A stretch of DNA of 63,996 nt, the filler included, from Malassezia furfur (Eukaryota): NCBI GenBank assembly GCA_052055015.1. It is 3 parts of 3 records of this genome, joined end to end, with 100 filler letters (N's around TTAATTAATTAA, not from the genome) between each part and the next. Parts side by side here need not be neighbours in the genome. Positions count along the whole stretch, not along the records: positions 1 to 23,074 come from JBQJIT010000152.1; positions 23,175 to 46,226 come from JBQJIT010000153.1; positions 46,327 to 63,996 come from JBQJIT010000218.1. One strand, written 5' to 3'. Positions 1 to 63,996 of this stretch are shown piece after piece. The position numbers and the translations under genes were made by a program. Position 1 is the stretch's first letter. Every line of letters starts with the position of its first letter. A model generated the notes under the pieces. The model was not told where the DNA came from. It saw only the letters and a program-made list of their open reading frames with translations, and did no database searches.

Positions 1-3000
1 ACGGGAGCGCCGCCGCCTTGTCGCGCAGGCGCGATGCGGGCGTCAGCGGCTCGGCGAGCGCCGCGATGCGTGCGGCACGCTCGGCGTCGGGCAGCGGCAC
101 GACGGCGTCCTCGGTGTGTTTGAGCGGGTGCGTCGCCTGCTCCGTGTATAGCGCTGCGCCGTGCGCGAGCGTGCGCAGCTTGATCCAGTACAGCAGGCGC
201 GCGAGCGCGGTTTGTGCGTGCTTGCGCATGATGGGGTTCGGCGACGTCGCCTCGCGCGCAAAGTACACGCCGAGGCGCGCGTCGAGCGGCGCGTCGCGGC
301 GCAGCAGCGCACACAGCGCGCGCAGCGCAAAGATGGCAAACGCCCAGTGTGTCGTCGGCGCGATGGCCACCGCGTACACCTCGTCGACGAGAGCCGCGTG
401 CTCCTTCTCGGCGGCTGCGGCGCGCGCCGACCGCGCATCGGCCACGGCCGCACACACCGCCGGCGGCGTCCGCGTGGCGGTGTCGGCGATGGCCCCGAGC
501 GCTGCCGTGCTCCTGGCAAGCGCGTCCGTCGGCACGTACGCGGTGCGCACCGCCGGCTCGCACAGATGTGCCACCGCGTCGTTCAGCAGGCTGCGCACGA
601 GCTTCTGGATGCTCGGCTTGGCGTGCTCAATGTGCAGCAGCGCCAGGACGACCGGGCGCGTGAACCGCGCGTTGCGGGCGACGGTGCGCGCAAAGCCCTT
701 GTTGGCAAGCACGTACAGCGCGCCCTTCACGCGGTCGTCAAGCTCGCCGGGGCGCAGCGTGTGCAGGATGGGCGCGAGGCACAGCGCGCGCGTCCCATCG
801 TACGCGACGCTGACGCTCGCGAGCGTCGACTGCGCAAGCTTGCGGATCGCCACATAGTTCGACAGGCACAGACCCACGAGTTGCTCGGTGAGCGCATCGG
901 TGCGCGGCGTGCGCCGCGCAAACGCATGCGCAAGACGCACGCGCGACAGGTGGTACAGCGCGGCGCGGCGCACCCAGAACACGCGGGGGTACGCGCGCTG
1001 CTTGGGCCACGTGCGGCCGATGGTGCGGAAAAAGGTGACCGACTTGGCAAGGCCGCGCAGCTCGTCGGCATGGTAGCCGGACTGCACGAGGTAGGTGCGG
1101 ATCGCGCGCACGAGCAGCTTCGCCGCGTCGATCTGGTCCTCGGCGCCGGTCGTGTGGAGGTCGACCGCCGCACGGTGCAGCGTGTCGCCAAACGCGTCGG
1201 CGAACGCGGCGAGCTGGTCGTAGCGCGCATCGCCGCGGCGCAGGGCGTACCCACATGCGATCGGCAGCGGGCCGGGCACAAACGCTTGCGCCTCGTCGCC
1301 GAGGTCCGAGGGAAACAGCGTGTCGGCCGCTTCGCCCGCGCCGGCTTCGGCGCCGCGCGGCTCCGACAGCGCCGACAGCGCCGCGTACGCATAGCGCACG
1401 AGTAGGAGGCGCCTGCAGAAGTCGTTGTACCACACGCCGTCGCGCGCCGGTGTTGCGAGCTGCGCTTCAAGCGCGCGCAGCGCCGGCGCAACGACGCGCT
1501 CCAGCACCTCGAGCGCGAACGCAATTTCGTCGTCGCTCGGGTTGTGCCAGTCGATGTGCACCTGCGCAACGGTGTACAGCTTGCCCCACGCACGGTACGC
1601 GTCCGCAGCGTATGCATCTGTGCCCCACTCACTCGGGTTGACGCTCCGCTGCTCGGCGGGGTACAGCGTGCCGAGCGAGAACAGGAGGCGCTGTACGAGC
1701 TTGGCCGTGAGCAGGTAGCCGCGCTCGGTGTAGCACCGCTCCGCCAGCAATGCACACGTGTCGAGCAGCTGCGTGCGATGCGGCAGCACGTTCCGCCCGG
1801 CAAACATCAGTGCGCCGTTCAGCATTGAGATGTGCCAGTGCAGCGCCGTGTCCTGCTCGAGCGGCACACTGGTGCTGGTCGTGCGCGTCGACGACGCGCC
1901 ATGCGCGAGCTCCACCGCGATGCGCTCGCAGCACACCGGCACGACGCGTGCCAGCACCGCGGCGCTGTCGGCGCGGGCAAAGCACCCGATCAGCGAGCCG
2001 ATCACCTTGACACCGCTCGCTGCGACCGTCGTCCGTGCGTAGGCCAGCACCTCGTCGAGCAGGTGCGCAAACAGCGCCGGGCTCAGTGCGCTACAGAACA
2101 CGTCGCACGTCGCAACAAGCGTGTGCAGCACCATCTCCTCGTTCTTCTCGCCGATCTTGCCGCTCTTGCCCTCGTCAGGCAGGTTGTCGACGAGGTGCAG
2201 GATGCGTTGGAGAAAGGCGGTGCACCATGCGTCCAGGTCGGCGGAGGCGAGGCGCACCGCATAGTCCTCCTCGCCGCGGGTCGTGTGCGTGTCATCGTCG
2301 ACCGCACACGCGTCGTCGTCGTCGGAGTGGCCGCCGTCGCGCTCGCTGTAGTCGCCAAAGCGGACCGTCATCGACACGGCGAGCACAAACATGCACGTGC
2401 TCACCGTCTTCATCGGGTCGTTCAAGTCAATGCCGGGCAGGCACAGGTGCAGCAGCGGCACAAGGTGCCGCGCCCCGGGCGCGTACAGTCCACGCGACAC
2501 GAGCGGCTGAGCGAGCGCCGAAAGTGCAGAGATCACCGACGTCGTGCGGTGCGTCGTCTCGAGTGTCTCGAGCGAGGAGTAGGCGCGCTGCAGCACGGCC
2601 GGCACGATCAGCTCGGGCTGCAAGTAGGCCATGCGCTTCAGCGACGTTTGCGCCGCAAGGATCGTCAGCGGGTCCTTCGAAAACATGCTCAGCAGGCACA
2701 CGGTCCGCAGCGTGCGCACAAACTCGACCTTGATCGCAGGCGTAAGCCGCACCACGTGCGGCGTCGTGCAGTCGGGGCGCTCTTCCTCCTTGCAACGCCG
2801 CGCAAACTCCCACGTAAGGTGCTGCACAAAGTTGGCCAGCTGCACCTGCCACACGCCCCAGTTCGACGGGTGGAAGTAGCTCTCGGTCGCCTGCACAAAC
2901 TTGGCAAGCTGGTCCAGCGCCTTGCACCCCGCCAGGTAGGTGGTCTGCGGTGCAACGTGCACGGCACCGGCGTCCGCATCCACGGCGCGCGCCTCGGCAT

Positions 3001-4122
3001 GCGCGTCGAGCGGAGGGGCATCGGGCGCCATGCTGTACACAAGGATTACCGCAAACGAGTGCAGTCGGTCGCTCGGCTTCTTAATGCGCAGCGTCTGGCT
3101 CGTGGCCAACGCATCTGCACCGGTGCGCACATTGGCCGACTGCGCCATCAGCGTCGCGTTCGCGGCCTTGTTGGCACCGACGGGCAGCCCAGCGGACCGC
3201 AGGCACTTGGTCATGATAAGGGCAAACTGTGCATCGGTAAACAGACCCGTCTCCTGCCACAGCGCCGGCTTCGCATCGTCGATGGCCGCCGCAGGTGCGT
3301 CGAGCAGCTGGTGCTCGGCGAGGCGCGCGAGGTGGTCGAGCATCTGGTCGTCAAACAGCGACGATTTGAACGTCTCCCACAGGCGGAACATGGCCGGGAG
3401 CCATGCCTGCGGCTCATCAAGCGGTAGAAATTGAACCAGGAATGCCTGTGTCGCGATCACCGAGTTGAGGTCACCGCCATCCATCTGCGGAAGCACAGTC
3501 TGCAGCATGTCGTATGCATCGCGCGGGGGGAAGAACCGCTGCGCGTACTCGGCCACGTCCAGCAAAACGTTGCTGATTTTGCTCGTGGATGCCTTGCGGC
3601 CCTTGTGAAAGATCTCGCGCGCCAGCACATCGTACAGCGGCCGCCAAGGTAGCTCAAGGTCGCTGCGGTCCAACTCACGTTTGGAGCTGCGTCAGTACAT
3701 TTGTAGAGGGCGTACCGCAGCAGACGGATGCACATGCTCCCGGCCGTCTCGGTGAAGCGCGCGTCCAGCGATGTCATCACGGCCAGGTCGTAGTAGAAGC
3801 GCGCGAGTTGCGCACGCCAAGTGCGTGGAACGGGGTATTTGAGCGACAGCAGGCTCTGCAAGTACCGGTTCCATCGCACAAAGCCTACATCAAAGTCTCT
3901 CAGGGACACGCAGTCCACTAGTTTCCCGATAGCCGCCGCGAGCTGAGCCTCGAACTCGACCTGCGTCTCGCATGCGTATGGCAGTTTATCAGTGAATATA
4001 TGTGTAGGCTTCCGGTCACGCGTATGCGTGACCGGCACATCCTCGAGGACGACACCGGCCTCCTCATCCTCGGCGTCAAAGTCCTCGACGGCCTCGAAGT
4101 CGAGAAAGTCCAGCTCGTCCAT
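1..4122 (-). CDS. BLM10: Proteasome activator Blm10/PA200 (PSME4), N-terminal part; runs off the window start. Intron 3687-3715 (29 nt)
   Basis: ATG at 4122 (MDELDFLD...). Removing GTACGC...CTGACGCAG gives RLLRSKRELDRSDLELPWRPLY, then FLVQFLP...WLPAMFRLW, which are typical PA200 N-terminal motifs. Confidence 0.85.
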
Positions 4123-4416
4123 CGTCGTGCGAAGCGACACGATCGGCCACGCGTCCGGGGAAGTGGAGGCCACGCCGCGTCAGCTCCCGGCCGATCAACA
4201 GCTGCGGCCATTACGCACGCGATGACACCTTTTTTTTTTTTTTTGAATATTGTTCAGCATCAGCTTCGCTAAATGAACAAGACATGCTATGGAGACGTCC
4301 AGTCATGTAGTAGTACACAAATGCCACCATGTCATCGGAAAGGTAGCCAAGACCCGCAAGCGTCTCTCCGAGACATTAGATGGGTTGGCCAGCAATCCGT
4401 TCTATAGTGCACACCT

Positions 4417-6120
4417 TCAAGGCTCAGCCTGCGTCTGCTTGACTTCGCCCGCCTCGCCATCGGCCTTGATCTCGTTCTGGAGATCCTCGTCGCGCTCGTT
4501 GATGATCGCGTCGAGCTCCTCGGCGTTGAGGTGGGGCGCAGTAAGCGACTTGTAGCAGGCCGTCGTCATAAAGTGCTTGGCGTTCCAGAAGCCCTCCTTG
4601 TGCTGGTCGGCAAAGAAGAGGTCCATCTCCTCCAGACCACGCTGCTTGGTCTCCGGGAAGAACATGTACACAAACGGAATGAACATCACGTTGAAAGCAC
4701 CGAACATGGTGAACGTGTGGTTGCGCAGGTTCTGGAAAGCAGGGGGCGAAATCATGACGACCGTGAAGTTCCAGATCCAGTTGGAGCACGTCGACAGCGC
4801 AGCGGCCGGCGCACGAATGCGAATGGGCGTCACCTCCGGCGGGTAGAGCCAGGTCATACCGAGCCAGCCGAAAGACCACGGCACGAAGTACATGTAGATG
4901 AAGGCCTCCGCAGTCTTACCGTAGGAGATGAAGTCCTCCTTCGGCAGGTTGTTGTCGTTGCCCTGCATGACCTTGTAGATCATACCCGACATGATCGCAA
5001 AGCAGAGTGCCATACCAGCAGCGCACCAGATCATGAGACGGCGGCGACCAGCAATGTCAATGATGAACACGGCCACCGAAGCAGCCAGGAAGTAGAGAAT
5101 ACCACTGCCACACACCAGAATACGAGTCGGAATATCATCCGAGTTGACCATCTGGAACACCGTGTTGGCATAGTAGGTCAGGTTGTTGATACCAGTCAGC
5201 TGCTGGAACATCTGGGCCGTGCAGGCAATGCACACACGGTAGAAGTTCTGCTCGGGGCCCATCGTGAACAGCTCCTTGTAGGAGAAAGCGCCCATAGCAA
5301 CCTCCTGCTTGTGGATCGAGTCCTCCAGAGCCTGGATTTCCGAAACCACCTCAAAGTCGTCCTCAGGACGGTCACGAAGACGAGAGACCACCGCGCGCGC
5401 CTGGTCGGTCATGCCCTTCTTGACGAGCCAACGGGGAGACTCCGGGATGAAGAACACACCGGCAAGCAGAACAAGCGCAAAGGCGGCCTGGAAGGCAATG
5501 GGGAAGCGCCACTGGACACTGTTCGTGCGCAGGAAGTAGAAGCCGAAGTCGATCCAGTACGAGATCATGACACCACCCGCAAGAAGCGCACCCTCGACGA
5601 ACACGAGGAAACCACGGTTCTTGGGCTTCGACAGCTCCGACTGAAGCATGGGGATCGTTGCGGTGTCTAGACCGTTACCAACACCAGCAATCACACGGCC
5701 AACCGTGAAAGCAGGGAGCTTGTCATCGGCAACCATAATGATCGTACCGATAATCATAATCGAAGAGCCAGCAACCACTGAAGAACGACGACCAATCTGG
5801 TCACCTTTCCACAGCACGAGGATCGAACCAATCAGAGCACCCAGCTCGTAACAACCGACAATCGCACCCTGGATGTTGTCCGAGAACTGTTCGGGGTGAA
5901 GCTGGATATCACGGTAGCTCGTGAGCGTCTCGCCGTTCAGCGAGTACTTGGCAATCTTGGGCATAGTAGAGGCCATCATGGGCTCCTCAATCAGAGCCGA
6001 CATGACACCCTGGTCATAACCGAAGAGCAGGAAACCACAGCCACAAACAAAGGCGATGAGCACCGTCAGCGAAGTGCCGCGGATGTACTGCGCGCCCGGC
6101 ACTTGCGGGAATTGGAACAT
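4417..6120 (-). CDS. MFS sugar porter, Stl1-like (glycerol/sugar:H+ symporter)
   Basis: 567-aa intronless ORF with LFGYDQG, GRR, PESPRWL, QQLTGIN and PETK sugar-porter motifs and about 12 hydrophobic segments. Confidence 0.9.
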   Translation of the reverse strand: MFQFPQVPGAQYIRGTSLTVLIAFVCGCGFLLFGYDQGVMSALIEEPMMASTMPKIAKYSLNGETLTSYRDIQLHPEQFSDNIQGAIVGCYELGALIGSILVLWKGDQIGRRSSVVAGSSIMIIGTIIMVADDKLPAFTVGRVIAGVGNGLDTATIPMLQSELSKPKNRGFLVFVEGALLAGGVMISYWIDFGFYFLRTNSVQWRFPIAFQAAFALVLLAGVFFIPESPRWLVKKGMTDQARAVVSRLRDRPEDDFEVVSEIQALEDSIHKQEVAMGAFSYKELFTMGPEQNFYRVCIACTAQMFQQLTGINNLTYYANTVFQMVNSDDIPTRILVCGSGILYFLAASVAVFIIDIAGRRRLMIWCAAGMALCFAIMSGMIYKVMQGNDNNLPKEDFISYGKTAEAFIYMYFVPWSFGWLGMTWLYPPEVTPIRIRAPAAALSTCSNWIWNFTVVMISPPAFQNLRNHTFTMFGAFNVMFIPFVYMFFPETKQRGLEEMDLFFADQHKEGFWNAKHFMTTACYKSLTAPHLNAEELDAIINERDEDLQNEIKADGEAGEVKQTQAEP

Positions 6121-6230
6121 CTTGAAAACTTTTGGACTTGAGTGGTAGACAGAGCAATCCTCAACTTGATCCGTTCAGTACGACGAACAAGTCGGGAGCG
6201 TCGAGAGGAACAACTCTCTGTTTGTTTGTA

Positions 6231-6238
6231 TTTTTATA
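6231..6238 (-). promoter_or_regulatory. Putative TATA box (TATAAAAA) of the transporter gene
   Basis: TATAAAAA on the minus strand about 110 nt upstream of ATG 6120, in an AT-rich intergenic region. Confidence 0.45.
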
Positions 6239-6766
6239 CCCTGATCTCAAGCTTCATTTTTCATCCTCCATGCATGGCAGCGGATTGGCGGAACTTTTTT
6301 TTTCAACCCGCATTCAACGACGTATGCAACTGGAGAAAACTACTGCGGCGGGCATAATGCATGACGTAGCTCCACAATTTCGCTTCAGATGAGAATGTGT
6401 ATTAGGCTTGCGTCTTAATGCTTGAGCGCCGATGGCTTATTTGCGCAATCTTATTGGACACGGAGGATTAATCAACCCAGCGACGTTTCCGAACGACGGG
6501 CCAAGAATTCCAAGATTTCGCCCACTTGCGCATTTGGCTCGTCATTTGCCGCAGTTTCTTCCCATTCGACCGATTCCGATCACATCCGAAGCGGCTTTTT
6601 TCAAAAAATGTATGACTAAGCTTGCAGTGCCGCAGCGGATCCGGAAAATGAAGTATAACAAGGTTATCTCCGGGCATGTCTAGCAGGATTAGTCGTGCTT
6701 ACATTGACACTATGCGTGCCTAGCCCCTGGCAACCCCACGAGAATTAGCATCTCAGCCTAGCTTCG

Positions 6767-7873
6767 ATGACGAGGAGCGCCAAAATCGTGGCAGCCTGGG
6801 CGTTGGCACTGCTTGCGTTCGTTGCGTCGGTCGCCGCGTCGGATATGGCTGGCCTGGTGACGTCTGCGGTGCCCAACACCACTGTGCTGGACACGGCGGC
6901 GTCGACCAAGTCGCTCGCGAAACGCGGAGGCGCCTTTTCGGGCAGGGCGACGTGGTACGACGTCGAGACCTGGGTCGCAGGGTATGTCGCTGGCTAACGT
7001 ATTAGGGCTTGTGGCCAGTACATTGATAATGACATGCACATCGTCGCACTCAACCAGCCGATGTACGGTGATTTGGACTCGCGGTCGAGCTGGTGCGGCA
7101 AACACATTATGATCGCCAATGGGCTCAAAACGGCCCGTGCGGTGATTATGGACGCATGTCCCGAGACGCGGCAGTGCCATTACGGTGCTTTGGACATGAG
7201 TATGTCGCTCTTCCAGATCTTCCATGACCTGAACCTCGGTGTCTTCGACATCACCTGGTGGGTCATTGATGGAAGCGGCAATGGCAGCAACGGTGGGGGA
7301 GGCGGCGGAGGAAGCAGCGGAAATAACGGCGGAGGAAGCGGCAGCAGCAACAGTGGCGGCAGCAGCAACAGTAACAGCGGAAACAATGGCAAGAAAGGCA
7401 GCGGCAACAGCGGCGGTGACGACGACGACGATGACGATGACGACGATGATGGCGACTCGTCTTCGTCCCGTGCTGCGCCAACGAATGCGCAGCAGTCTGC
7501 ATCGCGTGCGGCTAAGGCCAAGGCTGCGTCGTCGTCCTCTGCGTCGGCTGTGTCGGCAGCGTCGAAGCAGGAAGCGCAGCAGTCTGCCTCGCGTGCCTCT
7601 GTGCTGTCGTCCAAGTCGTCAGCAAGCGCTGCGTCGGCATCCAAAGCGAGTGCTTCAAGCCGCTCGAGTGCTGCAAGCAGTTCGTCGAGCTCGTCCAGCT
7701 CGCAGTCGAGCAGTTCGGGCAGCAGCTCCAGCAGTGGTGCAGGCGTCGCAAGGCCCGGCACTGGCACTGGCGGTGGTGCGAGCAACGATGACCCGCAGGC
7801 GGGGAATCTGCAAAACTTTGTCCGAGTGCTAAACGGGATGTCGATGCTGGTGCATGCGGCTGCGGGCAGCTAA
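6767..7873 (+). CDS. Secreted RlpA-like double-psi beta-barrel (expansin/loosenin-like) protein with Gly/Ser/Asp-rich tail. Intron 6982-7005 (24 nt)
   Basis: Signal peptide and a KR site. Splicing yields GRATWY...GACG...HIVALN...WCGK...IMDACP.C..GALDMS, the DPBB signature. Confidence 0.85.
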
Positions 7874-7955
7874 CCGGTCGACGACGGTGCTTATGTGTGT
7901 GTATTTCGTATATAATGTATGCAGGAGCGGTCTAGTTTCTTGCCTTGTGGAGGTC

Positions 7956-8484
7956 ATGGTGCGCCTGCCGCGTGGCGTTGAGCAGCTGGTAACAGCGTAC
8001 CTCACGGGCGCTCTGGTGCAGCGGGTACGTGGTGCACTGACGCAGCTGAGCCGCTCGCCAACGGTATTACGTGCAACGGAGCGCGTTCTGCACGAATGGG
8101 ACACACTACCCCAGCGGCTTGCGGGGCGGCCCGTGCCTTATACGCCCCGCGACTATGGGCAGCCCGAGGGACGTGTGAGCGACATTGGTGCGTGGTGCCA
8201 CTGACACAGACCATGGTGAGCCGCACGACGAACCGTCGCCATTTCCCGTGTCAGGCAAGTACGGGGGCGATGCGGCACGCATGCGGCGTGGCGCAGCGGC
8301 CGGCCAAGACGATGCGGCGAGTCGTGGCGCAGCGGCTGGCCGTGGCGCAGCGAGACGGGATGGCGCACGCGATACGCCGCAGCGCACGCGTACACGGCCG
8401 GCGCGCGACCCTCGTGACGCGGAGCGCGATGCGGTCGCGCGCGAGATCCGCGCGCTGCAGGACAAACTGCGGCGTAGCGCGTAG
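7956..8484 (+). CDS. Small hypothetical protein. Introns 8025-8045 (21 nt, in frame) and 8188-8209 (22 nt)
   Basis: The 22-nt GT..CTGAC..CAG intron joins ORFs 7854-8204 and 8185-8484 in frame. C-terminus looks coiled-coil (AREIRALQDKLRR). Confidence 0.6.
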
Positions 8485-8508
8485 TCTATCTTCATACCCC
8501 CTGTATTT

Positions 8509-10281
8509 CTATGCACCAAGCTGCAGCGCCTGCCAGTCAGCCAAGCTCCCGCGGTGCCGCGACGGTGCAGCACGCGATGGGGCCGGCGCGTCGACGTCCG
8601 GGTCGGGCGTACCGAAGCCGCCGCCGCCTGGGGTGTGGATGACGATACGGTCGCCGGCACCAAACTTGGTCGTGGCCTTGCCGCCCAAGTTGATCACGCG
8701 CGGCGGCACAACGCCGTGCTCGTTGGCTGGCACGAGATCGCCGTCGGCCTCGCGGCGCTGCTTGACCCAGAGGTTGAGTCCCGACTGAGCGTCCTCGCCG
8801 CCCTGCAGGCCATACGGCTGGAACGCGCGGCGCTCCGAGAGGATACTGACCTGGATGCCCGGCTCGAGAAACTCGATGTCGCGGATCACGCCGTCGCCGC
8901 CGCGGTAGTGCCCGTTACCACCACTACCCTCGCGGAGGCTAAACTGGCGCAGATACACCGGGTACCGGCGCTCGAAGATTTCGGGATCGGTGATGCGTGT
9001 GTTGGTCATGTGCGTGTGGACGCCGCTCGTGCCGTGCCACGATGGGCCCGCACCCGAGCCGCCCGCGATCGTCTCATAGTAGCCGAAGCCCTCGATGTGG
9101 TTGCCTTGCGCGTCCTGCCCGCCGGTGCCGAACGTGAGGTTGTTCGTGTCGCCCTGGCTGGCGGCAACAGCCTCGAACGCCTTGAACACGACGTCGGTGA
9201 TGCGCTGGCTCGTCAGTACGTTGCCGCCCACGACTGCCGCGGTCTCGGACGGGGACAGCAGCGAGCCAGGCGGGATGCGCACGTCGATCGGCGCAAGGCA
9301 CCCCTGGTTGAGCGGGATGTCTTCCGATACCATGCACCGCAGCGAGTAGATAATTGCGCTGAATGCGACGGAGCGCGGGCAGTTGAAGTTGGCGTTCACC
9401 TCGGGCCCCGTGCCCTCAAAGTCGAACACTGCCGAGCCGTGCTCGGGGTCGATGGTAATGCGCAGCTCAATCGGTGTGCCGTCGTCCATGTAGTCGATGG
9501 CGTGCAGCTTGTTGGCGTGCTTCTCGGCGACACGGCGGAGCAGGTTGCGCACCGCAAGTTCGGCATTGTCGCGGATGTGAAGCATGTACGTCTGCACCGT
9601 TTCGAGGCCCCACTCGGCGACCAGGTCCTGGATCAGCAGAATGCCCTTGTGGTTGGCGGCGATCTGCGCCTGCAGGTCACTCTCGACATCGCGGAAGCAG
9701 CGCGAGCCGGAGCACCCCGGGTACTTGGCAGGCTCTTCGACAAGCAAGCGCACGAGCTCGTCGCGGTTGTACACGCCATTCGCGACGATCTTGAACGAGC
9801 GGATCTGTGCGCCCTCCTCAAACAGGGTCTTGGACGTGGGTGGCATCGAGCCCGGCAGGATCCCACCAATGTCCGCATGGTGCCCGCGGCTTGCCGTGAA
9901 GAAGATGATCTCGTCGCGGTCGGGCGCAAACACGGGGGTGATGCACGTAATGTCGGGCAGATGGCTGCCCCCCGCGACGGGGTGGTTGGCGAGCACGACG
10001 TCGCCGCGCGCAAACGTGCCCTGCCCGAGTTCGTGCATGTGCTCCACCTGGTACTGCACCGCGAAGCTCATGCTGCCGAGGTGCACGGGCAGGTGCGGTG
10101 CATTGGCAATCAGCGAGCCGTCCGGGGCAAAGATAGCGCACGAGAAGTCGAGGCGTTCCTTGATGTTTGTCGAGATCGAGGTCTGCTGGAGCGAGCGGCC
10201 CATGGACTCGGCAACGGCCATGAACCTGTTCGCAAACAGCGACAACAGGATCGGGTCAGGCGTGCCGCGCATCTTGGCCAT
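8509..10281 (-). CDS. Hydantoinase B/5-oxoprolinase C-terminal-half protein
   Basis: [13 protein letters not shown]...[57 protein letters not shown] and TPGGGGFG motifs of the Oxp1/OPLAH B domain. Confidence 0.9.
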
Positions 10282-10425
10282 TGTGGGTGCGCGCACGGCC
10301 GGCGTCGGGGGTCAGTGCGGCCGAGGCGTGCGTGCGGCACCGCGCGCGAATAGGCCACGTGGGCCGACGCTGGCTGGCATTCCACGCCCGTGTGGGGGGG
10401 CCGGTGGTGTGCGGGTGTCGAAGCG

Positions 10426-12930
10426 ATGCAGGCGAACGTGCGCAGCTGGAGCGTGCCTGCCTCCCCATCACGCACGCACGTCGCGTACGCGCGGGGACGA
10501 TCCACACACGATCGCTTTGCGTCCACAAGCGATTCCGAATCCCGCCAAGGGTCACCGGCATCGTCGGCACACACCCCGCTGCCGATCACGCCCTCGGCGC
10601 CGCACTCACAGCACACACACTCCCATTACCTGACGCCGCTCGCGCGCACCAGCGACCCTGACGCCATCGCCGGTGTGGGCTCCGCGCCGCGTTCGCTCAG
10701 TCGCCGACCCAACACAGCGACGGGCGTGTCGACGGGGGCGTGGCACGCGCCGTCCTCGGTGACGAGCCCCACGAGCCCTACGAGCACCGTATCGCTGCGT
10801 TCGCGCCGCCCGGCGACTGCGACGTCGTCCAGCTCGCAGAACGTGGGCTATTCGGTGGGCCGCGGCGCCTTTGCATCGAGCCATGCGGCCAAGCCGCGCA
10901 CGATGCACATCAGCGCACCGTACAACCTGCGGCGCGCCGACTCCGAGTCCGACTCAGAGAGCGCGCGTGGCGAGCCGGCGGTGAGCCCCGCGTTCAAGAA
11001 CTTGCGGCGTGCGTTGATCAAGTTTTACGCATGCGATGGCACGTCGCGGATCGTGGACGTGAGTGGGTGCCCGTCGGCGCACGAAGTGCTCGTGCGTGTG
11101 CTGCGCAAGTTTGGGGTGTCCAAAAGCGACACGGAGCAGGACGGTGTTATTTATATGAGCCCCTTTGCATTCGCCATGACCGGTACGGACGGCAAGCTCA
11201 AGGTGCTTTCGGAGAACGAGCTGATGGCCGTGTGCAATGCGCCGCATGCCTATACTCCCGTGTGGCAGAACGGGCTGTATATTATCCACCACGGCAAGCC
11301 GCTCCCCGACGTCACGGCACAGACCTCCGCGTCCGTGACGCGGCGTGCCTCGACGCAGAGCATCCTGCTCGGCCTCGGCGTGGAGAACGTGGCGCCAGAG
11401 GCGAGTCCGTCGCCGTCGCGGACGTCGTTTGCGCGGCGCGCGGCGCGCCCCGCTGTTGCCGTTGCCGTCGCGGCCACCGAGCCGCTGCGGCCGACGACGC
11501 GCGTCAAGCGGCGCGTGCGCAACTTCTTTGGACAGCGCCCGCCCTCGGAGTTGATCAGTTCGCACTTGTCCGAGTACTTCCCTGCAACCGACAGCCGCGA
11601 GCTGCAGCGCCACTCGCGCGCATCGCTCGGCGATGTGCCGCGGCCCGGCGACGCACCGCACGCCGCACCGCACGCCGCACCGCACGCCGCGCCTGCCGAG
11701 GATACACGGACGCCGAGCCCGGCGGCGGATGCGGCACGCGCTTTGCCGCCGCTACGCCGCTTCCCATCGCGCGGCGCAGCGCGCGTATCAACCTCGTCGC
11801 CGCACGGCAGCACGCGGAGCGATGCGTCGGTGGCCGACGACGAAGCATCGAGCCTGATCACCATGGACGAGATCACGCAGGATCTCGACGAGCGCAGCGC
11901 AAATGACTCGCACGGCGACGGGACGATGATCGTCGACCAGGACGGCGTGCCGATCCCCGTGCCGAGTCCGCGCGTGCGCGAGGCAAGTACCACCTCGCTG
12001 GTCGAGCATAGTGCGACACCGCCTGGTGCGGTGACGCCTACAGCGGATGCAGAGACCAGCACCGGCGAGGATGTGGCGGCCAAGCCGCGCATGCGGTGGC
12101 ACAAGGGCGCGCTGATCGGTGCCGGGTCCTTTGGCAAGGTGTTCCTCGGGATGAACGCCAAGACGGGGCTGCTGATGGCCGTCAAGCAAGTCGAGCTGCC
12201 CACGAGCGACGAGGCAGCGACGCGGCGGCGGCGGTACATGATCGAGTCGCTTGAGGCCGAGATTGCGCTGCTCAAGACGATCCAGCACCCCAATATTGTG
12301 CACTACCTCGACAGCTATGCGGATGGCGAGTTCCTCAACATTTTCCTCGAGTACGTGCCGGGTGGCTCGGTGGTGGCGCTGCTGCGCAACTATGGCGCGT
12401 TTGAGGAGCAGCTTGTGCAAAACTTTGTGCGGCAGATCCTGCAGGGTCTCTTCTTCCTGCACTCGCAGGCGATTGTGCACCGCGACATTAAAGGCGCCAA
12501 CATCCTTGTCGACAACAAGGGCGGCGTCAAAATCAGCGACTTTGGCATCAGCAAGAAAGTCGAGAGCGGCCTGCTCGTCAGCACGCGCGGACAGCGCGGC
12601 ATGCTGCAAGGCTCCGTGTTCTGGATGGCGCCCGAGGTGGTGAAGCAGACCTCGCACACGCCCAAGGCGGACGTGTGGAGTGTCGGGTGCCTCATCGTCG
12701 AGATGCTCACTGCGACGCACCCGTGGCCCAAACTCGATCAGATGCAGGCGCTCTTCCAGATCGGCATGAGCCGCCACCCCGAGATCCCGCCGGACATTTC
12801 GGCGGCCGCAACCGACTTCTTACTCCGCACCTTTGAGGTCGACGAGGCGCAGCGCCCGAGCGCCAGCGCGCTGCTCGACCATGTATTTATTACGCAACCC
12901 GTCCCCGAGGGCGCCGGTAAGGCAGACTAG
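10426..12930 (+). CDS. STE11: Ste11/Kpp4-like MAP kinase kinase kinase (RA domain plus C-terminal kinase)
   Basis: WHKGALIGAGSFGKV, MAVKQVE, HRDIKGANILVD, DFGISKK and GSVFWMAPE motifs, an RA-like block (IKFYACDGTSRIVDV) and the conserved FFGQRPPSELISSHLSEYFP. Confidence 0.88.
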   Translation: MQANVRSWSVPASPSRTHVAYARGRSTHDRFASTSDSESRQGSPASSAHTPLPITPSAPHSQHTHSHYLTPLARTSDPDAIAGVGSAPRSLSRRPNTATGVSTGAWHAPSSVTSPTSPTSTVSLRSRRPATATSSSSQNVGYSVGRGAFASSHAAKPRTMHISAPYNLRRADSESDSESARGEPAVSPAFKNLRRALIKFYACDGTSRIVDVSGCPSAHEVLVRVLRKFGVSKSDTEQDGVIYMSPFAFAMTGTDGKLKVLSENELMAVCNAPHAYTPVWQNGLYIIHHGKPLPDVTAQTSASVTRRASTQSILLGLGVENVAPEASPSPSRTSFARRAARPAVAVAVAATEPLRPTTRVKRRVRNFFGQRPPSELISSHLSEYFPATDSRELQRHSRASLGDVPRPGDAPHAAPHAAPHAAPAEDTRTPSPAADAARALPPLRRFPSRGAARVSTSSPHGSTRSDASVADDEASSLITMDEITQDLDERSANDSHGDGTMIVDQDGVPIPVPSPRVREASTTSLVEHSATPPGAVTPTADAETSTGEDVAAKPRMRWHKGALIGAGSFGKVFLGMNAKTGLLMAVKQVELPTSDEAATRRRRYMIESLEAEIALLKTIQHPNIVHYLDSYADGEFLNIFLEYVPGGSVVALLRNYGAFEEQLVQNFVRQILQGLFFLHSQAIVHRDIKGANILVDNKGGVKISDFGISKKVESGLLVSTRGQRGMLQGSVFWMAPEVVKQTSHTPKADVWSVGCLIVEMLTATHPWPKLDQMQALFQIGMSRHPEIPPDISAAATDFLLRTFEVDEAQRPSASALLDHVFITQPVPEGAGKAD
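11653..11688 (+). repeat. 12-bp coding tandem repeat (GCACCGCACGCC)x3 encoding APHA x3
   Basis: Read directly from the sequence. Confidence 0.9.
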
Positions 12931-12961
12931 TTCTTACAGACACCCTACGCTCGTCCCTGCC

Positions 12962-15900
12962 TTAGTCGCGCTTCTTGTCCGACGGCGCGCCACCGAGCGC
13001 GGCACGGCGCGCAGCGCGCAGTTTTTGCCCAGTAAGCACCATCTTGCGCGGCTGCACGTCGGCAAACAGCTTCCAGAATCGCTCCGCGGCAAAGCACCCG
13101 AGCAGGTCCGCGAGCATCGTCGCGAGCAGCGCGCGCTGATACGACGGCTCCATCTTGGTCAGCTGCAGCCACTCGTTGAGCTCGGGCATCCACTCGAGCA
13201 CACCAAAGTAGGCCACCGCCGTGGTGCCGAGCAGGCCCCAGTAGAGCACCTTGTTCTCCATGATGCTCTCGCGCCACGGCCGACCGATGTAGTTCACCGC
13301 AAACGTCGACATGGTCTGCGACAGGCCGAGCAAAAACACGCCCGTGTTGAGCAGCGTCGGCGTAAACTTGGCCGTGATGTCAAAGTCTTCCGGCTGGAAG
13401 GGCGCCTCGTAGCGCAGCGTCAAGCGCTGCACACTCAGCATCGACACGACGTGGATCGCCGTTTGGGTCATCACCGACCCAAACACGTACAGGTTCACAA
13501 TGTTGCTCACCGGGCGCTCGGGCGCCAGCGACTCGATCGGCTGCCCGCGGCTGATGCAGTAGAAGCACACCGACGCCAGCAATCCGCTCACCGTCAGCTG
13601 GTAGTCGCCCGAGCGGATGCCGTCAATGTACTGCGCACTCAGCGCGTACGCCTGGATCAGGCAGTTCAGCGCAAGGATCTTGTACATCTGGATCGTGGCG
13701 ACTAGCGTGCAGCGGCCCTGGCGGATGATGGCACAGATCGCCGACACGTTGGACAGCTTGCTCGTGAACGGCGCCGCGACGCTTGCGTCGCCGAGGCGGA
13801 TCTGCGGCGGGCCGTCCTCCTCGTCCTCCATGGCGCTCATGCTCTGCGTGATCGAGGCAATGTCGAACTTCGCCACGGGGTTCGTGCGGCGCTGCGTCTG
13901 CAGCAGCTGCACGGCCTTTTCGCGCGCCTGCTCCAGGTCCGGGTAGGCCTCCTTGAGCGCCGGCGGCACGGGCGGCGGCGGCTGGCCCCACTTGGCCATG
14001 AGCGACAGCTGCGACTCGTACACCTTCTTTTGGCGCTCGAGCATCTGGTGCTGCGCGATCTTCTTCAGGTCCTCGGGCGAGCCGTCGAGCAGCGCCACGC
14101 CGATGTTGGCCATCTTGAGCGCACCGACGTCGTTCGTGCCGTCGCCGGCCATGAGCGTGATGTACTTGAGCGACTTGAGCGTGCTCAGCACGAGCTCCTT
14201 CTGCGTCGGCGACACACGCGCGTACACCGACGTGTTCTCCACGAGCTCCTTGAGCGCGTCGGGGCGCGTCTCGAATTGGCGCAGCGCCACGCCCGTCACC
14301 ACGACGTCGTACTCGTCAAACAGGTGGCGGTGCAGCGGCGCATCCACGTCCTGGTGGCGCACCACCTCGTCGTTCGTCTTGTGCCACACCAGCTCGTGCT
14401 CCTCGCCGCCCTCGCGGCGGTCGAGGATGATGGCGTCGCGCGTCACGATCTCGACCTCCTCGGCGATGTGCACGGCCGTGAGCGCGTTGTCGCCCGTGAT
14501 CATCACACACCGGTGCGCCGAGTCGTTCAGCTGGCGCAGCGACTCGACGGCGTCGGGCTTCAGCGGGCAGTGTAGCACGAGGAAGCCGGCGAAGTGCAGC
14601 TTCGACTCCACATCCTCACGGCGCACTTTGCGCAGCCCCTGGGCGTCGAGGTGGTCCATGTACTTGTACCCGAGCGCGATCACACGCGAGCCGCGGCGCG
14701 TGTAGTCGCGGTACAGCGTGTCGTAGTTCGGCGGGAGCTCGGCAAACATGGGGCGCAGCGTCTCCGGCGCGCCCTTGACGCTGGCCAGCATCGTCGCCTT
14801 CTTGCCGCTCAGCGAGACCTGCGCGACGGTCGACATGCGCTTCAGCGCCGACGAGAAGTGGAAGCGCACGCGGATGTGCACCGAGTGCTGGCTCGGCGCC
14901 GCGGCGCGCTCCGTCGGCACGACGTGGTCGCCGCGCTTCACCTCCCAGCCGATCGCCTCGACGGTGCGCTTCTCCATCGGGTCGCCGACCACCTCGTCGT
15001 CGACAATCACGAGCGCGTGCGCCGCCGCAAGCACCAGCGTCGTCTCGGGCGTCGCGTGCGACACGGGCTCGAGCGTCTCCGACTTGGGGTCGCTCGAGCC
15101 CACCACGCCCTGCACCTCGAGGTCCTCGCCGGTGATGGTGCCCGTCTTGTCAAAGCAGCACACGTCCACACGGCCCGCGTACGGGATGCGGAACGGCTCC
15201 GTGCAGAAGATGGCAAACTTGCCGAGCGCCGCCAACGAGGCGTTCACCGCCATCGACAGCTCCATCGGCAGCTCCGCGGGGACCACCGAGGTGATGATCA
15301 GCACACAGTGCAGCAGCAGCTTGCCCTTGGGCCGGCCCATCTCCAGACCGTGTGTCCAGACGTACGCACTCGCCGCAATCGCAAACACCAGCAAAAATGC
15401 AATGAACACAAAGCTCTCCCAGTTGTTCGCCGTGACCTGGTTCTCGTTGGTAAAGACCATCAGGCGCACGAGGCGGCCCTGCGTCGTGCCGAAGCCCGTG
15501 CGCAGCACCACACCGATCGCACCCGCGTCGGGCGGCGGCGCGACGCCGGGGACGCCCTGTCCGCCCGTCACCTGGAGCGCCTTGGTGCCGCCAAACAGGC
15601 AGTGCAGGCGGTCCGCGTCCTGGTCGTCGAGGAGGTCGTTGCCGTCGCGCTGCGCGATGCTCTCCTTCAGCAGCGGCGTGCTCTCACCCGAGAGCATCGC
15701 CTCGTTCACGATCGCCGAGCCCGAGAGGAGCAGCACGTCGCACGGCATCGCCGAGTCCTGGTTGGTGCGCACGATGCTCACCACATCGCCGGGCAGCAGG
15801 TCGTTGGTGGAGGTCTCGACCCACTTTTGATTGCGGTACACGTTGACGGTGAACGGCTGGATGGACATGGTACGGAACTCGTTCAGCGTACGCTGCCGCT

Positions 15901-16717
15901 GGAACACCACCGTGCACTCGAACGCCACCAGCGCAAACAGCGAGAAGAGCGACGAGTACCAGTACTCGTCGAGCATCCACAGACCCACACAGAACACCTG
16001 GAACACAAAGAAGGGCGCCACCGCGTGCTCAAAGAACAGGTCCCAGAACCGCGGCACGGGGATCTCGAGCACGTTGTTGCCGTACAGCTTCCGCGCATTC
16101 GCCACGCCCTCCGTGTCGAGGCCCGGGCGGTGCAAAAAGTGCGACAGCTTCGGGTGGACGTCGGCAGGGTACAGCAGCCGGCGGAACGTCGGCTCGCGGA
16201 TGTCCGGCGAGGCGGTGATCGACGTGACGGGCGCCTTGGAGTCGGGCACCGCCAGCACGTACTTGTCCGCCTGGCTCACGAACGAGAATTCGTCGCGCTC
16301 GCCCTCGCGCACCACACGGCGCAGCGGCACCATGCCGCCCTCGCCCTTGTGCGCATGCGGCACAATTTGCACGCGGTCCGCCGAGGTGAGCGAGTTGGCC
16401 TGGTGTCAGCAGCGCACCCACGTACCGTCGTACTCGTGATCCACGCACGCGCACGCACGTTCCAGCGCGTCACGAGGAAGCTGAGCGCGTGCGACGAGGT
16501 GAGGAGCACGGTATAGACAAACGTCCATTCTTCCGAGCGGATGTACCGATCGTACTCCACGTAGTACGCCCACGCCAGCAGCGGGTACAGGAAGAGGTAG
16601 GGAAACACATAGAGGTGGAACAGCAGCGGACGCTCCTTGTGCAGCGTCACGCTGGCAATCTCATCGGACTGCACTGCGACTCGCCTGCGGGGTCAGCGCG
16701 CAGAGCCCAACGTACAT
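12962..16717 (-). CDS. SPF1: P5A-type ATPase Spf1/ATP13A1. Introns 16685-16715 (splits the ATG) and 16400-16425
   Basis: VVPAELPMELS, CFDKTGT, MITGDN, GDGTNDVG and LSGESTP motifs. Splicing links the N-terminal TM exon to the main ORF. Confidence 0.93.
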
Positions 16718-16783
16718 CGTAGTCCCACGTCACCCTGTAGCTTAGTCATCCCAGGGCACCCAAATTCTTTTTGGCATCCAGCC

Positions 16784-17730
16784 ATGGCATCGACCGGCGC
16801 GCAGCCCGTGCGCGGCGATGCAGTGTCGCAGGCCAAGGTCGCGCCAAAACGTTATCCGTTCTGGCTGGGCGGCGTGTCGGCATCGATTGCTGTGCTCTTC
16901 ACGCACCCACTTGATCTCACCAAGCTGCGCATGCAAAACGCACCGCAGAAAACCACCACGCTGCGCCTGTTGCGGAACACGATCCAGAACGAGGGTGTGC
17001 GCGGGCTGTACATCGGTATCTCAGCGAGCGTCCTGCGGCAGATGACGTACAGTCTCACGCGATTCGCCGCCTACGAAAAGATCAAGGAGCGCTTCATCGC
17101 CAACCGCCGGGGGCCACCGCCGTTGTGGATCACCATCACCACCGCCGGGTTCGCGGGTGCCGCGGGCGGACTCGCAGGGAATCCAGCCGACGTGATCCTG
17201 GTGCGCATGACGGGCGACATGTACCGGCCACCGGAGCAACGCTTCAACTATCGCGGCGCAGCCAATGGATTGGCTCGCATTACCAAGGAGGAGGGGCTGC
17301 ATACCCTATTCCGTGGCCTCGCGCCCAACATGGTCCGCGCGGCCCTCATGAACTCTTCTCAGTTGGCATCGTACGTGGCAGGGCGTGTGCGGCATACTGA
17401 CCCAGATATGACTTTTTCAAGGACCTGTTACGATCCTCGGGCCTCTTCACCCCGGGTAGCCTGCCCCACTACCTCGGTTCTTCCCTCCTCGCAGGTACCG
17501 TGGCCACGACCATCTGCTCGCCTGCCGACGTGGTGCGTGCGCGGCTGATGAACGCGCGCGGCAACGAGGGCGGCATGCCCATGCTCGCCAAGTCCCTCCG
17601 CGAAGAGGGACCGCGGTTCCTGTTCCGCGGCTGGCTCCCTTCGTGGATGCGTCTGGCACCGCAGACCGTGATTCTGCTCACCGTGCTCGAAGAGCTCCGC
17701 GCGCTCGTGGACTATCTCCGTGACACATAG
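16784..17730 (+). CDS. DIC1: Mitochondrial dicarboxylate carrier. Intron 17371-17405
   Basis: YPFWLGG, THPLDLTKLRMQ, RQMTYSLTRF, GNPADVILVRM, SQLASYDFFK and CSPADVVRARLM motifs. Confidence 0.88.
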
Positions 17731-17750
17731 ACTTGCGTTAGAGTAGAGCT

Positions 17751-18239
17751 CTACGGCGCCATCTCCTCGTCCACCTCGACCTGCGGCGCATTCACGCGGC
17801 GCAGATCCAGCGTATTGCGTGCGTGCGTGCGCAGCGCCGCAAAAGGGTTGCCGCTCTGCTGCAGGTCCGACAGGATGTAGGGTTGCCGCGCCCGTTCGCG
17901 CGACAGCATGCGCCGCTTGGACTTTGCGGTGAGCGGCGCAGATGTGGTGTGAGACGCGGGAGCATTGTGGTCCACATGCTCGTGATCGTGCTCGACCGTG
18001 TCGAGCTCGTCGGCCAGGTCGCGCAGGCCCTCTTTGTTGCCTGCGAGCTGGTCGCGCTGCTTGTGCTTTTGGCGGCGGAGCGCGGACTTGGAGAGCGTTG
18101 GGCCGGGATCGAGCGCTCCAGGCTTGCGCCCGCTCTGTTTCGAGTCGCCCGCAAGGCGCGCCGCGAGGGACGAGCGTGTCTTTTTCTTGTCGCGCTTGGC
18201 CGCGGTGTGCTGCACCGGCGTCGGCGGGTGCTGCACCAT
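17751..18239 (-). CDS. Ribosome biogenesis protein, Slx9/FAM207A-like
   Basis: Small basic protein with C-terminal RER.R...IL....NPFAALRTHARNTL motif. Confidence 0.7.
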   Translation of the reverse strand: MVQHPPTPVQHTAAKRDKKKTRSSLAARLAGDSKQSGRKPGALDPGPTLSKSALRRQKHKQRDQLAGNKEGLRDLADELDTVEHDHEHVDHNAPASHTTSAPLTAKSKRRMLSRERARQPYILSDLQQSGNPFAALRTHARNTLDLRRVNAPQVEVDEEMAP

Positions 18240-18342
18240 GGCCGAGAAAAGGCCCGATCGCCCGATGCGTGGAGGGCGTCGTAGAATACAGGCGCGCATC
18301 GCTATGGACCAATGCAGGGAGCGCCGGAGCCGCGCGCCGGCC

Positions 18343-21300
18343 CTACGGGCGCGGCGCGTGCGTAGGCGTCATGACAATGCGCCCGTTGGTGTGCCGCGCT
18401 GGCATAGCCGCAGGCGAGAGCGTCAGCGATGCATGGCGCGAGGCCTGGTGTAGGGTGTGTGCGCGCGGGAGGCCCGTCGGTGCGTCGGCGGCCTCTCGGC
18501 GCGACGGCTGCGACGTCGGGCGGCGTGGCGCGGCAACGAGCGCGCGTTTTGGCGGAGCGAGCGGCGTGTCCGGCATCGCGAGGTGCAGCGGGGAGTTGTC
18601 GGTGACGAGCGGCTGCACGGCGCGCAGCGACGCCTCGAGGCGGGCGCCCGAGTCATCGAGCGAGCGCACAAAGCTGAGCACCTCGCGCACGGCATCCCAC
18701 GCCCCCTGCGCCTCGAGGGCGTGCAGGACGGCAGCGGTGAGGGCGATGCTGGTCGCCTCGTCCGCGAGTTCGTGCACGATGAGGAGGTAGTGCCGCGCGG
18801 TGTCGGCGTCGCCCTCGTCGAGACACGCCTGCAGGAGCTGCGGCGCAGGCCCCGCCGCGTCAAAGAGCATGGGCCACCGCGCCGCCTCGGTTTTGCGTGC
18901 GACGCGCGCAACGACCTGCAGCGCGTGGTCGAAATGGTCAAGAAACTGCAGCGCGAGCGGCAGGCGGCGCTGTGCGGGCGGCAGCGGCGGGCGGGCGTCT
19001 GCCTCCTCCTCGAGCAGGTCGTGCACAAGGAGCTCGAGGCTGTGCGCAAAGTAGTCGAGCGCGCGGTAGCGTGCAGCGACGTCGAGTGCGTCGTCGAGCT
19101 GCTCGCGCCCGAGGTACACGCGGAGCAGGGCGTGCAGAAAGGGAATGGTGCGCGCGTGCATGCGGAACGATGCCGTGTCGAGGGTGCGGCGCACGCTGAC
19201 GGCGCCCTCGGTGGCGAACACGACGCCGCGCGCGAGCAGCAGGCACACCGGGTACGCGTCGAGTGGGAGCACGGCGCTGGGTGCGCGCGCGTCGCCGGCG
19301 ACGAGCGCGTGGACGTCCGGCCAGAGCGCGAGGCTCTGCCCGTCAAACGCCCAGAGCGAGTTGTGCAGCGGCCCGCGCCCCTGGAGGTTGGTGAAGTAGG
19401 TCTCGACCTTTTCGTGGAGGATGTGCAGGTCGTATGCCACGTCCGCGTCCGCGTCCGCGCCGGCGCGTGTCGGGCGGAGCAGGACGAGCTTGGCGTCGAT
19501 GAGGAACAGGAGCGAGACGACCGCCAAGTCGTTCTCCGGGTCGCCGAGTGCCTGCTGTCCCGGCGGCAGGAGCCACGAGAGGGCGCGCACACGCGCCGGC
19601 TCGCCGACGATGCCCTCGAACGAGATGCTGCCGCACAGGCGGAGGCGCAGGTGGTGCTCGGTCGGGGTGATGAGGTAGTGGTACAAGGTGTTGTCGGCCG
19701 TGTACACCAGCAAGCTCGTGTCGAAGAGCGACAGAAGCACCACGGGCGACGGCAGCTTCACGAGGTCGAGCAGGTGCGCGTTGGCGAGCTCCGTGTCGCG
19801 CGCGTACACGCGCAGCTGGATCTCGCCCGCGGCGTCGCACGCGGCGATCAGCACGTGCTCGAACCAGACGAGGCCGCCGCGCACCGCAAACGCGCGCGCC
19901 TGCGCGGCGTGCGTAAACGTCTTCCAGCGCCCCGACGCGCAGCTGAAGTGCGCGAGACCGCGGCGCCCCGCCACCGCAAGGAAGCGCCCGTCGCTCGAGA
20001 GCGCCGCGTACCGCAGCGGCCAGTGCTCGGCGAGGTACGCGGGCGGCACCGGCACGTGCCGCCACGCGTCGTGGTCGTGCGCCAAGAGCCCCGCGTCCTG
20101 CAGCTCGTCGCCGCAAAAGACGCGCACGCCGTCGTCTTCGACAAGCACCGCAGTGCCCGCGTCGTCCGGTGCGGCCTGCATCGTGCGTGCCGCGCGCACG
20201 AGCGGCAGGACGTGCACGAGCGCATCGTCGCCCGGCGTGGAGGCCAGCACGTACAGCTCCGTGCCGCCCGGCCCGAAAAACGCGGCGCGCGCACCGTGCA
20301 TGAATGCGTCGCGGAACGTGCGCACCGCCGTGTCCCAGTCGTCGCGGAAGCTGTGCACGAGCAGCGCGCCGAGCGTGCTCCAGAGCGCCCAGCCGTGCTC
20401 GTAGCCGACCCACAGCGCGTGCCCATCGGGCGTCCACGCGAGCGCACACACGCGCCCCGGCACCGCGCGCACGTCGTCGCGGCGCAGCGCGGCACCGAGC
20501 GCGAGCGTCGCGATGCGCACAGGCGCCTCGCGCGGCGTCTGGAACTCGAAGAGGCGCACGTCGCCGTCCGCATGGCCGAGCGCCACGAGACTGAAGCGCG
20601 CGTTCACAGCGGCGGCGACGGGCGCGTGCGCCGCGTCGTCGGCGTCCCAGAACAGCGTGCCCTCCCATGCGTCGTCAAAGCCGACGACGTATGCGCGCTG
20701 TGCGACGATCCACACGAGCATCGCCATCGCACGCGAGTACACGACGCAAGTGAGCGGCGCGGCCTCCGCGACAAACGCCAGATCACGCACGAGCACGGTC
20801 GGCTGTGCGAGCGTATCCACGTCCGGCCACGGCACGAGCTGCACGGCCGCGGGCTCGACGGTGCCGACCAGCACATACGTGTCAAACGCCGTGAGCGCAG
20901 CGATGCGCGGCGCGACGGCGAGCGCGTGCCGGAACGTGAGACGCACGCGCGCGCACGCACCGAGCGGCGCATCTGGCGCCGTGCAGTAGTGCTCGCCGGG
21001 CTGCGCGCGAAAGGTCGCGTCAAAGAGCGTCGGGGGCGGCACTGCACCCGGCTCGGCGCCATACCCCAACGGCTCGTCGAGGACGTGCACGTCGTAGAAA
21101 AGCAGTGTGTCGCGCGCCGTGTGCACGACGATCGCACGCGCGTCGCTGCGCCACTCGGCCGCGACGTTCGCGCCGTACTCATCCAGGCTGAGCTGCGTAC
21201 GCTCGAGTGCCGCGAGCAGCTCGTTCGGCCGCACGCCCCACACCTGGAGCGCGCTTTGTGTCACGGCGAGCCACATGGACGTGTCGCGGGCGAGCGCGAT

Positions 21301-21390
21301 GTGCACGGCGCCCGCACCACGCTCGTCGCCGACGGTGGTCGGCTGCGTGGGCGCACACACGCGCCGCGCAGGCGCCGACGGCCAGTACAT
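18343..21390 (-). CDS. RIC1: Ric1, subunit of the Ric1-Rgp1 Rab6/Ypt6 GEF
   Basis: MYWP start, WD-like repeats, YLAEHWPLRYAALSSDGRFLAVAGRRGLAHFS and VARKTEAARWPMLF motifs. Confidence 0.88.
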   Translation of the reverse strand: MYWPSAPARRVCAPTQPTTVGDERGAGAVHIALARDTSMWLAVTQSALQVWGVRPNELLAALERTQLSLDEYGANVAAEWRSDARAIVVHTARDTLLFYDVHVLDEPLGYGAEPGAVPPPTLFDATFRAQPGEHYCTAPDAPLGACARVRLTFRHALAVAPRIAALTAFDTYVLVGTVEPAAVQLVPWPDVDTLAQPTVLVRDLAFVAEAAPLTCVVYSRAMAMLVWIVAQRAYVVGFDDAWEGTLFWDADDAAHAPVAAAVNARFSLVALGHADGDVRLFEFQTPREAPVRIATLALGAALRRDDVRAVPGRVCALAWTPDGHALWVGYEHGWALWSTLGALLVHSFRDDWDTAVRTFRDAFMHGARAAFFGPGGTELYVLASTPGDDALVHVLPLVRAARTMQAAPDDAGTAVLVEDDGVRVFCGDELQDAGLLAHDHDAWRHVPVPPAYLAEHWPLRYAALSSDGRFLAVAGRRGLAHFSCASGRWKTFTHAAQARAFAVRGGLVWFEHVLIAACDAAGEIQLRVYARDTELANAHLLDLVKLPSPVVLLSLFDTSLLVYTADNTLYHYLITPTEHHLRLRLCGSISFEGIVGEPARVRALSWLLPPGQQALGDPENDLAVVSLLFLIDAKLVLLRPTRAGADADADVAYDLHILHEKVETYFTNLQGRGPLHNSLWAFDGQSLALWPDVHALVAGDARAPSAVLPLDAYPVCLLLARGVVFATEGAVSVRRTLDTASFRMHARTIPFLHALLRVYLGREQLDDALDVAARYRALDYFAHSLELLVHDLLEEEADARPPLPPAQRRLPLALQFLDHFDHALQVVARVARKTEAARWPMLFDAAGPAPQLLQACLDEGDADTARHYLLIVHELADEATSIALTAAVLHALEAQGAWDAVREVLSFVRSLDDSGARLEASLRAVQPLVTDNSPLHLAMPDTPLAPPKRALVAAPRRPTSQPSRREAADAPTGLPRAHTLHQASRHASLTLSPAAMPARHTNGRIVMTPTHAPRP

Positions 21391-21473
21391 CGACGCAGCG
21401 CGACCGGCGGCGCGCGCACGCGCCGCCCGATCGACCCCGATCGGGAGCCGGCGTTGCGTCGCCCGTCGCCAGC

Positions 21474-23074
21474 ATGGACCGAGAGCGGAACCGGGGGCCT
21501 GCGCCCGCGGAGCCGGGCGCGGCACATGCCGCGCGGCATGCATCGTCCAGCCATCCCCATCGCTCGCGGCCAGAGCTGTCGAGCTACTTCTCGCGGATGC
21601 GCGTGAGTCGCTCGCGGCCGGTCGAGACGCCGATGCAGATGAGTACGCCGCAGGCCGAGCAAGGCATGCTCGAGCACATTGCGTTCGAGGACGACCCCAA
21701 CAAGCGCCTCGAGTGGCAGATGATGCTGCGCTCCGTGCTCGAGAGCGAGGTGCTCAGCAGCGAGACGAAGCGCATTACGTCCGTGGACGCCTCCGTGCCG
21801 GCGCCGAGCGAGTTTATGTACGAGATCTGGTTCAAGATGCGCGCCATGCACTTTGGCAATGCCGAGGGGCGCTACAACACAGACATCCAGCGCAAGGTAC
21901 TGCAAGAGATCCAGCAGCAGGTCATGCCGACGCTCATCGAGGACATCACGCGCGCGCGCGACTTTGGCGCTGTGTCGCCGTCGTCCGAGCGGCGGCGTAC
22001 GCCGGGCGAAGCGCCGCCGACGGCCGCCGCGGGCGATGCCGAGGACGACAACCTGACGCGTGCCTCGCCTGAGCAGCGTGCCGAGGCCATGCGCGAGGTT
22101 GCGGCGCTGCTCGCGCGCGTCGACGTGGCCGAGTCGCTCTTCCCGTCGCAGCGCCAGATGCTGGCGGCGTTCCCTGCGTGGGGCAGTCCCGCGGTGCAGC
22201 AAAAGCTCGCGGCGCTGTACTCGTGGTACAACATGACGCGCTCGCTGCAGGCACAGGCCGTGGTGCTCGCCAAGTGGACCGGGTCGCTTACGGGCCCGGG
22301 TGGGATCGTCGGCGCGTCGAGCTTGGCCAGTGGGGTCGGGCTGCCCGGCGTGGGTGCCTCGGATGCGGCCGAGCGCGGCGGTGACAGCGACGTGCACACC
22401 GACACGCGTGTCGAGGACATTTTCCGCGAGAGCAACCTGCAGCAAACGTTTGAGCGGCGCACGCTGCATGCGCTCAACCAGCTCGTGCTGAAAGCGCGCG
22501 AGACCACCGCGCTGTACCACACGGCGTTCCGTGCGATGCGTCTGCCGTCGTTTGAGCCCGACGTGCTGCCGCTGATCAAGTTCCCCATGTGGCTCGCCGA
22601 GGGTGCGCTGCGCCAGCGTCTCGCGTACGCGGACAAGCTGAAGGAGCCGAGCGTGCTGCTGGTCGAGTCGCTGTCCGAGGACCTGCGCACGGCGATAGCG
22701 CTTGCGTGCCGCATCAAGCTGCAGTACGCCGAGGCGACCGTGTCGGATCCCGAGCGCGGCTGGGATCTGCCGCTGCAGTCCGACGACGCGTTTGACGCGA
22801 CGGTGTGTTCTGCGCTCGTCTTCTTTTTCCGGCTGCTCCACTTCCGGCTGAAGAGCGTGGCGTACTTCAAGGAGGTCGACCTGCTCGAGCCCGAGTGGGA
22901 CTTTTTGTGCTCCGCGGTGAAGGTGATCCCCGGCGGCGATGCGATCGTCGCGCACAAGACGGCGTACATGGTGAACCGGCTGTTTGTGCGCATCATCGCC
23001 TACTTCCAGCGCGAGCTGCAGGCGCCGAGTGCGAAGCGTGCGTCGGCCGCCGCGCCGGCGCCCGCGTCGGACGC
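21474..23074 (+). CDS. Ssk2/Wis4-like MAPKKK, N-terminal regulatory region, truncated by assembly gap
   Basis: RLEWQMMLRSVLESEVLSSETKRI and LRLPSFE-like Ssk2 N-terminal motifs. The kinase domain is not visible. Confidence 0.7.
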
Positions 23075-23174
23075 NNNNNNNNNNNNNNNNNNNNNNNNNN
23101 NNNNNNNNNNNNNNNNNNTTAATTAATTAANNNNNNNNNNNNNNNNNNNNNNNNNNNNNNNNNNNNNNNNNNNN
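23075..23174. other. Assembly gap / artificial contig spacer (N44-TTAATTAATTAA-N44)
   Basis: N-run with a six-frame stop linker at 23119-23130. Confidence 0.97.
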
Positions 23175-23176
23175 TC

Positions 23177-24284
23177 ATGTTTGCTCGTGCCGCCCTGCGT
23201 AACAGCGTCCGCGCCCCGGCTTCGGCCCGCTACTTCTCGCAGACTGCGGCTGCGAACCGCAAGGTTGCCGTGCTCGGTGCCTCGGGCGGTATTGGCCAGC
23301 CCGTATGTTGCGCTTCGCTAACACACAGCTCTCGCTCCTGATGAAGCTCAACCCCAAGGTTACCGAGCTCCGCCTGTACGACATCCGCCTCGCTCCGGGT
23401 GTTGCTGCGGATCTCTCGCACATCAACACCCCCGCGGTGACTTCGGGCTACGCCCAGGACGACCTCGAGGGTGCCGTCGACGGTGCGGAGATTGTGCTGA
23501 TCCCCGCCGGTATGCCGCGCAAGCCCGGCATGACCCGTGACGACCTGTTCAACGTACGTGAATCAGCTTATACAGTCGAACGCCTCGATTGTCCGTGACC
23601 TCGCCAAGGTCGTGGCTAAGGTCGCCCCAAAGGCTTACATCGGCGTCATCTCGAACCCCGTCAACTCGACGGTGCCGATCGTCGCTGAGGTGTTCAAGAA
23701 GGCCGGTGTGTACGACCCCAAGCGCCTCTTCGGTGTGACCACGCTCGACACCACGCGCGCGGCCACCTTCCTGTCGGGCATTGCTGGCTCGGACCCGCAG
23801 ACCACCAACGTCCCCGTCATTGGTGGCCACTCGGGTGTGACCATTGTGCCCCTGATCTCGCAGGCCGCCCAGGGTGACAAGGTGCAGGCTGGCGAGCAGT
23901 ACGACAAGCTTGTGCACCGCATCCAGTTCGGTGGTGACGAGGTCGTCAAGGCCAAGGACGGTGCCGGCTCGGCGACGCTCTCGATGGCCTACGCCGCCGC
24001 TGTCTTCACCGAGGGCCTGCTCAAGGGTCTCGACGGTGAGGCGGTGACGCAGTGCACCTTCGTCGAGAGCCCCCTGTTCAAGGACCAGGTCGACTTCTTC
24101 GCCTCGCCCGTCGAGTTCGGCCCCGAGGGTGTGAAGAACATCCCTGCTCTGCCGAAGCTCACCGCCGAGGAGCAGAAGCTGCTCGACGCCTGCCTGCCCG
24201 ACCTTGCCAAGAGTACGTATATGAATGTGGTGGCTGACAACAGACATCAAGAAGGGCGTTGCGTGGGCCGCCGAGAACCCGTAA
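23177..24284 (+). CDS. MDH1: Mitochondrial malate dehydrogenase (Mala f 4-like allergen). Introns 23303-23328, 23554-23575, 24213-24243
   Basis: Presequence, [47 protein letters not shown] and GSATLSMA. All three introns restore conserved MDH sequence. Confidence 0.95.
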
Positions 24285-24393
24285 ATGCGCAAAGCAATCT
24301 TTTACGGAGCTTGCGCGAAGGAAAGGAAATGTACGTTTCTATAGAACGTAGATCTGTCCCTTTCCACCTATTTGTGCGTTGCATCGTGTGTGT

Positions 24394-25485
24394 CTACACA
24401 ACCTTTGTAACAGAGGTATCCACAAAGCGCGACACGTCCCAGCCCTGGGCCGGCGTCTGCAAAACACCGGCGTCCTCCAACACCTTGAGAGTGTGAAGTA
24501 GCATAGAAGACGAGAGCGTGTATGCATTCGTCTCACCTGCACGAGGGTCGGTCGATTTCTTGTTTTCGGGGTCGGGAGTCGTTTCACCCGCCCACCGCAC
24601 CGTCGACGCCCACTCCGCAATGTCTTCGGGCTTATAGTGATGGACGCTTTCAATAAAGGCATGCAGTGAGCCATCCTTGCGTGTTTCAGGATTCGCAAAG
24701 GACTTGATCGATTCATCCAACTTGTGCAAAAACATTTCTAGCGTGCTCTTTTGCGACTCGAGTGCCGTAGCCTTGCTCGCGGCAATGGTCCACGATGGCC
24801 ACGGCGTAGGCAATGCGCCGATAAAGCGCACTTCGCCCGAATCTTGGAAAGGTTTGGTCGTGAACCACTCCCTGAGTTAGCAAATAACATACCACATAAA
24901 GAATCCTGTCTCATGTCTGCGTCAGTTACATTACATACCCAGGCTTCTGGTTGACCCCATCGCGAAGAGTCTTGAAGTCATTGTTGACCACGAACTCTTG
25001 CGACTCAACCTTGCCGTCAGCGTCCGTCCAGCCTTGCTCGAGGCCAAGGACGCTAGCCATCAAGTGCGAGCCACTACCAAGGCGACTCACACCAACCTTT
25101 GCATGGCGCAAATCAGCCACGGTTTGGTACTTGCTGGCAGCAGGCGCCGTACCCGTAATAATCGCCCTGTGTAAGCCGGCAACGTACCAGTTGAGGCTAC
25201 TGCGTACATAGCTTCCAGCAAGAGCATAGTCATCACGTCCTTTGGCAATTCCGGCAATGAGCCCTTCGGTGAGGGCCACGGCGACGTCGATTTTTTGACC
25301 ACCCGGGCTGTTCGCATCCAGCGAGCTCAGCATTTGGCCCGTGCCAGACGCCTGCTCCACGAGCTGAATGTGTTCTTTTCCCTAACATTAGATGTACGAC
25401 ATACCCATTCCGTTTCGGCCAACTTGAGCAACGGTGCCGCAAAGTGCTCCGGCACATATCCGACGCGCAAAACAGAGCTGGTCAT
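24394..25485 (-). CDS. Periplasmic-binding-protein type 2 fold protein (NMT1/THI5-like, Ca3427-type). Introns 25382-25404, 24917-24938, 24872-24892
   Basis: [35 protein letters not shown] and spliced FMWEWFTTKP...TPWPSW motifs. Confidence 0.8.
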
Positions 25486-25565
25486 GGTGGATGGAAACCA
25501 GCCGGCTTCGTCCCCACATCACGTGGGTGGGCCGTGCGTTGGCACCTGCGCGTCGAATTCTCGCA

Positions 25566-26346
25566 TTAGACGTGCACAGGCCCAGCAGGGTAGCCGCGGT
25601 AGTGCAGCAAAACTGCCTGCTGGTAGTGCCAGCGCAAAAAGTTGTCGTTCGGGTGGACGAAGCAACTGCCAGTAAACCGTGTCCTGTCAAAAGTTCGGCC
25701 ATGAATGCCCATGGTATACAGAGCTGGCCATAGCCCAAACACGTGAATGGCATAGGTCCCTTCCTGTGGTTAGACCGTCACGCACAGAGGGATAAATGGC
25801 CACATCGTAGTTTGAAAATGCGTCGCACATTGTATGACTGAGCAACAACACGTTCGTGATGCCTGTCACGTCTTCGTGCGCACCTGCGAGCGTATGCCGC
25901 AAACCCGTAAATGCGTACGGAACAATGTCACAGATGCACTCGCCTTCCTCCCCAGAGATCACACAGCGGCTGTCGCGCTCTTTGGCCAGTGTTGTTAGAA
26001 TGCTGGTCAGGTAACTGGGCCGTATTGCACCTGTCAATGGAGCAATGTAAGGCCCATACTGCAAAGGAAGACTGACCAGTCGACCATCCTTCGGCTTGCC
26101 AAACAAGTACCTGCCAGAGAAGAGATCATCCAGTTGATTAACAGTCTTTCCATATACCGTACGCAGCTCTCCAATATACTCGGGATCGTGGACACATTGA
26201 CGAATGCAATGGAGTACAAAGCACCAATTGAGATTCCCACTAGACTTGAGCGAGCCAACGGGGATGATGCAGAGGCGTAGCCCACTGGGTTCAAACACTT
26301 CTATTGCCCCATGATTGGGCCATTGGTTCATGGTTAAACCGAACAT
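25566..26346 (-). CDS. Fungal HNH_2 endonuclease-like protein, degenerate. Intron 25764-25785
   Basis: ERDSRCVISG...IVP...NVLLL...AF.NY..AIYP, and after splicing HPNDNFLRWHYQQAVL. Confidence 0.65.
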
Positions 26347-26557
26347 GAAAGGAAAAGAGCGAGAGCACTAGGATACGGGACGGAGCAAGCGAGCTCGGTG
26401 CCCTATATATGTCTCTACGGCACTCCCCATGCACACGGCACGAGAGCTATACAGATACATACGCTTACAGAACTGCAGGTGTGCAGAGACCGGGATATGC
26501 AGGGGCCCTTAAAGCTTCGTTTTAAGCAACGATCGGGCGAGAAGGGAGGGGTATATG

Positions 26558-27683
26558 TCAAACTGGTGCAGGTGCCTCCACCAGAGAGGGTGATACACCC
26601 GTTTGTGATTGGGCGTTACGCGCGCGGTGCGAATCTGTGTTCTTCTCGGCGAATAGGGCACAGTCTTGCTGCACCTTTTGCTCCAGCTGTACCACGGCTC
26701 CTGCAAGAAGTTCAATTTGGCGTCGGGCCTGTCCGAGCGTTTGCGCCTCTTCCTGCAGGAGCGTGGCAATTTGTACATTTGCGATCTCTTCAGGCGACGT
26801 TGATGGTACTGGCTTGGCCGAGTTGCCAAACTGGAAATATTCGGTGCGGCCAACGTCCAACAGCTGTGATAGGCTTGACGTGCTTTGCTCCAATGTAAGA
26901 AGCACTGCAGCAAAGTTTTGGCTGATCATGACAATGATGTCGTATGTCGTCAACTCGGAGAAAATACGGGCCCACCAAGGCTGTGGATCCGAAACAATCA
27001 ATTGGATCTGAAATGCAAAGGTGCATGCCTGAAGTAGGAGGCCCCACTGGGTTAGAGAGGGACGTACGTAGGTACCGGCACCAACCGCGTGGCTTCTCCC
27101 GCGCCCAATGAGCCATGCAAGTGCCTGCATGCCCAGAAATTGGAACTGAAGAGCAAAAATCATCCTCACGCCTTGAATAAGAAACTCGCGCATGGTGCTG
27201 AGTCTGCGCCACGAATCTGGATCCTCGCCAAACCTCAAGGTGAGTGTGAGATACGTACCGGTCGTATGCGTAGCGCAGCAATGGATCAGACAACACCGTA
27301 TAGGCGTGCTGCAGTCTTAGAAACAGCCCTTCGTGCTCGAGGCCTGCCTTGTCGGGGTGGTAAATCCGCGCAAAGTAGCGATATTTTTGCTTGATTTCGT
27401 GTTCTGTAGCAGATGGACTCAGTCCGAGAACAGTGTATAGGTTCTGCGGTAATCCTGTATAGCTGCGCACCACACAATAGGCCAGGTATAGCAGTACGAC
27501 CATCAACCGCGCTACATGCCAGTGTGTGATCGCTGCGGCGCTTTTTGGCGGAGGTCGGTGCAGCCGAAATGGGCCCGGCAGACCATACGCAGCTTGAAGG
27601 AGCATGCGAATGCCGAAGCTTTCCGCTGCACCCCAGGCGCCCCAGAGCAGGACTTGATTGACGACGGCCTTCACTAAGCTCAT
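26558..27683 (-). CDS. Membrane-associated DnaJ-domain protein. Introns 27234-27258 and probably 27047-27067; 3' end uncertain
   Basis: NLYTVLGL...IKQKYR...YHPDK...AYTVLSDP..RYAYDRFG J-domain flanked by TM segments. Confidence 0.8.
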
Positions 27684-27758
27684 GGTGGAAAGGGGTGTGG
27701 ATTTAAGTTGGCACGTGCGCGTATCCTCGCAGGTTCGAGTGTTGGATCGCGCCGCGAC

Positions 27759-30321
27759 ATGCAAGTCCGGCGTGAACGAGGCATGGTCCGAGGAAGGAGT
27801 ATAGACACGCCGTATGAAATTGAAGACGCTGGGCCGTTTGACGAACAGGTGGAACTGTCCCTCTTGCACGATGGGAAGCCGCCCAGCCCTGGAGATGCCG
27901 AGTCGCAGCTGTTCGACGAGGACCATACGCTCCAAATGGTACGCCAAGTCGTACCGGAAACCGATATACCGACACTGCCATCTCTGACCTTTCGCTCAGT
28001 GGTACTAGGAAGCATTTTTACAATCCTTGGCGCAGGGATGTCACAACTGTTTTTCTACAAGTCAAACGCGCCGGTGTTTAGCAGCTACTTTGTGATCCTG
28101 GTCACTCTGCCGATGGCTCGCTGGATGGCAAGCGCATTACCGGATCGTGTGATTAATCTGTTTGGATGGCGATTCCGTCTGAACCCAGGGCCATTTAGTG
28201 CGAAAGAGCACGTCCTAATTGCCGTAACCGTGACGTCCGGTGCGACGAGCGCCTATGCCTCGGATATCATCAACATTCAAGAGCTCTTCTTCCACCAGCA
28301 CATGAGTGCGATTCCTGCCCTGACTCTCCTTATTACAACGCAGGTGATTGGGTTCGGGTTTGCGGGGCTGGTCTACGACCTGCTGGTGCGCCCGCCCTCT
28401 ATGGTGTACCCCAGCACACTCGTGACTGTTTCCTTGTTCAATACACTGCACGACACAGAGTCATCATTGACGCGCATCCGGATGCGTTTCTTTCTTCTGG
28501 TGTTTGGAGGCATTTTTGTATACCAGTTTCTACCCACCACCTTGTTCCCTACGCTCAGCAGCATCGCTACGCTCTGCTATGTGCATCGCAGCCGCGTGAC
28601 GCAAATCCTGAGCTCAGGCTACCGCGGGTTCGGTATTCTCAACTTCAGCTTTGACTGGAATGTGGTGGGGTCTAGCGGTCCTCTATTCCAACCATGGTGG
28701 GCGGCGCTGAATTTCTACGCTGGGATCATGGGTATGATGTATGTGATCATGCCACTCCTCTACTTTTTCAATTTCTGGGAAGCCCAGTCATTCCCAGCTG
28801 TGCTCAGCTCAGGGCTGTTCACAAGCAACTACACAAAATTTGATGTGGATGGCGTGCTCAAGAAGGACAACAGTTTGGATGACGCGGCATGGGAGCAGAA
28901 CAAGCCCATGTTACTTACGCCCTTTTGTACGTGACGCACTCACCCAGTTGCACTCTCGTATGGTATTTCAGTATGTTTTCTGCTGACCTAGTTTGCGGTG
29001 TTGACTAGCACGGTACGTCAGACGCTAATGCAGATTACCCATGTGCTGTTGTGGCACGGCAAGGAGATCAAAAAGGCGTTATTTAATCCCGTGTATTCGG
29101 CAGGTGCTCTGCGCTAACCCAGGATGTGCACAACAAACTTATGCAGTCTTACCCCCTCGTGCCCCAATCCTGGTATCTCTGGACGCTCGCGCTCTCGCTC
29201 GGCTCGGCGTCAGTCCTGGTCATGACCACCCCGCTGCAGTTCCCAGTATGGGGACTGCTATTGTCGGTGGGCATGTCGCTGTTTTTCCTGATCCCCATTG
29301 GCATCTTGAAGGCTGTCAGTGATACTGGCGTTGGACTGAACGTGATTACTGAGTACGTGATGTTCTCACCCAGATTTGTCGCAGGTTTCCTCATCCCCGG
29401 CAAACCGATCGGAAGTGCGTTTGCTCGCTGCTGACGCAGACGTATGCTGGAAGTGTTACGGGTACATGAGCTGTGCACAGGCGCTGGACTTAATCGGCGA
29501 CATGAAGCTGGCGCATTATATGAGTACGTCTCTTGACTGATCACAGAAATCAACCCGAAACACATGTATGTACCCGCATCGTCTGACTCGCAGGTTTTTG
29601 TCGCAGTTGCTGTACGTGAGAGACTGACGCAGTGGCACGGTAATCGGGTGTTTCATGAACTACCTGGTCGTGTGTATTGTGCTTGCGCCGCAGAACGGGT
29701 ACCGCCAATTTCTAGACGGAAGCGGTACGTCCCTGGCTGACCCAGTGCCGGATCCAAGTGGCCAATGGGATGGACGGTTCGTGACAAGGCTCATCGCAGC
29801 AAAGTGCACATCTTTCGATCGGCGTCGATCATTTGGGGTGCAGTTGGCCCCGAGCGCTTCTTTGCAGGGCGATACCGCAGCCTGTACTGGGGCTTCGCGC
29901 TTGGTGTGCTGATTCCTCTGGTACCCTGGTTGCTCCACAAGCGTCTGGAGCGGGCGAAGCGAATGGTCTTGCGCGAGTCGGTGTTCAGCAAGACGGTCGT
30001 GCCCATCATCCTACACGGCGCTATTGCACCGCCAGCAACGCCGACCAACGTACGTGACATGGCTGACCCAGATCATCTTGGGCGGGCTGGTCTGTGCGTA
30101 CTTGTCGCAAAAATGGGCCCGTGAGCGCCACCCCGAGTGGTTTGGCAAATTCAAGTACGTGCAACGCTCACCCCAGCTATGTGCTTTCCGCAGCCCTCGA
30201 TGCTGGTGCATCGATCAACGCGCTTTCAGTGTTTGTCCTGTCCATTACGGTTTTCCGCTGGTGGGGCCTGCCCCACTTCTTTGCCGGAACCGACGCGGAG
30301 CACTGTCAGGTTGCCTCGTAG
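27759..30321 (+). CDS. OPT-family oligopeptide transporter with 13 introns of 21-28 nt
   Basis: LTFRSVVLG, NPGPFSAKEH, QVIGFGFAG, and after splicing DVHNKLM, GLNVITEFVAGFLIPGKPIGN, DMKLAHYMKINP, IWGAVGP and NYVLSAALDAG. Confidence 0.92.
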
Positions 30322-30376
30322 GATGACTAAGCATGGTCTGCGCGCGGTTAGCGTGACGCCACCGTCTAGCGGAGAT

Positions 30377-31477
30377 ATGTGGGGTGGCAGGCTGGTTCCT
30401 GGTTTCTTTTTTTTAGTGCCCGGCCTGTGGCTGGTGGACGCCATGATCATTCCTTCTGATGGTGCATCGCGAACGCGTACCGTTTCATTGGAACGACGAC
30501 AAAGCCCGAGCTCGTCGTCCGGAGGCGATTACAACCCTTCGCCGACGAACGACCCGGGACCCTCGGGCGGTCCGATCTTCAGCTACCCGTTTATCACCCT
30601 GGCTGTTGTGGCAGTCGCCGTATTTGTGCTCATCACCATTCTAATTGCTGTACGCATGACGGTCTGGAATCGCCGCGCGCGTCAGCGTATGCTGGACATG
30701 AACGATGAGTATTTCACCCACCCCTTCGGCGGCGTTCAAAGACCGGCAATGGACCCTATCAAACCCCCACCGATTCTAGAGAAGAAGATTGCGCCGGCTG
30801 CTACGCATCACCGGCTCCCCTTCACCCATGCGACAGCCGATTGGAGCGCACTGCAGCCCGTCTCTGTGTGCTTCGATCAGGAAACCTCGGACGCCATCCG
30901 TGCCTCGTCGGGCACACAACAAGATCCGAACGAGACGATGTCGCTCAAGGTGCAAGTTACGTGTCTTGTAAGCCTGCCGACGGCACGCACTGTATTCCCC
31001 GACCGGCTGCGCCGGCGGCCACTCAAGGACGCCAAGGCCTCTATACTAAACCCCTTGTTCCACGGCGTTCATGGCAGGCCCAGCTATGAGGGCGATCTAA
31101 CAGGCGATCTCTCGCGTGTATCATCCGTCAAGCGTGCGGGCAGTGTCTATTCCCGCATGTCAGCCAAGGAGGCAAGTGATGCCCGTCGCGATGCTTATTT
31201 CGAAAATATGGAGAAATCGGCACAGATTGGTGGTCCTGGCTTGGCCCCGCCCAAGCCGGATCTCTCGCGTCGCAACTCACGCACGTCGATGGCCACTGAC
31301 AACGAGGCCAAGGGCGAGGATGTGGAGCATGTGGGCATTTTTGCCTTCGGCTCGGTGGTACTGCCTGTGATCAAGGGCAAGGGCAAGGAGTTGTTTTTCG
31401 AGAAGAACGGGCATCTGAAGAGGTCGGACGTGATGGCACTGATGGAGCATGCACAGCGTGCCCAAGGCCCGACGTAG
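30377..31477 (+). CDS. Hypothetical single-pass membrane protein with signal peptide
   Basis: N-terminal hydrophobic stretch, short S/P/G-rich ectodomain, one long TM (FITLAVVAVAVFVLITILIAV) followed by a basic stop-transfer. Start codon uncertain (30323 also possible). Confidence 0.7.
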   Translation: MWGGRLVPGFFFLVPGLWLVDAMIIPSDGASRTRTVSLERRQSPSSSSGGDYNPSPTNDPGPSGGPIFSYPFITLAVVAVAVFVLITILIAVRMTVWNRRARQRMLDMNDEYFTHPFGGVQRPAMDPIKPPPILEKKIAPAATHHRLPFTHATADWSALQPVSVCFDQETSDAIRASSGTQQDPNETMSLKVQVTCLVSLPTARTVFPDRLRRRPLKDAKASILNPLFHGVHGRPSYEGDLTGDLSRVSSVKRAGSVYSRMSAKEASDARRDAYFENMEKSAQIGGPGLAPPKPDLSRRNSRTSMATDNEAKGEDVEHVGIFAFGSVVLPVIKGKGKELFFEKNGHLKRSDVMALMEHAQRAQGPT

Positions 31478-31510
31478 TTTTAGCGTATTTTTGTAGAGTT
31501 TCTATACCCC

Positions 31511-32649
31511 TCACGACCATGTGTTTCGCATAATCGTCATGATCGCCTCCTCTACGTTGTCCGCAATGAGCGTAGGCTTGTGTGCCGGAGGACCTTCCAC
31601 ATCGCGGTATACACCCGTACGCACGAGCGCCGACGACCAGCCGAAGTTGTTTGCACCCATGATGTCGGACGCAGGGTTGTCACCAATCATCCAAATGTTT
31701 TCAGGAGCGACATGGATGTCGTTGCCATTCGACGCACGGTTCAGCAGCATTTGGAGAAGCTCGTTGGCATACTCATACGTCATCTGCTCGGGCTTCCCAA
31801 AGGTGATCGCATTCATCTCGTCTCCATCAGTGACGCGCTTGTACACGGCCTCAAGCGCCGTACGGAAGGCGCCTTGACCAAGACGGGGAAGCGCAAAGTT
31901 GTTTCCCCACAAAAGATCGCCATGCGAAAAGTAGATAGGAATCTTGCGACGCTTCCGCAATTCCTCATTGGTAACCATCGTGCCAAACACGCCCTGATCC
32001 GAACGCAAGATGTCCAGGCAGTACTGGATATCGCGGCCCCACTCACGGCTGTCATGGAACACGAAAATCGCTTCAAATTGAACCTTAGAGAAGTCGGCGT
32101 GTCGCACCGCAACCTGTTGCTCAGGGTCAGGATCCGCGTAAGGGAAGGACGCGGGCGCATAAGCGTGCAAGTCAAAGGCCGTGTACACCTGATTAAAGCC
32201 ATACCTGCGTTAGTTTGCTGTACATACGATTCCAACACAGAACGAGAGCCACCAGGCGGCAGGTTGGGTCCACCGATCATCAGGACCGGCTTGTCCGCAT
32301 ACAGCGAAACCAACGATTGCATTACCGTGTGAGCCTGAATGACTTGTTCTGGTACAATTTTTTGCTGAAAGTCATCAGAGAGATCCAGAGCACGCTTCGC
32401 CTCTTCTTTTCCACCGCTGTTTGTGATGAATAGGTAAGGCACCTTGGTTTGCCAGGGATTATCTCCTTCCAGCATCTTGAGTGTTCGCACGGCCTCCGGA
32501 AGCACAACCGACCCTTGCTTCAGTACGCCATCAATGTCAAAGGCAATAGCAAGTGGTGTGCGTTGCTTTGTTGTGGCGATGGTGCGCGTCAGGAACCGTG
32601 CAGATCCCAAACCGCGCGTGCCCCGCAGACCACTACGTAGAAAGCTCAT
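31511..32649 (-). CDS. HAD-superfamily IIA hydrolase, CECR5/HDHD5-like, probably mitochondrial. Intron 32205-32227
   Basis: AFDIDGVL, FITNSGG, PRLGQGAF, FGKPE and MIGDNPASDI motifs with an Arg-rich presequence. Confidence 0.88.
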
Positions 32650-32786
32650 TTGGATACAACACCAAGAGCGACCTCGCCTGACGTAAGCGTTCAAAGATCT
32701 GCGCACGGTCCCACGTGGACGGGCCAACGGGGCCAGCTAGGGCAGGGGGGGTAGGGTGGCGCTGCGTTGAATCCACCATTGCTAAG

Positions 32787-33356
32787 ATGCTTCTCCGCAC
32801 GTACGCTCGCCCTGCCTCGCTTTTCATGCGCTCGATTGCTCCGACTGTGCAGCCTGTGCGCACAGTGACGTCGCTGAGCAAGACGATGTACACGGCTAAG
32901 GCGGAGTCGTCGGGTGGCGGCCGTAACGGCGTCGCCAAGCTGCGCGAGGAGGGCCCGCTCAAATTCCAGTTGGCCTTGCCCAAGTCGCTCGGTGGTAGTG
33001 GCGAAGGCCAGAACCCTGAGCAGTTCTTCGGTAAGTTGATGGCCTAACGCAGCTATGGGCTACTCTGCATGTTTCCTGAGTGCGCTCAACAGCATCGCTC
33101 GCAGCCAAAAGTACAAACTTCCGGAGGACACTGAGGTGCACGCCGATGTGAGTATTGGTGTGCCGGAGGGTTCGACGGGCTTTGCCCTTGCTGTGGAACT
33201 GGTCGTGAAGGGCTCGTTCCCTGGTTCTGACAAGGAGACTGTCGAGAAGCTGGTGCACGATGCCCACCAGATGTGCCCCTACAGCCGCGCTGTGTACGTT
33301 TTTCTATTTTCTTACGCAGCCGTAACAACATTCCGGTGTCGGTCTCGGTGGCCTAA
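32787..33356 (+). CDS. ohr: Ohr (OsmC/Ohr family) organic hydroperoxide reductase with mitochondrial presequence. Introns 33031-33052, 33294-33319
   Basis: GGGRNG, spliced NPEQFFAMGYSACF and AHQMCPYSRA motifs; both catalytic Cys are present. Confidence 0.9.
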
Positions 33357-33530
33357 GCGCATTGTAGTAGTCCCAACTTTCGTAGTACACACCTACATTG
33401 CCACGTTCTCAGCACTTCGCTCCGCGTCCGCAGTCCACTTCCAAACGCGTAGCTGCTGATTTCGGTATCGGCAAGCCGTTGTGACACAGCCGTGGTTTCC
33501 TGACAGCGTGACTGTTGTCTGAATACTGAA

Positions 33531-33843
33531 ATGCTGGGGCTAGGGACTATCTTCTATACGGCTTTGCTATTAATCAATGCCATTGCCATCCTTAATGAGG
33601 AGCGTTTCTTGAACCGAGGTATGGTGACAAACTAACCACAAGTGGGCTGGTCCAACAACTCGCGGTCGATGAGCTTCGACACAGACTCGGACGCAGGCGT
33701 CAAGACGCGGCTGGTGAACTTAATAAGTGCTGTCCGTGTTTTGCTACGGAGTATGTACGGTTGGAACCCCGCAATATCTTACACCAGTCCCGCTCATCGT
33801 CGTGAACATTCTTGTGATCATCTACGAGCTTATCCTAGGTTAA
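33531..33843 (+). CDS. YOS1: Yos1/IER3IP1 ER-Golgi membrane protein. Introns 33619-33642, 33752-33787
   Basis: Spliced product LLLINAIAILNEERFL.RVGW...VNLISAVR.LLRIPLIVVNILVIIYELILG. Only fragments appear in the ORF track. Confidence 0.9.
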
Positions 33844-33979
33844 CCATACATAGTATATCGTATCCGACGTTCCATGCATGCGTGTTGTGCTTAGGTCCGC
33901 CCGGCAATGTAGGTGTGCGCCCGATCTTGCAGTGTTGGTTAGTGCCTCGGAATTGCTCATCGGGAATTTGGTAAGTAGA

Positions 33980-36900
33980 ATGTCCACGCCGGACAGTGTT
34001 GTTCCTAGGAACAACGTCACGTCCCAATACGGTGAAATGGACGCTTATGCGCCAGACATGGCCGGCTCATCTGCCGCCGTGTACGAGCCTGACACAGTAC
34101 AGGCAAAACACAGACGCGGCGAAGCTAAAGAGCAACGTCGCCGGAAGCGCCGCATGCAGTTGGCGGCAGCTCTCATCGAAGCCGACAACGATGAGATTCA
34201 ACAGCGGATCGACTTCCTGGTGAACGTTGACCCAAGTTCAAAAGAGCTTCTCAACGATGACTCTTTGTTGCCAAAGTACGCGAACCAGAGCGTAATGTTT
34301 CATGATGCCGTTAACCCAACGGGCTGGCAGCAATATTCGCGCCCGGTGTATGTGCATCCGCCGCAGTCCATGCGGACCCTTACGCAATCATACCTTGGTA
34401 TGGCGGGAAAGCTGGTGGGAGACGACACAGAGGACCTGCATATCCTTGATGAAAGTACGGCTGCCGCACCCGAACCTACGTCGGTGGGAGAAGTTGCACA
34501 GAATCTACTAAGCATCAACTTACCTGACGAAGAGCTCGCACCAAGCATGGAAAAGACATGGGATACTGTGGAAAAGAAGGCCAACAAGCGTCGACCCACA
34601 CTGCGGAATGCATCTTCGCTGCCAGCCATACCCACGGTGGATGACCTTGATAATACCCAAGACCTATCTCTCGACACAACCCAAATCAACCCGGAGACAC
34701 AGAGTCGGAGCGCTCTGCTTCTTGCGCGTATTCGAAAATCGCGCATCGTTTCAGACTCTAAAGCGTCTGAAGGCGACATGAGTGTCGACTTGGATGATTC
34801 GCAACAGGACAACAAGCCGACGGATCAACCACCCGAGACACAGCAGGGCGTTGAACCTGAACGACTTGAGCCCCCAGTGTCCCACGAGTCGACCGAATCG
34901 TCTGACCCTGTGAGTGGGTCAGTCTCCGATCTCCAAGGGTTTCGTGCAAGGGTACTTAAGTCGCGACCTGACCGTCGCAGGTCGAGCCGACGGCATTCTC
35001 TGGCCGTCTCTGGTTGGCCTGGTGAAGTTGTACTGCATGAGCTACTTCAGCCAGCTCAGCCAGACAATGATCCGGAAGTGGACGAGAAAAAGACCGGCAG
35101 CCATGGCGCAGACGGCACAGGGAACGAGTCGATGCAAGCCATTGCCCCGCTCCTTGCGCGACGAGCCTCGTCGCACCACAAAGATTTGACGTTTTCAAAA
35201 TGGACGAAACGCAAGCGTGGCCTGCGCTCGCTTTTTCCTTTTGAGCGACGAAAACCGCCCAGCCAGGCCCGTATGGTCCAAGACGAGCCGATGCTCTTGC
35301 TGGACATTTCAGAAGACCAACCTGCTACGACTAACACACAGACGATCCTTACGGAGCCATCGCCTGTTGTCGACCGAAACAATACGGAAACGTTTGCAGC
35401 GTCTCAGCCTTACCAGGACGAAGAACTGGTGGGAGTCAGTTTGCAAACACCAATTGTTGATCAGCCCTCGCACCTGGAAGCTTCGAACCCTGTACATGAA
35501 CCCATTCCAGCATCGACGAAGCTTCCTCAAAACGAGATGCAGCACACTGTCTCGTTTGAGCCCAATGAGGTTGCCCTTCCGGCCCGGGCCCAACGCATCA
35601 CCTTTATTTGTATTCCACCGCCATTGGAGCACATGCCCCGTGAATACCCACAAACCGCCTTTTATGTCCCGCACGGAGCGTTCTATGTCGACGATCGAGG
35701 TGTTGTTCTTCCTCGCAACAAGACGCAAAACGAGGCCCATTATGAATTGGACTTTGGACCTGTGGAAGTACCCGCAGGGATTGGACGACGTGTCTTGTAT
35801 CCTACAACGGCCCTCTTCCGCAACGTGCTTGTTACTCGTGACGAGGAGCACGAAGGATGGGGCTTTGAGCGATTCACGAATGCCTTGGCTTACTTCAGTG
35901 CCCTCCATGCCGATGACGATGACTCGGACGACGAAGTGCCTCTCATGGATGTACGTATCCAAACCAAAGAAGAGCAGCTCGCACGACGACGCATTCACCG
36001 TGAACGCGTTCGCCGGAAGCGCGCGCGTATGGAGCGCCACCGCCTTCGCGAGCTTGCTAAGCGCCAAGGGAAGCGCGCATCGGTATTTGGCATCCCTGAG
36101 GAAAGCAGCGAGAGTGCCTCGGACGACGTGTCCACGGACTATTCGAGTTTTAGCAGTGATGAGTCGGATCCTGAACAATTGTGGAAAGACGATCGGCGAC
36201 CAGCAGGCAAGCTGTATGGCAAGAGTCTGCTTGCCATGGCCAATGAGTATGACAATCACAAACTCTCTCGGGTCCGCTTCTACGGCCAGGACCACACCAA
36301 GAACGCGCGTCACAGTGCACCAGCGGATGGCTTGGGCGGCTTCCACAATGACACACGCGAGCGTATGACCAAGGTATTTGCCCCCCATCCGCGCTGGATG
36401 AACGACATTGCGCGTCGTGATGCGGAGAACGCCACAGACCAGTTCAAAACCTTGTCGGTGGGTGGTACACCGCTCCTTGGTGAGCGGGAACAAACCGATT
36501 TGCTTATGGAGCCCGGTGTCCAAGAAGGCATCATTTTCCCCTCGGTGCACGACGCGCAAGAGGCCGAGGCGCGTGCCGCCGAGGAAGCCGACGACGTGGC
36601 CGTTGCTGCCTGGCAGGACTCTTCGAGCGACGATGAACCTGAGTCCGACCGTAAGTCGACGCGCTTCCAGCCCGAGAAGCCGAGATGGGAGGCACAAGAA
36701 GAAGACGACTTGCCGCTCGACCAGCTGCGCCGCCGCTCGGCGCCCGTGCGCGCAAAGCCACCGATGGACGACTCAGACGACGAGCAGCCCTTGGGCAACC
36801 GACACCGCCAAGCGGCGATCATCGCCGAAAATCAGGCCTTGATTCGGCAGCTTATGGAGGAAAACCGGCAAGTGCGCATGTCGCTCCAAATGCTGACATC

Positions 36901-38242
36901 GGCTCCGTACGTCATGCCGTGGATGCCGCCGCAGCTTCCGGGTCAGTTTGCGCCCATGCCGCATTTCGACGAAGATGCGCCGTTGCTGGGCGACGAAGTG
37001 CAGGACGTGGGGATTATGGCATCCAACGACTCGGCTGCTTTGACTCATTTTGGCACGACGCCCATGGCGCAGAGCAAGGAGTACTTTGACGCCATGCGCA
37101 GTTCGATGTATTCGAACGAGGCACCCATGCCTATGGACATGAAGTCCGGCCTGGGTCTCACGAGTACATACGGTACGAATGGCCAAGCAGAACAGGCCGA
37201 AGGCGCTGCGCCTTTTTACGACGGCGCAGAAGACCATTATATTCCAGAGGATCTTGGTGAAGAGCATTGGGATGCACGCCTGCAACCGCCCTGGTCCCAG
37301 GATGAGCCTGCGCAGTCTGAAGCTATGCATGGTGAGTACGAGCAAGGCGCGTACGTCAGCCAAAGCGAACACCTCTACGACCAGGCGTGGTCCCAGGCGC
37401 AACAAGAATACGAGCAAGAGGCATATGAACGTGAACAGTACTACGCACAGGACAACGATGGACAGTACCATGCGTACGAACAGGAGCAATATGCCTATCC
37501 TACCGACGAGCAGGGCGAATATGCCTACAATGCTGATGAGCATGGGCAGTACGCCTACAATACGGGCGAGCATGGCCAATATGAATACGATGCCAACGAG
37601 CACGACCGGTATGCATACAACGGCGGTGAAAACGGCCAGTATGAATACAACCGCAATGAGCATGACCAGTACGCATACAATGCCGGCGAGCATGGCCAGT
37701 ATGAATACAACGGCAATGAGCATGGAGAGTATGCGTACAATGCCGATCAACTTGGGCAATATGCACACCATGGTGATGAGCACGGGCAGTATGCGTACAA
37801 TGGCGAAGATGGCCAACATGAATACCATGGAGGCGAACATGGCGACCATGCGGGTGGCTATTACGACCAGCAAGGCGAGCCTGCTCAATATGAAGGGCAG
37901 GATCAGTACGTGAGCGGCTACGACACGTACGGTGAGACATACGGCCAGGAAGCGCTGGAGAGGCAATCCTCTGAGTCTTTCCCGAACCCCTACCCTGAAC
38001 ATCCTGCCGATACATACGCTGGCGATTATGCACCATCGCAGCCCTGGGATGCGCATGCGTTGCACCGCGAAGTCTCGGAGTGGCTTGCCGCACCCGAAGA
38101 AATGCGCAGTGCTTCCGAGATCAAAGGCCCTCGCTTCGAAGAACTTGTCGATCTGCCGCGCACATCCGCGGCGGAGCAGCCGACTGGTCACCCGGCCACC
38201 GAGTCGGACCTACTCGATCTGTACTCGATAGAGGCCTCGTAG
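33980..38242 (+). CDS. Large low-complexity hypothetical protein (about 1420 aa) with C-terminal Tyr/Glu/His/Gly decapeptide repeats
   Basis: Uninterrupted 4.26-kb ORF in a lower-GC region. No recognisable domain. Confidence 0.8.
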   Translation: MSTPDSVVPRNNVTSQYGEMDAYAPDMAGSSAAVYEPDTVQAKHRRGEAKEQRRRKRRMQLAAALIEADNDEIQQRIDFLVNVDPSSKELLNDDSLLPKYANQSVMFHDAVNPTGWQQYSRPVYVHPPQSMRTLTQSYLGMAGKLVGDDTEDLHILDESTAAAPEPTSVGEVAQNLLSINLPDEELAPSMEKTWDTVEKKANKRRPTLRNASSLPAIPTVDDLDNTQDLSLDTTQINPETQSRSALLLARIRKSRIVSDSKASEGDMSVDLDDSQQDNKPTDQPPETQQGVEPERLEPPVSHESTESSDPVSGSVSDLQGFRARVLKSRPDRRRSSRRHSLAVSGWPGEVVLHELLQPAQPDNDPEVDEKKTGSHGADGTGNESMQAIAPLLARRASSHHKDLTFSKWTKRKRGLRSLFPFERRKPPSQARMVQDEPMLLLDISEDQPATTNTQTILTEPSPVVDRNNTETFAASQPYQDEELVGVSLQTPIVDQPSHLEASNPVHEPIPASTKLPQNEMQHTVSFEPNEVALPARAQRITFICIPPPLEHMPREYPQTAFYVPHGAFYVDDRGVVLPRNKTQNEAHYELDFGPVEVPAGIGRRVLYPTTALFRNVLVTRDEEHEGWGFERFTNALAYFSALHADDDDSDDEVPLMDVRIQTKEEQLARRRIHRERVRRKRARMERHRLRELAKRQGKRASVFGIPEESSESASDDVSTDYSSFSSDESDPEQLWKDDRRPAGKLYGKSLLAMANEYDNHKLSRVRFYGQDHTKNARHSAPADGLGGFHNDTRERMTKVFAPHPRWMNDIARRDAENATDQFKTLSVGGTPLLGEREQTDLLMEPGVQEGIIFPSVHDAQEAEARAAEEADDVAVAAWQDSSSDDEPESDRKSTRFQPEKPRWEAQEEDDLPLDQLRRRSAPVRAKPPMDDSDDEQPLGNRHRQAAIIAENQALIRQLMEENRQVRMSLQMLTSAPYVMPWMPPQLPGQFAPMPHFDEDAPLLGDEVQDVGIMASNDSAALTHFGTTPMAQSKEYFDAMRSSMYSNEAPMPMDMKSGLGLTSTYGTNGQAEQAEGAAPFYDGAEDHYIPEDLGEEHWDARLQPPWSQDEPAQSEAMHGEYEQGAYVSQSEHLYDQAWSQAQQEYEQEAYEREQYYAQDNDGQYHAYEQEQYAYPTDEQGEYAYNADEHGQYAYNTGEHGQYEYDANEHDRYAYNGGENGQYEYNRNEHDQYAYNAGEHGQYEYNGNEHGEYAYNADQLGQYAHHGDEHGQYAYNGEDGQHEYHGGEHGDHAGGYYDQQGEPAQYEGQDQYVSGYDTYGETYGQEALERQSSESFPNPYPEHPADTYAGDYAPSQPWDAHALHREVSEWLAAPEEMRSASEIKGPRFEELVDLPRTSAAEQPTGHPATESDLLDLYSIEAS
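37490..37845 (+). repeat. Degenerate 30-bp coding tandem repeat, about 11-12 copies of Y[AE]YNxxEHGQ
   Basis: YAYNADEHGQ, YAYNTGEHGQ, YEYDANEHDR, YAYNGGENGQ, YEYNRNEHDQ, YAYNAGEHGQ and further copies in the translation. Confidence 0.9.
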
Positions 38243-38249
38243 ATGTACA

Positions 38250-39002
38250 TTATGTTTTCACGATGCATGGGACCTGAACGACTCGGTCTTCTTGTGTGCC
38301 AGTCCTATCCACCTCCGGAAAATGGTTCAGGAGAGGCACGAGATGCGACATGATGCGCACCTTGCCTGGAAGTTGGTGGTGCGTTACGCGTGCGCTTGTT
38401 GAGGGCGTAGAGAAAAAGAGCGTGACGCCATGGTCGTGCACGATACAAGCCGGTAAGACGCCGTAGCCCGCATCGATGCGGGGAAAAGCATCGTCATGCT
38501 TGGGATCAAACCAGAAACCCAGGACGGACCGCGGGATGGCGAGGGTGACGCTCTCAGTACCAATCCAGTGCATCTCTTGCAGTTCACGAAGAAACGTCTG
38601 CCCGATTTGCTTCCCCACAAAGCAGACAACTTTGGGCTGGTACGTGCGCACTTTGTCAACCAGCTCTGGGACGCCTGCAGCAAGCTCTGACTTGGCCAGC
38701 TGCTCGCTGCGAGCTGTCGGTCTGTGTGCCAGGTTGGTGAGACCCAGTTTATAGGGTTCCTGCAGCGGGAATGACCAGTCGTCCGTCGGCGCGAGCCGCT
38801 CGGACGTCAGACCCGACTGGTGCACGCATGTATAGAAGTGGTTGGAGCGGTGCGCATAATGCCGCTGCTGTGCGCCCGATTCGGCACCTGGATTGATGCC
38901 GCAGATTAGCACATCCAAACCGTTTGCCAGATAGTCCGGCACGCGCTGGGGACTCGGCGCAAAAAAGCGAGACGCAACCACCCGGCGCGGCGCACGCACC
39001 AT
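38250..39002 (-). CDS. G/U mismatch-specific DNA glycosylase (TDG/MUG family)
   Basis: LDVLICGINPG, HYAH.SNHFY, GLTNL..RPT, PKVVCFVGK and PSTSAR motifs. Confidence 0.88.
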   Translation of the reverse strand: MVRAPRRVVASRFFAPSPQRVPDYLANGLDVLICGINPGAESGAQQRHYAHRSNHFYTCVHQSGLTSERLAPTDDWSFPLQEPYKLGLTNLAHRPTARSEQLAKSELAAGVPELVDKVRTYQPKVVCFVGKQIGQTFLRELQEMHWIGTESVTLAIPRSVLGFWFDPKHDDAFPRIDAGYGVLPACIVHDHGVTLFFSTPSTSARVTHHQLPGKVRIMSHLVPLLNHFPEVDRTGTQEDRVVQVPCIVKT

Positions 39003-39027
39003 CGAAGTGGAGGTGACTGGACCCACG

Positions 39028-39645
39028 ATGTTCGTTTCGCGGGTGGTGCGCACACCTTGTGTGCGGTTTGTACGCAACGTGCAGAAATCGATGTAGGTGG
39101 CTTGCTTATCCAGGCTCGACATTGGCGGGCATGATTCGCACAACACGGCGAACCTGTCGGTGCTCAAAGCGCGTCCCGGCCGTATCGAGGGCGAGTTTGC
39201 GATCGGCAAGGAGAATCGTAGGTCGTGCCGCTGACGCAGTGAACCGCGCCGGAACGCTTCATGGCGGCCTGATCATGACGCTAGTGGACTCGGTGGGCTC
39301 GCTTGCCGTCGCATCTAAGGGCTGGTATAACACGGGTATCTCGACCGACATCAACGCAACCTTTGTCAAGCCCGGCGGGCGCATGGGCGACAAAGTCACT
39401 GTGCTGGGCGAGGTCGTGGCCATGGGTACGTTTGCGCACTCACGCAGGCAAGACGCTCGCATACACACGCATTGAGCTGCGTGATCCCAAGACGCAGGCA
39501 ATCCTCGGTACGTGACTACGTACTGACCCCAGCCTATGGCAGCCACACCAAGTTCATCCGTATGGCGTTCGGGTCGAAGGAGAACGTCGAGTTTGACGAG
39601 TCCGGCGAGAATGTCGTACAAGGCACGCTGCCGGAGGGCGTGTAA
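39028..39645 (+). CDS. PaaI/ACOT13-like acyl-CoA thioesterase. Introns 39093-39113, 39218-39239, 39426-39447, 39508-39532
   Basis: Spliced NLNRAGTLHGG...LVDSVGSLAV, GISTDIN, MGKTLAY and AYGSHTK hotdog-fold motifs. Confidence 0.88.
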
Positions 39646-42600
39646 TTAGGGCTGTGTCACCCAGCGCCCCTGTTCGTAGCGTTGCTTCGCAGTGACCGCC
39701 GGTAGTTCCCAACCCAGCCCCTGCCCCACACCGCCATCCTCCATCGCGCCGCCGTACCGCGGCGTGAGTAGCACGGCGCGCTCGAGCACCTTGCTCGAGC
39801 CCTTTTTGCGGTCACGCATCGACGCCGCCAGTTTGCCGAGCGTCGCCGAGGGCTGTGCCTCGGTCGGCTGCGAGAAAGTGCAGAGCGTGCGCCCGAGCTT
39901 GGGCAGCCAAGCGGGGTTGATGCGCGTGAGCATCTTGAGCCACACTTTGGGTACCGGTACCTCCTCATCGTCGGCTACCGCATGCTTTGGGGCGCTTTGG
40001 TGCAGCTCGCCAAACACCACCCACTCTGGCGGTGGACGGTGGAAGAAGGTAGAGCTCATGTGAATATACACGGGCCCCTGGACGCCCAGCGCAACGTATG
40101 GGACGTGGCGCGTACTTGCGAGCTTGCTGCCGCGCGCCGCGGGCGTGTTCTCGGCCTCGGGCGCACCGACAACATCGGCGCGGACGGCGACACGGTCAAT
40201 GTAGATCGCCGTGAGAAACTGGCGAAGCACTTTGCACTGCACCGCCGACGGCGGAGCCAGCGATGGATCGAGCAGGCGCCGTTCCTCGGCATCCGAGATC
40301 CCGCTCAGATTCGCGAGCATGATCTGACCGAGCTGCGCACGAAGCTGGTGGATCTCCTCCATTGCCTTGCGGCGCACAAAGTGCGACTGGCAGAACGCCG
40401 AGGCGGCGCCATGGGCTGCCTCGTGGGCGTAGGCGCCCACGACGCTCAGTAAGCGGAAGGCATCGCTCTGGCCCTCGCCCAGCGCGTCAAAGATACGCAT
40501 CGCACCATAGTATGCCGCGCGCGCCTTGCGACGCACCTCTTTGGCCTCGGCAGGGTCCATGTCGGGCGGCACATCGGGCGTCCGATCCCCGCGCTCAAAC
40601 ACGTCGCCGACGCTCAGCGCCGCGACCAGGGCGGCCGCGTACGGAAGGCAGCCCTGCTGGTTGCTCTGCGCGAGCAGTTTGGCATACCGTGGGAGCACCG
40701 GGAACAGAGCCATGACGCGGCCCAAGGCAGTGATCGACGCGTGCAGGTCGCGCCGGCCACCGGCGCGGCGGGCCTCGGCGGCCTCCAGGGCGCCAAGATG
40801 GACGAGCGTGCGCTCGGCCCGGCGCAGTGCATCGCGCTCGGGCGGTGTGGGGAAGGGGAAGTTGGCGACGTTGTCGATGTTCATGGCCTTCATCTGCAGC
40901 ACGAGTCCTTCGACGGGTGTGCGTAGGATTTCAGGCACGCTGAACGGAGGGAATACCTCCTCATACACCGCCGACGAGTACAGCCGGTAGCAGTGGCCGG
41001 GCCCTGTACGTCCTGCACGCCCCGCACGCTGCGCCGCCGACGCCTTGCTGATCCATGTGATGTTGTACGACTGCACCTGGCTGCGAGGGTCCAAGTGCCG
41101 CTCCTTGGCGCGGCCCGTGTCGACAACATACTTGATGTTGGGGATCGTGATTGAGGTCTCCGCGACATTGGTGGCCACCACGACAAGCCGCGTGTTCTCG
41201 GGTGGATCTTCAAACACGCGCTGCTGCTCCTCGTTGGGCAGCAGGGAGTAGAGCGGCAGGATGTGCATCGGCGTCGACGATGGCTCCAGCGTACCGAGCT
41301 CGTCGTCCGCCTCCTCGTCGTCGTCCTCGTCGTCCGTGTCGAGCGCGTCGGGGTCCGCCTCTACGTCCTCCGGCTCGTCCACTGCAGGTAGCGCATCGGT
41401 GCCGAGCTCGACGTCCTCGGCCTCCAGGGCGACGTCACGCGCCGAAAGCGCCTGCGTGCGCGTCGGCATGCGCTGCGCCGCCTTGCGTGCGAGCGCATCA
41501 GCACCGTACCGCTGCTGCAGCTTACGGCACACCGTCATCACCTCCTGCTGGCCCGTGACAAAGATGAGAATCCCGCCGTGGGGCAGCCGTGCGTGGATCT
41601 TGGACGCCTTCTTGATGGCCTCGGTGACGTAGTCCTGCACGGTACGCCGGTTAAAGTGGATCGCCACGGGGTGCTGTCGCGCACCGATCTGGATCAAGGG
41701 CGGCGGCGTAGGGAAAAGTGTCGTGTTCTGCGTAAAGTCGCCCACCCGCAGCGTCGCACTCATGATTACGAGGCGCAGGGGGCGCGGCGAGGCAAGGCCC
41801 AACTCGCCACTCGCCCAGCGCTGCTCGCGCAGGCGCACAACACGGCTCAGCATGCCGATCAGCACGTCGGTGTTAACGCTGCGCTCGTGCGCCTCATCGA
41901 CCACAATCACGCTGTACTTGGTCAAGAGGAGGTCCTGCGCCAACTCGCGCAAGAGCACACCGTCTGTCATAAACTTGATCTGTGTATGCGGACCGGTGGT
42001 CGCATCGTACCGGATCTGGTGCGCGACGCGGTGCGAGTCCAGACCCAGCTCGTGCGCCACACGCTTGGCCATACTCACGGCCGCGACACGACGCGGCTGG
42101 GTGACACCAATCATGCCGGGGTTTGCTGCGTAAGTGCATGGCGACGTACCGCTCCCAGCCGTGGCGTACGCAGCTTCGTACAAGAACTGGGGAATCTGCG
42201 TCGTTTTGCCGCTGCCCGTCTCACCACACAGCACCGTCACGGGGTTTTCATTGATGGTGCGCACGACGAGGTCTTCTTCCGCGACCACTGGCAGAGCCAT
42301 ACGTGCCGCCTGCAGTGTCTCGTCACGCTGGACTGGGACATGGCGAACAGGCGCTTTCGTTGCACGGAAATGCGCCTCCTCATCAAAGAAGCGCTTGGCG
42401 AACGACGACTTGGACGCGGGCGACGCAACGTCCCGGCCCAACGGACCGCGCGCCTTGCCGTCCTGCGGGCCCAAATCACGCACGCGGACGACGTGGCCGC
42501 CCACAGGTTGCAGCTCGTGGCCGTCCGTATCAAAGTCAGGACGCGCAAGGTGCATAGCCTCCATGGCCCACTGCTTGAAGGCCTTGGTGCGTGCCGACTC

Positions 42601-44017
42601 ACCAAGGCCCCAACGCTTGGACTGGGGTGCGTCTGCCTGTGCTGTTTCGTCCGTGTCACCAGATTCCTCTGCATCCTCGTCTTCGTTTTCGTCTTCGTCG
42701 TCGTACTCGTCTTCGTCGTCGTCCTCATCTTCGTCCGTATCTGCGGCTTCCTGTCCTTCTTCGTCATCTTCGTCCTCATCATCCTCATCCTCGCCTTCGT
42801 CATCACTTTCACTGTCGTCCCCGCTCTGCTCCGTACTCTCCTCGTCAGAATCCGAGTCCACGGCCTTCTTCTTCCCTTTGCTCGCAGAGGCTTTGGGGGC
42901 AGTATCGTCCGGCAGCATACCGCGCAGGCGCATCGCATGCAGCAGCACGGCTTCTTCCTCCTCGTCCGTGTCCTCCTCTTCCGAGACGAGCTCGTCCGTA
43001 GCGACCGAATCGTCGCTGTCCATCGCCTCGTCATTTTCCGGTCGTTTCCACGCGCGTTCCGCGGCAACACGTTTCCGGGACTCTTCGATGGCTTTGTCGA
43101 CGTCGTATACGTGCACGTCCTCATCACCGTCGTCACTGTCGTCGTCACTGTCGTCGCTGTTGTCGCTGCTGCCGTCGGCACTTTCGTCACCGCCGCTGTC
43201 GCTGCTCTGTGTCTTGCCCATGCGTCCGTACCGGATACGGTCCTGCACAGACATGTTCACCTTGCTCTGCGGCCCCGTACGCTTGCGCTTGCGCACGATC
43301 GGTGCAAGGGGCTGGCCGTCGGGGCCCATGGCCAGCGCCGAGCCGACGGCCGGTGTAACGGTGGGCGCCGGCTGTGCAGCAGGTGGGTCGAAGCGACGCG
43401 CTGCCTCGACAATACGCGAGTGCCGTGCATCCGCCTCTTCCTGTGTGGGAAGCTCGGGCTGCTCGGAGTCCTCGACGAGTTCACGGTCCAGCTCTTCAGT
43501 CTCGGGTGCGGCATCGAGGTCTTCGTCCTCGTCGTCCTCGTCCACCTGGAATGCACCACGTTTCGAGGAGGAACTTGCGCCCAACATTTTCTGCACACGT
43601 TCCGCCTCGCGTGCAGCGCGGCCTGTGCCGAGCGTCGCGGCGCTCACCAGCTCGGTGCGGTCGCGGATGTCGGCAGAAGAGTGCGCGAGCTTCTCCAGGA
43701 GCCGCGCCTTTTCCTCCTTGCGCAGCTTGGCCTCGATATACTTGTCGAGTCTGCGTTTCTTCTTGTTGTTGATGCGTGTGTTTTCATCGTTTCCGCCTTC
43801 GCGCAGGAGCTGGAGTGAGTGGACAACCACCTACCTCGCGGCGGCGCCGGTCGGCCTCGGCGAGCGCAGCGCGCGTCGCATCGTCCATTATGAGCGCATT
43901 GCTATTCGCCTCCTGGTCTGCGATGCGCTCGCGCATCGACTTTTTCCCCTTGTGTGAGCCGCCGACGCTCGACTGGCGCGCCTTGGCATTGAACCGCTCG
44001 CGCCGCTTTGGCCGCAT
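39646..44017 (-). CDS. ECM16: DEAH-box RNA helicase Dhr1/Ecm16 (DHX37). Introns 43810-43834 and probably 42126-42149
   Basis: N-terminal RERFNAKARQS and KKKRRLDKYIE, then GETGSGKTTQ, DEAHER, SAT and QRAGRAGR. Confidence 0.92.
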
Positions 44018-44087
44018 GGTGCGAGGTGGAGGCCACTTTTTTTTCGCGCACAGCTTAGTCACCGGGGTTCGTGGTGCGCTACACAGG

Positions 44088-45181
44088 CTATATGGGGGGC
44101 ACAAAGTCGTTGATGCGGTCGCGCGCATTTTGCGCGATGCATTCGGCGATCCAGCAAATCGAGCGGATCTCCTGCTCTTTGAGTTTGAGCCAGGAGTAGA
44201 AAATGCCGTACTCGAACTGGTTCATCGTCAAAAGACGGTTCACTGTGGTCAGCGTTGCATCGACGTACTCTCCACCTCCAACTCGAACATCTTGTCCTCG
44301 AGCATGTCCGCGTTCACCTGGCCGCCGGCAGACATGCTGTTTCCGTTGCTGTCCTCGAACAGGCGGCGGTATTCCGGCACAGACTCGACGATCGCCTTGA
44401 CCTGGTCGAGTTCGTCGGCCTTGGCGAGCGCATTGTTCCCCGCAGGGTAGAGCTTGCCGATTGTAGGGAAGAGACGCGCGCGCTCCGTCTTGCTCAGCGA
44501 CGTGCCGAACGAGTTGATGGTGATATTGATCGTGCGGCGGTCCGCCTCGAACGCCAGCAGCTCGCCCATGCTCTCGGCGGTCGTGGCGTTGAGCGTCTGT
44601 GTGAACTGGTAAAAGTCTTCCAGGTATGCCTTGTACAGCTTGTTGCGAATGATCTCGATGTTGAGGTCGTCCAGCTCCGACGCCGAGAGACAGTCGCGGA
44701 AGTAGGCAGAGAGCGGCGTCTCGACGAGCACGGTGCGGTACAGCTCCTCGACGCTCGTTGCGACACACAGCGCAGGCAGCGTGTCGAACCAGCCCAGCGG
44801 GTGGCACCGATCGAGCAGCTCGTGCGTGTCGCGGCCGTGGAGCGTGCCCGTAATCAGGAGGATGACGTTGTCGATCATGTACGAGTAGGTGAGATAGTCG
44901 AGAAACTTGCTCAGCGGCGACGTCGAGTTCGTCCGCAGGTACTCAAACTCGCTCACGAGCCGCTGCGTCGCGCGGTTCGCAATCGCCGATGTGCTCAGCG
45001 GAGAAGGCTCGTTCGCGAGGAAGTTGCCGTAATCCGTCGCGGAGAGCTGCATGCGCATATCGTCCAGCGTCTCGCACTGCGTCAGCGCCTGGTAGTTGGG
45101 CCCCGTGAGCATCGAGTTGCGGTACCCGCGCACGATCCCCTCTAGGAAGCCGCCATTGATGTTGAACGTGAGCGCCTCCAT
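44088..45181 (-). CDS. VMA6: V-ATPase V0 subunit d. Intron 44243-44268
   Basis: FNINGGFLEGIVRGY, LTQCETLDD, CHPLGWF, FEADRR and LKLKEQEIR..WIAECIAQ motifs. Confidence 0.95.
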
Positions 45182-45268
45182 GCTTGCCCGTCGCTCCCGG
45201 CAAGGTGGAGCGACCGCGCGCTGCCCGCCCAAGCACGTGTGCTCGGCCGAAACGCGTCGCCTCCTGCG

Positions 45269-46226
45269 ATGGTGTTCATTGTGAAGCTGCCGGCGCGCAG
45301 CGCGTCGCAGCGCCCGCTGCGTACGGACGACGGGGAGCAGGTGCCATCCGGCACAGGGGATGTACACGCGACCGAGGGCGACGTGCCGCGCGCGGCGCCG
45401 CCCGTGTCGGTCGCGACGTGGGCGCTCAACTCGGCCGCAGCGCCCGTCGCACAGACCGGCGCCGTTCCACGCGCCGCCGACGCGCCCACGACGCCGCCCA
45501 CGGCGGACAGCGCCGTGCCTAAGCGCGAAGATGCACAAGAGACGCGTGACGCGCCCGTGCAGCGCACACTGGATGTCCTCCTCGCGCCGTCGGTGCTCCG
45601 GCACCGCTACGTGCGCGGCGTCGACAAGTCGAGCATTGTCGAGCGCCCCGAGCGCATCCGTGCGGTGCTGCTGGGGATTGCGGGCGCGTTCGGCTTGTAC
45701 GACACGATGCCCAAGTCTGCCAAGGCCGAGACGCCCGACGATCTCGCCGCGATGCTGTCCGGCATGGACATGAACAAGGAGCGGCCTTCGGAGCCGCCGG
45801 CGATGCGCGTGTTTGTGAGCGGCCGGAGCGTCGCGCTCGACGACACAGAGCCCGCACTCGCCTACGTTCACGCGCATGAGCCTGCTGCGTACGACACCGC
45901 GACGCAGTACGCGCCCGGCTCCGTCGCCCACGGCACGACGCACCTGGCGCGGCTCGTGCAGCTGGGCGCGCAGGCACCGAACGCGGCGCCAGACCGCGTG
46001 CAGCACCGCGCGGCCGCGGGCTCCGACGACTCGTCGAGCGACGGCGAGGGCGATTTGCGCATGCACCCCAGCGAGGTGCCCGAGCAGCTGCCGCAGGGCG
46101 ACCTGTACCTGTGTGGGCCGCATGCGGCCGGCGCCCAAGATACCCACGACGGCGGCTCGCGCGAGGCGATCAGCCACGCGCTCGGCGCGGCGATCGATGC
46201 GGTCGACCGCGTGGTGGCCGGCGCGC
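45269..46226 (+). CDS. HOS3: Hos3-like histone deacetylase, N-terminal part, truncated by gap
   Basis: HRYVR...IVERPERIRAV and QGDLYLC...AI..ALGA..DAVDRV motifs typical of Hos3. Confidence 0.75.
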
Positions 46227-46326
46227 NNNNNNNNNNNNNNNNNNNNNNNNNNNNNNNNNNNNNNNNNNNNTTAATTAATTAANNNNNNNNNNNNNNNNNN
46301 NNNNNNNNNNNNNNNNNNNNNNNNNN
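46227..46326. other. Assembly gap / artificial contig spacer
   Basis: N-run with TTAATTAATTAA at 46271-46282. Confidence 0.97.
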
Positions 46327-47481
46327 ACGCCCGAGGTGCCGGCGCCCGGCCCTATCGGCCCCACGCCCGCAGAGCTTGCGGCGGCCGAGGCCGGTGCGCA
46401 GCAGCGCAAGCAGGAGCACGCCAAGCTCGAGCGCCGGCGTGCGATGGACATGGCGCGCGGCACGGAAAAGAGCATTTTCCACGGGACGTCGATGTACGAC
46501 TACCAAGGGCGCACCTACATGCACGTTCCCACGGATACCGACACGAACCTGCGCGGCGAGCCGGGATCGCAGCAGAGCTTTATACCCCAGACGTGCATCC
46601 ATACCTGGACCGGGCACACGAAAGCGATCAGCTCTGCACGGCTCTTCCCGCAGAGCGGGCATCTGCTGCTGAGCGGTAGCATGGATACCAAGGTGAAGCT
46701 ATGGGATGTGTACCACCAGGGCAACTGTCTGCGCACCTTCCTCGGCCACGTGAAGGGCATCCGCGATGTCCAGTTCAACGCGGACGGCACGCAGTTCCTC
46801 ACGTCGGGCTACGACGAGGTGATCAAGCTGTGGGACACCGAGACGGGTGTGTGTGTGCAGTCGATGCCGCTCGAGTGCGTCGGCAACTGCGTCGTGTATC
46901 GCCCAGGGAGCAACGACGTGTTTTTGGCCGGGACGAGCGACAAGCGCATCCTGCAGTACGATGTGCGCGCCAACCAGCTCACGCAAGAGTACAAGGAACA
47001 CCAGGGCGCGGTCAACACGGTGACCTTTACCGATGCGGACCACTTTGTCTCGACGAGCGACGACAAGTCGATGCGCGCGTGGGACTTTGATATCCCGGTG
47101 GTGACCAAGTACATTGCGGACCCGCACATGCAGTCGATGCCCGCCGTCGCGCTGTCGCCCGACGAAAAGTGGCTCGCGGCACAGTCGATGGACAACCAGG
47201 TGCTCGTGTTCAACGCCGACACCTACAAGCAGAGCAGCCGCGCGTTCAAGGGGCACAGCGTCACGGGCTTTGCGTGCCAGGTCAACTTCAGCCCGGATGG
47301 GCACTTCCTCTCGTCGGGCGACAGCCAGGGCAACGTGGTGTTCTGGGACTGGGACAAGGGCAGCCTGATCAAGCGCCTGCCGGCGCACAAGGACGCGGTG
47401 GTGTGCCACGCCTGGCTCCCGCACGAGACGTCCAAGGTCGTGACGGGCGCGTGGGACGGCCTGCTGAAGCTGTGGACATAA
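46327..47481 (+). CDS. CDC40: Pre-mRNA splicing factor Prp17/Cdc40 (WD40), 5'-truncated by gap
   Basis: FHG...YDYQGRTYMHVP, IHTWTGH, HLLLSGSMD.KVKLWDVY and W.PHETSKV motifs. Confidence 0.92.
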   Translation, partial: TPEVPAPGPIGPTPAELAAAEAGAQQRKQEHAKLERRRAMDMARGTEKSIFHGTSMYDYQGRTYMHVPTDTDTNLRGEPGSQQSFIPQTCIHTWTGHTKAISSARLFPQSGHLLLSGSMDTKVKLWDVYHQGNCLRTFLGHVKGIRDVQFNADGTQFLTSGYDEVIKLWDTETGVCVQSMPLECVGNCVVYRPGSNDVFLAGTSDKRILQYDVRANQLTQEYKEHQGAVNTVTFTDADHFVSTSDDKSMRAWDFDIPVVTKYIADPHMQSMPAVALSPDEKWLAAQSMDNQVLVFNADTYKQSSRAFKGHSVTGFACQVNFSPDGHFLSSGDSQGNVVFWDWDKGSLIKRLPAHKDAVVCHAWLPHETSKVVTGAWDGLLKLWT

Positions 47482-47495
47482 TGGCTATAGATACA

Positions 47496-48416
47496 CTACT
47501 TGCGCCGCTTCGACGCGCGCTCCTTTTCGCTACGCTGCACCATGGCCTTGGAACCTTGGGCGTTGCTCGCATGCTTGATGGCCTTGCGCACATTGAGGTT
47601 CGCGCCGTCCTTGTCGATCTTGGACAGCAGCGCGAGGTTCGACGCACGCTCGGCACGCGTGTCGATCTCGTTCGGGCGGAAGGTGCGCTTCACGCCGCGC
47701 GGCTTCGCCTCGCCCTCGAGCGTCTTGTCAAAGCGGCCCATGGACGCGGTGCTGCCCTTGGCACGCAGCACGTCGGCCTCGAGCTCGGCACGGCGCGCCG
47801 CACGCGCGGCGATGCCCGAGCCGAGCGCGCCGGCCTTTTTCGCGGGCGCCGCAGGCGCCGAGGCGGCGGCGCCCTCGGCGCGCGCCAGGTTGCGCTGGTG
47901 CTGCACCTCGTTCTTCTTGCGCGCCTCCTTGCGCTTCTTGGCGGCCTCCTTGTCCGGCCGGTAGTCGTCCTCGGCGCCGGTGGGCACCTCGACGAGCCAC
48001 TGGTTCTCCAGCGACTTGTTGGCGCCCTGGTAGCCCCAGCGCGGGACCCACTCCTTGCGCTCCTCGTCGTACACCATGCGGTCCTTGCGCTTCTTGGTGA
48101 TACCCTTTTTGCGCGCAAACTTTTCCCACTTGGTGAGCGGCTTGGGCTTGGGCAGCGGCTTCTCGCGCGGCAGCAGCGACGTGAACGGCGGCAGCGTCGC
48201 GAGCGGGCCGTACGTCGGGTTGCGCGTGATGGGCAGCTGGAAGATGGCATTCACGAGGTGCTGCGTCGCGTTGCGCGCGCGCTCCTGGAGCAGCACCTCG
48301 CGGTCCTTTTTGTATCTCTTGACATTGAGCGGGTTGTAGTCGAACGACGCCAGCAGACCGAGGTCCAGCTGCAGCGGCGTCTCGCCCATGTCCACCTCCG
48401 TGCTCACGTCCGCCAT
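47496..48416 (-). CDS. RRS1: Ribosome biogenesis regulator Rrs1
   Basis: DLGLLASFD.NP, LPREKPLPKPKPLTKWEKFA, WVPRWGY and STASMGRFD motifs. Confidence 0.93.
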   Translation of the reverse strand: MADVSTEVDMGETPLQLDLGLLASFDYNPLNVKRYKKDREVLLQERARNATQHLVNAIFQLPITRNPTYGPLATLPPFTSLLPREKPLPKPKPLTKWEKFARKKGITKKRKDRMVYDEERKEWVPRWGYQGANKSLENQWLVEVPTGAEDDYRPDKEAAKKRKEARKKNEVQHQRNLARAEGAAASAPAAPAKKAGALGSGIAARAARRAELEADVLRAKGSTASMGRFDKTLEGEAKPRGVKRTFRPNEIDTRAERASNLALLSKIDKDGANLNVRKAIKHASNAQGSKAMVQRSEKERASKRRK

Positions 48417-48498
48417 CGTGCGTGGTCGGCCAGAAAAAAGTGAAGATCACGTGCCGCCCCTCTCGCGTCCAACCTTGTTGCGAGAGCGCCCAGGCGCG

Positions 48499-50378
48499 AT
48501 GTCGGTGATGACGCGTGTAGTGCGCTTGATACAGGGTGCCGGGCGGATTCTCTCGCTGCTACAGCTGCTCTTTTTCCTGCCGCTTGCGCTAGAGCACAAC
48601 CGCGAGACGTTCTTGGCGTTCTCTGCCTCGCTCGCGGCGTTCTACTTTCTGCTGTCCACGCTGCGCTGGGTCACGCAGGGATCCAAGATGGTGTACGTGG
48701 TGAAGGCTATCTCGATGACGCAAAACATCGTCATCCCGATGCTCCTCTTCTCGTGTGCGCGGATTTACTCGCCCCTACCCTCGCAGAACGCACTTATCGA
48801 GGCGCTGCGCAAGAGCGGCAAGCATGCGTCGCCCTGGCTGCAACAGCCCGCGTCGCTCGCCAAGGCGTTCGCCTCGAGCGAGGTGCACGCGTTCCTGCTG
48901 TCCGTGCTGCCTTCCTCGTACGTGGACGGCGAAGAGGAGATCGTGTACCCCACCTGGCTGGGGCAGTCGCTCGTCCTCATCGTCGGTGCAGGGCAGTATC
49001 TCTTGTCGCAGGTGCCCGAGTGGTGGTACTCGCTGCTGCTCTATCTGTCGCCCATGTTTTCGCTGCTCGAGGGCCTCTCGAGTCTGCTCGTGATCCAGTC
49101 GTTCGCGCTCCTCTCGCGCTGGCTCATCAACGACTCGGACCGCACCAAGCGCGGCAAGTGGCAGGGCAGTGCGTTCATGCGCAAGCTGCTCTCGTTTGGC
49201 CTCGAGCCCTCCGAGGTGTGGCAGCTGCTGTTTTTGCTGTGGTCTGCGGTGGTATATGTTTTGTCGGCCGTGGCACTCTACATGTGCTTTGACAGCGCGA
49301 CCGATGGCCGCTCGATGGCGGCCGCAGCGATCGGCGCCAGCTTGGCATCCACCGTGTGGATTTCGGCGATCGCATTTGCCATCCGTAAGGCGAACGTCGT
49401 CGAGACGAGCCTGATGGTACGTGGCCCCACTTACCCCAGTTTGCCTATGTCGTGTTTAATATCTATCAGCTCAGCACCTCGCTCAAACTCGGCACCGATC
49501 CTCTGCAGATGGTGCGCAACTTCAAGGCATCGCGCATCCCCAAACAGGTGCCGCTGTTCATCGCGCAGTCGACCAGCGCCGTGCTCGACCGACTCGTGGA
49601 TGCCGTGGAGCACAGCATGTACGTGCTGTCGGCAGCGAACGAGGTGCTCCCGACGACAATCATCGTCAGCCTGGTGTACCGCCTGATGGTGCTCTACTCG
49701 GCCATCCGCGTACTTCCGCGCATGAATGCACACAGCGCCTACGACCCGCACACAGACGTGCTGCGTCAGCGGCGGAACCAGGCGTGGAGCGAGCGCAAAC
49801 TGAGCGAGGCCCAGGCAAGCACCACGCCGCAGGTCGACGCGCGCGACGCAGATACACGCGCCGCAACTGGGCGCTCCGACGGCAAGTCGGCAGCCGCGTC
49901 CACGCCCGGTGCGCCGCACGGCACCGACACCTCGGCGCCTGCGTCCGCCGATGCGGAGGCGGCGGAGAAGCCGGCCGCAGAAGCCTGTGCAGACACAAGC
50001 GCGGGCAAGCTCGAGACGCTGCTCATGAGTGCCAAGGAGCCCGGCAGCGAGACGGAGCAGGACGTCGCAGAGTATATGCAGCAGGCCAAGCCGTCGCGCG
50101 TGGATGCCGTGGAGAAGGCCGTGGAGCACGCGCTGGAGCGTGCCGAGAAAGTCGTGCAGACGAAGCTTGAGGGAGAGCCGCGTGGCTCGGCGGTGCTCAA
50201 GGTGCTGGTGACCTACTCACGGTTCCTGCTGATTGCAGTGTACAGCCACCTGCTGCTCCTCGATCAGAACCACCAGATCTACTGGCGCCTGATGACCGTC
50301 TTTTTCACGCTGGGTCTTTGGAGTGTTGAGCTGCTACTCAGCAACGAGGACTCGTATCTTGTATCGATGTACGAGTAG
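48499..50378 (+). CDS. ICE2: ER membrane protein Ice2. Intron 49417-49439
   Basis: Multi-TM protein with SPMFSLLEG, NVVETSLMFAY, SLVYRL and YSR..LIAVYSHLLLL motifs of the ICE2 family. Confidence 0.78.
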
Positions 50379-50497
50379 GCTGTACCATAGTCATACCATT
50401 CTCCACACACGGAGCGTTGGCGTGCGATGCACCGCATCGGCGGCGTCCGCAGGACGTCAAAGGGGGTGAGCATCGGGTATCTCGCTAGCGTGAACAA

Positions 50498-51281
50498 CTA
50501 CGGCACAGACGCCGAGGTCGCAAAGCGCATGGCGTGCGTGTGGATGGTGTCAAAGAGCGTGCGCATGCCATCGCTGGGTGAGTGGTGCAGACGTACCCTG
50601 ACGCGGCGCTCACGCCGACAACGTGCCAGTCCGGCTTGAGCGTTGCGGCTGTTGTGTCCTCCTCGACGAAGAGCGCCCAGCGCTTCAGGAGGGTGGTGTA
50701 GATGTGGTCCTGCACGCTTGCGCCCGACACGTGCTCGATCCCGTCGGCGGGCGTGTTGGGGTCGAGCCGGTCGAGTTGCGCTGCGACGACAAGGATCGGC
50801 AGATTACGTGCGGCTGCGTCCTGCACAAGGTGAAACAGAGCGGCACACACGGTGTCGCGGTACGCGCCCTCGGTATCGGTGGTGTTCTGTGCCCAGCGCG
50901 GCGCATCGATCACCCAAACGAGCGCGTGGGCATCCGGAAGGTACTCGTCCCACAATGAGCGCATCGAGGCGGCGCCGCCCAGGTCCCAGAAGTGCACGAT
51001 GCTGCGCTTATAGGTCACGTTGAGGACTGGGTAAGCCGTGCTGCGCGGCAAACGCACCATTCTGCCCAACGGTCGGTGCGATGCGCGCCGAGGGTCCCGG
51101 ACCTTCGCAGTAGATTTCGCGGAACTGGGTAAGCGTGGTGTCGGCGTGCCTTTTCGAGAATCCACGTTTTCCCTGCGCCCTTTAATCCGACGAGCAGCAC
51201 ATGGTACGTAGGCTTCTTGGTGATTTCCGCTGGGTGAGCCCGTGCGCACGCACCATACAGGCCAGCCAGCAGATGGTACAT
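50498..51281 (-). CDS. ARL3: Arl3/ARFRP1-like small GTPase, divergent. Introns 51230-51253, 51125-51149 (GC-AG), 51027-51057, 50574-50596
   Basis: MYHLLAGLY N-terminus, GLKGAGKT, PTVGQN, FWDLGG...RSLW..Y and VSAASGDG motifs. Confidence 0.8.
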
Positions 51282-51419
51282 GGCGCACGCGAACTTTTTC
51301 TCACGTGATGGGATGCCAATATCTCCGCCGTGATTGGACGGAAGAAAACGGGCGGGTGCAAAGCGCGTGCGGTGAGGCAAACGCCGGCCCTCTCAACCCA
51401 CGAGTGTGGTGCTTTGGGA

Positions 51420-53721
51420 ATGACGATGCTCTGCTCTCTGCGGGCTTCCGCAACGATGCCGCGTGCGCGGCTGTCCTCTGGACGTGCTGCGGCTGCCCTG
51501 AAGGCCGCCTCGATCTCTACGACTGCCGCTCGTCGCCAGGCATCGCCTGCGCCCGAGCCGCCCAAGATGGTCAAGCTGTCGATCAACGGCCAGGAAGTCG
51601 AGGTCGAGCAAGGCACTGCCATCATTCAGGCGTGTGAGAAGGTCGGAGTGCAGATCCCCCGTTTCTGCTACCACGAGCGTGTACGTTGCCTATCCCACTG
51701 ACCGCTAGCTCAACGTCGCCGGCAACTGCCGTATGTGCCTGGTCGAAAGCAAGGGTGCCCCCAAGCCGCTCGCGTCGTGCGCCTTCCCTGCGATGCCCGG
51801 CCAGCAGATCTTCACAGACACGCCGCTCGTCGCCAAGGCGCGTGAGGGTGTGATGGAGTTCCTGCTGCAGAACCACCCGCTTGACTGCCCTATCTGTGAC
51901 TGGGGTGGTGAATGCGATCTGCAGGACCAGTCGATGCGCTACGGTGCGGACCGTTCGCGCTACCACGAGGTCGCCGGCAAGCGTGCGGTTGAGGACAAGT
52001 ACTTTGGCCCGCTTGTCAAGACGGTCATGACGCGCTGCATTCAGTGCACGCGCTGCGTCCGCTACGCCAACGAGGTCGCTGGCGTGCAGGACCTCGGCAC
52101 GACCGGCCGTGGCAACCAGATGCAGATCGGCATGTACGTCGAAAAGATGCTCGACTCGGAGATGTCGGGCAACATTGTTGACCTGTGCCCCGTCGGTGCG
52201 CTGACGTCGCGCCCCCAGGCGTTCCACGGCCGCCCGTGGGAGCTGCGCAAGTTTGAGTCGGTCGATGTGCTGGATGCGGTCGGCAGCAACATCCGTGTGG
52301 ATGCGCGTGACCTGCAGGTGATGCGTGTGCTGCCGCGCACCAACGACGACGTGAACGAGGAGTGGATCAACGACAAGACGCGCTACGCCGTCGACGGTCT
52401 CAAGTACCAGCGCCTTACCACCCCGCTGATCCGCCAGGGTGACCGCTTCGTGCCCGCGTCGTGGCCCGAGGCGATGCGCACCATCGCCGAGGGCCTCGCG
52501 CAGAGCGGCGCGCAGGGCGACGAGATCCAGGGTGTCGCCGGTGCGCTCGCCGACGCCGAGTCGCTCGTGGCGCTCAAGGACCTCGTCAACCGCCTTGGCT
52601 CGGACAACCTCGTGACCGATGAGCCGCTCGGCAACGAGGCGCCCGTGAACGGTGTCGACTTCCGCTCGAACTACACGTTCAACTCGGAGATCCGCGGCCT
52701 GGACGAGGCCGACTACGTGATTCTGATCGGCACGAACCCCCGCCATGAGGCGACGATCATCAACGCCCGCATCCGCAAGAACTACCTGCGCCGCTTCCAG
52801 GACATTGCCCTGATCGGCGAGCCCGTGGACCTCACGTACGAGTACGAGCACCTCGGCACGGACCTCAAGGCCGTCGAGGAGCTCGCGGCGGGCCGCGGCA
52901 AGGGCGCCGAGCGCCTCAAGTCTGCGCAGAAGCCGCTCGTGATCGTGGGCAGTGGCGTGGCGGACCACCCCGACGGCGCGGCGGTGCTCAAGAACGTCGC
53001 CAAGCTGATCGAGTCGAACAAGGGCAAGTTCCTCACGCCCGAGTGGAACGGCTTCAACTTCTTGCAGCGTGCGGCGTCGCGTGTGGCCTCGCGCGACATG
53101 GGCTACACGGGCCGCACCGACATCACCGCGACGCCCAAGTTTGTCTACCTGCTGAACGCCGATGACATCACGGCGCAGCGCATTCCGCAGGACGCGTTTG
53201 TGGTGTATCAGGGCCACCACGGCGACGTTGGCGCGCAGTTCGCGGACGTGTGTCTGCCCGGCCTGGCCTACACGGAAAAGAGCACGACCTACGTCAACAC
53301 CGAGGGCCGTGCGCAGCTCACGCGCGCAGCGGTGAGCGGCGCCGGCGCGGCGCGGGAGGACTGGAAGATCCTGCGTGCGCTCTCCGAGGTGATGGGCGTT
53401 ACGCTGCCCTACGACGACGTGACGGCGGTGCGCCACCGCCTGTTTGATATCTCGCCGACGCTCGTGCGCTACGACACCGTGGAGCGCACCTCGGACGCGG
53501 TGGCGGCCATGGGTCTGGCGCAACTCGCCTCGGCGCCCTCGGCGCCTTCGCTGAACACGCCGCTGCTGCGGCCCATCGAGAACTTCTACCAGACCGACCC
53601 CATCTCGCGGGCATCGCCGACGATGGCCAAGTGCGTGCAGGCGTTCGTGTACAAGATCCCCTCGCGCTACGAGCAGCTCGCCGATGCGATTGGTCCGGAC
53701 GCCGTTGTGGCGCACCCGTAG
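51420..53721 (+). CDS. NDUFS1: NADH:ubiquinone oxidoreductase 75 kDa subunit. Intron 51681-51708
   Basis: [50 protein letters not shown] and DLCPVGAL motifs. Confidence 0.96.
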
Positions 53722-53845
53722 ACGCCCACGTGGCTTATGCAGGTATTTTTGATCTCCACCTAGTGCGTAGGCACGGCATCGTTTCGCCGCTGCCCCCCAG
53801 AGCCTGGCATTCAGCGCGAGGGGATGGGTAGCTGCGGTTAGCACA

Positions 53846-56536
53846 ATGGCCGATCACAGTACCAATCCGCCGCCCTCGATGCGCATCCAGCGCTCGAGGG
53901 CAAACAGTGCTTCGAGCGTGCGCGCACGCGCATCGAGCATGGGCGAAAAGGGCAAGCGCCCTGAGAATCCCGGCCGGCCACCGATACGTGGCTCGATATC
54001 ACAGCCCAACATTGGCCCTGCCTACTCGCCGCTGCTCTCCAACACGGACGATACACTTGGCGACGACGAGATAGGCGGGAGACCGGCGCGCAGTTTGCGC
54101 GCGCGCCTCATGCCGTGGACCAAGGCAGCAGCGCAGCCGGACGAAGAATACAACATGACGTCGCAGACGCCCCGCTCTGAGGTTTATGTGCCGCTCTCGA
54201 AGGATGCGCCGCGGGGGATCTTATACCCGCCCGCGACGCCCGCCGCCGAGCCGATGGCCGTAAGCGAGAGCCAGCGGTCGGCCGCCTCGTCACCGACCGC
54301 AGCGGCACAGCCCAAGCCGCACCTGACCATCGCGGAGCCTGTGCCGGTGCGTGAGTCGGCGGCAGGGGTCAATGGCGAAGACACGTCGGGAGAGGCGTCC
54401 GGGACCCGCCCTCGCCGTGGGTCGCTCGCAACGATGATGAACGCCGCCGCCGCGTCCATAAACCCACTGCCGATGATGTCGTCCATGTTGTCTGGCACGA
54501 AGAACGACGATTCACGCTCACTGCACACCATGTCGGAAACCGGCGACGCCGAGCGTGATAACACGCACCGCAGCGACGAGACCAACCTCCCCTTCGGCCG
54601 CCGGCGGTCGGCAACGGCGCCGTCCACATGGTGGCGGTCGAACGATCGGAGCGACGGCGAGACGTCCGAAGCGGCCGACGGGGGACAGCCCGCACAGCAG
54701 ATGCACTCGGACCAGATGGTCGACTACCTGGACGTGATCGACCCTGCCGTCGGTGTGTTCAACACACTGCAGAACTTTGGTAACAGCACCATGCTGCCCA
54801 ACATCCCATGGTTCTACAACCGGCGCCCGACACTGCACATCAATCGCGTCGTCGGCAGCGAGACGCAGCCGCCGAGCCCCACGTCGCCGAGTCCCACGTC
54901 GCCCACGCCGCTCTCGCCGACCTACATGGGCATAGGCGACATCCACCCGCGGTGGGAGCGCGAGGAGCTCCTCGAACAGCAGCAGCTGGAGCGCGAGGCC
55001 GAGCGCCTTGGGCGTGCCGAGCTCGCGCGCGAGGACCTCGACGCGGCGACGCCACTGCCGCCCCTGGCTGTGCGGCGGCACAGCCGCCCCCTGCCGCGGC
55101 CGCCCGTCATGGTTGCAGAGCCCACGACGAGGCTGCAGGCAGGCCCGTCGCAACTCGCGCCCGAGGCCGATTGGACGACGCCCGACGACTCGCTGCACCG
55201 GCCAAGCACGTCGCAGTCGCGCATCCCGCCGTCGTACCCTGACATCAGCACGCTGCCGACGCATGTGGCCAGCTCGGTCCAGTCGTCGCCGTCGCGAAAG
55301 TCGCTCGTGCGCGACGACTCCCTGAATACCCTGCCGGACCTGGACGGCGATGTGCACACGGACAAGTGGTGGGAGATGGACGAGGAGGAGCGCAAGGAGC
55401 TGGACAACCACATTCGGCACCTGTTGACGAACAAGAGCAAGGCGAAGCGTGTTTTGCGTGGCTTCTGGAACTTTGTGCGCACCCCGATGGGCTTCATCCT
55501 GACGACCTATGGGCTGCTCATCACCGCGTGGGGCACGTTTATCGTGCTGCTCGCCATCCCCTGGGTGCGTGTCGGCGACGACGATCGCCAGCGATACTGG
55601 ATCGAGATCTGTGACCAGGTGCTTTGTGCGCTGTTTGCCGCGGTCGGTTTGGGCTTCGCACCATTCCGCGCAGTGGATACATACCGCATGGCGTACATTG
55701 CGCACTACCACTTTCTCACATACAAGCGCCGGCGCCTGCTCAACCTGCCCGAGCTCAAGAACAAGAACGAGCTGCCACGCTACTCTAAAGGGCGCGTCGA
55801 GCGCCTGCTCAACTCGAAGGACGGCACCGAAGCCGCGCCCGAAGAGTCGGGCGAAAACCCCAAGGAGCTCACCGACCCCGCGCTGTGCCTCGAGGCGATC
55901 GGCGTAAAACACGCACGCGGCGGACACGCAGAGGAGGTATACGGGGTCGAGAAACTCTTTGGGCCATTCCCTGGGCAGCCGGGCGCGCGACACAAGAATC
56001 CCGACGAGCTACAGAAGCAGCGGCTGAAGCGTGTGCCTTCGATCGACTCGATGATCGACAGGGATACCCAGGAGGTGTCGGTCCTCAGCCCAACGGAACA
56101 GGCGACGCTGCAGCACCAGCAGCGCCTCTTCCACGCCTCCCACACGTTCTACCGCTATCGCGAAACGGCGACGCACTGGCCCTTCCCGCTCCGATTAATG
56201 ATGGCCATTGTGATCCTGCTCGACTGCCACTCAATCCTGCAGGGCACCCTCGGCGGCGTGACGTGGGGCATCGAATACAAACACCGTCCCACCGCGCTCA
56301 CCGCCACGATCATTTCCTTTTCGCTCTCGTGCAACGCCATGGCCGGCATTCTGATCTGGCAGGGCGGCAAACGCACACGCAAAACGGAGGTCGTCGAGCG
56401 TCGTCTCAAACTCGCGCTCGAGGAACGCGCCATTGAACGCATGGAACGCAAAAAACGGAAGGCCGCCAAACTCGCCGCGGCCCAGCAAGGCAAGCAGGTG
56501 ACGGCCTTCCCGTCGTCGCGGCACAGCAGTGTGTAA
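53846..56536 (+). CDS. DUF2985-like integral membrane protein
   Basis: Disordered N-terminus, then FVRTPMGF..T.YG, WIEICDQVLCALF...GLGFAPFR..D and HSILQ..L...TWG....RP motifs. Confidence 0.75.
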   Translation: MADHSTNPPPSMRIQRSRANSASSVRARASSMGEKGKRPENPGRPPIRGSISQPNIGPAYSPLLSNTDDTLGDDEIGGRPARSLRARLMPWTKAAAQPDEEYNMTSQTPRSEVYVPLSKDAPRGILYPPATPAAEPMAVSESQRSAASSPTAAAQPKPHLTIAEPVPVRESAAGVNGEDTSGEASGTRPRRGSLATMMNAAAASINPLPMMSSMLSGTKNDDSRSLHTMSETGDAERDNTHRSDETNLPFGRRRSATAPSTWWRSNDRSDGETSEAADGGQPAQQMHSDQMVDYLDVIDPAVGVFNTLQNFGNSTMLPNIPWFYNRRPTLHINRVVGSETQPPSPTSPSPTSPTPLSPTYMGIGDIHPRWEREELLEQQQLEREAERLGRAELAREDLDAATPLPPLAVRRHSRPLPRPPVMVAEPTTRLQAGPSQLAPEADWTTPDDSLHRPSTSQSRIPPSYPDISTLPTHVASSVQSSPSRKSLVRDDSLNTLPDLDGDVHTDKWWEMDEEERKELDNHIRHLLTNKSKAKRVLRGFWNFVRTPMGFILTTYGLLITAWGTFIVLLAIPWVRVGDDDRQRYWIEICDQVLCALFAAVGLGFAPFRAVDTYRMAYIAHYHFLTYKRRRLLNLPELKNKNELPRYSKGRVERLLNSKDGTEAAPEESGENPKELTDPALCLEAIGVKHARGGHAEEVYGVEKLFGPFPGQPGARHKNPDELQKQRLKRVPSIDSMIDRDTQEVSVLSPTEQATLQHQQRLFHASHTFYRYRETATHWPFPLRLMMAIVILLDCHSILQGTLGGVTWGIEYKHRPTALTATIISFSLSCNAMAGILIWQGGKRTRKTEVVERRLKLALEERAIERMERKKRKAAKLAAAQQGKQVTAFPSSRHSSV

Positions 56537-56596
56537 ACTTGTAGAATTACGTCGCTTTTGCCCTTTGCCGCCTCTTCCTCCACTTCCCCACCGCAC

Positions 56597-58476
56597 ATGT
56601 CGGACGACCAGGCGCACCGTGCGAGCGACTCCCGTGCAGGCACGCCGGTCGAGCTCTTGCGCAGCGCAGCCGCGCTCATGGATGGTGCGGACCCGCGCAC
56701 CACGCGCGGGATCAACGCGGGGCATGCCATGCCCAGCGCATCGCAGCCCCGTCGTTCGTTCAGCAAAACGTACGTGGGCCGAACGGGTTTGCTCACGCAG
56801 CACGGTGATGGCCGAGGCGGGCCGCCAGCCTTGGTACGACCAGGACGGCCACCCGATCTCCCCTTACATTGTCGGTGTCGCGGGCGGCAGCGCGAGTGGA
56901 AAAACGTCTATCGCGAAAGAGATTCTGCGGCACCTGCCCAACGTGCCTTGGGTCGCGATCGTGTCACAGGACGCCTTCTACCGCCCGCTGAACGCCGCCG
57001 AGACCAAGCTCGCGTTTAAGCAAAACTTTGACTTTGACCACCCCAATGCCATCGACCAGGAGCTGCTTGTACAGTGCATCCGCGACCTGAAGGAGTCGCG
57101 TGCCGTACAAATCCCCGTGTACAGTTTCACCCAGCACCAGCGTACGGACGAGTCGACCTACCTGTACGGGCATGCAGTGGTCGTCGTCGAGGGCCTCTTT
57201 GTGCTACAGGATAGGGCGCTCGTTGACCTGCTGGACCTGAAAATCTTTGTGCAGACCGACCCCGACGTGATGCTTGCACGGCGCATACGCCGCGACATTG
57301 TCGAGCGCGGCCGCTCGATCGACGGCGTGCTAGACCAGTACTTCCGGTTCGTCAAGCCGTCGTTTGACACGTTCGGTACGTGCTCTCTTTGCTGACCCAG
57401 TCGGACCAACGGCACGCTATGCAGACATTATTGTGCCGGGCGCCAACAACGCGGTCGCGATCGATGTGATTGCGCAGCACATTGCCAGACAGCTCACGCG
57501 CAACTACGCATGCCTACTTAACGAGTCCATACCCCGCGCCATGTCGGCTTCGCAGACCCATGGCTTCCCCGCATCGCGCTTGGTCGTCGGGACCTCGGAG
57601 CAAGGCGCGCCGATGCACGCGATCGAACGCGCGCCCTTTAGCGACCCCGTGGCGCCTGCGCACGTCGAAGCGCCCATCGCGATGCATGACGTCAAGCATG
57701 TTGCGCCGCTGCCGCCCAACGTGCTTGTGGTGCGCCAAACGGCCCAGTTGGTCGGTTTGCTCACGCTCCTTCACAATGCCGACACACACTCGAGCGAGTT
57801 TGCGTACGCATGCAAGCGCATCGGTGCGCACGTCGTCGAGACCGCCATGTCGCTTCTGCCGTACCGCCCGTGCGAGGTGCCGCTGCACACCGGCGGCACC
57901 TACACGGGCGTGGAGCTGGACGCGCAGTACATCTGCGGCGTCTCCATCCTGCGCTCTGGCGCGATTCTCGAGGCGCCACTCCGGCGCGCCCTGCCTGCGC
58001 TTGCGCTTGGCTCCTTGCTCATCCAGAGCTCTGATACCAACTACCGCCCACTGCTCTACTCCGTGTCGCTCCCGTCGTTTGTGAAGCAGCGCGACACGGC
58101 GCAGCATACCTATGTGTTCCTAACCGAGGCCCAGATCGGGACGGGCGCCGCCGCCTTTATGGCCGTACGCGTACTGCTTGACCACGGCGTGCCCGAGAAC
58201 CAGATCATTGTGCTGACGCTCCTGGCGTCCGCCAAGAGTGGTGTGTGGGCGCTGCAGCATGCCTTCCCCGGTGTGCGCATCGTTGCTGGCGGTGTGGATC
58301 CTGGTCTGCAAAAGTTTGTGTGGTCGACCGCGCAGCGCCGCCCCCACGCGCGCGCGCGCGCTGCGGCATCGGCCGCGGAGAGCGACAGCGACGCGGAGGA
58401 AACGGTTGCCAAGCGTGTCGTTTTTGCGATCACGCCGGGCTGCGGTCAAATGGGCGACCGATACTGGGGCACATGA
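56597..58476 (+). CDS. URK1: Uridine kinase with C-terminal UPRTase-like domain. Introns 56770-56800, 57376-57400
   Basis: GRQPWY, GVAGGSASGKT, QDAFY, FDHPNA, RRDIVERGR, GVSILRSG and VLLDHGV motifs. Confidence 0.9.
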
Positions 58477-58711
58477 CCAATGGGATTTCCTTGCCAGTGA
58501 GATAGTGCGCCTCGTGATTGGCGCGTGTGGGCCCACTGCCTGCGTGGGCCCAACGGGCGGAGTCGGCGTGCAGCACCGCTCGCCTCGACCGTCGTCGACG
58601 CTGTGTGTGGGCAACTGCTTGGTTGTCGATAGTAGAGAGCTGTAACAGTACGGCGCTGGTGTATAACGGGTGCAGTTTTACCCACATCCGCACCTCATAA
58701 CAACCGCCACC

Positions 58712-60190
58712 ATGTTTCGCTCGTTCGGGAAGATGATGAGCGGCGTGTCGAAGCGGGGTAAAGGCCGCGGCAGCGACGAACGGGGTCCAGAGGACGTCGT
58801 TGATGCGTCCAGTACGCGCTCGCGCGACTCCTTCTCCTCCGCACGGCAGGCCGACAACTCGTCCGACATGAACAACACCGAGGTCATTCCTCCGCCGCCC
58901 AGCGGCTCGCCCAAACTGTCGCGCAGCGCCAGCAAAAGCCACGCACGCCCAAGTGGCCACACGACCACCGATGCGAGTGACGTGCCCAGTCTCAAGTCCA
59001 GAGATGCACCGACTCGCAGCGAGGGCACACAGCCCATGCTCGCAGTCCCATCGGGATCGTCGAGCAAGGCGGCCGCCAATCATCCCGTGCGCTCGCCGGA
59101 CCCCCGGGGCTCGGGCGGCGGCGGAGGCAGCGGCGGCGTGCCGGTCGCCAACGCATGGGGCCCGACCTCGCCCCAGTCCAACTCGTACACGGGCGCATCG
59201 CCCATTTCAACGAGCGTGCAGAGCGCCGATGGCGTCAAGACGTTTGACATTGACGACATGATCACCCGCCTGCTCGAGGCCGGCTACTCGAGCAAAATGC
59301 CCAAGCCCGCGCTCAAGATCCCGGAAATCATGGCCGTGTGCCAGGCGGCGCGCGAGGTGTTCTTGAGCCAACCGACGCTGATCGAACTGAGCCCGCCCGT
59401 GAAGATCGTGGGCGACACACACGGGCAGTACCAGGATGTGCTGCGCCTGTTTGACATGTGCGGCTTCCCGCCCGCGTCCAACTACCTGTTCCTGGGCGAC
59501 TATGTGGACCGCGGCAAGCAGTCGCTCGAGACCATCCTGCTGCTGCTGTGCTACAAAATCAAGTACCCCGAAAACTTCTTTTTGTTGCGGGGCAACCACG
59601 AATGTGCCAATGTGACGCGCGTCTATGGCTTCTACGACGAGTGCAAGCGGCGGCTCAATATCCGGATCTGGAAGACGTTTATCGATGTCTTTAACACATT
59701 GCCGATCGCGGCCATCGTCGCCTCCAAGATTTTCTGTGTGCACGGCGGCCTGTCCCCGTCGCTATCCAACATGGACGATATCCGGCGGATTGAGCGGCCC
59801 ACGGGTGTGCCCGACTATGGGCTGCTCAACGACCTGCTCTGGAGCGATCCGAGCGACACCGCACTGGACTGGGAGGACAACGAGCGCGGCGTGAGCTACT
59901 GTTTTGGCAAGGCCGTCATCCAGCAGTTCCTGGCTCAGTACGACTTTGACCTGATCTGCCGGGCACATATGGTGGTGGAGGACGGGTACGAGTTCTGGAA
60001 CGAGCGGACATTGGTGACGGTGTTTAGTGCGCCCAACTACTGTGGCGAATTTGACAATTTCGGCGCGGTGATGAGTGTGTCGGAAGATTTGCTGTGCGCC
60101 TTTGAGCTGCTCAAGCCGCTCGATGGCCCGGCACTGAAAAAAGAGATGGCGAGGAACAAGCGCAAGAACCTGCAGCAGCAGCAACAACAA

Positions 60191-60242
<52 letters not shown>

Positions 60243-60295
60243 TGACACCTCAGCAGCAGCAGGTTCAGCAGCCACAACAGACACCCCCGCCCTAG
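58712..60295 (+). CDS. PPZ1: Ser/Thr protein phosphatase PP-Z (PP1-like) with poly-Q tail
   Basis: Disordered Ser-rich N-terminus, then [28 protein letters not shown] and the PPZ-type [13 protein letters not shown]. Confidence 0.9.
60173..60241 (+). repeat. CAG/CAA trinucleotide repeat (about 23 Gln)
   Basis: Read directly from the sequence. Confidence 0.95.
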
Positions 60296-60435
60296 ATGTT
60301 GACAAAAAAGGGCCGAGCATACGGCGAAGATCGACGTTGTATAGATTCTTCCTAGCATACGAATTTACGACCGAGGCGCACGACCGATCCATCTTCTTAG
60401 CTAAGCACCGAATGCACACGGACCAACCGTGCACC

Positions 60436-61374
60436 ATGGCCGATTCGGCACAGGCGCTGGCCGTGGATGTGCACGACCTAAGCTACCAGTTTGGACCCCA
60501 GGCCGCAAATGCACTCGAGCGGTGTACACTGCGTCTCCAACCTGGCGCGCGGTGCTTATTGATCGGTGCGAATGGCGCGGGGAAAAGCACCCTGTTGCGC
60601 CTCTTGGCAGGAAAACGGCTCGCGGATGCCAACATCAAGGTGTTTGGACAGGATGTGTTCCGCTCACCACCGCGCGGCATCACCTATTTGGGTACCGAGT
60701 GGGCGATGAATCCGGTCGTACGGAGCGACATCACGGTCTCCTATTTCTTGGACTCGGTGGGCGGTTTCCGTCATGCCGAACGCCGTGACCGCTTGCTTGA
60801 CTTGCTCGATGTGGATCTCTCGTGGCGAATGCACGCAATCAGTGACGGAGAGCGTCGTCGTGTACAGCTATGCATGGGACTTATGGAGCCGTACCGACTG
60901 TTGCTTCTCGACGAGGTCACCGTCGACCTCGACGTGCAGGTGCGCTGCGACCTACTCGACTTTCTGAAGGAAGAGAGCGAGCAACGGGGTGCGACCATTG
61001 TGTACGCAACGCACATTTTTGATGGCATCCACCAATTTCCTACTGACATTGTTCACATCCAGTTGGGTCGCACGGTGTCGGATGTGCCACTGCCCTGGCC
61101 CATCCGTCTTACTTCCGAGCTCCCCGAGGCGGTGTACACTGTGCTCCCGCAGTCTCTCCGCGAGAGCATTGCCACCGGTCACGCGCCAACGCACGAGCTC
61201 TCGCTGCTAGATCTCGCTCTCGCGTGGCTGCGCGAAGACCGCGTTTTGCGCGAGCAGCAAGAGCGTGCCCGAGGGATCAAGCGCGGCCGTGCACTGCGTG
61301 GACCTGACGAGGAGACGACGGACGCCAAAAAGTTCTTCCGGCAATACGACTACTATACGAACTACACACGGTAA
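60436..61374 (+). CDS. CAF16: Caf16-like soluble ABC ATPase
   Basis: GANGAGKST, YLGTEW, WRMHAISDGERRRVQL, LLDEVTVDLDV and YATHIFDG motifs. Confidence 0.9.
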   Translation: MADSAQALAVDVHDLSYQFGPQAANALERCTLRLQPGARCLLIGANGAGKSTLLRLLAGKRLADANIKVFGQDVFRSPPRGITYLGTEWAMNPVVRSDITVSYFLDSVGGFRHAERRDRLLDLLDVDLSWRMHAISDGERRRVQLCMGLMEPYRLLLLDEVTVDLDVQVRCDLLDFLKEESEQRGATIVYATHIFDGIHQFPTDIVHIQLGRTVSDVPLPWPIRLTSELPEAVYTVLPQSLRESIATGHAPTHELSLLDLALAWLREDRVLREQQERARGIKRGRALRGPDEETTDAKKFFRQYDYYTNYTR

Positions 61375-61422
61375 GTTTCGTAGGCTCATAGGTCCACACC
61401 CCGAGACCAAAGGCAACGACTT

Positions 61423-61526
61423 GGCTGAGTGGCGCAACGGTAGCGCGTCTGATTCCAGCATGTTGGAATACAATGTCCTGCAGGGGAGTCTCCAGAAGGT
61501 TATCCGTTCGAATCGGGTCTCGGTCA
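61423..61526 (+). tRNA. tRNA-Trp(CCA) with intron at about 61459-61490
   Basis: Acceptor GGCTGAG/CTCGGTC, D arm GCGC-AACGGTA-GCGC, anticodon CCA at 61455-61457, T arm ATCCG-TTCGAAT-CGGGT. The body resembles eukaryotic tRNA-Trp. Confidence 0.85.
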
Positions 61527-61528
61527 AC

Positions 61529-61534
61529 TTTTTT
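61529..61534 (+). terminator. Pol III terminator (T6) of the tRNA
   Basis: T-run 2 nt after the discriminator base. Confidence 0.75.
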
Positions 61535-61635
61535 GGGTGGATCGTTTCGTCCACACCTATTTTTTTGGAGCCTCCACTTCCCACGTGGATTAGGAGAAAT
61601 TTTGTCGCAGCGCGCTTGTCCTTTGACGCACGACG

Positions 61636-63465
61636 ATGGCTGGCGGGAAAGACCGCCGCAAAGGCGGCAAGCATTCCGCGGAGGCACTCAAGGTGCAGTC
61701 GGATAGCATTGCGAAATCGACGCGTCTGCCTGTGTCGCTGCAGCAGTCGACGCCGGAGGACACGCTGGGCATGAAACCGCCCAAGTCGCTCTCCAACATC
61801 AAGGACAAGAAGCTGCGTTCAGACCTGTCGAAGCAATATATCTCGCGCAAGCGTGCGGAGCGGCATGCGGAGCTTGCGGATGAGTACCTTCATGGTGCGA
61901 TCCCCGGCGAAGAGGCTGGGATGATTGAACCTGAGAACGAGATGGAGCGAACGGCGCGAGTGACCCAGGCGCAGATCCAGAGTGAAGTGGGCGTAGAGAC
62001 GGCGCGCAAAGGCTTTGAGCTGCACCTTGGTGGTGGGCGTGGCGGCACGCCGAGTTTGGGCCCATACCGTCTGGACTATACGCGCAACGGCCGGCATCTG
62101 TTGCTCGGTGGCCGGAAAGGCCATCTGGCCGCGTTTGACTGGCAGTCGGGCAAGCTTTCGTGCGAGATTCAGGTGCGAGAGACGGTGCGGGATGTGTGCT
62201 GGCTGCACGACCAGTCGTTCTTTGCCGCGGCACAGAAAAAGTATACATACATCTACGACCAAAACGGTTTGGAGATCCACCGGCTCAAGGACCACATCGA
62301 GGTGAACCGTCTGCAGTTCCTGCCGTACCACTTCCTCCTGGCATCGGTGGGCAAGGCCGGCTACCTCAAGTACCAGGACACGTCTACGGGCCAGCTGGTC
62401 GCGTCACACCGCACGGGTCTTGGCTCGTGTGCGACCATGGCGCAGAATCCGCTCACGGCGGTGATCCACCTCGGCCACGCCAACGGCACCGTGACGCTCT
62501 GGACACCCAACTTGTCCACGCCGGCGATCAAGATGCTCGCGCACCGCGGCCCCGTGTCCGGCATCGCGATCAACGCGCACGAGGGTGGGCGCGAGATGGT
62601 CACGGGCGGCCTCGACGGCCACGTCAAGGTGTGGGACATGCGTATGCTCGGCAAGGGTCCACGGCGCGAGTGGATCACGCGCCGCCCGCCGAGCGACGTG
62701 GCGTACTCGCAGCGCGGCCTGCTTGGCGTTGCGTGGGGCTCGCACGTGAGCATGTACCATACCCAGGCGCCGCTCGGTGCGGCGCCACCCGGCCCGTACT
62801 TGACGCACAACTTTGCGCAAGAGGTGCCGCTGTCGCTGCGATTCTGCCCGTACGAGGATGTGCTGGGCGTGGGCCGTGCGTCCGGGTTCAGCAGCGTGCT
62901 GGTGCCTGGCAGCGGTGAGCCGACGTTTGACTCGAGCGAGGCGGATCCGTTCGAGACCAAGGCGCGCCGGCGCGAGCGCGAGGTGCGCAGCCTGCTGGAC
63001 AAGATCCAGCCAGAGATGATCACGGTGGACCCGACGCTGGTGGGTCAGCTGGACACGCGTGCGTCGCGCGCAGACCAGCCGGTCGTGGCGTCGGGCGGCG
63101 GCGAGGGTGTGCCGCGGGCCGCCGACGGCACGCCGTATGCGCGCCTGACGCGTGCGCAGCGGCTGCAGCTCGATGCGGCGCTCGAGACCGAGGCGGATGC
63201 GGACCTGGATGCGGACGAGGCGCCCGCCGTGCCGCGCAAGGGCGTGGTGCGCGAAAAGAACAAGGCGCGCGGGCGCAACGCCTCGATGAAAAAGTACCTG
63301 CGCAAGAAGCGCCAAAACGTCGTGGACGCCAACACCACGGCGCTGCGCGAGAAGTACCGGCGCGAGAAGGAGCGTGCGCGGCACGCGCGGCACGGCACGG
63401 CGCCTGCGCAGCACGAGCCGTCGGCACTCGACGTGTTTGCCAACGTGCGCGGCCCGCGCAAGTAG
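61636..63465 (+). CDS. UTP7: U3 snoRNP/SSU processome protein Utp7 (WDR46)
   Basis: GPYRLDYTRNGRHLLLGGRKGH, FLPYHFLL, HLGHANGTVTLWTPN, FCPYEDVLG and BING4CT EREVRSLLDKIQPEMI motifs. Confidence 0.93.
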   Translation: MAGGKDRRKGGKHSAEALKVQSDSIAKSTRLPVSLQQSTPEDTLGMKPPKSLSNIKDKKLRSDLSKQYISRKRAERHAELADEYLHGAIPGEEAGMIEPENEMERTARVTQAQIQSEVGVETARKGFELHLGGGRGGTPSLGPYRLDYTRNGRHLLLGGRKGHLAAFDWQSGKLSCEIQVRETVRDVCWLHDQSFFAAAQKKYTYIYDQNGLEIHRLKDHIEVNRLQFLPYHFLLASVGKAGYLKYQDTSTGQLVASHRTGLGSCATMAQNPLTAVIHLGHANGTVTLWTPNLSTPAIKMLAHRGPVSGIAINAHEGGREMVTGGLDGHVKVWDMRMLGKGPRREWITRRPPSDVAYSQRGLLGVAWGSHVSMYHTQAPLGAAPPGPYLTHNFAQEVPLSLRFCPYEDVLGVGRASGFSSVLVPGSGEPTFDSSEADPFETKARRREREVRSLLDKIQPEMITVDPTLVGQLDTRASRADQPVVASGGGEGVPRAADGTPYARLTRAQRLQLDAALETEADADLDADEAPAVPRKGVVREKNKARGRNASMKKYLRKKRQNVVDANTTALREKYRREKERARHARHGTAPAQHEPSALDVFANVRGPRK

Positions 63466-63496
63466 GAATGTGCGACATTCGTCTTTGTCTACTAGA

Positions 63497-63996
63497 TTAC
63501 AAACAGATGACCCACAGCACCACAAACAGCGCAAGGTACAGCGCGACCATCGTCTTGACGATCGGCCCGGTGAGCGGCGGCGTGCGCCGCTGCACGTTGC
63601 GCAGCGCCTCGAGCTCGGCGTCGGTGAGGTTGGTGCGCCCGCGCTGCTCCACGACGCGCTCGTAGCCGCGCACAGGCGCGTCCATCGCGTCCCACCACGT
63701 CTTGTTCGACGCATACTGCTGCGCGCGCTGTCCCATGGTCGCACGCAGCGTGCGGTCGCGGATCAGGCGCTCGAGGAGGATGCTGTAGGCCTGCGCACAC
63801 GGCTGGAAGGAGGGCGCGCTCGGCGACATGGTCGCCGCAAACTCCTTCACGCTCGGGATCGGAGTCGGGAGGCCGGGCTTGAGCGAGCTCGAGGCCGCGT
63901 GCGGCACGGCGGTCTGCGTCGTGTGCAGCGGCTGCGACGCGTCGCGCACCGGCAGCGCTCCAAAGCCGCGGTCGCCACGCTGCGGCGCGCGCGTCG
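63497..63996 (-). CDS. C-terminal end of a probable GT4-family glycosyltransferase with C-terminal TM; begins beyond the window
   Basis: LIRDRTLRATMGQRAQQYASNKTWWDAM...YE is typical of a GT-B/GT4 C-terminal helix, followed by a hydrophobic tail. Confidence 0.55.
   Translation of the reverse strand, partial: TRAPQRGDRGFGALPVRDASQPLHTTQTAVPHAASSSLKPGLPTPIPSVKEFAATMSPSAPSFQPCAQAYSILLERLIRDRTLRATMGQRAQQYASNKTWWDAMDAPVRGYERVVEQRGRTNLTDAELEALRNVQRRTPPLTGPIVKTMVALYLALFVVLWVICL

What the first reader, a model, noticed from the sequence alone, without database searches (positions are those of the whole stretch)
3687..57400. Window-wide system of ultra-short (21-36 nt) spliceosomal introns with an apparent 21-nt floor
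Seen: about 49 introns reconstructed by hand in 20 genes, none longer than 36 nt, many 21-23 nt and none shorter than 21. They share one architecture: GTRYGT-like donor, a few nt of spacer, a degenerate CTNAC/CTNAT branch site, and AG only about 5-8 nt after the branch A, with no polypyrimidine tract. Removal restores conserved motifs (MDH N|SNAS, Ohr FAMGYSACF, DPBB GACG, Blm10 LPWRPLY). Known: Malassezia introns are short, but about 21 nt is the range of ciliates and chlorarachniophyte nucleomorphs, well below typical fungal minima. Inference: a donor-to-branch distance of about 15 nt implies an adapted spliceosome, and gene finders with default minimum intron lengths will mis-annotate these genes.
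Basis: partly seen in the sequence, partly recalled or inferred. Interest (0 to 1): 0.8.

Follow-up and report, generated by a model that had tools for sequence, protein, structure and literature searches.

The report
Ultra-short introns in Malassezia furfur
The window is nuclear DNA of the skin yeast Malassezia furfur, and its genes are interrupted by about 50 real but tiny (21-37 base) ordinary introns, a trait of this genus that is already published and already present in public gene models.

Summary
The window is Malassezia furfur. I rebuilt 20 intron-containing genes with 50 introns (reader: about 49 in 20). Lengths are 21-37 nt, median 23, with 11 of exactly 21 nt and none shorter.

Support by intron:
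- 30 of 50 rest on homology across the junction: ortholog spliced alignments, or Pfam/PDB coordinates that abut.
- 17 are needed to keep the reading frame open.
- 3 rest on the motif alone.

The architecture is as described: GTACGT-like donor, spacer of at least 6 nt, CTNAY branch site, AG 5-8 nt after the branch A, and no room for a pyrimidine tract. The motif is about 20-fold enriched at spacer 6 and at chance level below it.

The public M. furfur OPT protein already implies eleven of these introns, six of them 21 nt. Papers report a mean intron of 30 bp in M. sympodialis and a median of 30 in M. restricta.

The mis-annotation inference is supported by two faulty public models. The "adapted spliceosome" was not testable. 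No RNA data could be used. The explicit 16 + 5 nt floor was not found in print.

The parts
3687..3715 (-). 29-nt intron, proteasome activator Blm10/PSME4 gene
   Evidence: Removal joins the exon with BLM10_N to the exon with HEAT_PSME4_mid in one open frame. Length is not a multiple of 3.
6982..7005 (+).
   Evidence: Carries an in-frame stop if retained; the model is open after removal. No family hit.
8025..8045 (+). 21-nt candidate intron, 162-aa protein of unknown family
   Evidence: Motif only: multiple of 3 with no in-frame stop. Consensus donor and branch.
8188..8209 (+). 22-nt intron, same 162-aa gene
   Evidence: Not a multiple of 3 and has an in-frame stop; removal is needed for an open frame.
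16685..16715 (-). 31-nt intron of the P5A-ATPase (Spf1) gene that splits the start codon after its second base
   Evidence: Residues just after this acceptor align with orthologs in 7 of 10 alignments, and three orthologs start 1-3 residues before that point. The upstream frame has a stop and no other ATG. The start-codon split is inferred.
16400..16425 (-). 26-nt intron, P5A-ATPase gene
   Evidence: Recovered in 10 of 10 ortholog spliced alignments.
17371..17405 (+). 35-nt intron, mitochondrial carrier gene
   Evidence: Mito_carr repeats lie on both exons. Not a multiple of 3, so removal is needed.
23303..23328 (+). 26-nt intron, malate dehydrogenase
   Evidence: Exon 1 ends at residue 43 of chain 2dfd_A and exon 2 starts at residue 44.
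23554..23575 (+). 22-nt intron, malate dehydrogenase
   Evidence: Ldh_1_N profile positions 17-92 on one exon and 94-141 on the next.
24213..24243 (+). 31-nt intron, malate dehydrogenase
   Evidence: Not a multiple of 3; removal is needed to reach the stop codon.
25382..25404 (-). 23-nt intron, Ca3427-like binding-protein gene
   Evidence: Exact in 5 of 11 spliced alignments; shifted variants in 3 more.
25167..25187 (-). 21-nt intron, same gene
   Evidence: Found in 10 of 11 spliced alignments.
24917..24938 (-). 22-nt intron, same gene; boundaries ambiguous (alternative 24910-24934, 25 nt)
   Evidence: An intron is called here in 10 of 11 alignments: the 22-nt form in 2, the 25-nt form in 7, another form in 1. 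The 22-nt form has the consensus donor and uses the first AG after the branch.
24872..24892 (-). 21-nt intron, same gene; with the previous one it flanks a 24-nt micro-exon
   Evidence: Found in 10 of 11 spliced alignments.
25764..25785 (-). 22-nt intron, 253-aa protein of unknown family
   Evidence: Not a multiple of 3; removal is needed for an open frame. No family hit.
27234..27258 (-). 25-nt intron, DnaJ-domain protein
   Evidence: The DnaJ profile (1-63 of 63) ends at the exon end. Not a multiple of 3. The 55-nt alternative was rejected.
27047..27067 (-). 21-nt candidate intron, DnaJ-domain protein
   Evidence: Motif only: multiple of 3 with no in-frame stop.
28927..28947 (+). 21-nt intron 1 of 13, OPT oligopeptide transporter
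   Evidence: Found in 8 of 8 ortholog spliced alignments.
28971..28991 (+). 21-nt intron 2, OPT
   Evidence: Found in 7 of 8 alignments.
29013..29033 (+). 21-nt intron 3, OPT
   Evidence: Found in 7 of 8 alignments.
29100..29122 (+). 23-nt GC-AG intron 4, OPT
   Evidence: Found in 7 of 8 alignments. A 32-nt GT-AG alternative seen by eye was not chosen by any alignment.
29353..29373 (+). 21-nt intron 5, OPT
   Evidence: Found in 7 of 8 alignments.
29415..29439 (+). 25-nt intron 6, OPT
   Evidence: Found in 7 of 8 alignments. Same position and phase as a 25-nt intron in metagenome loci L001/L002.
29524..29546 (+). 23-nt intron 7, OPT
   Evidence: Found in 6 of 8 alignments.
29566..29593 (+). 28-nt intron 8, OPT
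   Evidence: Found in 5 of 8 alignments.
29612..29632 (+). 21-nt intron 9, OPT
   Evidence: Found in 6 of 8 alignments.
29725..29745 (+). 21-nt intron 10, OPT
   Evidence: Found in 6 of 8 alignments.
29777..29799 (+). 23-nt intron 11, OPT
   Evidence: Found in 7 of 8 alignments.
30050..30071 (+). 22-nt intron 12, OPT; read through in the public M. furfur model
   Evidence: Found in 6 of 8 alignments. Same position and phase as a 25-nt intron in L001/L002.
30155..30176 (+). 22-nt intron 13, OPT
   Evidence: Found in 6 of 8 alignments. Same position and phase as a 28-nt intron in L001/L002.
32205..32227 (-). 23-nt intron, HAD-family hydrolase
   Evidence: Hydrolase_6 lies on the upstream exon and Hydrolase_like on the downstream exon. 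Not a multiple of 3.
33031..33052 (+). 22-nt intron, Ohr/OsmC peroxidase
   Evidence: Exon 1 ends at residue 49 of 9jx6_B. Exon 2, from its 2nd residue, starts at residue 52, which leaves room for the split codon plus one residue.
33294..33319 (+). 26-nt intron, Ohr
   Evidence: Not a multiple of 3; removal is needed to reach the stop.
33619..33642 (+). 24-nt intron, Yos1
   Evidence: Yos1 profile positions 1-26 on exon 1 and 28-63 on exon 2. In-frame stop if retained.
33751..33787 (+). 37-nt intron, Yos1; the longest found
   Evidence: Not a multiple of 3; removal is needed to reach the stop.
39093..39113 (+). 21-nt intron, THEM2-like thioesterase
   Evidence: In-frame stop if retained; the model is open after removal.
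39218..39239 (+). 22-nt intron, thioesterase
   Evidence: Not a multiple of 3 and has an in-frame stop. The next exon aligns with THEM2 residues 50-106 from its first residue.
39426..39447 (+). 22-nt intron, thioesterase
   Evidence: Not a multiple of 3; removal is needed.
39508..39532 (+). 25-nt intron, thioesterase
   Evidence: Not a multiple of 3 and has an in-frame stop.
43810..43834 (-). 25-nt intron, Dhr1/DHX37-like helicase
   Evidence: Not a multiple of 3; removal is needed.
42126..42149 (-). 24-nt candidate intron, Dhr1/DHX37-like helicase
   Evidence: Multiple of 3 with no in-frame stop. Read through, the loop between the two helicase motifs is 7 residues longer than in yeast Dhr1 and 12 longer than in DHX37. 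This is weak support.
44243..44268 (-). 26-nt intron, V-ATPase subunit d
   Evidence: vATP-synt_AC39 profile positions 1-289 on one exon and 295-338 on the next.
49417..49439 (+). 23-nt intron, ICE2
   Evidence: The ICE2 profile lies on both exons (6-148 and 218-404), not abutting. Not a multiple of 3.
51230..51253 (-). 24-nt intron, ARL3-like GTPase
   Evidence: Found in 2 of 5 spliced alignments, the only 2 proteins that cover this region.
51125..51149 (-). 25-nt GC-AG intron, ARL3-like GTPase
   Evidence: Found in 2 of 5 alignments, the only 2 that cover this region. Arf profile positions 12-33 lie on the preceding exon.
51027..51057 (-). 31-nt intron, ARL3-like GTPase
   Evidence: Found in 2 of 5 alignments, the only 2 that cover this region.
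50574..50596 (-). 23-nt intron, ARL3-like GTPase
   Evidence: Found in 4 of 5 alignments; the fifth protein is a read-through ORF call.
51681..51708 (+). 28-nt intron, NADH dehydrogenase 75-kDa subunit
   Evidence: Fer2_4 profile positions 3-40 on exon 1 and 48-81 on exon 2.
56770..56800 (+). 31-nt intron, uridine kinase/UPRTase fusion gene
   Evidence: Not a multiple of 3; removal is needed.
57376..57400 (+). 25-nt intron, uridine kinase/UPRTase gene
   Evidence: The PRK profile (1-175 of 196) ends at the exon end. The next exon aligns with human UCK2 residues 199-229 from its 2nd residue, which rejects the 49-nt alternative.

Best explanation
These are ordinary major-type (U2-dependent) spliceosomal introns of Malassezia furfur, shrunk until little is left but the splice signals.

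Each intron has five parts:
- a 6-nt donor, mostly GTACGT, which would pair with U1 and then U6;
- a spacer of at least 6 nt;
- a 5-nt CTNAY branch site, which would pair with U2;
- 2-5 further bases;
- the first AG.

The minimum of each part adds up to 21 nt: branch A at position 16, plus 5 nt to the 3' end. That sum gives the sharp floor.

With only 5-8 nt between branch and AG there is no pyrimidine tract. The 3' site is therefore probably chosen by proximity to the branch, and the introns are recognised across the intron rather than across exons, some of which are only 18-24 nt long.

Shown here: the sequence architecture, its enrichment over chance, and restoration of conserved proteins.

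Inferred: the pairing partners, the way the 3' site is chosen, and that splicing takes place at all, because no RNA data were used.

The trait is the published short-intron habit of the genus Malassezia.
For: Organism:
- OPT exon 1 and the large P5A-ATPase exon are about 100% identical to proteins named Malassezia furfur.

Reality of the introns:
- All 13 OPT introns are recovered together with three orthologs (P0009, P0014, P0015), and each is found in 5-8 of 8 alignments.
- Four ARL3 introns are recovered with both full-length orthologs.
- Four introns of the Ca3427-like gene and two of the P5A-ATPase gene are recovered likewise.
- Profile or structure coordinates abut across seven further junctions.
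- Three OPT introns sit at the same codon and phase as 25-28-nt introns in an unnamed related species, while the intron sequences differ.

Signals:
- 50 of 50 have G at +5 and a CTNAY; the branch-to-end distance is 5-8 nt in 50 of 50.

Prior knowledge:
- M. sympodialis curated set: 5350 introns, mean 30 bp, 5271 supported by RNA-seq (PMC5389616, Table 2 passage).
- M. restricta: average 37.2, median 30.0 (PMC9241646, Table 1 passage).
- Minimum intron settings of 20 and 15 (PMC6473144, passage).
- 'Very short introns' (PMC7426719, passage).
Against: - No RNA evidence was available.
- 3 of 50 introns rest on the motif alone, and one has ambiguous boundaries of 22 or 25 nt.
- The sample is 50 introns from one 64-kb window, so a floor at 21 may not hold genome-wide.
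- In-frame introns of 12-18 nt without stop codons would escape the open-frame test. Only the four ortholog-aligned genes were checked for them.
- My first intron model was trained on motif-selected cases. The spliced alignments asked only for GT/GC...AG.
- The published means for two other species (30 bp) are longer than the 24 nt found here, so 'same as published' holds for the kind, not for the exact distribution.
Confidence: 0.9

Rival explanations
1. The floor at 21 nt is a sampling effect of one window. Shorter spliceosomal introns (15-20 nt) exist elsewhere in the genome at low frequency, so there is no hard mechanical limit at 16 + 5 nt.
For: Only 50 introns were seen. A public M. furfur model contains a 16-nt 'intron' at 16433-16448. 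Spliceosomes of other lineages handle 15-16-nt introns (Stentor; passage in PMC13644364).
Against: The mode sits at the minimum: 11 introns of 21 nt and none of 20 nt or less. The strict motif with spacers 0-5 occurs at chance level, 3 against 4.7, while spacer 6 gives 15 against 0.73. The 16-nt 'intron' belongs to a model whose N-terminus is out of frame with the region conserved in 7 of 10 orthologs.
Confidence: 0.2
2. Splicing of these introns needs a specially adapted or reduced spliceosome (changed snRNAs, or lost U2AF, SF1 or second-step factors), and not a standard fungal one.
For: There is no room for a pyrimidine tract: 2-5 nt lie between the branch pentamer and the AG in 50 of 50 introns. 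The branch A sits only 15 nt after the first base in 14 introns. From recall, not from a call: in budding yeast Slu7 and Prp18 become dispensable in vitro when the branch-to-3'-site distance is very short.
Against: Nothing here tests it. No genome is held, and no snRNA gene lies in the window: the Rfam scan found only one tRNA. The signals are the canonical GTRNGT, CTNAY and YAG of fungi, so no new recognition rule is required by the sequence.
Confidence: 0.3
3. Many of the short 'introns' are chance GT...AG matches, forced by hand to keep reading frames open in GC-rich DNA where all frames tend to be open.
For: Open frames are no guide here. Bridging of open frames was as common with control dinucleotides as with GT...AG. 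The loose motif occurs 36 +/- 5.6 times in shuffles against 59 observed. At least two same-strand motif hits inside genes are not introns: 9209-9231 and 53309-53329 lie inside unbroken Pfam matches.
Against: 30 of 50 junctions are supported by homology across the junction. There is strong length-specific enrichment. Positions are conserved in another species.
Confidence: 0.03

Closest known systems
Short introns of Malassezia sympodialis and M. restricta (PMC5389616, PMC9241646, PMC6473144, PMC7426719; passages read)
   Same: Same genus, same kind of intron, a few tens of bases long. In those species they are supported by RNA-seq, and annotators already lower the minimum intron length to 10-20.
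   Different: The published figures are a mean of 30 bp (M. sympodialis) and an average of 37 and median of 30 (M. restricta). This M. furfur window has a median of 23 and a mean of 24.4. I found no printed statement of a 21-nt minimum or of the branch-site spacing. Supplementary Figure S8 of PMC5389616 is a picture that I could not read.
Public GenBank gene models of M. furfur (proteins P0001 and P0085)
   Same: P0001 implies 11 of the 13 OPT introns found here, including six of 21 nt. P0085 implies the 26-nt P5A-ATPase intron.
   Different: P0001 reads through the 12th intron and is truncated. P0085 misses the intron that splits the start codon and uses a spurious 16-nt intron.
Ultra-short introns of microsporidia (Encephalitozoon, 23-30 nt; named in PMC13644364 and in earlier notes e1-619308 and e1-619461; details recalled)
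   Same: Fungal lineage. The intron length is close to the sum of the signals, and the branch site lies next to the 3' end.
   Different: From recall: microsporidia have only tens of introns per genome, a reduced spliceosome and inefficient splicing. Here there are 50 introns in 64 kb of a free-living, culturable yeast.
Tiny introns of ciliates (Paramecium about 25 nt, Stentor 15-16 nt; passage in PMC13644364) and of chlorarachniophyte nucleomorphs (18-21 nt; recalled)
   Same: The length range is the same.
   Different: The lineages are unrelated. From recall, Paramecium avoids introns that are multiples of 3 and lack stop codons. Here 15 of 50 introns are multiples of 3 and 8 of those lack an in-frame stop, so no such avoidance is seen.

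Membership tests
Major (U2-type) spliceosomal introns | GT-AG (rarely GC-AG) termini | tested here: met
   48 of 50 are GT-AG and 2 of 50 are GC-AG.
Major (U2-type) spliceosomal introns | Donor consensus GTRNGT, able to pair with U1 and U6 | tested here: met
   The donor is GTACGT in 27 introns, GTATGT in 9, GTGCGT in 5 and GTAGGT in 3. G at +5 in 50 of 50. The pairing itself is inferred.
Major (U2-type) spliceosomal introns | Branch-site YTNAY upstream of the 3' site | tested here: met
   CTNAY is present in 50 of 50, with the A 5-8 nt from the 3' end. Use of this A as the branch point is not shown.
Major (U2-type) spliceosomal introns | Removal restores a conserved protein | tested here: met
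   30 of 50 junctions are supported by homology. All 20 models are open.
Major (U2-type) spliceosomal introns | Spliced RNA and lariat observed | not testable with these tools
Published Malassezia short-intron class | Host is a Malassezia species | tested here: met
   Best hits are named Malassezia furfur at about 100% identity.
Published Malassezia short-intron class | Introns of a few tens of bases, about one per gene | tested here: met
   Median 23 nt; 50 introns in about 36 gene models. Compare 5350 introns in 4493 genes and a mean of 30 bp in M. sympodialis (PMC5389616).
Minor (U12-type) introns | Long, rigid donor and branch consensus of the U12 class | tested here: not met
   The donors are GTACGT-like, and none of the 50 shows another class. 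The U12 consensus itself is recalled.
Ciliate-type tiny introns under translational surveillance | Deficit of introns that are multiples of 3 and lack in-frame stops | tested here: not met
   15 of 50 are multiples of 3, and 8 of those 15 have no in-frame stop. The sample is small.
Microsporidian constrained introns | Very few introns per genome in a microsporidian | tested here: not met
   50 introns in 64 kb of a basidiomycete yeast.

The most novel reading that the evidence does not exclude
M. furfur may have the shortest intron class of any culturable, non-microsporidian fungus. It would be shorter than the values printed for M. sympodialis and M. restricta, with a hard limit of 21 nt made of a 16-nt donor-to-branch segment plus 5 nt from branch to 3' end. 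This limit, and any loss or relaxation of 3'-site and second-step factors that goes with it, would not yet be described. Because M. furfur can be transformed, it would then be a handy genetic model for the minimal size of a spliceosomal intron.
Probability: 0.3. Interest if true: 0.5.

Novelty: already known. Interest (0 to 1): 0.3.

Why it matters
The practical point is annotation. Two of the three public M. furfur models I could compare are wrong because of these introns, and ORF callers used on public assemblies translate straight through them (protein P0080). Anyone annotating Malassezia needs a minimum intron length well under 21 nt.

For splicing biology, the clean 6 + 6 + 5 + 2 + 2 nt minimum in a transformable yeast could be used to ask how short a donor-to-branch segment the spliceosome tolerates. 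A 2026 paper on ultra-short introns lists ciliates, microsporidia and dicyemids as the exceptions and does not mention Malassezia. The trait seems little known outside Malassezia genomics, even though it is in print.

Tried and rejected
Tools that gave nothing:
- Whole genome: none is held, so no snRNA or splicing-factor survey was possible.
- The PDB search with the 34-aa thioesterase exon found nothing.
- Earlier notes of this scan hold nothing on this genome or on Malassezia.

Methods that failed:
- Bridging of open frames, with control dinucleotides, is uninformative in this GC-rich DNA. An earlier version timed out.
- My first gene-finder runs chained genes through long false introns.

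Longer alternatives rejected:
- 57376-57424 (49 nt), by the UCK2 alignment.
- 27204-27258 (55 nt) and 25364-25404 (41 nt), by reading the junctions and, for the latter, by orthologs.
- 16674-16715 (42 nt), because it would delete residues conserved in orthologs.
- 51002-51057 (56 nt), by orthologs.

Motif hits rejected as introns:
- 9209-9231 and 53309-53329 lie inside unbroken Pfam matches.
- 32678-32706 lies upstream of the likely start codon. It could be a 5'-UTR intron; this was not resolved.
- 29954-29977 is an in-frame alignment gap without a branch motif.
- 50710-50730 is likewise an alignment gap.

Literature: eight searches found no paper stating a 21-nt minimum or the branch spacing for Malassezia.

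Full report
**What the window is.** It is gene-dense eukaryotic DNA, 55-68% G+C. Translated exons match fungal families. The first exon of an oligopeptide transporter (OPT) and the large exon of a P5A-type ATPase are about 100% identical to proteins named Malassezia furfur. The next best hits are other Malassezia species at 85-87%. At least one residue differs from the public M. furfur protein, so the window probably comes from another strain or assembly. Everything below therefore rests on DNA and protein comparison, not on RNA.

**Is the motif more than chance?** A strict pattern (GT[AG]NG[TC], a spacer, CTNA[CT], a few bases, AG) has 59 distinct hits on both strands, against 36 +/- 5.6 in 100 dinucleotide-preserving shuffles.
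- The hits pile up at 21-26 nt. There are 29 at 21-23 nt against about 4 expected, and almost none above 32 nt, where the shuffles put about 17.
- Resolved by spacer length, the pattern is at chance level for spacers of 0-5 nt (3 observed, 4.7 expected). It jumps to 15 against 0.73 at spacer 6 and 10 against 0.75 at spacer 7.
- Open reading frames alone are useless as a guide in this DNA. Control dinucleotides bridge open frames as often as GT...AG does.

**Gene models.** A small dynamic-programming gene finder plus manual inspection gave 20 intron-containing genes among about 36 models. With the final intron set, all 20 spliced models are open from ATG to stop; the gene cut by the window edge is open to that edge. 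The set holds 50 introns: 21 nt x11, 22 x9, 23 x7, 24 x4, 25 x6, 26 x4, 28 x2, 29 x1, 31 x4, 35 x1, 37 x1, with a median of 23 and a mean of 24.4. The only deviation is one 37-nt intron.

**Homology across junctions, by spliced alignment.** I wrote a protein-to-DNA spliced aligner that asks only for GT or GC...AG and allows 10-400 nt.
- OPT: eight orthologs, from M. furfur to Cryptococcus, recover each of the 13 introns in 5-8 of 8 alignments. Three orthologs recover all 13 together.
- ARL3-like GTPase: both full-length orthologs give four introns, one of them GC-AG. The last intron is found in 4 of 5 alignments.
- Ca3427-like gene: four introns are found. Two of them appear in 10 of 11 alignments. 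One has ambiguous boundaries, 22 or 25 nt.
- P5A-ATPase: the 26-nt intron is found in 10 of 10 alignments.

**Homology across junctions, by abutting coordinates.**
- Pfam profile coordinates abut across four more junctions: MDH, V-ATPase d, the NADH dehydrogenase 75-kDa subunit and Yos1.
- PDB chain coordinates abut across three more: MDH intron 1, Ohr intron 1 and the second uridine kinase intron.

**Totals by kind of support.** 30 of 50 introns are supported by homology. One search counted 28, and searches added two. A further 17 must be removed to keep the frame open, and 3 rest on the motif alone. One of those three gets weak support from loop length in Dhr1 homologs.

**Conservation in another species.** Six unnamed metagenome contigs encode OPT orthologs at 72-73% identity. 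In one species (L001/L002) the gene has four introns of 25-28 nt. Three of them lie at the same codon and phase as introns of the window (25, 22 and 22 nt there), with unrelated intron sequence. In another species (L003, L004, L006) the gene has none. Conserved positions with diverged sequence are what real introns show. Intron number also varies widely between relatives: 13, 4 and 0.

**Anatomy.**
- The donor is GTACGT in 27 of 50, GTATGT in 9, GTGCGT in 5 and GTAGGT in 3. G at +5 in 50 of 50 and T at +6 in 47 of 50.
- The branch motif is CTGAC in 19, CTAAC in 9, CTCAC in 9, CTTAC in 7 and CTNAT in 6.
- Between the branch pentamer and the AG lie 2 nt (31 introns), 3 (12), 4 (5) or 5 (2), mostly C or G. 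There is no pyrimidine tract.
- The spacer between donor hexamer and branch pentamer is never under 6 nt: 6 in 14 introns and 7 in 12.
- The floor is therefore 6 + 6 + 5 + 2 + 2 = 21 nt.
- Intron phases are even (15, 17, 18). 15 of 50 lengths are multiples of 3, and 8 of those lack an in-frame stop. The ciliate-style avoidance of such introns is therefore not seen.
- Internal exons can be as short as 18, 19, 21, 23 and 24 nt.

**How it most likely works.** The signals are the ordinary fungal ones, so the simplest reading is standard U2-type splicing with recognition across the intron. The 3' site would be the first AG a few bases after the branch. That the branch A of CTNAY is used, and that U1, U6 and U2 pair as usual, is inferred. 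Whether the machinery is altered could not be tested. The Rfam scan of the window found only one tRNA.

**What is already known.**
- M. sympodialis: the curated annotation has 5350 introns, a mean size of 30 bp, and 5271 (99%) supported by RNA-seq. TopHat was run with introns of 10-2000 bp (PMC5389616: passages, section 10). Its Supplementary Figure S8, the length distribution, is a picture I could not read.
- M. restricta: average 37.2 and median 30.0 nt, with 2150 introns (PMC9241646, Table 1 passage). It was annotated with a minimum intron of 20 and then 15 (PMC6473144, passage).
- A review says Malassezia genes contain 'very short introns' (PMC7426719, passage).
- The public M. furfur OPT protein aligns to the window with eleven introns of 21-28 nt spliced out.

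In eight searches I found no statement of a 21-nt minimum or of the branch spacing. A 2026 paper on ultra-short introns does not mention Malassezia.

**Mis-annotation.**
- The public OPT model reads through the 22-nt intron 30050-30071. It ends at 697 aa, against 746-749 aa in three named Malassezia orthologs and 725 aa in a fourth.
- The public P5A-ATPase model starts at an out-of-frame ATG, uses a 16-nt 'intron' and lacks the N-terminal hairpin domain that most orthologs carry.
- The ortholog alignments instead point to a start codon that is split after its second base by the 31-nt intron 16685-16715. This is an inference.
- No NCBI M. furfur model of the ARL3-like gene appeared in the 78-249 aa range. 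An ORF-caller protein from public assemblies translates straight through two of its introns.

**Verdict.** The biology is the known short-intron habit of Malassezia, here in M. furfur with somewhat shorter introns than printed for two other species. The remaining open points are the hard 21-nt floor and its mechanism. Both need RNA data and a genome-wide survey.

Noticed in passing
window 16685-16717 (-): The start codon of the P5A-ATPase (Spf1) gene appears to be split after its second base by a 31-nt intron. The public M. furfur model misses this and has a wrong N-terminus with a 16-nt 'intron' at 16433-16448.
   Followed up: partly
window 23100-39700 compared with the rest: 32 of the 50 introns lie in 23.1-39.6 kb. 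G+C there is 0.545-0.59, against 0.63-0.68 in most of the window. Genes there have lower GC3, 0.56-0.77 for most. The link between lower G+C and higher intron density is unexplained.
   Followed up: no
window 28927-30176 (+): All 13 OPT introns sit in the 3' 1.25 kb of the gene, behind an intron-free 1.1-kb first exon. They are separated by micro-exons of 18-31 nt. Orthologs in two unnamed related species have 4 and 0 introns. Whether this reflects gain or loss was not determined.
   Followed up: partly
window 29100-29122 (+) and 51125-51149 (-): Two GC-AG introns (23 and 25 nt) with otherwise normal branch and acceptor. Both are supported by ortholog alignments.
   Followed up: yes
window 61423-61526 (+): Rfam finds a tRNA spanning 104 nt against a 71-position model, which suggests a tRNA intron. 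ARAGORN did not report it. It called instead a tRNA-Leu at 11-100, inside the Blm10 coding region, which is probably false.
   Followed up: no
window 23075-23118, 23131-23174, 46227-46270, 46283-46326: Four runs of exactly 44 N, in two pairs 12 nt apart. They look like masked stretches. The gene models next to them (21597-23126 and 45269-46282) are therefore uncertain.
   Followed up: no
window 32678-32706 (-) and 6680-6702 (-): Two consensus intron-like motifs (29 and 23 nt) lie just upstream of the likely start codons of the HAD hydrolase and sugar transporter genes. They may be 5'-UTR introns or chance hits.
   Followed up: partly
window 50488-51060 (-): A protein in public assembly-derived collections (P0080, 191 aa) is an ORF call that starts inside the 31-nt ARL3 intron and reads through the last intron. 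It shows how prokaryote-style gene calling mistranslates this genome.
   Followed up: yes

Follow-up and report, generated by a model that had tools for sequence, protein, structure and literature searches.

Thirteen micro-introns in the second half of a Malassezia furfur oligopeptide transporter gene as probable relics of an intron-rich ancestor

Why should a gene of Malassezia furfur carry 13 introns of 21 to 28 nt in its second half, separated in places by exons of only 18 to 23 nt, and none in its first half? We addressed this question for a locus within a 63,996-nt stretch of assembly GCA_052055015.1 (herein the window). With all 13 introns removed, the coding sequence (27759 through 30321, plus strand) is one frame of 2271 nt including the stop (756 codons). 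Exon 1 alone lies in one open frame (27678 through 28934), and its protein is 100% identical to a public M. furfur protein (P0001) and 85% identical to those of M. yamatoensis and M. psittaci. The Pfam OPT family (PF03169; cut-off 25.8 bits) is matched by exon 1 at 220.9 bits (E 4.6e-65, profile positions 2 through 299) and by exon 5 at 57.4 bits; P0001 scores 447 bits against PF03169 and 450.7 bits against TIGR00727 (ISP4_OPT; cut-off 438.7). An intron-free ortholog (the species A frame) spans PF03169 profile positions 2 through 622/623 and reaches 512 bits with TIGR00727; the 756-aa product is colinear with it to its end. These scores, above cut-off, bear out the OPT transporter identity given in a preliminary description of this DNA, and the gene is predicted to be the M. 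furfur ortholog of the fungal ISP4/OPT1-type oligopeptide transporter. Among the fungal ISP4/OPT1 small oligopeptide transporters (PF03169, TIGR00727), whose family it shares, the M. furfur protein is ordinary; the odd part is the structure of its gene.

Each of the 13 introns of the preliminary description occupies exactly the interval proposed for it (Table 1). The donor is GT in 12 of them and GC in the other (GCAGGT, 29100 through 29122), the acceptor is CAG or TAG throughout, and every intron has a YTNAY branch motif with its branch A 5 to 7 nt from the 3' end. This combination of GT/GC donor, branch motif, and AG acceptor, with restoration of the frame upon removal, is that of U2-type spliceosomal introns, and we infer that they are spliced in vivo; none of the 13 holds any sequence beyond splice signals. 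Intron 4 was assigned as GC-AG because only that boundary gives the conserved VYS/DVHN junction; use of the GT lying 4 nt downstream throws the product out of frame, and a longer intron from 29091 loses the conserved VYS residues. A strict intron motif has 50 matches of 21 to 41 nt in the 64-kb window (50 Markov shuffles: mean 11.4, maximum 23), of which 11 fall in the 1.25 kb of the OPT gene, against ∼0.1 expected per 1.25 kb on one strand. A chance origin of the motif matches is excluded. Tiny size is normal for Malassezia and for the window; the unusual part is the number and crowding of the introns, at 11.8 per kb of coding sequence.

Table 1. Features of the M. furfur OPT gene (window positions) and introns of its species B ortholog (positions on locus L005)
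Feature	Coordinates	Strand	Description
Exon 1	27759..28926	+	1168 nt = 389 codons + 1 base; intron-free first half
Intron 1	28927..28947	+	21 nt, GTACGT...CTCAC..CAG, phase 1
Micro-exon 2	28948..28970	+	23 nt, ALSYGIS; conserved in intron-free orthologs
Intron 2	28971..28991	+	21 nt, phase 0; donor GTATGT
Micro-exon 3	28992..29012	+	21 nt, FAVLTST; absent from public M. brasiliensis model P0026
Intron 3	29013..29033	+	21 nt, phase 0; retention in frame, without stop
Intron 4	29100..29122	+	23 nt, GC-AG, GCAGGT...CTAAC..CAG, phase 0; also in P0001
Intron 5	29353..29373	+	21 nt, phase 2
Intron 6	29415..29439	+	25 nt, phase 1
Intron 7	29524..29546	+	23 nt, phase 1
Micro-exon 8	29547..29565	+	19 nt, (K)INPKH(M)
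Intron 8	29566..29593	+	28 nt, phase 2
Micro-exon 9	29594..29611	+	18 nt, FLSQL; absent from public M. obtusa model P0122
Intron 9	29612..29632	+	21 nt, phase 2
Intron 10	29725..29745	+	21 nt, phase 1; retention in frame, without stop
Intron 11	29777..29799	+	23 nt, GTTCGT donor, phase 2
Intron 12	30050..30071	+	22 nt, phase 0; unspliced in public model
Intron 13	30155..30176	+	22 nt, phase 2
Last exon	30177..30321	+	stop codon 30319-30321
Codon G719	30205-30207	+	14th intron position: empty in M. furfur, filled in species B and P0008
Species B intron at position 6	7514-7538		same position and phase as M. furfur
Species B intron at position 12	8033-8057		same position and phase as M. furfur
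Species B intron at position 13	8141-8168		same position and phase as M. furfur

The exons measure, in order, 1168, 23, 21, 66, 230, 41, 84, 19, 18, 92, 31, 250, 83, and 145 nt, and the alternation of 21/23/21/21/21 nt described for 28927 through 29033 is correct by the measured lengths. In comparison with 16 homologs, the spliced product shows no gap at any junction, and the peptides ALSYGIS, FAVLTST, INPKH, and FLSQL are conserved; on these grounds the micro-exons are real, as had been claimed. Skipping of micro-exons through longer introns was also considered. Four such introns (28927 through 29033, 107 nt; 28927 through 28991, 65 nt; 29566 through 29632, 67 nt; 29524 through 29632, 109 nt) break the frame because no length is a multiple of three; a fifth (28971 through 29033, 63 nt) is in frame, yet deletes the conserved FAVLTST.

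All 13 introns lie at relative positions 0.51 to 0.94 of the coding sequence, the 3'-heavy layout reported before. The start of the coding sequence (∼1.17 kb) is indeed intron-free: exon 1 is a single open stretch colinear with its orthologs, and a search for hidden introns in the first half found no plus-strand motif match between 27759 and 28926 and no insertion relative to orthologs. Loss through poly(A)-primed cDNA would leave the reverse asymmetry, as the preliminary description held. Introns of the other genes lean only weakly toward the 5' side, with 20 of 33 falling in the first half, as measured on crude ORF-chain gene models of the 64-kb window.

A comparison of intron positions with other Malassezia had been called for; run on syntenic DNA, it returned 0 or 4 introns against the 13 of M. 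furfur. Metagenome DNA yielded seven orthologous loci (L001 through L007). Both flanking genes match in all five loci that have both flanks (L001 through L005), the match having been checked on L001, L002, L004, and L005, with L003 ∼99.96% identical to L002; L006 is without a flank and L007 has the upstream flank only. The gene is a single uninterrupted 760-aa frame with zero introns in L001, L002, and L003, and the frame of L006 is uninterrupted over aa 444 through 754. L004 and L005 (species B) have four introns, three of which match M. furfur introns 6, 12, and 13 in position and phase, whereas the fourth is at G719; the spliced product of species B has 753 aa and aligns colinearly with that of M. 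furfur.

Most positions compared across species were located from protein tails rather than DNA, and their reading as traces assumes that Logan-derived proteins were called without splicing. Read in this way, the M. cuniculi protein P0136 appears to run through the intron at position 1 and to stay in frame at position 7, and its model ends at intron 8. Position 1 would be read through in P0152 and P0154 as well; P0152 diverges at intron 2 with Val-Cys, as expected from read-through of GTATGT. Similar traces suggest introns at positions 12, 13, and 14 in P0008, the sister of M. cuniculi in the gene tree, at position 6 in P0121, P0123, P0124, and P0125, and at position 12 in P0121; P0123 has a frame shift at position 11. 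Eight positions (1, 6, 7, 8, 11, 12, 13, and 14) thereby occur in two or more of the clades A, B, and C, and positions 2, 3, 4, 9, and 10 are seen only in clade A proteins. Clade C (M. cuniculi, M. slooffiae) diverges first in Malassezia (PMC10410736), and in the gene tree of OPT homologs it likewise branches first. We infer that positions 1, 7, 8, 12, and 13 were present in this earliest-branching clade.

The traces extend beyond the genus. Among outgroup proteins, the frame is broken at position 1 in P0163 (Violaceomyces) and P0162, at position 6 in P0157 (which shares 85% identity with Parajaminaea), and 1 nt off position 5 in P0153; P0150 ends at position 5. At least four of the seven outgroup break points are no more than one codon away from one of the 13 positions (rough binomial probability 0.003). 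The first halves are uninterrupted in all five non-Malassezia relatives that are broken in the second half (P0162, P0163, P0153, P0017, and P0156). Shared position and phase in independent lineages would mark the intron positions as ancestral, except for positions 2, 3, 4, 9, and 10.

The 13 introns are thus probably relics of an old intron-rich gene, lost in part or in whole in the relatives of M. furfur. The 3'-heavy pattern would be old and the losses later, because of the intron content of the syntenic DNA and the read-through traces, those of the outgroups included. The preliminary description took the asymmetry for an oddity of the M. furfur copy that needed a regulatory reading; the unbroken first halves of outgroups and the orthologs with 0 or 4 introns suggest instead that it was inherited. 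In the Malassezia ancestor, introns would already have been absent from the first half and dense in the second, at 14 positions or more, of which at least positions 1 and 6 would go back to an earlier ancestor in common with other Ustilaginomycotina. Introns would then have been lost independently by lineage, often in runs of neighbors, which fits replacement by spliced cDNA; 13 would have been kept in clade A (including M. furfur), 4 in one clade B species, and 0 in the clade of P0004, P0005, and P0006. The 13 introns in the M. furfur pre-mRNA would be ordinary spliceosomal ones, sized at the lower limit for the genome and each consisting of hardly more than a donor (mostly GTACGT), a branch site of CTNAC type, and a YAG 5 to 7 nt past the branch A, and removal of all 13 would be needed for the 756-aa protein.

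Several further observations weigh against this reading of the age and the loss of the introns. A phase-0 excess is typical of old introns; here the phases are even (phase 0, n = 4; phase 1, n = 4; phase 2, n = 5), without such an excess. The intron density of the gene is far above the 2.63 introns per kb inferred for the Ustilaginomycotina ancestor (PMC8476143, Table 1), which pure retention would not predict. Regarding loss, the species B losses would form no more than two runs in 95 of 1001 arrangements, a run structure that is not significant alone. The introns kept in species B and P0008 are the 3'-most ones, contrary to simple poly(A)-primed cDNA loss.

It is unlikely that a burst of intron gain in clade A made most of the cluster, with few positions being old. 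A burst would be compatible with the even phases, with a local density ∼4.5 times that of the inferred subphylum ancestor, and with positions 2, 3, 4, 9, and 10, which are possible later gains because they are seen only in clade A. However, eight positions are common to at least two of the three clades, with 1 and 6 in outgroups too; the exon junctions show no proto-splice AG/G pattern at the 13 introns; apart from splice signals, the introns have nothing in common that would hint at a mobile source; and fungal lineages lose far more introns than they gain (PMC8476143).

Less likely still is that the packed introns and 18- to 23-nt exons form a regulatory device, with ordered splicing and an output tuned by retention (e.g., under nitrogen or sulfur limitation). 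Successive donors lie 42 to 46 nt apart at 28927 through 29033 and at 29524 through 29632, and sequential removal from steric crowding would be physically reasonable; 10 of the 13 introns, when retained, lead to a premature stop or frameshift, so that retention would switch the protein off. Introns 3, 5, and 10, however, are retained in frame without a stop and would make a poor switch, and there is nothing in the introns but their splice signals. The syntenic orthologs with 0 or 4 introns indicate that function is independent of the introns across the genus, and the intron-free ones speak against a conserved regulatory role.

The public gene models provide a last comparison. P0001 starts at an in-frame ATG at 27783, has introns 1 through 11 spliced, reads through intron 12, and stops early at 30122-30124; the 13-intron model is therefore better. 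Without introns 12 and 13, P0001 has a 24-residue read-through tail instead of the last 75 family-conserved residues, and it covers only OPT profile positions 2 through 559. The micro-exons are also where no fewer than six further public Malassezia models of the gene come out garbled (M. yamatoensis, M. psittaci, M. brasiliensis, M. obtusa, M. cuniculi, and M. nana); 21-nt introns around ∼20-nt exons still beat standard annotation pipelines. A decaying pseudogene or a modeling artefact, with short introns as chance motif matches, might be read from the early stop and from the garbling of several orthologous models at the same places, but it is exceedingly improbable given that all 13 removals are needed and sufficient for a frame conserved to the last residues, that strict-motif matches far exceed expectation, and that the exon 1 protein is so well conserved in M. 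yamatoensis and M. psittaci.

Returning to descent from an intron-rich gene, a stronger form of it can be put forward, speculatively and as rather unlikely: the second half may preserve a very high density, with 14 or more positions across 1.1 kb of coding sequence (∼12.7 per kb) in the Malassezia ancestor, within an otherwise intron-poor lineage. Exons of 18 to 23 nt between 21-nt introns would leave the introns removable only one after another, and cDNA-mediated loss would then start internally or from the 5' side, not from the poly(A) tail, because the contrast between a 5'-free and a 3'-dense half is old and two lineages have kept their 3'-most introns. If true, one syntenic gene with 13, 4, or 0 introns would lend itself naturally to testing in which direction introns are lost and what minimal exon and intron spacing a spliceosome can handle.

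The introns of the OPT gene belong to the same genus, intron type, and size class as the short introns described for Malassezia in PMC5389616, PMC9241646, and PMC6473144, where annotators set the minimum intron length at 10 to 20 nt with micro-exon search on. M. sympodialis has a mean intron of 30 bp, with 5350 introns in 4493 genes and 99% RNA-seq support (PMC5389616, Table 2), and M. restricta a median of 30 nt, with 4390 CDSs holding 2150 introns (PMC9241646, Table 1). These genomes have ∼0.5 to 1.2 introns per gene, of ∼30 nt, whereas the OPT gene holds 13 in 1.25 kb with a modal length of 21 nt. The loss of introns by way of spliced cDNA described for Cryptococcus (Sharpton et al. 2008, PMC2395259) is similar in the presence or absence of introns between close relatives, in the joint loss of neighbors, and in sometimes leaving the 3'-most intron in place; the Malassezia contrast differs in being 13/4/0 in one syntenic gene, its mechanism suggested by pattern only. 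Ciliates, with introns of ∼25 bp (PMC5014332), and myxozoans (PMC13644364) are likewise near the lower limit with mostly splice signals; they are of a different kingdom and are likened here by intron size, not by splice signals or machinery. A search of the literature on Malassezia introns and micro-exons, with supplements of annotation papers outside it, found no paper on the OPT gene or on micro-exon clusters.

The locus does not point to a new mechanism. With 13, 4, and 0 introns in one genus, it offers a small, clean system for the block size and direction of intron loss and for the role of expression level in it, and the same gene would allow a test of whether splicing order is fixed among tightly spaced introns.

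The gene at 27759-30321 (plus strand) belongs to the OPT family and is predicted from its Pfam PF03169 match to encode an oligopeptide transporter; exon 1 alone matches the profile with E = 4.6e-65, and two later exons match subsequent stretches of it. Exon 1 is 100% identical to the public M. furfur model P0001 (GLX27_002268); for the counterparts in M. yamatoensis and M. psittaci, identity is 85%. All 13 introns listed in the preliminary description were found at the same coordinates (28927-28947 through 30155-30176; herein positions 1 to 13, 5' to 3', with the G719 codon as position 14). They are 21 to 28 nt long, about seven being exactly 21 nt; 12 are GT-AG, eight of these with donor GTACGT, and all 13 contain a YTNAY branch motif with the branch A 5 to 7 nt from the acceptor. 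Intron 4 (29100-29122) is the lone GC-AG intron (donor GCAGGT), and its boundary is the only one that preserves the conserved VYS/DVHN junction.

The exons between introns measure 23, 21, 66, 230, 41, 84, 19, 18, 92, 31, 250, and 83 nt, and the last exon 145 nt. Removal of all 13 introns yields a single 2271-nt frame (756 aa), whose product aligns with zero gaps at the junctions to 16 homologs from Malassezia, other Ustilaginomycotina, and more distant basidiomycetes; the peptides encoded by the four smallest exons are conserved among them. The strict intron motif occurs 50 times in the 64-kb window, 11 of them inside 1.25 kb of the OPT gene, compared with a mean of 11.4 and a maximum of 23 in 50 Markov shuffles. 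The first ~1.17 kb of CDS is intron-free, as described previously: 1168 nt form one open frame with zero strict-motif matches. The 13 micro-introns are thus confirmed at the level of sequence.

Public models fare less well across this region (see the table). P0001 matches the spliced product exactly up to and including intron 11, then reads through intron 12 (30050-30071) to a stop at 30122-30124. It is 697 aa long, starting at the second in-frame ATG (27783 vs. 27759), and a 24-residue read-through tail replaces the conserved C-terminal 75 residues; it covers positions 2 through 559 of the 623-position OPT profile, compared with 2 through 622 for an intron-free ortholog. Introns 12 and 13 of the preliminary description restore the C terminus common to all relatives.

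Introns in Malassezia are known to be very short as a rule, as a review also states for the genus (PMC7426719). In M. sympodialis, 4493 genes contain 5350 introns that average 30 bp, with 99% RNA-seq support (PMC5389616, Table 2); for M. restricta, Table 1 of PMC9241646 counts 2150 introns over 4390 CDSs, with a median length of 30 nt. The oddity of the OPT gene is intron number and local density. Its second half carries 13 introns per 1103 coding nt (11.8 per kb; whole gene, 5.7 per kb), and the mean density in Ustilaginomycotina is currently 0.51 per kb, with 2.63 per kb inferred for the ancestor of the subphylum (PMC8476143, Table 1). In crude ORF-chain models, about 20 other spliced genes in the window have one to four introns apiece, and 20 of 33 introns fall in the first half of genes. 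In a neighboring minus-strand gene (24872-24938), two candidate 21- to 22-nt introns flank a 24-nt exon (24893-24916), and the longest spliced frame (341 aa) uses both, so the OPT gene is not alone in having micro-exons.

Metagenome contigs were scanned with an alignment of 11 relatives, giving seven loci. Five of them carry both flanks (L001, L002, L004, L005, and L003, ~99.96% identical to L002); their neighboring genes agree on each side, which makes these five orthologs. Species A has an uninterrupted 760-aa frame with zero introns; in L006 (99% identical to P0005) the frame is unbroken over residues 444 through 754. Species B has four introns, and the 753-aa product left after splicing is colinear with that of M. 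furfur; three of the introns share position and phase with M. furfur introns, and the fourth splits the codon matching G719, a site without an intron in M. furfur. Genes beside the intron-free gene of species A keep candidate micro-introns (L002 9556-9581, 9763-9786, 10913-10937, and 11052-11089), so intron loss appears specific to the OPT gene. The syntenic loci L001, L002, and L005 (species A and B) have a G+C content of 46 to 47%, the matching M. furfur stretch (21801-38300) 56%, and the whole window 62%.

OPT gene features in orthologous loci and family proteins (P-numbers, database proteins; L-numbers, metagenome loci)
Source	Sequence	Feature
Species A	L001; near-identical pair L002/L003	Pair 92% DNA identity to L001
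Species B	L004, L005	Four introns; L005 7514-7538 (position 6), 8033-8057 (12), 8141-8168 (13), 8198-8224 (14)
M. cuniculi	P0136	Traces at 1 and 7; model ends at 8
	P0008	Traces at 12, 13, 14
	P0152, P0154	Trace at 1 in both; P0152 also at 2
	P0121, P0123, P0124, P0125	Trace at 6
	P0123	Trace also at 11
	P0121	Trace also at 12
Violaceomyces (P0163)	P0163, P0162	Break at 1
85% identical to Parajaminaea	P0157	Break at 6
	P0153	Break 1 nt from 5
	P0150	Ends at 5
	P0156, P0017	Breaks elsewhere, near residues 468 and 496
M. yamatoensis	Public model	Micro-exon 2 (28948-28970) garbled
M. brasiliensis	P0026	Micro-exon 3 (28992-29012) absent; fused to downstream gene, tail matching window frame 30125-31477
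M. obtusa	Public model	Micro-exon 9 (29594-29611) absent
M. psittaci	Public model	Exons 8-9 garbled
M. cuniculi, M. nana	Public models	Truncated

Many database proteins of the family read through an intron, up to a stop or in frame. A trace was called where the first divergent residue is the one that GT would encode together with the split codon: at position 1 a Cys following Pro-Phe, at position 6 a Ser following Pro-Ile-Gly. The cross-species positions come mostly from protein tails and assume that the unnamed proteins were predicted with no splicing step. P0136 has in-frame inserts at positions 1 and 7, each adding a net six residues and ending in Leu-Thr, as read-through of a CTNAC-AG intron end predicts; judged from the protein, they would mean 18-nt introns in M. 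cuniculi, below any in the window. In a maximum-likelihood tree of 28 sequences, M. cuniculi groups with P0008 at the base, and clades A (with M. furfur) and B (with species B) branch after them, in agreement with the species tree published in PMC10410736, where clade C (M. cuniculi and M. slooffiae) splits off first, leaving A and B as sisters. Traces and tree together indicate that eight positions (1, 6, 7, 8, 11, 12, 13, and 14) occur in two or more of the three clades.

Outside Malassezia, seven proteins have interrupted frames (P0163, P0162, P0157, P0153, P0150, P0156, and P0017; see the table), at least four of them broken no more than one codon away from an M. furfur position (rough binomial probability 0.003); five other outgroup frames, P0009, P0010, P0011, P0016, and P0020, lack any interruption. 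The first half is unbroken in P0162, P0163, P0153, P0017, and P0156. A gene whose first half is free of introns and whose second half bears them therefore appears older than the genus.

Positions 2, 3, 4, 9, and 10, which are documented in clade A alone, may have been gained later. The suggestion of regulation by intron retention finds nothing pointing to it: the introns hold splice signals only, orthologs apparently function without them, and three, if retained, stay in frame without a stop. That the closely spaced introns are removed sequentially is a reasonable inference.

The best reading is that an old gene structure, locally dense in introns, persists in clade A, and that other lineages lost introns independently. 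These losses would range from partial to complete, often in runs of neighboring introns. The 3'-heavy distribution is not what poly(A)-primed loss predicts, as was noted earlier, and in species B and P0008, too, the introns nearest the 3' end are the ones kept. Loss in such runs fits a mechanism proposed for Cryptococcus, in which spliced cDNA replaces the gene; PMC2395259 describes adjacent introns lost together there and many internal losses.
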